Virus record (IMG/VR): IMGVR_UViG_3300027902_000007
From: an uncultured virus (IMG/VR IMGVR_UViG_3300027902_000007)
Taxonomy: Duplodnaviria; Heunggongvirae; Uroviricota; Caudoviricetes
Direction: 5' to 3' (one strand)
DNA length: 64,000 nucleotides
Positions 1 through 64,000 of this stretch are shown here, piece after piece; position 1 is the first letter of the stretch; every line of letters begins with the position of its first letter. A model generated the notes under the pieces. The model searched no databases, was not told where the DNA came from, and saw only the letters and a program-made list of their open reading frames with translations. A program made the translations under genes and the position numbers.

Positions 1-9844: not shown

Positions 9845-10204
9845 CTACACAATTTTGACTTTCGCACCTGCAGCTTCCAAATCTACCTTAAACGATTCAG
9901 CTTCCTTTGATGTCATTTTCTCTTTAAGTGTGCCTCCAACATCTGAGAGATCTTTTGATTCTTTAAGAGATTTACCTGTGAACGTTCGAATAGATTTTAC
10001 TACTGCAATTTTATTTAAACCACAATCTATCAACTCTATTTTAAAATTTCTTGGTTCTGATTCTGTGGGCTTAGGTATCGCATTCTGAAGAATTAGATCT
10101 TGTTGTTTTAACAGTGCAGCGATATTGTTGTCTGACAATTTATGCTTATCCACTAAACATTTATTGATCGCAAACACTTCAGCAATAATTTTATCGGCAT
10201 CCAT
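9845..10204 (-). CDS. Ribosomal protein bL12 (L7/L12) C-terminal domain protein
   Basis: FKIELIDCGLNKIAVVKSIRTFTGKSLKESKDL...KEAESFKVDLEAAGAKVKI; N-terminal half not canonical L12. Confidence 0.85.
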   Translation of the reverse strand: MDADKIIAEVFAINKCLVDKHKLSDNNIAALLKQQDLILQNAIPKPTESEPRNFKIELIDCGLNKIAVVKSIRTFTGKSLKESKDLSDVGGTLKEKMTSKEAESFKVDLEAAGAKVKIV

Positions 10205-10242
10205 TGTCCATGAACTTTCTTAATCTTTTCTTATATACTGAT

Positions 10243-10959
10243 CTATTCTTTGAGTTTAAGCTGTTTTGTCAAATTTTTGATTGACCACTGCAGATTCTCT
10301 CTGGCCCTACGCTCATATTTCTTTTGGAAATATTCGTGATAATAAATTTTCTTTCGGTTTAAAAATGCCTGCAACACTCTTAATCTCTCCTGATTAAAAA
10401 TAGTCCTTGCGTATAAAAACTCTTTACGAATTTTTGACTCAAACTCAATATATTTCGATCTATTTTTACCAAAGATTGCTATGTCGATATCAGCCACAAG
10501 GCACTGATCATTCACGATAAATGCATCCACTGCCTCATTAGTCCCTAAAGTCCGTTCAATATACTTAATTTGATGCGTAGTGGCCATAATGTAACTTTCA
10601 ATCCAGCTTTCTTGGTCTTTGTACTTTAGCATCAAGATATTCTTCATTATTTCACAGCTCTTAGCCTCAGAATAACTCACGACGTCGTGAAACCACAATG
10701 CGATCTCTACTTCATCTTTGAACGTGGCCAGAGACGACGCCTTATCAAATTCTAATAGACAGTCATAAATGTGATCTAATGTGTGGTAGCACCGAGGAAA
10801 AGTTTGGTAAAACGGGAGGATGAAAGAATTAAACACGCCCTGTAGATCTCTCACTGAGTATTTGCTGTTGATCCTTCTTACTAAATTTTTCCAACGACCT
10901 CGTAAGTAGTCAACAACCCCGGGCTTGCATCTGTTATTCATGGTAAAGTAATCTATCAA
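10243..10959 (-). CDS. HD-superfamily metal-dependent phosphohydrolase
   Basis: RCYHTLDHI, ALWFHDVV, ATTH, DIDIAI. Confidence 0.8.
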   Translation of the reverse strand: MIDYFTMNNRCKPGVVDYLRGRWKNLVRRINSKYSVRDLQGVFNSFILPFYQTFPRCYHTLDHIYDCLLEFDKASSLATFKDEVEIALWFHDVVSYSEAKSCEIMKNILMLKYKDQESWIESYIMATTHQIKYIERTLGTNEAVDAFIVNDQCLVADIDIAIFGKNRSKYIEFESKIRKEFLYARTIFNQERLRVLQAFLNRKKIYYHEYFQKKYERRARENLQWSIKNLTKQLKLKE

Positions 10960-11022
10960 ATTATCAAAGAAAAAGAGCCCGAATTACTTCGGACTCTCTC
11001 TCAGTGCTGCTGTGGTGTTAAC

Positions 11023-11850
11023 TTACAGCGCCGTCGGTTGATAATGCTTTTTTGTCATCTTTCTTTCAATCTTGTCTTCAGCAGCTTGAATAGCCACATC
11101 TTTATTTGGCGACGTCTCTAAAACCTTTATGCCCCTTGGCGGATAACCGATCCGTCCGTAAACGTTAGCTGCGGCAAAATTGCCGTCTTTATCAGGAAAC
11201 ACAGCAAAATAATGATATTTATTAGCAGTGCCTTCTCTTTTTGTAAGGTATTTTCTGAATACTGGAACGTCAGTAGCAGCGTTAAGAGTCTTTCTTAATA
11301 TGTCTAAGATCTCACGTGACTGAGACCGCTTAGGATCGACAATCATTAGTCCGCTAGTCTCAGATCGCGGTGTGGGCTTTCCAGTTAGTCTGCGTCTTGA
11401 ACCTGGGTGTCTAGTTAAATATCCCCGTTGCCACTCTAGCGGCATTTCGTTCCAGTCACGTGCAATACGAAGAAACTCTCCTTGGATTGCTGCTAAATGT
11501 TTAAACATCGCCGGCCTCCTGATAATGTTTGCTTTATGTTCAACCGTTTTTTCCATTTCAGCTTCAGCTTCCATACCTTTTAACCTTGTATAGTAATCGC
11601 CTATTTCCGCGAGATGATCCATAGCTATTTTGGCAGCCTTCACAATGTCACTCGTGTGCTCAAATTCAACCTTGATACCCATGACCAACTGTCTCGGGTC
11701 AAAATCATGTGGGTATTTGCCGTCTGCTAATCCGCCCTTCATAGGTTGCCACATCTTGTCGAGCAATGCAATAAATTTATCATGCTCTCCATTAGTGTAC
11801 AAGACTCTCAGTCTCTTTTTAAGATCCACGTCATATTCCTCGTTCTTCAC
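11023..11850 (-). CDS. DUF5661-like domain + internal leader motif + WGR-like domain
   Basis: GGLADG..FDPRQLVMGIKVEFEHT..KIAMDHL..DYYTRL (DUF5661-like); C-terminal ANKYHY...VYGRIG...KMTKKHY (WGR-like); in-frame ATG 11508 with AGGAGG. Confidence 0.7.
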   Translation of the reverse strand: MKNEEYDVDLKKRLRVLYTNGEHDKFIALLDKMWQPMKGGLADGKYPHDFDPRQLVMGIKVEFEHTSDIVKAAKIAMDHLAEIGDYYTRLKGMEAEAEMEKTVEHKANIIRRPAMFKHLAAIQGEFLRIARDWNEMPLEWQRGYLTRHPGSRRRLTGKPTPRSETSGLMIVDPKRSQSREILDILRKTLNAATDVPVFRKYLTKREGTANKYHYFAVFPDKDGNFAAANVYGRIGYPPRGIKVLETSPNKDVAIQAAEDKIERKMTKKHYQPTAL

Positions 11851-12115
11851 AGATAGCTTTTAAATCCTCAATGGCCTTAGTGATATAGCCCTTAGCTATG
11901 TCCCTGTCTTTGTCATAATCTTCAATTGCCTTTACAATGTCGACAGGTTTTACCTTATTGTGCTTAACAATGTTAGCAGCTTGCTGCAACGCTGATTTTG
12001 GATGCTGGACGTCTTCAAATGTCTCTAAAATGCCAATCGCATCCCGCAGCGATTTCTTCTTATTCTTCATTGATAGTTTTACAAACTCTTGCTGTAATAA
12101 TGTTGAATAGTTCAT
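11831..12115 (-). CDS. Hypothetical protein with shared N-terminal leader
   Basis: Begins MNYSTLLQQEFVKLS; GGAG RBS. Confidence 0.65.
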   Translation of the reverse strand: MNYSTLLQQEFVKLSMKNKKKSLRDAIGILETFEDVQHPKSALQQAANIVKHNKVKPVDIVKAIEDYDKDRDIAKGYITKAIEDLKAICEERGI

Positions 12116-12241
12116 ATTCGTCTCCCAAATAATTACTTCTTATCAACCCAAGTTAAATTCTACATCATATTAGGTGAATAATACTAACTATGGACAAACG
12201 GCCGTTCAGCAGCCAAAAACTAAATAACGAAAGGACCTCTT

Positions 12242-12712
12242 ATGGGACTTGATGACATGGTAAAGAGTGTAAGCGATAGTGCGACGAAGCTCATCGATGA
12301 TGTTAAAAAAAGAGCAAGCACTATCATCGAATCCGCTGTCAACTTAGCCATTGAAAACGGAAAAAAGCGCTTAGAAGATCTCCGCAAAATACTACAGGAA
12401 GAACATGCGAAATTAGAAGCTAAAAAAGCAGAAGTGGTCAAAGAAATCAAAACGGCGGTTGAGACTGAACAGCATAACTTTTCTGCCTTAACCAAAAAAT
12501 TTGAACAAGAAATAAAAGACGACCTGTTGAACACCAAAAAAGAATTTTTAGCCGACGTGCAAAATGAGCGGTCTGCAATCAGTCACGAAGTAGAATTAAT
12601 AAAGGCTGAATTAAAAATTGAATTGCACAAAGAACTTTTAGACAAACTGGAGGCACGCATCAAGGAAGTCGGACAGTCAAACATCTTTACGCGCCTTTTT
12701 GGAAAAAAATGA
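12242..12712 (+). CDS. Coiled-coil hypothetical protein
   Basis: 156 aa, heptad-like E/K/L-rich helices. Confidence 0.6.
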   Translation: MGLDDMVKSVSDSATKLIDDVKKRASTIIESAVNLAIENGKKRLEDLRKILQEEHAKLEAKKAEVVKEIKTAVETEQHNFSALTKKFEQEIKDDLLNTKKEFLADVQNERSAISHEVELIKAELKIELHKELLDKLEARIKEVGQSNIFTRLFGKK

Positions 12713-13716
12713 ACTTCACTGAGTGGTTTGTTAAAAATAAGCTCGATAACAGTGAGGCGTGGTTTCAACAAAATCTGCTATTGGAAACGATTCTGGGTAG
12801 TCACGCCTACGGTTGCAACCGCGAAGATTCTGATTACGACGTCTACTGCATCGTGATGCCACGACGAGAACATTTATGGCCACAAAAATTTGGTTATATC
12901 CTCAACTTTGACGACATTCCCAGTTTTCGACGCAAAGAATTAAAGGGCGAGAATAGGACGAAAGTCAATGACAAGGAGGTTGAAATAGAATGGATCTCCG
13001 TTGTTGAATTCTTTAACCTTGCCGGTCTGAGTGGCTCACCAAATCTACTAGAAGTCTTATTCACCAAAAGAAACATGGTTACCGTAAGTTCAAAGATAGG
13101 CTGGATGCTACGTGATAAACGGAAGTTATTTCTCTCCTTAAAGACCTTCCATAGCTTCAAACACTACGCGTGTCGTCAGATGCAGAAGATTAGGTCAAAG
13201 GAGCCAGTATCGACAGACAGACGGAAGATTATCGAACAATACGGTTACGACATTAAAATGAGCTATCACGTCTTGCGGTTATTGGACGAGATGCAACAGA
13301 TGCTAATCGATAATGACATCGACCTGATGAGAAACAATTCCGAGTGTAAATTGATGCGCGAGGGTGCCTGGGGTGACCTTAGCAGGTTTGAGCGTGAATT
13401 CCAACGACGAATGGATTACGTAGAAGACTTGTCAAGAAAGACATCACTACCACCGCAGCCAGAATCTGCATCTTTACATAATTTTTTAAACGAACTAATT
13501 GAAGATTATTATGGTAATGAAGATAAAGCGCAACGCAATTTCGAGTACATTTCAACAAAAGATGTAATGGATAAGCTGTCAGAAATTACAGAAGCGCTAA
13601 ACGACTCAAAAGCTCCTAAAATAAATATACTGCCCAGTGATTGCACATGCACTGCAGACCAGTACGGCGGCGTTACAAATCCTAAATGCATAGTTCATGG
13701 AGATAAACGAGGGTAG
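12709..13716 (+). CDS. Pol-beta-superfamily nucleotidyltransferase (YcgL/RlaP-like)
   Basis: GSHAYGCNREDSDYDV (GS...DxD), GSPNLLEVLF, GYDIKMSYHVLRLL. Confidence 0.85.
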   Translation: MNFTEWFVKNKLDNSEAWFQQNLLLETILGSHAYGCNREDSDYDVYCIVMPRREHLWPQKFGYILNFDDIPSFRRKELKGENRTKVNDKEVEIEWISVVEFFNLAGLSGSPNLLEVLFTKRNMVTVSSKIGWMLRDKRKLFLSLKTFHSFKHYACRQMQKIRSKEPVSTDRRKIIEQYGYDIKMSYHVLRLLDEMQQMLIDNDIDLMRNNSECKLMREGAWGDLSRFEREFQRRMDYVEDLSRKTSLPPQPESASLHNFLNELIEDYYGNEDKAQRNFEYISTKDVMDKLSEITEALNDSKAPKINILPSDCTCTADQYGGVTNPKCIVHGDKRG

Positions 13717-14007
13717 TCATTTACTCTTACTCTCGTTATCACTCGACTTAGCCTCAAGATAATCCAATGCAGCCTGCTTGACAAAGAATAGGGCCACGCC
13801 TTCTGTGACCGCCTCTACTCCAAAGCCATAAGGCTTGTCATTTAAGACGTAGTACAATTCCCTAACATCAAGTCCACCTCGTCGAGCAAGTTCTTCAAGC
13901 GTCTGACTGTGATTGGTCTGCGCCTGACGCTCATGCGGCTGAATTAAGCCCCAAGGTATGACGTGCGGACAACCTTCTACAGGTTGTAATACTGGAAATG
14001 TTTTCAT
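13717..14007 (-). CDS. Conserved-looking phage hypothetical protein
   Basis: IPWGLIQPHERQAQTNHSQTLEELARRGGL. Confidence 0.6.
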   Translation of the reverse strand: MKTFPVLQPVEGCPHVIPWGLIQPHERQAQTNHSQTLEELARRGGLDVRELYYVLNDKPYGFGVEAVTEGVALFFVKQAALDYLEAKSSDNESKSK

Positions 14008-14402
14008 TTTAATGGTGACGGCTGTTCAATGGCCTCTTTAAAAAGTCTCTTTAGATCCTTCACGGTTTCTTCAAGCCTCGTCAAAACTTTATTTTGTAGT
14101 TCTTTTGAGTCAATTATTGAACCGAACAAATTTACGGGTGATGATTTGAGTCTTTCCTCTTCAGCCTTCATTTCTGCTATCACTTCACCCTTCCATTTAT
14201 CTACAATAAGAAATGGCAGTTGTTTTAACTGATTTTTCTCATCCTCAGTCTTCACCGAATCTGACAGATGATGATAGATCAGCATAAAATTCACAACAGA
14301 CAGATAAAGATCAAAATGATTTATTAACGTGTCCTTAATGTCCCTGTTTGGCTGCGAAAACAAACTAGCCATTTGCTTTACAAAATCGTTAGACTCCGCC
14401 AT
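14004..14402 (-). CDS. Hypothetical protein
   Basis: 132-aa ORF, GGAGG RBS. Confidence 0.6.
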   Translation of the reverse strand: MAESNDFVKQMASLFSQPNRDIKDTLINHFDLYLSVVNFMLIYHHLSDSVKTEDEKNQLKQLPFLIVDKWKGEVIAEMKAEEERLKSSPVNLFGSIIDSKELQNKVLTRLEETVKDLKRLFKEAIEQPSPLK

Positions 14403-14418
14403 TTTTCCTCCAAAATGA

Positions 14419-14444
14419 TGCGAGCGTTCCTAAGAACGCTCGCA
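14419..14444 (-). terminator. Hairpin, probable intrinsic terminator
   Basis: Perfect 11-bp inverted repeat TGCGAGCGTTC/GAACGCTCGCA just after the 14458 stop. Confidence 0.6.
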
Positions 14445-14457
14445 AATAACGTGCATT

Positions 14458-15588
14458 TTAAGAAGCAGCCACAATTTGCGAAATGTCATACTTACGATAA
14501 CGGATATTTAGTCCTCTTGCAAGTATGAGCCTATTCCACTCAACTTTTTTGCCAGGTAGTACGAACCCGTGTTCCCACTTGGCATTTTCAATCCACGTTG
14601 GCATCTTGTTGCCATCGTCACCGTTAAAGTGAAAAGCATATTCTGTTGCCCTTGTGGCAAATCTAAGTTTGGGAATGATTGTGGACGTGAGCTCACGTGA
14701 GCGATCTTCAACTGCCTTGAGTAGATCAGAGGGAGTAGAACCTTTGAAACCCGGCAGCATCGGACTAATCGATTTTGGCCACTCAAACATGAGCTGTGGA
14801 TAATCAATCTGTGCCTCAAGTGTCGGCACCTTAATCGATTTCTGTTCACCGACAACCGTTTTCTTCGGCCACTCTTTCTTTTCACCGCCAGTACCGCCTA
14901 TTTTGATACCCCTCTTCCTCATGTCAACCGCAGTGTCTTTGAGGAACTTTGCCTCTTCGGTGAGACGATCGATGAGCACTTTTGTGATGAGGTAATGCTG
15001 GCCGTAAAATGAGACCCACCTGTTCGGGTGCACGAAATTCTTGAAAACGACCGAATTACCAGTCCACAGCTTGTTGTCTTTCAGGAAGTCGTTCTCCTTT
15101 GCATCGGGGACAAATTCAATTGTCTTCCAACCATCATACCACGTACCGTCAAGATCTACAATCATAAAATTGCGGAAATTGCCGACGGAATCGGTGGTCA
15201 CGACGTTCGCATCGAGTATACGAACGGAAAATGAAAACGTCTCCTTATTCGAGACGACATTGAGAATCTTCCCGTGACGGTTGTCACCTGAGACAACGTG
15301 CTCACCCTCAGCAATTGTTCTCACACGACGACCCTCATATTTGGGAAGATTAATAACGGCACCTCTTTCTGCTAGGGCAAAAAGAAAGCACGCGAGGTCC
15401 AAGTCGGTGCCGACAAACACTCCGTCATCAGTATAAGCAGCGCCTGGACTACGAGTGAATAGATCGTAACTCCAGTGATTCAGCATCTTGTCAATGACCG
15501 GCTGAATAGCATCTGCCCTACTTAACGTCACCTGCATAAGCGGATTTTCAAGTACGTTGACGAGCGTACCTGCAACTTTTTTAGACAT
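14458..15588 (-). CDS. Hypothetical protein (376 aa)
   Basis: Long ORF, AAGGAGG RBS, no recognised motif. Confidence 0.75.
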   Translation of the reverse strand: MSKKVAGTLVNVLENPLMQVTLSRADAIQPVIDKMLNHWSYDLFTRSPGAAYTDDGVFVGTDLDLACFLFALAERGAVINLPKYEGRRVRTIAEGEHVVSGDNRHGKILNVVSNKETFSFSVRILDANVVTTDSVGNFRNFMIVDLDGTWYDGWKTIEFVPDAKENDFLKDNKLWTGNSVVFKNFVHPNRWVSFYGQHYLITKVLIDRLTEEAKFLKDTAVDMRKRGIKIGGTGGEKKEWPKKTVVGEQKSIKVPTLEAQIDYPQLMFEWPKSISPMLPGFKGSTPSDLLKAVEDRSRELTSTIIPKLRFATRATEYAFHFNGDDGNKMPTWIENAKWEHGFVLPGKKVEWNRLILARGLNIRYRKYDISQIVAAS

Positions 15589-15830
15589 ACTCTGTCCTCC
15601 TTTTGTGTATAGTGTTATTCTATGTTAATTTTGGCATCGACTTTACTTATAAAAAATGTATAATTCGTCTTCCGTTGTCCGTTTAAGAAATTCTGAAGGA
15701 GCACGTAAGCTCCATGATTTTACAACTATACTAATAATGTCATCCTCAGTTTTTCCTCTTTTTGCTAATCCCTCGTCGATTCGTCTATTAAGTTCTTCGC
15801 CTGCAACAAATGAAACAGTAAAATGGTTTA

Positions 15831-16247
15831 TCATAACTCCGCCTTATGTTGAGATTGATTTAGCTCTTTTATAAGAGCATCATCCCTCGTTATCTGCACA
15901 ATGTTTATAGAAATGGGAGCACTGTCTTTATCAACCCACAAGCTATCAAGGTCATTAATGGTGCCCACAAATCCAAATTCGTTCATTATCGTTTCAACAG
16001 AGGGTGGGCTTGGTAGTTTAGTCTTGTCTGGGATTGACACAGATAAATGTCGGCACCAACTGGGCGTCTGATTTTCAAATGAGAACACCACCCGGTAGCC
16101 GTCGGGAATCGTGCAGACGAAGTTTTTATCATCACCGACAACTAGACCCTTTTTTAACATCTCTAAACTTACTGGGTGCAACTTAGCATAATTGACGAGC
16201 TGGCTAATTATGCTTTTTATCTGGTCGTTGATTAAAAGTAATCGCAT
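15831..16247 (-). CDS. Hypothetical protein
   Basis: 138 aa; GYRVVFSFE...CRHLSVS. Confidence 0.6.
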   Translation of the reverse strand: MRLLLINDQIKSIISQLVNYAKLHPVSLEMLKKGLVVGDDKNFVCTIPDGYRVVFSFENQTPSWCRHLSVSIPDKTKLPSPPSVETIMNEFGFVGTINDLDSLWVDKDSAPISINIVQITRDDALIKELNQSQHKAEL

Positions 16248-16408
16248 CTGGTTTTAGAATGAGTTGTTGTTTTTTCTCATAAAAATAGAAATCGTCAGAG
16301 CGGTATGCATCGTCCAACTTCTTTGTCTTTATTCGTCGTCTGAAAAGTCGATGTAGTATCTTTTTTACAGGCGTGATAAAACTCATGATGTTATAATCAT
16401 CATAAAAT

Positions 16409-16729
16409 TCAAAGAATATCCTCGATTTTAAATGGTCGACGGAACGGATGATTTTTAGATTGTTTGGGGTAGGGTCGAGATGACTTTATCGACCTTATCG
16501 ATGAGATCGGTTTGTCTGGAAATATAATAGAATTGCAAGATCTACAATAATAAACTCGTTGCCTATTCTCAACTCCGTTATTTGAACACAATACTATTTT
16601 ATGATCGTTAAAATCTTCATCTTTAAATGGGCCGACACCGCATAAACTACAGTAATAATATGACTTTAATTCGCCGTTGCATTTGTAAAAATACGGCCTT
16701 GGCTGTGGCTTTTCATATTTGTGCTCCAT
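16409..16729 (-). CDS. Zn-finger hypothetical protein
   Basis: CSLC and CRSC pairs; start moved to 16729 because a terminator lies within the longer ORF. Confidence 0.55.
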   Translation of the reverse strand: MEHKYEKPQPRPYFYKCNGELKSYYYCSLCGVGPFKDEDFNDHKIVLCSNNGVENRQRVYYCRSCNSIIFPDKPISSIRSIKSSRPYPKQSKNHPFRRPFKIEDIL

Positions 16730-16766
16730 AGAGGTAATAATATTCCGTTTCATTGGCGAAGTTAAC

Positions 16767-16794
16767 AAAAAAAAGCCACTTCTTCTAAGTGGCT
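16767..16794 (-). terminator. Rho-independent terminator
   Basis: AGCCACTT/AAGTGGCT stem followed by a T-run on the minus strand, after the 16818 stop. Confidence 0.7.
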
Positions 16795-16817
16795 CACTTA
16801 TAAACACCTACAAATTT

Positions 16818-18257
16818 TTATTGGCTTTGCCGTCTAAATGGCGGTATAAATAAATTCGGCGGCGTCACGTTGCTCACACCATAAGAGTAGGGCTTTCGCT
16901 TTGGCTGCTTTACTTTAGTTATCCCTATTCCATAAGCAAACTCGTAGCTTGTTTGGATGCCGTCACCGACCCTAATTTTAATAAATCGTGAGCCGTTAGT
17001 CGGGTCGCCTATCATTTTGACGTCCACAGACGTGCCGTTCAAATTTATAATCTCGTACTGGTTGTCCGTGTCTGCGGGATATGCCGCAATTATAAAATCG
17101 TCAGGATAATGCTTGGCCGTTAAGACGGTCAGGTTATTAAGTATGATTGACACGATAGACCCTATTTCAACTATGGGATTGACTTTCTGAGTGACGATCT
17201 TTGGCCTCGTGGTCATAAATAATCTTACCGGATTAGCCTGCAGATTACTACCCTCGGCAACCAGCCAGACGTCATAATCTTGATTGTACAGGAGGTTCGC
17301 GGCTGCTAAGGTGCCCTCTACGTCGGCGGTAAGTCCGACCGTACCCCAAAAACCCGCCGCCACGACCGCGCCGTGGCCGTTCTTGTGGTCTTTCACCTGT
17401 TGGGACGTTGGCACAGCATCTGCCCGTGCCACAACCACAAAATAGGCTGTAGTAGCCTCAAGCGTTTTAACTAAAAATGTGGCTGACGTCTCGCCCTGCG
17501 TGCCGTTCTTTGGATAAGATGATGCCCAGGTCGGAGCATTCACGGCTGTAGTAACGAATGTTAATTTAGTCGGAGCGGCCTGCAAACTAAGATAGACGTC
17601 CTCAGCCACTAGATATGCATCATACGTCGTCGATTGCGTCAGATTAGCTGCGACAAAATCAGCTTCAGTTATTGCAGCCAACACCACTGATCCAAAAAAA
17701 CCTGCAGCGACGTGTGCGCCTGTAAAGTCTTCACCTGCTTTAACCTGTTCAGATGTCGGAGCGTGCGCACCGTGTGGCACAACGACAAAATAGGCATGAC
17801 CGCTAATGTTTGTTTTAACTAAAAATTGTGCTGCCGTCCTACCGATAGACCCCATCTTGGGATATGTTGATATCCAGACAGGCGGCGTCACATCGGCAGT
17901 TACAAAATCTATTTCAACCCGCGCGGTATAAGGACCGCTCAGGGGCATTCTAGCAACTAGATAAGCATCATACGCTGTCTGGGGCACTAAATTACTAGCA
18001 CGAAAGACATCTATCTCAGGCGGCGGAGCCTCGACATTTGCAGTCAATGGCACTGAACCAGAAAATCCAGAAGCAACCGGAGTGCCTGTTGAATCTTTAC
18101 CTTCTTCTATCTGAGACTGTGACGGTGACGGATCGCCGTGCGGCACGATTACAAAATATGCCGTGCCATCCTGATCACATTCGGCTAAAAATCGTGCCGT
18201 CGTGCATGTAATGTCCCAAATCTGTGGGTAATACGCATTCCAATTAATTACAGCCAT
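16818..18257 (-). CDS. Protein with three tandem FN3/Ig-like repeats (probable virion surface protein)
   Basis: Three ~110-aa repeats: W...YP...T.A.FL......AYFVVV.....P...Q...GF.G.V.L.A..E....NL.....YD..LVA; AGGAGG RBS. Confidence 0.7.
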   Translation of the reverse strand: MAVINWNAYYPQIWDITCTTARFLAECDQDGTAYFVIVPHGDPSPSQSQIEEGKDSTGTPVASGFSGSVPLTANVEAPPPEIDVFRASNLVPQTAYDAYLVARMPLSGPYTARVEIDFVTADVTPPVWISTYPKMGSIGRTAAQFLVKTNISGHAYFVVVPHGAHAPTSEQVKAGEDFTGAHVAAGFFGSVVLAAITEADFVAANLTQSTTYDAYLVAEDVYLSLQAAPTKLTFVTTAVNAPTWASSYPKNGTQGETSATFLVKTLEATTAYFVVVARADAVPTSQQVKDHKNGHGAVVAAGFWGTVGLTADVEGTLAAANLLYNQDYDVWLVAEGSNLQANPVRLFMTTRPKIVTQKVNPIVEIGSIVSIILNNLTVLTAKHYPDDFIIAAYPADTDNQYEIINLNGTSVDVKMIGDPTNGSRFIKIRVGDGIQTSYEFAYGIGITKVKQPKRKPYSYGVSNVTPPNLFIPPFRRQSQ

Positions 18258-18408
18258 AATGCCTCCTGTATAATTTACGGTGTCACTATTAAGAAGTTGT
18301 CTAAGTTCTAATGTTTTTGTCTACTAGAATATATAAGATATAAAGGGATTTTCAACATTATCGACGCGTGCAAATCTTTGTTCAAAACCCATCACTTAAA
18401 CCACACAT

Positions 18409-18440
18409 AAAAAAAGCGCAAAATTTAAATTTCGCGCTTT
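18409..18440 (-). terminator. Rho-independent terminator
   Basis: AAAGCGC...GCGCTTT stem plus T-run on the minus strand after the 18454 stop. Confidence 0.6.
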
Positions 18441-18453
18441 CATTCTACTAAAA

Positions 18454-19233
18454 TTACTTCTTTGTTATTTTTGTTATGCCGATCTTGCCGTCTTTCAGGA
18501 AAATATTTACTGCCTGTCTCTTTTTAAGTGACAGACAGGAGCGAGGAATGCCCACGCGGTAATCTTTACGGACACGTAAGGTGTTGGGTATTCCCTTGAT
18601 AAGTACTTTACGGCTGGCGGCCACAGAGTCACCGGGCTTTAAACCAAGCGCCTTGATGAATGCAGTCGGTATCCGTATTACGTTCTGTGTGGTGTCCTTA
18701 ATTTTTCGCTGTTGTATGTTAATCGGCTGCGATTTCTTTGCTTTTGTCTTTGCTGATTTTGCGGAAGCAGAAACAGATGTAGCCGGAGTCGGTGTAGTCG
18801 GTGCTGCAGGCGCGGTCGGCGGTGCTGTCACCAACGTTGCCGGTGACGGTGACGGTGATGATCCTGCCGGACACTGCGAAGCAGCAGTTTTAGGTTGTGC
18901 CTGAGGATCTGTTGATTTATATCCGTGCTCCTTCTCGAATTCATCAGGTGTCGTTGCCTGCGCATTCCTGTCGTTGTAATTGATAGGATCTGCGAAAAAA
19001 GGATAATAGAGAGTGGCCCGTTCAGTGTCGTTATTGACAGGAATTGACGTTGATGTGTAGCTGTCGCCCGTCCCCCTGTTCGTAGTATCGAAATTACCGC
19101 GCAACCACTCAGCTACATCGTGGTTAGCAATCCATGTGCCGTCTTTCTTGATCGCGTTGCAGATATTCACAGACGTGAACATCTTCTGCGCATTGATAAA
19201 CTCAACTACCTTTGCTTTAATTGTGGCTTGCAT
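18454..19233 (-). CDS. Two-domain protein with P/T/A linker and AbrB/SpoVT-like C-terminus
   Basis: IRIPTAFIKALGLKPGDSV and RVGIPRSCLSL...VNIFLKDGKIGI resemble swapped-hairpin repeats. Confidence 0.5.
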   Translation of the reverse strand: MQATIKAKVVEFINAQKMFTSVNICNAIKKDGTWIANHDVAEWLRGNFDTTNRGTGDSYTSTSIPVNNDTERATLYYPFFADPINYNDRNAQATTPDEFEKEHGYKSTDPQAQPKTAASQCPAGSSPSPSPATLVTAPPTAPAAPTTPTPATSVSASAKSAKTKAKKSQPINIQQRKIKDTTQNVIRIPTAFIKALGLKPGDSVAASRKVLIKGIPNTLRVRKDYRVGIPRSCLSLKKRQAVNIFLKDGKIGITKITKK

Positions 19234-19251
19234 ACAGCATCTCCTTTTGGT

Positions 19252-29420: not shown

Positions 29421-30932
29421 TCAAGTTGCGAGTTTAATGTGCCGCTTTTCTCGAATAACCATTATCTTAATTTGTCCGGGATAATTCATACTTTTTTCAA
29501 TCTCATTTTTTATTTTTTCTGCCATAACCTCAGCATCATCGTCAGATACTTCATCGGGCTCTACCACAATTCTTAACTCTCGACCTGCCAATAATGCGTA
29601 ACAGGACTTTACGCCGTCAAACGACAGTGCGATTTTCTCTAAACTATCCAGTCGTTTTACGTACGCATCAAACGTGTCGTGCCGCACACCCGGTCTGGCA
29701 GACGAAAGTGTATCGGCAGCCCTTACTAACCACGTATAAACCGACGATGGGTTATCATCGTGGTGTTCAGCTATAATTTTGCAAATTACATCTGACTCAC
29801 CGCACTGTTTAGCAAAATCGGCGCCCAACTCAGCGTGCGAACCGCTAACAGCCCTAATGATTGACTTTCCAATATCGTGCAGTAGCCCCGCCCTTGACGC
29901 CAATTTTTTGTCTAATTTCAATTCTGCTGCTATGTCAGCAGCAATTAGCGCTGTCTCAAAACTATGTTCAAGCACATTTTGCGAATAGCTCGTTCGATAT
30001 TTTAATTTGCCTATTGCTTTAATTATGTCAGTGTGCATGTCTGTTATTTGTAAATCTGCCACAATTTGTCGACCAGTATTAAGAATAATGTCATCAATCT
30101 CTCGCTTTGTCGACTCAACAATTTCTTCTATACGCTGCGGATGTATGCGACCGTCACTGATAAGTTTTGTCATTGCCAGCTTAGCAATTTCACGCCTGAC
30201 CGGCTCGTAACAAGACAAGACAATCATTTCAGGCGTGTCATCAACCAAGACAGTCACACCTGTTAGCTCTTCAAAAGTTCTAATATTCCTTCCTTCGCGG
30301 CCGATGATTTTGCCCTTTAATGATTCATCTGGCAAATCAACAGCGCATGTTGCGATTTCGGATACCACGCTTTGCGATTCTTTTTGCACTGCATATGCTA
30401 GTATTTTTGTTGCCTCTATCCGCGCTCTTAACGATGTCTCATTAATAATTTCCTTAATTTTATTTTCAGATTTTAATTTTGCTGTACTTTCCAATTTTTT
30501 ACATAGTAAATTCATTACATCATCTCGCGATAAACCTGACAATTGACCGAGCTGCTGAATTAATTGTTGCTCGCGTTCCTGTACAGACTGCTCTAGTGTT
30601 TTAGCAGTTTGCATACGTTGGTCTATCGATTTTCCCTGCACATTTAGTGCCTCAACCTTGCGAGCAAGGTCAACGGACTGTGTGCGTATATCTAACTCTT
30701 GTTTACGTATTTTATTACGCTGTTGTCTAATGAACTGAATTTCTTTACTTGTTTTACGTTTAAAATCCTGTTCATTTTTCTGTAAATCTTCAAGTTTGCG
30801 ATTAATCTCTTGTTGTCGTTCCGAAAATCCTCGTGAGATAACAACAGCATCGTCGTCTTTTATATCAAACGATTTCTTCAGGAGCGAAATAACGTCAAGA
30901 ATCGACTGTTTTTGTGCATCGTCTATTGTCAT
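29421..30932 (-). CDS. rny: Ribonuclease Y (no N-terminal TM anchor)
   Basis: Coiled coil, KH (KGKIIGREGRNIR), DGRIHPQRIEE, RTSYSQNVLEHS, LLHDIGK, YPGQIK. Confidence 0.95.
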   Translation of the reverse strand: MTIDDAQKQSILDVISLLKKSFDIKDDDAVVISRGFSERQQEINRKLEDLQKNEQDFKRKTSKEIQFIRQQRNKIRKQELDIRTQSVDLARKVEALNVQGKSIDQRMQTAKTLEQSVQEREQQLIQQLGQLSGLSRDDVMNLLCKKLESTAKLKSENKIKEIINETSLRARIEATKILAYAVQKESQSVVSEIATCAVDLPDESLKGKIIGREGRNIRTFEELTGVTVLVDDTPEMIVLSCYEPVRREIAKLAMTKLISDGRIHPQRIEEIVESTKREIDDIILNTGRQIVADLQITDMHTDIIKAIGKLKYRTSYSQNVLEHSFETALIAADIAAELKLDKKLASRAGLLHDIGKSIIRAVSGSHAELGADFAKQCGESDVICKIIAEHHDDNPSSVYTWLVRAADTLSSARPGVRHDTFDAYVKRLDSLEKIALSFDGVKSCYALLAGRELRIVVEPDEVSDDDAEVMAEKIKNEIEKSMNYPGQIKIMVIREKRHIKLAT

Positions 30933-30999
30933 AGTTCACCTGTATTTTAATTTGACATTCGTGACTTTCAAAAACTCGTAGGGGAAAAAACCGTAGGAC

Positions 31000-31362
31000 T
31001 TATGCAAGATCGTCAAACATCAAAAATGATTGTTTAATAGTAACATTTACGTTGTTGTCATCAATAATTTTAATACTTTCAACTTTTTCAATACAGACAC
31101 TGAATTGAGATCTGCATAATAGATTGTAATCTTCTTTAAATTTATCATCGGCAATTTGAAAAAAATCATTGTCGATAATCTTATATGTATTAACGGCGGG
31201 TAATCCGCCTGTAACTGGTTTTTGTAAAACTACGGTTTTTTCCCCTATACATTCGACTTTGCTTTTAATTGAAATGCAATAAGCTAACCAATCTGTTGTG
31301 ATTGAATCGTGACACTCTTTAAGAGCTAAATTAATTAACTCATCAATCTCGATTCTATCCAT
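31000..31362 (-). CDS. Hypothetical protein
   Basis: 120-aa ORF. Confidence 0.55.
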   Translation of the reverse strand: MDRIEIDELINLALKECHDSITTDWLAYCISIKSKVECIGEKTVVLQKPVTGGLPAVNTYKIIDNDFFQIADDKFKEDYNLLCRSQFSVCIEKVESIKIIDDNNVNVTIKQSFLMFDDLA

Positions 31363-31395
31363 GTTTGTTTTAATATACTATTTTTAAGCAAAGAT

Positions 31396-32709
31396 TTAAT
31401 TACTGCCATCTTCAAACTTTATGTCTTCATAAGGTTGAAGATCCTCAAGTTTCATTGACCACAAGTCATCACTAAATTTCTGTTCTTCAGGTGTGAGACC
31501 CTCCAAATCTCGAACCTTGAAAAGAAAATCATCATGAGATGTGTCTTTCTCAGCAGCAACTTTACTTATACCTTCAGCATTTGCTCTCATTTTCATACCT
31601 GCCCTCGCGTAGAAGTTTTGGAATATAGTGGGATCAATGTAATGTTTCAGCGCGATTTTTGGCGTATTGCCGAGCCTATCTGCGACAACAACAGCAGCAT
31701 CACTGATGGTCTGCTTAATTTGGTCACGACTCATCTTTGCTGGGTCAATTTTTGATAAATACTCATTGGCCCATTGCGTGCCATGGTGGTGACGGAAATG
31801 GTGAATTGTCACATTCGAACCGAGACGCATCCTTAAATATTCATTCACAAGTCGAGGAGCGATACGAATTTCCTCATTATGTTTCTTCCATGTGAACAGT
31901 GCGTCATCGGGCTGTTTATTCTCAAGAAATTGTTGTAGATTGTTTTTAATAGTGTCTGATACCTCAAATGTGTGTTTTTGTGCGATCCTCTTTTTACCAG
32001 AATAAGACACTACTACTTTATGATCGGTCATCGTTATGTGTTTTTTCTGCAAATTGTGTAGTCCACGGACATCGTCTTTCTCACTCTTTTTATTGCCCAC
32101 CCGCATCGCAGCTTGGTCGACCAAAGCTATTGCCGTCGCGTACACCCTATCTCTTTCATTACTGCTAGTCAAATCCGCATGATATTTCTTTCTAATCGTC
32201 GGTAGTAATTCCCCAAATCGTTGAACATTCGCAAACTTGATCTTATTATGCCGTTTAATGTAATCTTCAGTATAGAAGTGCACAGCGTGACCCGTGCGAG
32301 GATGTGTCTGCTTAGCGTAATACGCGTTGTCTGAGTCCGGTTGCCAATCCGGATTAATATTAATCTTAACGCCCGGGAACATGCCTCGCGTGGTGTTAAG
32401 CTTCTTACCAGTGTGGGTGAAGAAATTAGGATGCGACTCAGGGGTCATGTGCTTACGTTCCTGCAATTTCTTCTGTCTCTCCAAGCGACGTTCTTCCCGT
32501 CTCTTCCTCCGCTCCGTCCTCCTCAGCGATTTTTCCTGTCTCCGTTTAAATCTTGCATTCAGGCGTCTTTGTTCTTCAAGGGGTAAGGACTTGAATTTAA
32601 CTCTATTTCGTGTAGTAGGATGGCGAAACATCTTACCAAGCCACCACGGCTTTTTAACTTCTTTTGCAATTTTAATAAATTCTACACATATACGAGCAAT
32701 ATGTTTCAT
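31396..32709 (-). CDS. DNA topoisomerase IB (bacterial/poxvirus-like) with N-terminal leader
   Basis: MRVGN, YSGKK, HHFR, LGNTPKIALKHYIDP (catalytic Tyr); ATG 32709 with GGAGGA RBS. Confidence 0.88.
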   Translation of the reverse strand: MKHIARICVEFIKIAKEVKKPWWLGKMFRHPTTRNRVKFKSLPLEEQRRLNARFKRRQEKSLRRTERRKRREERRLERQKKLQERKHMTPESHPNFFTHTGKKLNTTRGMFPGVKININPDWQPDSDNAYYAKQTHPRTGHAVHFYTEDYIKRHNKIKFANVQRFGELLPTIRKKYHADLTSSNERDRVYATAIALVDQAAMRVGNKKSEKDDVRGLHNLQKKHITMTDHKVVVSYSGKKRIAQKHTFEVSDTIKNNLQQFLENKQPDDALFTWKKHNEEIRIAPRLVNEYLRMRLGSNVTIHHFRHHHGTQWANEYLSKIDPAKMSRDQIKQTISDAAVVVADRLGNTPKIALKHYIDPTIFQNFYARAGMKMRANAEGISKVAAEKDTSHDDFLFKVRDLEGLTPEEQKFSDDLWSMKLEDLQPYEDIKFEDGSN

Positions 32710-32722
32710 TTTTCCTCCAAAT

Positions 32723-33277
32723 TTACCATTGTTCGCCATGTTCGTCATTTTCCCGCATCCACGTCAAATTTATTGCCCTGGCTATTGTCTTCAAATCCTT
32801 ATATGTGCTCCCGACATCCCCAAGTGGAATGTCTGACTTATACCCCTGCACTATAGCGTCCCACTTGTCCCACTTGCTTTTTCCGCTCTTTTCTTTTCTT
32901 ATGAATGTCATGTCAAAACCTTTTTTATTCGTCACGTTAATTTTATCTTCATCTATGTCTGACAGATCAACCTTATACCCATCTTTCTTAAATTGATCTG
33001 CAATATCAGTCAACTCTTTAATGACTTTCTGACGCTCAGGCGTCTGATCGTAAAGTTCTTTCTTTTTTGCTTCAAGTTGCTTCCGCTGTTCATCTAAACT
33101 ACTAATTTGTTTATCAACATCCTTCACTGTCTTGTAGCGCTTTTCATGTTTTGCTGTAAGGCGACGTTTAGATTTAGGGTGACGGTTTAAATAATGTACC
33201 TGCTCCTCCATAGACAAATCATCCCATTCACGAGCAGTTTTTAAAAATTCAGCTTGTATTGTCGCCAAATGTTTCAT
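32723..33277 (-). CDS. Hypothetical protein with shared leader and W..Q..YL..HP.S module
   Basis: Begins MKHLATIQAEFLKTAREWDDLSMEEQVHYLNRHPKSKRRLTAK. Confidence 0.75.
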   Translation of the reverse strand: MKHLATIQAEFLKTAREWDDLSMEEQVHYLNRHPKSKRRLTAKHEKRYKTVKDVDKQISSLDEQRKQLEAKKKELYDQTPERQKVIKELTDIADQFKKDGYKVDLSDIDEDKINVTNKKGFDMTFIRKEKSGKSKWDKWDAIVQGYKSDIPLGDVGSTYKDLKTIARAINLTWMRENDEHGEQW

Positions 33278-33321
33278 ATCACCCCTATTTATGATAACAA
33301 ACTATAGTTATAATAAAGCTA

Positions 33322-34830
33322 TCAAACAATTTTCAACTTCTCCAGAGCTTCAATTGCTTGCTGCTTTGTCATGTCAGGATTATCTAATAACAAATTCTGA
33401 AGATGCTCTTTGGCTTTGCCAACAGCCGGACCGGGTTGTAATTTCAACACATCCATAATTTCATGGCCTGTAATGGGCAAGACCATCTTCTCAACAGGTT
33501 TTTGGCTCTGTAATTCTTTAATTCTCTGTTCTAAATTTGTGATTGACACCATACTGGCATAATCTGGATGATGACTAGCCCTGTCGGCTTTTATAAGATT
33601 TAAAACATTATCTAGCTCAAGCCCCATGTCTCTAATAAATCGACGTACAGTGGCATCTGACCACTGGCTTGAACCATGCACTCGCATGTGTGAGGCAATA
33701 ATTTTTGTCACCTTGTCAATCACATCATTTGAGTACTTTAAGCGCTTCATCACTTCTTCTGCGATGTCGGCGGATGCTTTTTCATGCTCATAAAAATGAG
33801 GCTGACTATCATCACCAACAGTCATCTTTTGGGGCTTACCTATATCGTGCAGCAATGCAGCCAACCTATCTACAGGAACTTTGTTCACCTCCATGTCATT
33901 AGACCTGTCTAGCACGTCCATGGTGTGATTCCAGGCATCAGTATAGTGATATTTACCTTGTTTGACCCCAACTAGTCGTTCTAACTCTGGCAGAAACTGG
34001 TGCAGTACTCCTGTTTTTAGCATTACATTTAATGCTCTACTTGGCTTTTTTGTCGCTAGCATCTTGTTCAATTCTTCCTGTATGCGTTCTCTAGAAATGT
34101 GATTGAGTTCTTCTGCATTATTCTTTACTGCAGGTAAGACGTCATCTGCAAATTTAAAATCATACTTGACAGCGAAACGAACAGAACGCAAAATACGCAG
34201 TGGGTCATCTTGAAAAGTCACATTCGGATCCAATGGCGTGCGAATGATGCCCTCTCGCAAATCATCCATGCCTTTACCTGTGAGATCTAACGTCTTGCCC
34301 GTGGTTAAGTCTAACAAAAGCGTATTAATTGTAAAATCTCTACGTTCTACATCCTCCTGCAGTGTCCCAAATGAAGTGGACGGCTTGCGACTGCCCCTTA
34401 CGTATTCTTCGTTTCTTGTCTGAACAAATTCAACTTCAACACCTGATGGTAGTTGTATCTTGGCCGTTCCAAATGTTGGAAAAATAACAGGCTCATGAAT
34501 TTTAAGTTTTTTACTTATATAATTAGCCAAATCAATGCCGCCTGACGGTGCCTCAACTGTGATGTCAATGTCTTTTGATAGTCTGCCCAATATTTTATCA
34601 CGCACAAAACCGCCTGCTAGAAATGCCTTCCCACGAAACGGCGACTTTTTAATGATTGAACTCAATTGTCTGACAGCTTTGTCCTCTTTATTTATTTTGG
34701 ATTTCGCCGTCAACCTACGCTTCGATTTTGGATGCTCTTTAAGATAAAACAACTGCGCGTCACGGGACAGTTCGTCCCAAGTTAATGCCATTTTCTCGAA
34801 TTCCTTCTGTATTTTTGCAAAATGTCTCAT
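33322..34830 (-). CDS. cca: Class II CCA-adding tRNA nucleotidyltransferase with HD domain and N-terminal leader
   Basis: AGGFVRD..DIDI, DVERRDFTIN, DDPLRILR, ISRERIQEE, LHDIGKP. Confidence 0.9.
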   Translation of the reverse strand: MRHFAKIQKEFEKMALTWDELSRDAQLFYLKEHPKSKRRLTAKSKINKEDKAVRQLSSIIKKSPFRGKAFLAGGFVRDKILGRLSKDIDITVEAPSGGIDLANYISKKLKIHEPVIFPTFGTAKIQLPSGVEVEFVQTRNEEYVRGSRKPSTSFGTLQEDVERRDFTINTLLLDLTTGKTLDLTGKGMDDLREGIIRTPLDPNVTFQDDPLRILRSVRFAVKYDFKFADDVLPAVKNNAEELNHISRERIQEELNKMLATKKPSRALNVMLKTGVLHQFLPELERLVGVKQGKYHYTDAWNHTMDVLDRSNDMEVNKVPVDRLAALLHDIGKPQKMTVGDDSQPHFYEHEKASADIAEEVMKRLKYSNDVIDKVTKIIASHMRVHGSSQWSDATVRRFIRDMGLELDNVLNLIKADRASHHPDYASMVSITNLEQRIKELQSQKPVEKMVLPITGHEIMDVLKLQPGPAVGKAKEHLQNLLLDNPDMTKQQAIEALEKLKIV

Positions 34831-35002
34831 ATTTATTGCGATAGAATAAACCCATTAGAACTATCTTTTTAGGAGTAAATCACGGACGTCGAGGAGAGTG
34901 TTTAATAACAACTGTTGATTACGGATAAGAGCCTCTGACAGATTAACTCGCAGTATGACGTCTTCCATGTTAATAAATTTTTTTTCAATTTCAGATCTGC
35001 TC

Positions 35003-35215
35003 TCATAATTCGTCGTAGTTTTGTTCTTCACCATCTTCAGTCTCATCATTTTCATCTTCATCGAATTCATCCTGATTTAACCCATCATTATTTTCTGGTA
35101 ATGTAGACTGCAGCATCTCAACAATGTCTTCGTCTAAAAAGTCGTCATCGTCGTAATAGAGATCATCATTAAAATCTGCAAGACGGTCAAAGTTAAGTTC
35201 ATCATCTTCGTACAT
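35003..35215 (-). CDS. Very acidic small protein
   Basis: 32 D/E and one basic residue in 70 aa; GAGG RBS and TGATTA box upstream. Confidence 0.6.
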   Translation of the reverse strand: MYEDDELNFDRLADFNDDLYYDDDDFLDEDIVEMLQSTLPENNDGLNQDEFDEDENDETEDGEEQNYDEL

Positions 35216-35236
35216 GAATTTGCCTCAATAATGTAA

Positions 35237-35476
35237 TCAACACATGTGCGTAGATTTGACAATTTCAACTTTTAATGTCTGTTTAATTTTTTTGTGACGA
35301 TCGCGATTGTCGTCGTCATAATCAGGCTCGGGATGTTTTTTAGATATAGGAGTTATGCGAATAGTAATCTCTGCACCACAGTCCACACAATTAGTCTTAA
35401 ATAATTTAGAGTCATCGTCGTCAGATTCTATTTGTCTTGCATTATGCTCACCATACCACGTGGGACCTCTTCCCAT
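35237..35476 (-). CDS. Hypothetical protein (CxxC)
   Basis: 79-aa ORF in tight run. Confidence 0.5.
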   Translation of the reverse strand: MGRGPTWYGEHNARQIESDDDDSKLFKTNCVDCGAEITIRITPISKKHPEPDYDDDNRDRHKKIKQTLKVEIVKSTHMC

Positions 35477-35477
35477 A

Positions 35478-35741
35478 CTAACCCCTTTTCTGCATCTGTT
35501 CTAATTGAGTGTAATAATTATCTAGTACCGCCTTTGTTTTCTTACGTTTCAGCTCTGCAATTCGCACTTGTGATCGCGCATGGATTATTTCAGCTTCAGC
35601 AATTTCATCATCAAACTTTGCTAATTGTACTTTGAGGAATACATCAGGGCTGACGCCGATCTTCGTCTTCTGTGAGTCCGTTTGCGAATCTTTCAGCGAT
35701 GCCTCCGGTGATGTCTCCGGTGATTTGGGTGTTTCCGCCAT
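35478..35741 (-). CDS. Small coiled-coil protein
   Basis: 87 aa, AAGGAG RBS. Confidence 0.55.
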   Translation of the reverse strand: MAETPKSPETSPEASLKDSQTDSQKTKIGVSPDVFLKVQLAKFDDEIAEAEIIHARSQVRIAELKRKKTKAVLDNYYTQLEQMQKRG

Positions 35742-36597
35742 TTATTTCTCCTTTCGGCTTATTATTCCCACCATCCACGCCTTCTTTCGGCTTATTTTTT
35801 TCGTAAAGTAATATGGGATCGCATTTACCTGGATATTTACGGGCAACAGCGTCCGTGCATTTATTTTTAAATTTGTCGCACGGTTTGCACACTTTCTCAA
35901 ATTGGTCGTCTGTAAGTCCCACTAATTTTTCAACTTTAGTATCGCTGTCCTTATTAAGCTCAATTGTGATTTCTTTAATGTCTTTGATTATTGAAACAGA
36001 CTGGGTGGGAGGTAATCGTTGCTTAGCAATTTGCCAATAAACCTTAAGTGCTTCTTTAATTAACTGTTTTTGTTGTTCATTTAGATTCATTTTCAATAGA
36101 CCTGCAAAGCAATTTAAACAACGTTAAGGTGACTGGTTGATTTTTTAATTTAGCTGATGCTATTTTAGCAACTAATTTTTCAACGTATTCTTTTACTTTA
36201 TCGGGCGTCATGTCTTTATCAAACAGCTCACCCATCCACTTGCTTATTTCGCTCCGCATATCAACGTCAGACAGCGTTTGGTTCATACTTCTAGCATGTG
36301 CCCATTAAGTCTGACAATTTTTGCAATTTTATCTTTGTCAGCCCAGTCAAATTTTAAAATCGGCTTATCCTCTTTATACGAATCCTCGCAGTGATATAAT
36401 GACTCTGTCCTACCTTTCAATTCGCGGTCACGACTGATTTTACTAACTAGGGAAACTAACCTGGCATCTGCTCGACCGAATTTATCTGTTTTGGCTACAA
36501 TTAATGTGCCTCGATCGCCATCTTTTGTCATCCTCATATTAATCTCCTTAAAATGAGGGCAGGCGAAAACCTGCCCCCAAGAATAAAGTTTATTTCA

Positions 36598-36876
36598 TCA
36601 GGCCTCTGCGGCCTCACTGCCGCTCGCTTTACCTTTTTTGCCCACTTTGCCAGACTTGGGCTCAGCAGCCTTAGCAGCCTTACGCTCGGCTTTTTTGGCT
36701 TTCTGTTCCTCAAGAATGGACTTACGCAGTGCGTTAATGGCCTTTTTCGCGACCATCAGTGCCTTGCGAGCCCTCGAACCGGCTGAATTAACATCCTGTT
36801 CAGCATACTTCTGAATTTGAGCATCAAACTCCGCAATCGCTGACTTGAGTTCGGCAACTTTTGCACTTAAATCCAT
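36598..36876 (-). CDS. Histone H1-like (Hc1-type) nucleoid protein
   Basis: NSAGSRARKALM..KK....LRK core plus K/A-rich tail; AAGGAGG RBS. Confidence 0.7.
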   Translation of the reverse strand: MDLSAKVAELKSAIAEFDAQIQKYAEQDVNSAGSRARKALMVAKKAINALRKSILEEQKAKKAERKAAKAAEPKSGKVGKKGKASGSEAAEA

Positions 36877-36894
36877 ACAGCCTCCTTTAAAATG

Positions 36895-37926
36895 TTAATG
36901 TTGTGAGTCTTGTTTGTCCGTAATCAACTTCTGGTTTTTCGTTTTTAATTGTCTATCAAAGTCCGCAGTGATTCCTTCCTGAATCCCTTCTATCGATTTT
37001 TTCAATTCCCTATAAAACAATGCTTTCTGATCCTTTGACTGGACACCGAAAACAGTTTTTAAAGGGCCCTCCAACCGCGCCAACATCTGTTTTATGACGA
37101 CGTTGAGATAGATTTCCTCCGTTTCTTGTGGGCTTAATAACTGCCCCACCTGTGATAGGCCAGTTAATGCCTTGCTTCCTATGAAACCAAGCTGCGATAA
37201 CAATTGGCCTTGTTTGCTTTCAAGATCAACTCTAGATAATGCTTTAAATTTAGATATGGCTTGTTTATTCAATGAATTTAAGATTTGCGCTTGCTTCAAT
37301 ATCAACTCATCTATGCCAAACGACTTATTATTTTGCTTCTTCTCCTCAATTAACGTCTCCAACTCCTGATATTTAATAATCATCTCTTTTGCTGTGGCGT
37401 CAAACATTTCCAATTCATCGAGATATTTTTGTGTAGTAAGTTTAAAGATATCTTTCTGCGCAATTGAAGAACTTACTGTTGCAACTGCTCCTCGACGCTT
37501 ATTATATTCAGCAATGGCAGCTGCTCTAGCATCAAAATGTGATTTAAAATGTCTATGCAATAATGACTTGTTTAATGATCTGCCTGTACGTTCCTCAAAT
37601 TTCATTGAAAACTTATCTATCATGTCGTTGTAAGAACAGCCGTCAAGATAAGCTTTGTTTAATTTCAATGACCATATAGGCGTTGTGCATAATATGCAAC
37701 GTGAATTTGGCCTTAGATACTCGTTAATTATCTCAGTTTCAGTTTTCTTTTCTAATTCGTCGCTAATTTGTTCTTCAGGCACATTTGGTTCATCAGCATC
37801 TGGCGCAGTTTGCTCTGTGATGTTAACTTCAACAGCGTCCTGAGTGTCAACGTCAGCAGTCCCTACATCTAGATCCATTTTATCACCGTCGTCATTAGCA
37901 GAATTGTCAAGACTTAAATCATTCAT
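36895..37926 (-). CDS. Hypothetical protein with acidic N-terminus and CxxC...HxxxH motif
   Basis: RCILC...LLHRHFKSH followed by coiled coil. Confidence 0.65.
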   Translation of the reverse strand: MNDLSLDNSANDDGDKMDLDVGTADVDTQDAVEVNITEQTAPDADEPNVPEEQISDELEKKTETEIINEYLRPNSRCILCTTPIWSLKLNKAYLDGCSYNDMIDKFSMKFEERTGRSLNKSLLHRHFKSHFDARAAAIAEYNKRRGAVATVSSSIAQKDIFKLTTQKYLDELEMFDATAKEMIIKYQELETLIEEKKQNNKSFGIDELILKQAQILNSLNKQAISKFKALSRVDLESKQGQLLSQLGFIGSKALTGLSQVGQLLSPQETEEIYLNVVIKQMLARLEGPLKTVFGVQSKDQKALFYRELKKSIEGIQEGITADFDRQLKTKNQKLITDKQDSQH

Positions 37927-37984
37927 TTATTCTATCCTTCTAATGTATTTTATACCTAATTACAATTTAAATTTTACATGAGTC

Positions 37985-38497
37985 TTACTCAGTTAAGAAC
38001 TTAAATTTTTCTAATGCTATCGCCCGATGTTTTGACTCTTCTATCTTTGCCAATGTGATGCTATACTTATCCCATAAAGACCGGCAGCGCATAAAAATTT
38101 GTGGTCGCCAACGTAATAAAACATCTGCAAAATCTTGCGTCTTAATTTGTGACAATATGTTAACTGCCTCATTATCTGAAACTAAGTTATTTTTTACAAA
38201 ATATACGATCTCTAATCTTGATAATTTTCCTGCCATCACTAGACTACAAAAGCTGCGTTTAGCAGCTTCTAACAACGTCGACGAAATGATTTTTTCATCA
38301 CGCTTGGTGAGATCTAGCAATTCTATTATGTCATTTACGCGGTAAAACTCATCAGTCGGTAATGAATTTTTATAAGCGGCTGCAATATAGTCAACAATCT
38401 CATCAGTGACACTTGCCGAATCAAGAATTTCCTCAATTTCGCAGGCATTAAGATTCAAATTTTCAATCTTTTTGATTAGACTGTTCTTTTTCTTCAT
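37985..38497 (-). CDS. Hypothetical protein
   Basis: 170-aa ORF. Confidence 0.55.
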   Translation of the reverse strand: MKKKNSLIKKIENLNLNACEIEEILDSASVTDEIVDYIAAAYKNSLPTDEFYRVNDIIELLDLTKRDEKIISSTLLEAAKRSFCSLVMAGKLSRLEIVYFVKNNLVSDNEAVNILSQIKTQDFADVLLRWRPQIFMRCRSLWDKYSITLAKIEESKHRAIALEKFKFLTE

Positions 38498-38798
38498 CGT
38501 TAAACGCTGAGAATTTGCCTGTTAATTTGGCTGTTTTAATAAAATGATCTAATTTGAATTTAAATTCATTGACTGCATCGTCAAATTCCCTGCTTATAAT
38601 CATTTCGTAATAAAAAACAAACCCAAAATCTTTATTGTGCATGAGTTTATCAGGATCGCCGATACCGACAACTGACGCCTCCTCATCCTTTATCACCCAA
38701 ATCTTGTTTTCAAGACCCTTATCTTTAATACACCGCTTGCAGACCTCAATAAACATGTCAATCTGTTGGTCAACAATTTTATAAAATCGACTATTCAT
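38463..38798 (-). CDS. Hypothetical protein
   Basis: 111-aa ORF. Confidence 0.55.
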   Translation of the reverse strand: MNSRFYKIVDQQIDMFIEVCKRCIKDKGLENKIWVIKDEEASVVGIGDPDKLMHNKDFGFVFYYEMIISREFDDAVNEFKFKLDHFIKTAKLTGKFSAFNDEEKEQSNQKD

Positions 38799-38940
38799 TT
38801 TATAATGTTATCAATAGTTTTTTGAAAATTATCCTGCATAAATATTTCTACGTCATCAATCTCAATCTGTCGTTCAATCGCTTCAGTAACCATCGATTCA
38901 ACTATGTCGTATACTAATTTTTCTTCATATAATTTTTTAT

Positions 38941-39291
38941 CTACTTTTTGCATATTACGTTCATCACATCAGTAAATGTTTTGCACTGACCCAGCTCAAT
39001 TTTTAAATTAATAACGTCATCGTATGTTATAATAGACTTGTTATTAAATTTTACTTGCTCATTAATATCATTAATTATTGCAACTACATCATGTCTGTTC
39101 TTTATATTTTTAATTTTTGACACAGTAGCCTCATTTAAAATATGAAACTCGCCATTATAAAATGATACAAATTCTTGGCAAGAAGGACAATGTATCATCA
39201 TGAATTGAGGTTGTGTCCGTAAGAATATCTCATAGGTTGTGTTGCATATAGGACAAATGAAAGATACACGAGCACACGATATTGTCCTCAT
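38941..39291 (-). CDS. Zn-ribbon protein
   Basis: CPIC...CPSC. Confidence 0.6.
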   Translation of the reverse strand: MRTISCARVSFICPICNTTYEIFLRTQPQFMMIHCPSCQEFVSFYNGEFHILNEATVSKIKNIKNRHDVVAIINDINEQVKFNNKSIITYDDVINLKIELGQCKTFTDVMNVICKK

Positions 39292-39305
39292 TTGCCCCCT
39301 CCTTT

Positions 39306-39599
39306 CTACGTTTGCACCCCCCGGTGCTGCTGTAATGCTTTCTCATATGCTTCTAAAACTTTACTATCAATCAGTTGTCGAAATTCATTCGTCAGCGGAT
39401 GAGCGGTGTCCTGAAAACTACCATCTTTCTTTTTAAAATTTGGCATCACAACAAAAAATCCTTTTCCACCCTCAATCACACGTAAATTTCTAACAATAAA
39501 TACTTTATTGAACACAATGTTCGCAAAACATTTTAATTTTTTATTTTTCGGATCGTCCGTATACGGAAACACAATTTGAACGTCAGTGATCTCAATCAT
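39306..39599 (-). CDS. spoVG: SpoVG family nucleic-acid-binding protein
   Basis: EITDVQI...LKCFANIVF..VFIVRNLRVIEG.KGFFVVMP..KKKDGSFQDTAHPL..EFR. Confidence 0.9.
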   Translation of the reverse strand: MIEITDVQIVFPYTDDPKNKKLKCFANIVFNKVFIVRNLRVIEGGKGFFVVMPNFKKKDGSFQDTAHPLTNEFRQLIDSKVLEAYEKALQQHRGVQT

Positions 39600-50302: not shown

Positions 50303-50348
50303 ATAAGTCTCCTTTTAACAATATAATCACTGAAAAAGTCGATGCAAA

Positions 50349-51146
50349 TTATTTTTGTTCAACTACATCTTCAAAGCCCAATGCTGACAGTTTGTTCAAA
50401 TCAAGCTTGTAATTACGATCATCCTCGATGTTATTACTAATTAACTGCAATCTACGTCTTTCATTTTCCAACGTGTTCACAGTGTCTTTAATTGTTTTAA
50501 GCTTATTCGCATACATCTGAAGAAGATTTTTTATTGTATTTATTCTCGCTATAGCTGTATCCTCTTCAGTTGGCAGATGCTTATCTACATCAGGCACGCC
50601 CCTATAACCACTATAACCACTCACGCCTGAATATCCCGACGCACCAGAATAACCGCTGACACCTGAATAGCCGTGAATTTTTTCTTTTAACTCTGCTATT
50701 ATGGTATCTTCCTCTTTTAAGAAAATATCAACTGCCTTAAAATTAACCTCGTCAAAACCTTTTTCAAATTCAACTGCCTTCTTACTAATCTGTTTAAATA
50801 CCTCCTTGTCAAAATCAAAGGCAGCATTCTTGCACTTATTAGCAATCTCCTCCATATCTCTACGGTACGGTAGTATTAAAGACTCTCGATCGTCACACTT
50901 ATCTTGATGAAAGCGGTCGAGCTCTTTTAGCACCTCCTGCTTCTCTTCAATAAATTTCTCTACCTTTTGCAGAACCGTATTGTATTCTACAACTTTTTTT
51001 ACAATCAAATCGAGGCGAGAAGAAATAGCGGCTTTAATCTCAGAACCTTTTTTGTCGAATAGTACGCCTATGACTGTATTACCTAGTACAGACGCTGCCA
51101 AAAAATCATCAGCACCAGTTCGCAGATACGGCTTATACTCGCTCAT
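50349..51146 (-). CDS. Coiled-coil protein with internal (G-x-S)n repeat
   Basis: GYSGVSGYSGASGYSGVSGYSGYRG between two coiled coils. Confidence 0.65.
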   Translation of the reverse strand: MSEYKPYLRTGADDFLAASVLGNTVIGVLFDKKGSEIKAAISSRLDLIVKKVVEYNTVLQKVEKFIEEKQEVLKELDRFHQDKCDDRESLILPYRRDMEEIANKCKNAAFDFDKEVFKQISKKAVEFEKGFDEVNFKAVDIFLKEEDTIIAELKEKIHGYSGVSGYSGASGYSGVSGYSGYRGVPDVDKHLPTEEDTAIARINTIKNLLQMYANKLKTIKDTVNTLENERRRLQLISNNIEDDRNYKLDLNKLSALGFEDVVEQK

Positions 51147-51203
51147 AACTATCTCCTTTAAAAATGTTTAAGGTTTAGTTTGCGAATAGTGCCGTATGTG
51201 AGT

Positions 51204-51788
51204 CTATCTATTCGATTTATTCTCAAATTCTTCATATAATTTAGATACATCTATTTGACCAGTTGCTTGATATTTACCTTTGTACTTCATTGAGGCATCA
51301 CCATAAGTCTTCATATAAATGATTTGACAAAATTCAACAAACGGGTATACTCTCACCGGCAACGTTGCAGCTATCTCCAATGTCCAAAAATTATCGAAGC
51401 CATCATCGCCCCAACCGGCAGTCTTATGTATATCAATGCCCAACCGCGCAATAGAACTCCTGCCCTCAATTTGAGGACAAAAACCATTTGTTCGTGTTCT
51501 CTCAAACGTGCGACCAAGATATAACTGACCGGGATGTAAGACCAATCCTTCTTCAGGTATAATAAGCGTCTTAGTGGGATTCTTCTTTTTCATGTCAAGT
51601 ATAGCCTGACCATAACTCCGTGGTTCATTTTTACTTTCTATGCAAATTCTATCCATGTCATATACTTTTAATTCATTATGTAATCGCAAATTATACGAAT
51701 TGGGATTTAGACGCTTTACATCAAAATCATCAATGTAAATACTACCAACTTTAACTTGTGCTAAAATTTCTAATCCTGTTAAGACCAT
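51204..51788 (-). CDS. dcd: dCTP deaminase
   Basis: NPNSYNLRL, EGRSSIARLG, TAGWGDDGF..WTLEI, YKGKYQ. Confidence 0.9.
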   Translation of the reverse strand: MVLTGLEILAQVKVGSIYIDDFDVKRLNPNSYNLRLHNELKVYDMDRICIESKNEPRSYGQAILDMKKKNPTKTLIIPEEGLVLHPGQLYLGRTFERTRTNGFCPQIEGRSSIARLGIDIHKTAGWGDDGFDNFWTLEIAATLPVRVYPFVEFCQIIYMKTYGDASMKYKGKYQATGQIDVSKLYEEFENKSNR

Positions 51789-51798
51789 GCATCTTCCT

Positions 51799-52581
51799 TT
51801 AGTTGTTCATCATGAATTTAAATTTATCTATATGTGTGTTGTCCCAAATTTCCTGATCGATTAATTTCACACCCTCAAATTTGCACGCCATACTAAGACT
51901 TTGAAAATACGCATAGCCTATTGCAGTCATTGACGGGTCATCTGCCGGCAGACAATCTTCAACACCAAGCATCATAACGCCCGACAAATCTTTTATAGCA
52001 AAATACTCACCCGCCTCAAGAAAATCGGTAACAATTAATTTTGAATCGGTGTTGTGTATGTGTTTAGTAATATCGTTTAAATTCTGTCCATTGGACGACA
52101 AAATTAATTTAAAATCTTTAACATCAACTGGCAGTGATAGTTCATCATCACAATCTTGATAATAAGCTTTCAATAATTTTAAAAATAAATTCAATTCTTG
52201 CCGGTTTATTTCTTTAAAAATTATCACATCAAGATTGTCTATGGCAGCCGCTCCAATTGACCGCAAAATCGACATACCTATAGTTGCGTGCATGGATGTT
52301 TCTATTGTCGGTATCACTAACCTGTCAGTATTAATTGCGCAATCTGCTTCAATTTCATCATTAATAAAATAAAATTTATCATCACGTTGTTTGCTTAACT
52401 GTGGCAGTTCACCTTCCTGCAATTTTTTTATTGATAAAAATTGTCTAGGTATCGACTTTTGATCTAATTGTTTGCGCACACTATTCTTTAACACATCTGC
52501 AAATTTTTTCTTACCTTCGGCACTCTTATGTAATTCAATGATTAGCTGCTTTTGCTCATCAGTTAGCTGACGCAGATTCAT
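51799..52581 (-). CDS. Possible degenerate major-capsid-protein paralogue
   Basis: Start ATG 52581 with GGAG; motif order recalls a jumbo-phage HK97-fold capsid family (see findings). Confidence 0.5.
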   Translation of the reverse strand: MNLRQLTDEQKQLIIELHKSAEGKKKFADVLKNSVRKQLDQKSIPRQFLSIKKLQEGELPQLSKQRDDKFYFINDEIEADCAINTDRLVIPTIETSMHATIGMSILRSIGAAAIDNLDVIIFKEINRQELNLFLKLLKAYYQDCDDELSLPVDVKDFKLILSSNGQNLNDITKHIHNTDSKLIVTDFLEAGEYFAIKDLSGVMMLGVEDCLPADDPSMTAIGYAYFQSLSMACKFEGVKLIDQEIWDNTHIDKFKFMMNN

Positions 52582-53827
52582 GAACTTTCTCCAATATTTC
52601 ACGTCCGACGGCCATCGCTTTTTCTTCAATGCCCTTAAATCTATCGGGATGTCTCTCAATGTGCTTTTTTAATGCCTCAATCGGTAAATCTGCTGTGGTT
52701 ATCTTTCCGGCATCGTCGTTAATGGTTTCGTCAGCGATAATATTTATGTCAACACCTAACGAATGCCATGTATTTTCTCTAAGCCAGTTCTCTAAGTCAG
52801 TAAATTTCAGTGTCGGCAAGTACGTCTGTAGCACGTCAACCTTCACCCTGACAATCGCCTGTCTTAAATCCCATTTTTTAACTTTTTCAAAAAATGTGCT
52901 AAGTTTTTGTTTACAGTCATCTTCATTCAATTTAAGTCGGAACGTCCGAAATTCTCTATCTCCGATAGGAACAAATTCATCGTTACCATCGCAAAAATAA
53001 TAAAAACCCTTCTGCTCTTTTTCTTCGGCAAAATCAACCCTACCAATAGAACCTACGTGTCTTGATACACTATTAAATTCCTGCTGTTGATGTATGTGTC
53101 CTAAATAGATCTTTGTCCATTTGCCTGCATCAAACGACGGCAATGTTATTTTATTCTCATTCTCGTCGACCGACATGTCAAGGTCAAAACTATTGCCAAT
53201 AACAGATTTGTCAGTCCCAAAGTGACCGAAAAATAATTTATATTCAGCTTTGCTCTTACAAGTTAATTTATTAAACTCATCAATCTTATTCTTTTGAAAT
53301 GTTAAAAAGTCTTGAACAGTCAAAAGCTTTTCTGCCCCTCTATTGACAAACGGCAGTATGTACAATTCGGTATTGCACGTGGGCTTTAATACACTATGTA
53401 ACTTTCCACCGTCATCTTTCTCCACATCCACTAAATCATCATTTAGTTTTAGCACAACAGGTGAAGAATAAACTTCTAAACCTGCAACCAACTCGCACAA
53501 TTCTTGCATTTCAGACAATGCGTGTGCGCCATCAGCGCTGGTCGTCATGTCGTGATTGCCTGTCATCAATATGACACGAATTTTTTTCTTAATTAACCTC
53601 TTAATTCTCGGGACAAATTGTTTTCTAATCTTAGAGCTTGGATGCTTCTGCCGATATATATCGCCGACTATAACAAATGCGTCTGCTCGTCTTTCAATAG
53701 CGAAATCTACACTTTGATCTAAATTTTTAAGGAAATCAAGTAATCTTGTGTTCAAACCTGTAGCACTATCCGTCCTACCATAAGAATAGTCGCCAATATG
53801 CGGATCAGAGATAATGACAATTTTCAT
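52559..53827 (-). CDS. sbcD: SbcD/Mre11-like metallophosphoesterase nuclease
   Basis: SDPHIG, VGDIY, GNHD, FGH, LGHIH, GSIGRVDFAE. Confidence 0.9.
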   Translation of the reverse strand: MKIVIISDPHIGDYSYGRTDSATGLNTRLLDFLKNLDQSVDFAIERRADAFVIVGDIYRQKHPSSKIRKQFVPRIKRLIKKKIRVILMTGNHDMTTSADGAHALSEMQELCELVAGLEVYSSPVVLKLNDDLVDVEKDDGGKLHSVLKPTCNTELYILPFVNRGAEKLLTVQDFLTFQKNKIDEFNKLTCKSKAEYKLFFGHFGTDKSVIGNSFDLDMSVDENENKITLPSFDAGKWTKIYLGHIHQQQEFNSVSRHVGSIGRVDFAEEKEQKGFYYFCDGNDEFVPIGDREFRTFRLKLNEDDCKQKLSTFFEKVKKWDLRQAIVRVKVDVLQTYLPTLKFTDLENWLRENTWHSLGVDINIIADETINDDAGKITTADLPIEALKKHIERHPDRFKGIEEKAMAVGREILEKVHESASAN

Positions 53828-54111
53828 TAATTATCAGTCGCTAAAATGTTGTCAATACTTATTACAGCAAGTTTTTCTTTATTATCCAAGCTTGACATTT
53901 TTCTAGCAGCGGCTTTAACGTATATGACCTTGTCGCCCACTTTTAAATCTATCGGCACACGGATACCTGCTTCAGATGTCTTACCTGGGCCGACAGACAA
54001 CACCTCACCGTAGCCCACGGCAGCGTTAACGGGCCGAGTCACAAAAAGACTGCCAACTTTCTCGTCCGCTTCCTTTTCTCGAATAATGATAAAGTCATTT
54101 AATGCATTCAT
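53827..54111 (-). CDS. groS: Co-chaperonin GroES
   Basis: LNDFIII...GSLFV...GEVLSVGPG......IPIDLKVGDKVIY...DNILA. Confidence 0.85.
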   Translation of the reverse strand: MNALNDFIIIREKEADEKVGSLFVTRPVNAAVGYGEVLSVGPGKTSEAGIRVPIDLKVGDKVIYVKAAARKMSSLDNKEKLAVISIDNILATDN

Positions 54112-54165
54112 TTGATTTTCTCCTTTCAGAGTTTTCTTTATTAAATTGTACTGTGTTTTTACAAT

Positions 54166-54198
54166 AAAAAAGAGAGGCTAATTTCTTAACCTCTCTTG
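54166..54198 (-). terminator. Probable intrinsic terminator
   Basis: AAGAGAGG/CCTCTCTT stem followed by T-run on the minus strand. Confidence 0.55.
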
Positions 54199-54382
54199 GG
54201 AAAAATTGTAATTTTATTTTAATCTACTCGTCATTATTTACTATTACTTCTTCCTCCTCCTGTGCAGCCGGCACACCGCAATTGTCATTCTCCCAACACT
54301 CAAAGGAACAATACCCGTCATCGACATCCTTCACAACATATTCAGTACCGCACTTCTTACAACTTGGCATACAGATCTCCTT

Positions 54383-54889
54383 TCAATTTGCGTCTGTGCT
54401 ACCAAAACCTTTATCATTTCTGTTCGTTTTGTCTAAATCAGCAACTTCAACAATTGACGTCAAAGCAACCGGACATACAACTAACTGAGCAATCTTTTCG
54501 CCAATCTTTATCTTCTGTGCTTCATTTGAAAGATTGATAATAATAACTGCAATAATGCCCCTGTACGACTCATCTATAGTGCCCGGAGTGTTCAATACAG
54601 TCAACCCTCGTTTTAAAGCATTTCCGCTCCGGGGCCTCACCTGTATCTCATAACCCTCTCCGACCGTGGCCGATAATCCTGTGTGCACAAACACTCTATC
54701 TAAAGGTTGTAACGAGACTTCAGTCTGAGACTGAATCCAAGTCTCACCGCTATTATCAATACTATCCTTACGATAGAGCTTTTCAAACCTATAAACAAAA
54801 ATGTCAGCACCAGAATCAGTTGGGTTACTCCTGACGGGTAACCTTGCATCTGTAAAAATTTTCTTTACTTTCATTGTCGGCATATTCAT
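54383..54889 (-). CDS. dut: Trimeric dUTPase
   Basis: SGADI, QVRPRSG, NTPGTIDESYRG, IAQLV, RNDKGFGST. Confidence 0.95.
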   Translation of the reverse strand: MNMPTMKVKKIFTDARLPVRSNPTDSGADIFVYRFEKLYRKDSIDNSGETWIQSQTEVSLQPLDRVFVHTGLSATVGEGYEIQVRPRSGNALKRGLTVLNTPGTIDESYRGIIAVIIINLSNEAQKIKIGEKIAQLVVCPVALTSIVEVADLDKTNRNDKGFGSTDAN

Positions 54890-54891
54890 TT

Positions 54892-57465
54892 TTAACCGCA
54901 CCTTGACTCACCGCAGTCTAAACACTTGTAACAGTTCGCCTGTATAATAATATTTTCACTTTTGCACTCAGGACATTTCAAACCAGTAATCTTTGTGCCG
55001 TCTTTTATCGTCAACGCGATAAATCGCCTAACTGCCGTTAATAGTGTCGAGACATTATCGCCCTCAATATTAAACAGCGCCGATAAGATCTCTTCCCGTG
55101 CAACATTGTGCCGTAAACAAAGTGAAATCATTCGGCCTAATCTATTGTATGAATAATCTATTTTGGCTTTATCAATGCATTTCTGTATAATTTCCGTACC
55201 GATGCCTTTTTCCAGGGCTAACTGTGCCAATTTTCTTGACGCCTTATTACAAGCCTTCACCCGACCAGCTTCTTTTGAATTGCTATATATCCATAAACAA
55301 ATAGGAAATTTCATTTCTGGATCGTCCGGCAAATAACTAAAATGCAGATAGAATTTCATCCCCTCACGCTTGATGATTCGCGTCGGCCCATTTAAAAACA
55401 CTTCGGGCAGTTTAATGTCCTTCTTAACGATCTCTTTACTTTCACTCGCGGCCTTTAACACAGACTCCATACAGCCTTCGCGGTAAGTCGTGAGACCATT
55501 CAAGCCCATTTTCCAAGCGTCAAAATATAACTGTTTAAAATCTTCAAAATGATAATTGTTAGGAATATTACAAGTTTTTGAAACTGACTGATTACAATAA
55601 TATTGGACGACAGCTTGGACATTGAGGTGATCTTGCGCAGTTAAATTTTTCGTAGTGATTAAGTGTCGTGAGTGATCTTTCTTCGGAAAATTATTTAATA
55701 GCCATTGGTACCCATAATCTCTCACTATATTGATCTCGCATAGTCCTCTATTATGAGGCTCATAATAATATAGTTTACCATTATAATTGCCGCGCCAATA
55801 TTCAAAATCTTTTTCTTTATGATATGTTAAAATGTTTTTTACGTTATCACCGTTCAAACCGTCGGGCCACTGACATATAACAACACGTTCATATTCAAGT
55901 GAAAAAACAGGCTCGATTGAATTTGAGACATTGTTGCAGATAACTGAAGAATTGCCCAGCGGCGGATTAGTGGTCGTCTTTGCATTACGAACACCATATT
56001 GTTTAACGAGATCTTTCGTCTCGGGCCATAATCTGTCAGATTTAAAATACTCAGTGTTTTGAAATTTTTCAGCATTGTACAGTTCAAAGGCACCCTTTTC
56101 TTTTGCCAATAACGCTGACGCCTGCCACACGTAATTTTCTTTTAATTCAACTAATTTTTTAGTAAAATCGATTGCGGTTTTTGAATTGTATGGCATTCCT
56201 AACATCATTATTGCTGAGCCCAATCCGTTTATTCCCATGCCGAACTGCCTTAACTTGTTCACAACCTGCTGATATGACGGCAGTGGCAATTTCGATAAAT
56301 CATTTACGTTATCTAGCATTCTTGCAAAAACTTGAATGTCGTTAATATACATGCCAAAATCAAATTCTGGCACGCCACTTTCATTAATAAAAACATATTG
56401 TGTGACATTTATTGATCCAAGTAAACATACAGATGTAATTGTAGATAGTCCAGGTACTTCTCCGCAGGGATTTGTCGTATCGCACTGTCCAAGATAAGAT
56501 AGTGGATTGTTTTTGTGCATATTGTCATAAAATAGAACTCCTGGCTCAGCTCTATTATAAGTCGACGTCATCATTAAATCATATAGATCACGAGCCTTAA
56601 TGATCTTATATACTTTATTATTAAAATGCAGATTGTAAAAATCATCATTCAGCACTGCGTTCATAAAAGCATCGTCAACGAGTACTGAAGTATTAAATTT
56701 TGTGAGCACACCTGAAACCTGTTTTACTCTTACAAATTCTTCAATGTCAGGATGCCACACAGGTAAGCATCCCATCATTGCACCTTTTCGAGTCATAGAT
56801 TTAACTGCAATCTTTAGGTCGCAAATCTGTTGGTCATCTAGATAATTTTTTAATTTGTCAGTGTAACCGTCATCTGTGCCTTTAACCATACACTCAGACA
56901 CAGTATCCCATAATTTCATATAAGACATGACACCAGGATGACGGATGCCTGTGCCTTTAATTATCGCGCCCCGAGGCCTAAGGAAACCAAAATTGATTCC
57001 GTAACCACCTTCTGAAGCTAAAGTTTTCGCCTGTTCTAAAATCGTGAGAAAGATGTTTGATAGATCGTCAGGGCTCTCGTCTGTATTTAATTGCACGTCA
57101 TAACTAATTGAATTGTCAGCAGATTTTCTCTTATACTGTATTTTGGCGCCAGAAACCGGACCATTAATAAAGCAGTTCATTAACGTTGCATTCTTAAAAT
57201 CTGTGCCGATGTTAGCTGTTATTCGACCGCCTAGCGTCATTTTAAGACCGATAGCCTCTTTATTAGGATAACCCCTGTCATCAACGTCAATTTCACTATC
57301 AAATTTTAATAAAGTTTGTAGGAACGGCTTGTACCACCTAGTAGGATCTTTTTCAACTGAAGCTAGGGCTTTTGCGCTTCGCATAAAAGTTTCAATTTCT
57401 GACTCTGACTTGTACCTATATTTCTTCTTCCAATTTTCGATCGACATTTGAGCTGTAAAAATCAT
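54892..57465 (-). CDS. nrdJ: Class II (B12-dependent) ribonucleotide reductase
   Basis: NCF, RKGAMM, HPDIEEF, TNPCGEVP, CLLGSINV, C-terminal CPEC..CLDC; no nrdB in window. Confidence 0.85.
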   Translation of the reverse strand: MIFTAQMSIENWKKKYRYKSESEIETFMRSAKALASVEKDPTRWYKPFLQTLLKFDSEIDVDDRGYPNKEAIGLKMTLGGRITANIGTDFKNATLMNCFINGPVSGAKIQYKRKSADNSISYDVQLNTDESPDDLSNIFLTILEQAKTLASEGGYGINFGFLRPRGAIIKGTGIRHPGVMSYMKLWDTVSECMVKGTDDGYTDKLKNYLDDQQICDLKIAVKSMTRKGAMMGCLPVWHPDIEEFVRVKQVSGVLTKFNTSVLVDDAFMNAVLNDDFYNLHFNNKVYKIIKARDLYDLMMTSTYNRAEPGVLFYDNMHKNNPLSYLGQCDTTNPCGEVPGLSTITSVCLLGSINVTQYVFINESGVPEFDFGMYINDIQVFARMLDNVNDLSKLPLPSYQQVVNKLRQFGMGINGLGSAIMMLGMPYNSKTAIDFTKKLVELKENYVWQASALLAKEKGAFELYNAEKFQNTEYFKSDRLWPETKDLVKQYGVRNAKTTTNPPLGNSSVICNNVSNSIEPVFSLEYERVVICQWPDGLNGDNVKNILTYHKEKDFEYWRGNYNGKLYYYEPHNRGLCEINIVRDYGYQWLLNNFPKKDHSRHLITTKNLTAQDHLNVQAVVQYYCNQSVSKTCNIPNNYHFEDFKQLYFDAWKMGLNGLTTYREGCMESVLKAASESKEIVKKDIKLPEVFLNGPTRIIKREGMKFYLHFSYLPDDPEMKFPICLWIYSNSKEAGRVKACNKASRKLAQLALEKGIGTEIIQKCIDKAKIDYSYNRLGRMISLCLRHNVAREEILSALFNIEGDNVSTLLTAVRRFIALTIKDGTKITGLKCPECKSENIIIQANCYKCLDCGESRCG

Positions 57466-57580
57466 GTCTTCTCCAATAATGTTAATTTTTTTATCTATAT
57501 ACCTTCATCAAATTTTCGATAGTGTCGACCTTGTTTTGACAATTTGTCTTCCTGACATCTATTTTTAGCCGACTATTAAA

Positions 57581-57961
57581 TTATTTTAACGGTTGACACA
57601 TTCGTAACGCTAGCAGCAAGTCAATTTGCTCAAGCAAGTATTGATATCTACGACAAATATTTTCCCAAGACTCACCACGCTGCAATTGTGACTGTTCATA
57701 CCTTTTATTTATACGTCTTTTCAACCATTGCAGTGAGTCTGAACCATCGTGCATTTGTAGTCTGCTCTTATCAAGAATATTTAAAAAAACTAGTATTTCC
57801 TCTTGTTTAATTTTTGTTATTTGCTTTCCTTTTGTGCCCAAGACCTTGTTCAGCAACCAATTTGTGTTTATCTCGTTGCCAGAATAAGTGACCTTTACAT
57901 CATCTGTTATTATCGGTAGAGTACCATCTTCATGAACCGCGAATTTTACTTTTTTGCTCAT
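57581..57961 (-). CDS. Hypothetical protein
   Basis: 126-aa ORF. Confidence 0.55.
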   Translation of the reverse strand: MSKKVKFAVHEDGTLPIITDDVKVTYSGNEINTNWLLNKVLGTKGKQITKIKQEEILVFLNILDKSRLQMHDGSDSLQWLKRRINKRYEQSQLQRGESWENICRRYQYLLEQIDLLLALRMCQPLK

Positions 57962-58053
57962 GTTGTTTTTTTACCTATTTTCCTCTTCGGATTAACATAA
58001 AAAATGCGAGAAAACTCGCATTGATCTTCGTCATTAACAAGCGTCTAAACACA

Positions 58054-58605
58054 CTAGAAATTTAATAATTTTTTTGTGTTTTTGAATATCTGTACTAATT
58101 GAGGATCCATCTTAAATCTTTCGGTGTTTATCTCAATGCTTCGCCCAAAATCACCGTCAGCATGTCGTTCTGTGGCAGCCTTCCAATCCACAAACATCTC
58201 TATTAAATCTATCAATGTCATTCCAGATATGCCGTCTTTGTAATGCTCTGGATGATGTGAATTATTTGAATAATGATGTTTAAGCGCGGGCTTTAGCTGG
58301 CTAAGAAATGCCTTATATTCAAGACTTCCGTACGTGCAATTTTTTAATTTATGAGATATTTTATCAAAAAATTTCTTTTCAAAAGGCTCTAATTTACTTT
58401 TATCATGATTCACTCCCCGTAAAGCAATGACTTGATTAATCAAATTTAAAAGACACTGCGAAATAATAGCCTGAATAATCAGATCTAAAAGACACCTCAC
58501 CCTGTCAATGTGTTTCTGCGTGTCTGCCCTACTGTCATTCATGGCCTGTTTACTCGCTTCATTAATAAACTCGGTTTGAATTGTGGCAAAGCATTTGCGT
58601 TTCAT
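58054..58605 (-). CDS. DUF5662-like HD-type protein with shared N-terminal leader
   Basis: HDKSKL..E, HHY.NNSHHPEH..GISGMTLIDLIEM..DW; begins MKRKCFATIQTEFINEA. Confidence 0.75.
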   Translation of the reverse strand: MKRKCFATIQTEFINEASKQAMNDSRADTQKHIDRVRCLLDLIIQAIISQCLLNLINQVIALRGVNHDKSKLEPFEKKFFDKISHKLKNCTYGSLEYKAFLSQLKPALKHHYSNNSHHPEHYKDGISGMTLIDLIEMFVDWKAATERHADGDFGRSIEINTERFKMDPQLVQIFKNTKKLLNF

Positions 58606-58609
58606 TTTC

Positions 58610-59329
58610 TTATCCGTGCAATTTTTGAAACGCTATAGCGACACCGGCGGCGTCCGCAATATCCTCATTTATCGATGATTCCGTGTATATTTCCATGCTT
58701 ATGTCGTCAAAAATATTCGTCATCTCTTTTTTCTTTGTCTTCGCGAATTTTTTAAGATCAAGTTTTGCATCATTAATCTGTGTTGATAGTTTTCCTATCA
58801 AAGCTTTATCATTAGCTTTTTTTGCCTTCTTAAGCTGATGTTGCAGATCGTGCAACTCATCTTTTGACAAACCTTCTTTAAAATTAACTTTTGCGTCGTT
58901 AATCCTTTGTCTATAGGCTTTAATTTTTTCCAATGACAACAACTTATATTTTTCACATATTGCCACTTGTATTTCACATTTTTTTGACGCACCGGTGCAA
59001 CCGTCCATCAATTTCTTCCATTTTGACGGCTCAAACATTTCAGGTTCACGTTGTAAATAGCGATAAGCCTCAATCATTGCGACGCCGTTAAATCTAGCCA
59101 ATATTTTGACGACACTGACACTTTTAACCTGAACAACGTCCTCGATTGCAATCTCGCAAGGCTGCTGTCTATCAATAATTTTCTTTAGCTCAATGTGAAA
59201 TAGGAAAAGCTTCTGAGCAGTTGTCATTTTGCCTGTCGGATTTACTTTGCCGTAATCTAACAGCTTATCGCCTTCAATTACAGCCCAACCAGTACTTTTA
59301 CTTGAAATATCAACGCCCATTATTTTCAT
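58610..59329 (-). CDS. ruvC: RuvC-like Holliday junction resolvase with coiled-coil insertion
   Basis: IMGVDISSKSTGWAV, IAIED, PSKWKK, EDIADAAGVA; ATG 59329 with GGAGG. Confidence 0.8.
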   Translation of the reverse strand: MKIMGVDISSKSTGWAVIEGDKLLDYGKVNPTGKMTTAQKLFLFHIELKKIIDRQQPCEIAIEDVVQVKSVSVVKILARFNGVAMIEAYRYLQREPEMFEPSKWKKLMDGCTGASKKCEIQVAICEKYKLLSLEKIKAYRQRINDAKVNFKEGLSKDELHDLQHQLKKAKKANDKALIGKLSTQINDAKLDLKKFAKTKKKEMTNIFDDISMEIYTESSINEDIADAAGVAIAFQKLHG

Positions 59330-59487
59330 AAATCCTCCGAGTGTTATCAATTAAAATACTTCTCTCATTGGTATATTATTTGTGAGAATCTAATTAAAAA
59401 TTTATGTTTTACTTCAACAAAAAAATTGATTATAATATTTCCTTTATTAGTCGCCCTCTTTAAACACCACAAATAGGAGCAACCACG

Positions 59488-60234
59488 ATGAAACATCTTT
59501 CTACACTTCAGGCTGAATTTGTCAAAGAGGCAAGAAAATGGAGTGAGCGGACAATTGAAGAACAGAGAGAGTATCTGCACAAACACCCAAAATCAAAACG
59601 TACATTATCAGCCAAGCCCAGACAATTTGATTTTGACGACTGGGTTATAAATAGAAGTTTCATGAACCTGCAAACACAAGAGCGTGTCCCATTTGAAAAA
59701 CTGCCTAAAACTCAACAGGACGCAATCAAAAAACAGTTTGAATCAGAAAAGACTGAATATGAGACGACGCCAGCCGAACCGGTAGTAAAAGAAAAGAAAC
59801 ACAAACGTAGAAAATACATGGTCAATGGTGACAAAATCAGAGCCGAGAGTCCAAAAGATGCGCTTGTTAAATATTTAATGGTGCACGAACAATATACCGA
59901 AGACGGTGCCAAAAAAGAAATAGACCAACGGTGGGATGACCGAGATAAAATAATCTTAGACAGCAACCAAAACGAAACCGGTTGGACTCTTGGTAATTGG
60001 GAGGTCAAACAAATAGTCAAGCCGAAAAAACCGAAAAAGTTGACAGAGCGTAGAGTAAAGAGAATGGGTAGAAGAATTAGAAGAGATTTAAAGAGTGATA
60101 ATAAATATACTGACGAAGCGATATACGATGTTGCCAAAGACTTCTTAGACTCACATTCTGAATTAAAGGCATTTTTTAAATCACAAGGTGTCGAAGAAAA
60201 AAATATGGCAACAACGTTTGCCGATTATATATAA
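59488..60234 (+). CDS. Hypothetical protein carrying the leader plus both accessory modules
   Basis: Begins MKHLSTLQAEFVKEARKWSERTIEEQREYLHKHPKSKRTLSAK; AGGAG RBS. Confidence 0.75.
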   Translation: MKHLSTLQAEFVKEARKWSERTIEEQREYLHKHPKSKRTLSAKPRQFDFDDWVINRSFMNLQTQERVPFEKLPKTQQDAIKKQFESEKTEYETTPAEPVVKEKKHKRRKYMVNGDKIRAESPKDALVKYLMVHEQYTEDGAKKEIDQRWDDRDKIILDSNQNETGWTLGNWEVKQIVKPKKPKKLTERRVKRMGRRIRRDLKSDNKYTDEAIYDVAKDFLDSHSELKAFFKSQGVEEKNMATTFADYI

Positions 60235-60256
60235 ACATTAACTAAAAGGAGTCGTT

Positions 60257-60445
60257 ATGAGAAAATATGTTGCTTTAGCATTAATTGTGTCAATGGCATT
60301 TCTTGCAATCGCCACTTCTACTTGCTGCAAAAAGGCGCTTAAAACTAGCACCGCCAAAACAGCTGTTGTTGACACAACAAAGAAGGCTGCCGATACAGCC
60401 AAAGCAGTTCCGGCAACACCTGCAGTAAAACCGGCTACAAAATAA
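60257..60445 (+). CDS. Small exported/lipoprotein-like peptide
   Basis: MRK + hydrophobic core + TCC, then A/K/T/P-rich tail; AAGGAG RBS. Confidence 0.6.
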   Translation: MRKYVALALIVSMAFLAIATSTCCKKALKTSTAKTAVVDTTKKAADTAKAVPATPAVKPATK

Positions 60446-60457
60446 CAATTTACTTAC

Positions 60458-60499
60458 AAAAGAAAAGCTGATACGTGATAAGTATCAGCTTTTTCTTTT
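60458..60499. terminator. Bidirectional intrinsic terminator between convergent genes
   Basis: AAAAGCTGATAC/GTATCAGCTTTT stem flanked by A- and T-runs. Confidence 0.75.
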
Positions 60500-61823
60500 A
60501 TCTTAATCTCATTGACTTCTTTTTCTTACCATCAGAAAATGCGTTAACATCATCATCGTCTGCAATCTTTTTCTCTGACTTTTCGTCTGCCTCTTCTTCG
60601 TCAGCGTCCTCGTTGTACGCAGAATCAGGTATCTCTTCTCTCACGTCATCCTTTTTCTTAAAAATCTTCTTGTCGCTGATGAAACTATTTATCTTTTCCC
60701 TAATTTCAGGGTGTTCCTCAAGTATAGTATTGAACTTGCGCTTTGAGAAATCCTTAATGTCGGGAAAAGCTTTCTCGCCTGACGCTAAGAAGATGTTGTA
60801 CCTGACTTTACCTTTTTCATCTTCTGCAAGCTCTTTAACTACACCATTCATTAAAGCAACATCAAAAAGTTCCTGCTCATTATTGACGCCTGTGCCGTCA
60901 TGCATTAACGTGAAGCAGATAGCATCTTCAGGCATCGAACCGGCCTTATTCTTCTCAAATGTCACTTTGACGCCGTGCGAGAGTATATTGCCATTTTCAT
61001 CGCGTTCTTCCGATTTCCAAACTTTGGCAACCTTGAGAGCGACGGTGTCATAAAACGGTAAAGCATTTCCGCCTGTCCGATATTCAGGATTACCAAAGTG
61101 CTTATTCGGATTCTTGCGAAGTTGATTTATAAAGAACAATATTGTCTGTGAGTCAACATCCGATCTCGCCATTGCTGACGTCACCTTCTTGAGGCCTAAT
61201 CCAATTGCAGATGCCTGTGATCCACGCACCCTTGAATCGCCCATATTTTTAGTGGCATCAACTATTGACACTAACTGCGTGACGCTGTCAATTCCAATAA
61301 TGGCATACTTACCCGGATTAATGACACGAGTGACTTCACCTGTCTTCTTATCTGCCTCATGCTCACCAAGTATAAGAGCGTGCATCATGTCAAAGGCCTC
61401 TTCTGCAGTTGAGCACTGTAAGACGATGAGTTTAGACGTGTCAACACCAACCGCCCGTGCCCATTCGGCCTGGAATTGGAATTGCCTCTCTGCATCAATT
61501 AGCACACAAGGCTTATCAGGAAACCGCCTCTGAGCTTCGGCGATCGCCAAATATAACATTAGCGTCTTACCGGCACCCTCCCAACCAAAGACTTCAATTA
61601 TAGAACCGAGTGGGTAGCCTTTTACATTTCCTATCGCATTATCTAAAAGAATCGACCCCGTAGATATTGCTGATGGCAACTTATCATACCGTTTACCTGA
61701 GGGCAATATCTCACGACCAAACCGTTTCTTAATGATAGCAGCTGCGGTCGTTACAATTGTGCCTTTTTCTTTCTTACCTTTTTCCTCACCATTCTCATCA
61801 ATGTCATCATCGTGACCGGCCAT
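60498..61823 (-). CDS. recA: RecA/UvsX recombinase
   Basis: ISTGSILLD, EVFGWEGAGKT, IDAE, IDSV, FINQLR, TGGNALPFY, KNK. Confidence 0.93.
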   Translation of the reverse strand: MAGHDDDIDENGEEKGKKEKGTIVTTAAAIIKKRFGREILPSGKRYDKLPSAISTGSILLDNAIGNVKGYPLGSIIEVFGWEGAGKTLMLYLAIAEAQRRFPDKPCVLIDAERQFQFQAEWARAVGVDTSKLIVLQCSTAEEAFDMMHALILGEHEADKKTGEVTRVINPGKYAIIGIDSVTQLVSIVDATKNMGDSRVRGSQASAIGLGLKKVTSAMARSDVDSQTILFFINQLRKNPNKHFGNPEYRTGGNALPFYDTVALKVAKVWKSEERDENGNILSHGVKVTFEKNKAGSMPEDAICFTLMHDGTGVNNEQELFDVALMNGVVKELAEDEKGKVRYNIFLASGEKAFPDIKDFSKRKFNTILEEHPEIREKINSFISDKKIFKKKDDVREEIPDSAYNEDADEEEADEKSEKKIADDDDVNAFSDGKKKKSMRLR

Positions 61824-61838
61824 ATTTATTTCCTTTCA

Positions 61839-63140
61839 TTAAAACGGTAATTTTCTTCCAGTTGACGTCGTCGTTCCCGTACCAGTCTTACCGGTCTTGC
61901 CCGCAGGCTTTTCAGATTTTTTTACAGCTTCTTGTTCCTTCTTCTTCAGAAGCTGCTCAATTTCTACGCCTGACATGTCGTCAATGTCAACTTCTAATTC
62001 AGCTGCTTTAATTTTAAATGTTTTCTTTAAATTTTTACATCCTTCTACAATAGAACATTCCTTGCAGCCCATGTCCTCAGGATCGTAAGTGCCGCGACAA
62101 TCCATTTCTTCTAATTTGGCATCCTCAGAATCTTCTGTTGATTCTTCACTTTCGACTTCTTCACTTGCAGCTTGTTTTGAAAAGGCAGTAGTTTCTTTTT
62201 CACTCTCTTTTTGACTGACTTTCTTTTCTTGTTGCTGTTCTTCCTTGTCGTCATCATCAGCTACATCAGGAGTCTCTTCATCATCAGCCGGTGGTGTTAT
62301 GTCTTTGTCTTCGTCGTCAGCGCCTACAACAGCCGCAACGGCTGCTTTTTTGTCAACAACTGGTTCATCTTTCGCTGTGCCATCAACATCCATTAAGCTA
62401 GCTCTAACTTTTTTCAGATCAATCGTATCTAACGGTGACTTCGCACTTTCAAGTATGTCAAGTATGTCTTTAGGTGTGGAGAAACTCCTGTGCTTTTTGA
62501 GGTCGTAGCATTTATCTATTGCAGCAACTTCTTCCGCTGTGAGAGCCTTACGATCCGGATCAGGCAAAATTGTATACTCTCTTTTAATGCCCTCACCGTC
62601 GACTGTCACCGTAAGATCATAGCCTCTGTCTCCTGCAGCTGATGGGTTACCCCACTTTTCACTATTTCCAAGCTCAATGACAGGTTTCCAAATTGTCGGC
62701 CCGGAAACCATCCTTTTAACTTTAATCGTCTTGTCCTCTTTACGATAATCGCCACGATCGATGATATTCATATCATACGTTTTCTTGCCACGCAGTTTTG
62801 AGATTTGTTTCAGAAGCTTCTTGACCTGCGGTGCCTCATCAGTCATGTCCTCTTCCTCTTTCAGTCTGTAAACCTCTGACCAGAGAGTGCCGACAAATCT
62901 GCAGACCGGACACTTAGTGTCGACTGCATGAATGATCGGCCGATCTTTTTTACTCGTAGTGACGGGAATCCAATGCACGATGTATTTAATGAACGGCATT
63001 TCACCTTTGTTCTTTGCAGGCATGATGCGGATTGAGTGGTCACCTGTCTTCCAAGCCATATTCTCTACATCAGACTTACCTCTACGAGACGCATTTTCCT
63101 CGTATTCTTTTGCCCAAGGATTGTCCTCATGGGGTGCCAT
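61839..63140 (-). CDS. Phage gp32-like single-stranded DNA-binding protein with long acidic tail
   Basis: SIRIMP..HW...CPVC...GYDLTVT...EYTI core; adjacent to recA. Confidence 0.7.
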   Translation of the reverse strand: MAPHEDNPWAKEYEENASRRGKSDVENMAWKTGDHSIRIMPAKNKGEMPFIKYIVHWIPVTTSKKDRPIIHAVDTKCPVCRFVGTLWSEVYRLKEEEDMTDEAPQVKKLLKQISKLRGKKTYDMNIIDRGDYRKEDKTIKVKRMVSGPTIWKPVIELGNSEKWGNPSAAGDRGYDLTVTVDGEGIKREYTILPDPDRKALTAEEVAAIDKCYDLKKHRSFSTPKDILDILESAKSPLDTIDLKKVRASLMDVDGTAKDEPVVDKKAAVAAVVGADDEDKDITPPADDEETPDVADDDDKEEQQQEKKVSQKESEKETTAFSKQAASEEVESEESTEDSEDAKLEEMDCRGTYDPEDMGCKECSIVEGCKNLKKTFKIKAAELEVDIDDMSGVEIEQLLKKKEQEAVKKSEKPAGKTGKTGTGTTTSTGRKLPF

Positions 63141-63177
63141 AACTAATGCCTCCTGTTGATTGTTTGTTTAATCATAT

Positions 63178-63360
63178 TTATTCTTTAACTTCAGCTGTAA
63201 GCTCTAGATCGGGTTTGGCAAACTTTATAACAGCAGTGGCAGTGGGACTATCAATATCTACATGAATATCAACCGATTGCACAAGTGCAATCTTTTCACC
63301 TGATTCGGTCGTAACTTTCGTGCCGGCAGCGGTGCCGTCAGAAATGATTTTAATCTTCAT
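63178..63360 (-). CDS. Small hypothetical protein
   Basis: 60-aa ORF overlapping the stop of the upstream gene. Confidence 0.5.
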   Translation of the reverse strand: MKIKIISDGTAAGTKVTTESGEKIALVQSVDIHVDIDSPTATAVIKFAKPDLELTAEVKE

Positions 63361-63923
63361 TCGGTCTCCTTTTCTGTTTTATCTTCAAATGCTTGTTCAT
63401 CTTCGTCTAATTCAGCGTAGACAGTCTTGCTTTTAACATTTGCAGTTGGTTTTTCAAATTTCATCATGGACACGATGTTGACGAGCCGCTCACCTCGCTC
63501 TCCAAAACCTATGGCTATTGATCGTACATTCGCCGCGTCCTCTCGTTTTTTTAGATACTCGTGATATCGTCTTAAATACTCCGGATCTGTCATTACAGCT
63601 TCTTCAACCATTTTGTCAGTTGTGCGCTTACCAGTTGTCTCTGCTAACTCTAATCTATAGTGTTTGGACTGCTCCTTTACCCATATTTCAAATTGCATTT
63701 TTGCGTAATCTGCTTCATACGCGGCACGATTTGTCAGGACATTCCACCTAGCATGCAGTGCCGGATTTTCGGCCATCATGTTGCACGCCTTTTGAGGTGT
63801 TAAGACGTCAATGGACGGAATGTACAGTCTCTCATCGACGTCAACATCTAAAATCTTACCGTCAACTTTAAAACTAACTTTAAGTTCAAAGTTGTCTTTA
63901 GATTTTCCTTTTTTGCCGAACAT
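63357..63923 (-). CDS. Helical protein, possibly UvsY-like recombination mediator
   Basis: TDKMVEEAVMTDPEY within coiled coil; position upstream of SSB and recA. Confidence 0.45.
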   Translation of the reverse strand: MFGKKGKSKDNFELKVSFKVDGKILDVDVDERLYIPSIDVLTPQKACNMMAENPALHARWNVLTNRAAYEADYAKMQFEIWVKEQSKHYRLELAETTGKRTTDKMVEEAVMTDPEYLRRYHEYLKKREDAANVRSIAIGFGERGERLVNIVSMMKFEKPTANVKSKTVYAELDEDEQAFEDKTEKETE

Positions 63924-64000
63924 GTTTAAATTGTATGCCGAAAAGTCACAAAGTTTTACCTATTCTTTCTCAAACATGTCATCATATTTTGCAAGCCGTT

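Follow-up and report, generated by a model that had tools for sequence, protein, structure and literature searches.

A short protein module in an uncultured tailed phage is a mobile cassette that is conserved as protein. It may be a portable mini-domain of 24-28 residues that is retained after leader removal and anchors its cargo on a head-internal protein until ejection, a reading to which we give slightly less than an even chance. In this study, we examined the module in a 64,000-nucleotide stretch of viral DNA (the window) and in other phages. The module had been described from four peptides, and all of them proved to be exact translations of the DNA. Translated in six frames, the window gave four matches to the strict pattern W-x7-Q-x2-YL-x2-HP-x-S-(K/R)R-x-L-(T/S)-x-K and likewise four to the looser W-x7-Q-x2-YL-x2-HP, compared with about 1.6e-4 expected from residue composition. 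All four copies were located directly behind K/R-x-A, and the module was absent from five other leader-bearing ORFs of the window (leaders 6404+, 8809-, 12115-, 32709- and 58605-). The position right after the leader thus held for every copy, but the N-terminal placement did not hold for ORF 11023-11850, in which the leader and the module are internal, behind DUF5661. The features of the window are as follows.

6404..7897, + strand: M17 leucyl aminopeptidase, leader only
8501..8809, - strand: 102-aa ORF, leader only, no family match
11377..11460, - strand: module copy 1, internal in ORF 11023-11850 (DUF5661, leader, module, WGR domain)
11461..11508, - strand: internal leader ending in R-x-A, before copy 1
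11831..12115, - strand: 94-aa ORF, leader only
32545..32634, - strand: second short module behind the topoisomerase IB leader, in ORF 31396-32748, which is without the W-x7-Q module
33149..33232, - strand: module copy 2, residues 16-43 of the 184-aa ORF 32723-33277 (no family match in Pfam or PHROGs)
33233..33277, - strand: leader ending in K-x-A, a predicted helix, before copy 2
34702..34785, - strand: module copy 3, ahead of a CCA-adding tRNA nucleotidyltransferase with an HD domain (ORF 33322-34830)
34786..34830, - strand: leader ending in K-x-A, before copy 3
40292..42178, - strand: 628-aa protein with many K-x-A sites (21, versus 6.1 expected)
58054..58605, - strand: DUF5662 protein, leader only
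59488..59532, + strand: leader ending in K-x-A, before copy 4
59533..59616, + strand: module copy 4, in the 248-aa ORF 59488-60234 (no family match in Pfam or PHROGs)
59653..59742, + strand: second, different short module (H/N-P/L-x-T-x3-V-x-F-x2-LP-x3-Q) behind copy 4

The carriers in the window were dispersed among non-structural genes. The homolog P0126 gave no support (E 0.066) for the idea that ORFs 11831-12115 and 11023-11850 form one fused gene interrupted by a frameshift. The candidate explanation of the second short module as a circular permutation of the W-x7-Q module was weak: the hhalign probability was 3.9%, the alignment was limited to the helix-start motif, and natural tandem copies gave no matches.

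The 136-kb phage contig of the window (G000) contained eight module copies, four of them beyond the window at 34.8, 36.1, 43.5 and 43.7 kb. Their pairwise DNA identity was 42-71%, and third codon positions at identical residues agreed in 136 of 377 cases. This divergence indicates conservation at the protein level, and a recent DNA repeat or mobile element as the source of the copies was ruled out by it. The leader matched 16 times on the contig, and the module was missing from 8 of these 16. No module match was found in phages Y3, Tunturi_5, Arash and Catera, which together with the leader genes lacking it shows that the module is dispensable. The same gene carried the module in Yoloswag (gp144) and lacked it in Y3 (gp145). 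This ortholog pair, together with tandem, internal and C-terminal copies without a leader, supported the original prediction of an independent cassette.

The module matched 461 clusters at 50% identity, of which the best 150 were inspected; this protein sample is biased because the query was leader plus module. A 416-kb relative (G001) had 24 copies. The 222 tails behind the module fell into 105 families, and fusion partners included the CCA-adding enzyme, WGR, ADP-ribosyltransferases, FtsK, topoisomerase IB and polyvalent proteins. Placements were N-terminal, internal, tandem and, in two copies, C-terminal. Four related polyproteins carried 2-4 copies each, with Ala at -3 in 10 of the 12; three of them had Pfam domains that characterise polyvalent proteins, and the fourth had a zeta-toxin kinase. 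In the large phage polyproteins P0129, P0132, P0151, P0162 and P0183, the module stood among disparate domains. The carriers P0065 and P0078 were labelled as a Nitrosarchaeum MAG, and their 33-kb contig was taken as a presumed mis-binned phage contig. A match in Staphylococcus phage Machias was antisense to the terminase gene and was discarded as chance, and one in LR745208 had no open frame. Caulobacter phage Sansa appeared in the phage sequence search as candidate rows only.

We then considered fold and charge. Over 266 copies, conservation was 95% for W, 99% for Q, 99% for Y, 97% for H and 96% for P, and the invariant core had a net charge of -0.1. In the leader clade, a Lys/Arg tail brought the mean net charge over 24 residues to +3.9, and copies outside the clade ranged from -5 to +8. 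AlphaFold modelled the module alone with a mean pLDDT of 88, and 24 of its 33 residues reached at least 90. The model shows a turn at the Trp, a single helix and an ordered loop at His-Pro, and this is predicted to be an autonomous fold. The basic helix-hairpin proposed earlier was not borne out, since the model has no second helix, the core is neutral, and the net charge is zero or below in 38% of the copies from outside the leader clade.

A nucleic-acid tether would have the module bind packaged DNA, so that the cargo is kept in the head and leaves with the genome or stays on it after entry. The basic tail of the leader clade is consistent with this, as are cargos acting on nucleic acids (CCA enzyme, WGR, FtsK, topoisomerase IB and a likely sigma factor) and the Trp-x2-Leu-Ser-x3-Gln-x2-Tyr spacing, which we take to resemble HMG-box helix 3. 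However, the neutral core and the charges outside the clade argue against it, a conserved basic surface was not found (the basic tail was typical of the leader clade only), and none of 30 aligned members matched an HMG family at E up to 10. Given a neutral invariant core and the existence of acidic copies, the conserved function is probably one other than DNA binding, and we consider the tether unlikely. The resemblance of the module to the HMG-box and the villin headpiece presumably reflects a generic helix cap, and kinship with either was unsupported by the searches.

The searches for a known family were negative within their scope. The four window peptides gave no family for the module in Pfam or PHROGs, and the 30 aligned members gave stray sub-threshold rows only in Pfam at E up to 10; neither set matched the LPD models in Pfam. 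There was no module match among PDB sequences, nothing was found in the ESM Atlas, and Foldseek returned nothing at E 0.001 in the viral and PDB sets. The top two non-significant Foldseek rows were from Achromobacter phage Motura and a 576-aa BcepSaruman protein. The best VIA-align Z values were 3.4 for a 50-residue model and 2.2 for a 33-residue model, both very small models. A GTDB scan with one 50-residue query, which detects close relatives only, gave 329 pattern matches and none confirmed. The module thus did not map to a known cellular domain in the Pfam scans or among close relatives in GTDB. In the literature, neither the module nor the virion proteome of any carrier phage was found described, which is weak evidence of their absence because text is not motif-searchable.

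The leader appears to be linked to head maturation. The module began two residues past K/R-x-A/S in 212 of 266 copies. Since the head operon, including the protease, was not on the window's contig (60% complete), the protease link was drawn from the 416-kb relative, whose head maturation protease is phrog_18299. There K-x-A was observed 25 times against 11.4 expected in the likely scaffold (named from gene position alone), 11 against 4.7 in the portal and 10 against 3.7 in the protease (shuffle p 0.002-0.006, uncorrected). These three proteins and a 649-aa protein, which has an ortholog in the window, were among the top five K-x-A-enriched of 284 ORFs. This enrichment supports cleavage at the K-x-A leader by the prohead protease, as judged from sequence, and the 628-aa protein at 40292..42178 is likely a head-internal protease substrate. 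The original prediction that the module becomes the new N-terminus would thus very probably apply in the leader clade and is not universal. With the leader clade and the polyvalent lineage set aside, Ala stood at -3 in 3 of 21 hand-trimmed copies, which together with the two C-terminal copies indicates that the N-terminus role is not required.

The module could instead be a processing signal or hitch-hiker. As a folding cap or a prime-side exosite, it would aid the cut or protect the new end, and it would have spread as a duplicated leader-plus-module unit. The two-residue spacing is indeed very fixed, it is fixed again with a different spacer in the polyprotein lineage, and K-x-A is mostly retained in front of internal polyprotein copies; yet leader-only proteins are equally common, C-terminal and tandem copies occur without a site, and the K-x-A sites of scaffold, portal and protease lie in proteins without a module match. 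This explanation seems improbable. Against the head-anchor reading, the two-residue spacing could be no more than the legacy of a single ancestral leader-plus-module unit that was duplicated.

In cultured jumbo myoviruses, the module was mostly within head or tail gene blocks. Carriers in Yoloswag, fHe-Yen9-02 and NCTB were two or three genes from the head protease, those in BcepSauron and PhiXhv-12 were directly behind the tail tube gene, and in G001 a module-bearing likely sigma factor was directly upstream of terminase-portal-protease. In both Yoloswag and fHe-Yen9-02, the annotated start is downstream of the module, which suggests a corrected gene start. Hydrophobic segments were present in 5 of 24 carriers outside the leader clade versus 2 of 207 inside, and also in Yoloswag and RHph_N28_1. 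These segments, and cargo such as ADP-ribosyltransferases, the likely sigma factor and the tRNA repair enzyme, would suit passive packaging via the leader followed by docking of the injected cargo on a conserved host machine (RNA polymerase, a ribosome or a membrane complex), but one common host target is hard to reconcile with a core that is the same on 105 unrelated tail families and in phages whose hosts are Erwinia, Yersinia, Burkholderia, Xanthomonas and Rhizobium, and with a module seen only in phages related via one head protease or gene-block type, so that we hold such docking to have a small probability.

In the head-anchor reading that we prefer, the leader would direct import in the manner of the T4 capsid targeting sequence and would be cut after Ala by the prohead protease. 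Carriers would be packaged, ejected and active early, in tRNA repair, ADP-ribosylation, topoisomerase action and as a likely sigma factor. Least certain, the invariant W/Q/Y/L/H/P/S core would bind a conserved, repetitive protein inside the head, at the capsid inner wall, the core or the portal/tail conduit. Tandem copies would add avidity, and the basic tail of the leader clade may raise affinity for packaged DNA. When the module was modelled together with two chains of the major capsid protein of G001, the score was 0.00, which is no answer and counts neither way. A fuller version is conceivable though doubtful: a two-part address code, in which the removable leader imports into the prohead, the retained 24-residue mini-domain anchors and queues for ejection, and cassette grafting built the injected arsenal. 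If true, this arsenal would be quick to change and would number as many as 24 injected proteins in one genome, among them a packaged sigma factor and an enzyme of tRNA repair.

In a review of T4, in its available text, the localising mechanisms of internal proteins are called mysterious (PMC9958956). The module bears on the wider question, still debated for T4 itself, of how a large phage chooses its dozens of internal proteins, keeps them in place and ejects them. A short tag with a predicted autonomous fold and more than 100 cargo types offers a direct handle, in that one peptide can be used for partner tests, for which RHph_N28_1 is a culturable phage whose host is harmless. The module is also usable as a marker for candidate injected early effectors in uncultured megaphages.

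Several known systems resemble the module in part. The 2-cysteine adaptor domain (PF08793) of large eukaryotic DNA viruses is tiny, portable, often tandem and fused to unrelated enzymes; the module showed no Pfam-scan sequence match to it and has no conserved cysteines, and the likeness is an analogy only. We know of no common retained mini-domain in SPN3US/phiKZ-like giant phages. Their ejection or inner-body proteins have cleaved propeptides, but these belong to a different phage group from the module phages. Many of their head proteins are processed by the prohead protease and ejected, according to the available text of two reports (PMC5694885, PMC10052503). Polyvalent proteins were inferred to be packaged and processed, in the available text of Iyer et al. 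2017 (PMC5512222). Such polyproteins, with LPD1, InPase, ART-PolyVal, RelA/SpoT and 2H domains, contain 2-4 copies of the module, although it matched no LPD model among those in Pfam. Module carriers are mostly small and single-cargo, unlike polyvalent polyproteins, and their processing would be by the prohead protease, whereas that of polyvalent proteins is assigned to an MPTase.

The closest comparison is with T4. The prohead protease gp21 of T4 cuts after Glu, whereas the cut in module phages would fall after Ala. In the available text of one review, the T4 capsid targeting sequence of IPII/IPIII, removed by gp21, is also a short N-terminal leader on unrelated proteins, its motif is common to core or head proteins as with the K-x-A leader, no common retained domain behind it is described, in contrast to the one proposed for the module phages, IPI and Alt are injected, and ADP-ribosyltransferases are among the cargo as in the module phages (PMC9958956). 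Leaders on G000 likewise precede unrelated proteins (aminopeptidase, topoisomerase IB, CCA enzyme, DUF5662 and others), and in G001 the leader's terminal motif is the one enriched in scaffold, portal and protease. Unlike T4, the module phages have up to 24 carriers per genome.

The four peptides behind the original prediction were present in the window letter for letter. The strict pattern of the module, which spans 24-28 residues, matched four places in the six frames, and its loose core, W-x7-Q-x2-YL-x2-HP, also gave 4 matches, vs 1.6e-4 expected. The window features are as follows:

6404-7897 (+): leucyl aminopeptidase with leader
9508-9804 (-): RRM protein
9845-10204 (-): ribosomal protein L7/L12 C-terminal domain, adjoining the RRM protein
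11377-11460 (-): module in a DUF5661-leader-module-WGR protein
11831-11850 (-): overlap between the leader-bearing 94-aa ORF and the next ORF, in another frame
12709-13716 (+): RlaP nucleotidyltransferase
19252-20706 (-): WGR-PARP_reg-PARP protein
29421-30932 (-): RNase Y homolog
32545-32634 (-): second module
33149-33232 (-): module in a 184-aa orphan
33322-34830 (-): CCA-adding enzyme, module at 34702-34785 (-)
51799-52659 (-): divergent major capsid protein paralog (phrog_2522, E 7e-6), no head operon around
59533-59616 (+): module in a 248-aa orphan
59653-59742 (+): second module

The surrounding contig (136,551 bases, 60% complete) was searched with the A3 profile (24 positions, 30 rows), which found 8 copies. 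A pattern for the leader, a short segment ending in K/R-x-A, had 16 matches, of which 8 were joined to the module and the other 8 were not. Pairwise DNA identity among the 8 copies was only 42-71%, and third codon positions agreed at 136 of 377 identical residues, which indicates selection at the protein level. A 56-aa ORF (L001:10857-11027 (-)) keeps the leader and first Trp without the rest, and is possibly a decayed or recombined copy.

Next, we examined the spread of the module. A protein search with leader plus module as query yielded 120 proteins, and a core profile run against 1.84 billion representatives gave 461 matches at E <=0.001. These 120 proteins and the best 150 of the 461 clusters (311 lie outside the sample) gave 231 distinct proteins with 266 copies, a sample skewed by the query to leader-bearing proteins. 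Within the first 45 residues lay 214 copies; the others were internal or tandem. Clustering of the 222 sufficiently long tails gave 105 families (71 singletons). Pfam named few tails: WGR, FtsK, ferritin-like, TMEM65-like and, in P0040, P0091 and P0132, ADP-ribosyltransferase. Large polyprotein carriers had LPD1, InPase, RelA/SpoT, 2H and zeta-toxin domains. Four related viral contigs held 24, 10, 11 and 4 profile matches, one of the 10 being marginal. The original prediction would fall if the module were a known cellular domain; Pfam scans of the module matched no cellular family, and a single-query GTDB scan, which reaches close relatives only, confirmed 0 of 329 candidates. These results show that the module is a real, widespread phage mini-domain with no match in the family libraries searched.

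Other short modules were also seen. A second, H/N-P/L-x-T-x3-V-x-F-x2-LP-x3-Q, has 7 distinct copies (also in L023, L025 and L029), placed behind the leader or the first module on topoisomerase IB among others. A third post-leader module, F-P-x3-A-L-x2-Y-L-x2-H-P (L024:885-1235 (-)), shares its Y-L-x2-H-P end with the first. By eye, a leader-like start was noted on an AdoMet decarboxylase (L001:9176-9604 (-)) and a leader on a CYTH-like protein (L015:7623-8108 (-)); these and the aminopeptidase may be packaged. One homolog gave no support for a frameshifted fusion of the 94-aa ORF with the next ORF. The module-tagged WGR domain (11023-11850) is separate from the WGR-PARP protein. The RNase Y homolog, RlaP nucleotidyltransferase and CCA-adding enzyme form an RNA repair/turnover set.

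No protease gene lies on the 60% complete contig of the window. We therefore turned to G001, a 416-kb relative sharing 54 of the 151 ORFs of this contig at 52% mean identity (first 400 kb compared, ORFs cut at stretch edges). G001 encodes a terminase, a portal, a head maturation protease and a major capsid protein; the acidic protein of 608 aa that lies between the last two is named scaffold by position only. The five ORFs most enriched in K-x-A among 284 were a 649-aa protein (24 vs 7.1 expected), this scaffold (25 vs 11.4), the protease (10 vs 3.7), an unrelated 204-aa ORF and the portal (11 vs 4.7), with shuffle p = 0.002-0.006, uncorrected for 284 tests. The window ortholog of the 649-aa protein had 21 vs 6.1. 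Head-region proteins of Tunturi_5 and Arash, with the same protease family, were also K-x-A rich, and the Arash genes carry structural annotation. LC-MS identified 116 Arash virion proteins (PMC10585845); the available sections of that paper do not mention cleavage. Since in T4 the core is broken down and internal proteins are trimmed by the protease (PMC9958956), this enrichment and the T4 analogy make K-x-A a good candidate for the prohead-protease cutting point. In G001, a carrier directly upstream of terminase (L016:10359-11630 (-)) resembles by eye P0218, which has a sub-threshold sigma-70 region 4 match and is called a sigma factor by its source; the carrier is a likely sigma factor and a candidate for packaging.

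K/R-x-A/S ended exactly two residues ahead of Trp in 212 of 266 copies, and 30 had no such motif within 14 residues. Outside the leader clade, Ala stood at -3 in 13 of 33 copies (hand-trimmed from 17/39 by dropping six leader-clade rows). Ten of the 13 fell among the 12 copies of four related polyproteins (P0129, P0151, P0162, P0183), against 3 of 21 elsewhere; the first BcepSauron copy is one more case, missed by the pattern. The polyproteins have a different spacer, L-L-A-x-L-G-x-x-A, which recurs without the module, delimits them and is likely a lineage-specific processing signal. Thus, judged from sequence, the module is coupled to a likely site in two lineages, not generally.

Cultured phages were searched by tblastn, which gave weak matches in Yoloswag and fHe-Yen9-02 and later in pEa_SNUABM_5, NCTB, BcepSauron, BcepSaruman, BCSR5, five Rhizobium phages and Xanthomonas phages. 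The profile was positive in 5/5 records chosen from these matches and 1/5 further records (PhiXhv-12), with no match in the Tunturi_5, LR745208, Catera and Arash records and 0/2 in Y3 and Machias. The frames of Yoloswag gp144 and its fHe-Yen9-02 ortholog stay open upstream of the annotated starts, and this extension holds the module; the head maturation protease gene follows two or three genes further on. Likely starts are GTG codons 270 nt (gp144, L002:5962-6966) and 225 nt (ortholog, L003:5962-7005) upstream of annotation; the extended frames overlap a glycosyltransferase gene. Head proteins of both phages seem by eye S-x-S-rich, not K-x-A-rich. BcepSauron gp75, with three copies, and a 126-aa PhiXhv-12 carrier both lie directly behind the tail tube gene. 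A degenerate second copy in NCTB belongs to a gene away from any annotated structural block. The module is C-terminal in the PhiXhv-12 topoisomerase and one G001 protein, and absent from the Y3 ortholog of gp144. Because placement varies and this ortholog lacks it, the module is portable, position-independent and dispensable, as expected of the independent cassette first proposed.

The proposed basic helix-hairpin was not supported. For leader plus module, AlphaFold predicted a leader helix (2-16) and, past a turn, a single helix (23-32). Modelled by itself (33 residues, 42 rows; mean pLDDT 88), the module had one helix (8-17) and a His-Pro loop that was confidently predicted and not helical. 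Fold searches with these very small models found no match. W, Q, Y, L, H, P and S/T were nearly invariant and the core neutral. Net charge over 24 residues averaged +3.9 in 226 leader-clade copies, as a DNA tether might have, and +1.2 in 40 others (-5 to +8; 38% zero or below). As the aromatic core is neutral and conserved while charge varies, a protein-binding surface fits better and a DNA tether is unlikely; the near-invariant residues may serve folding alone. We tentatively favor, at slightly less than even confidence, that the leader would carry the protein into the prohead and be cut off, and that the retained module would hold the cargo on a repetitive head protein until ejection, when the cargo would act early. 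A processing exosite or hitch-hiker, for which the two-lineage coupling speaks, and a host docking tag are each still more doubtful than the tether.

The module is not described in the available text of PMC5512222, whose supplementary alignments could hold it, of PMC7824862, or of bioRxiv 10.64898/2026.10.21.760668, which left virion composition undetermined. The system overlaps with polyvalent proteins and would work similarly to the T4 capsid targeting sequence and gp21, with a different site and an added, probably retained domain. The module, with a putative function, is best placed in a variant form of a cargo system that is already known.
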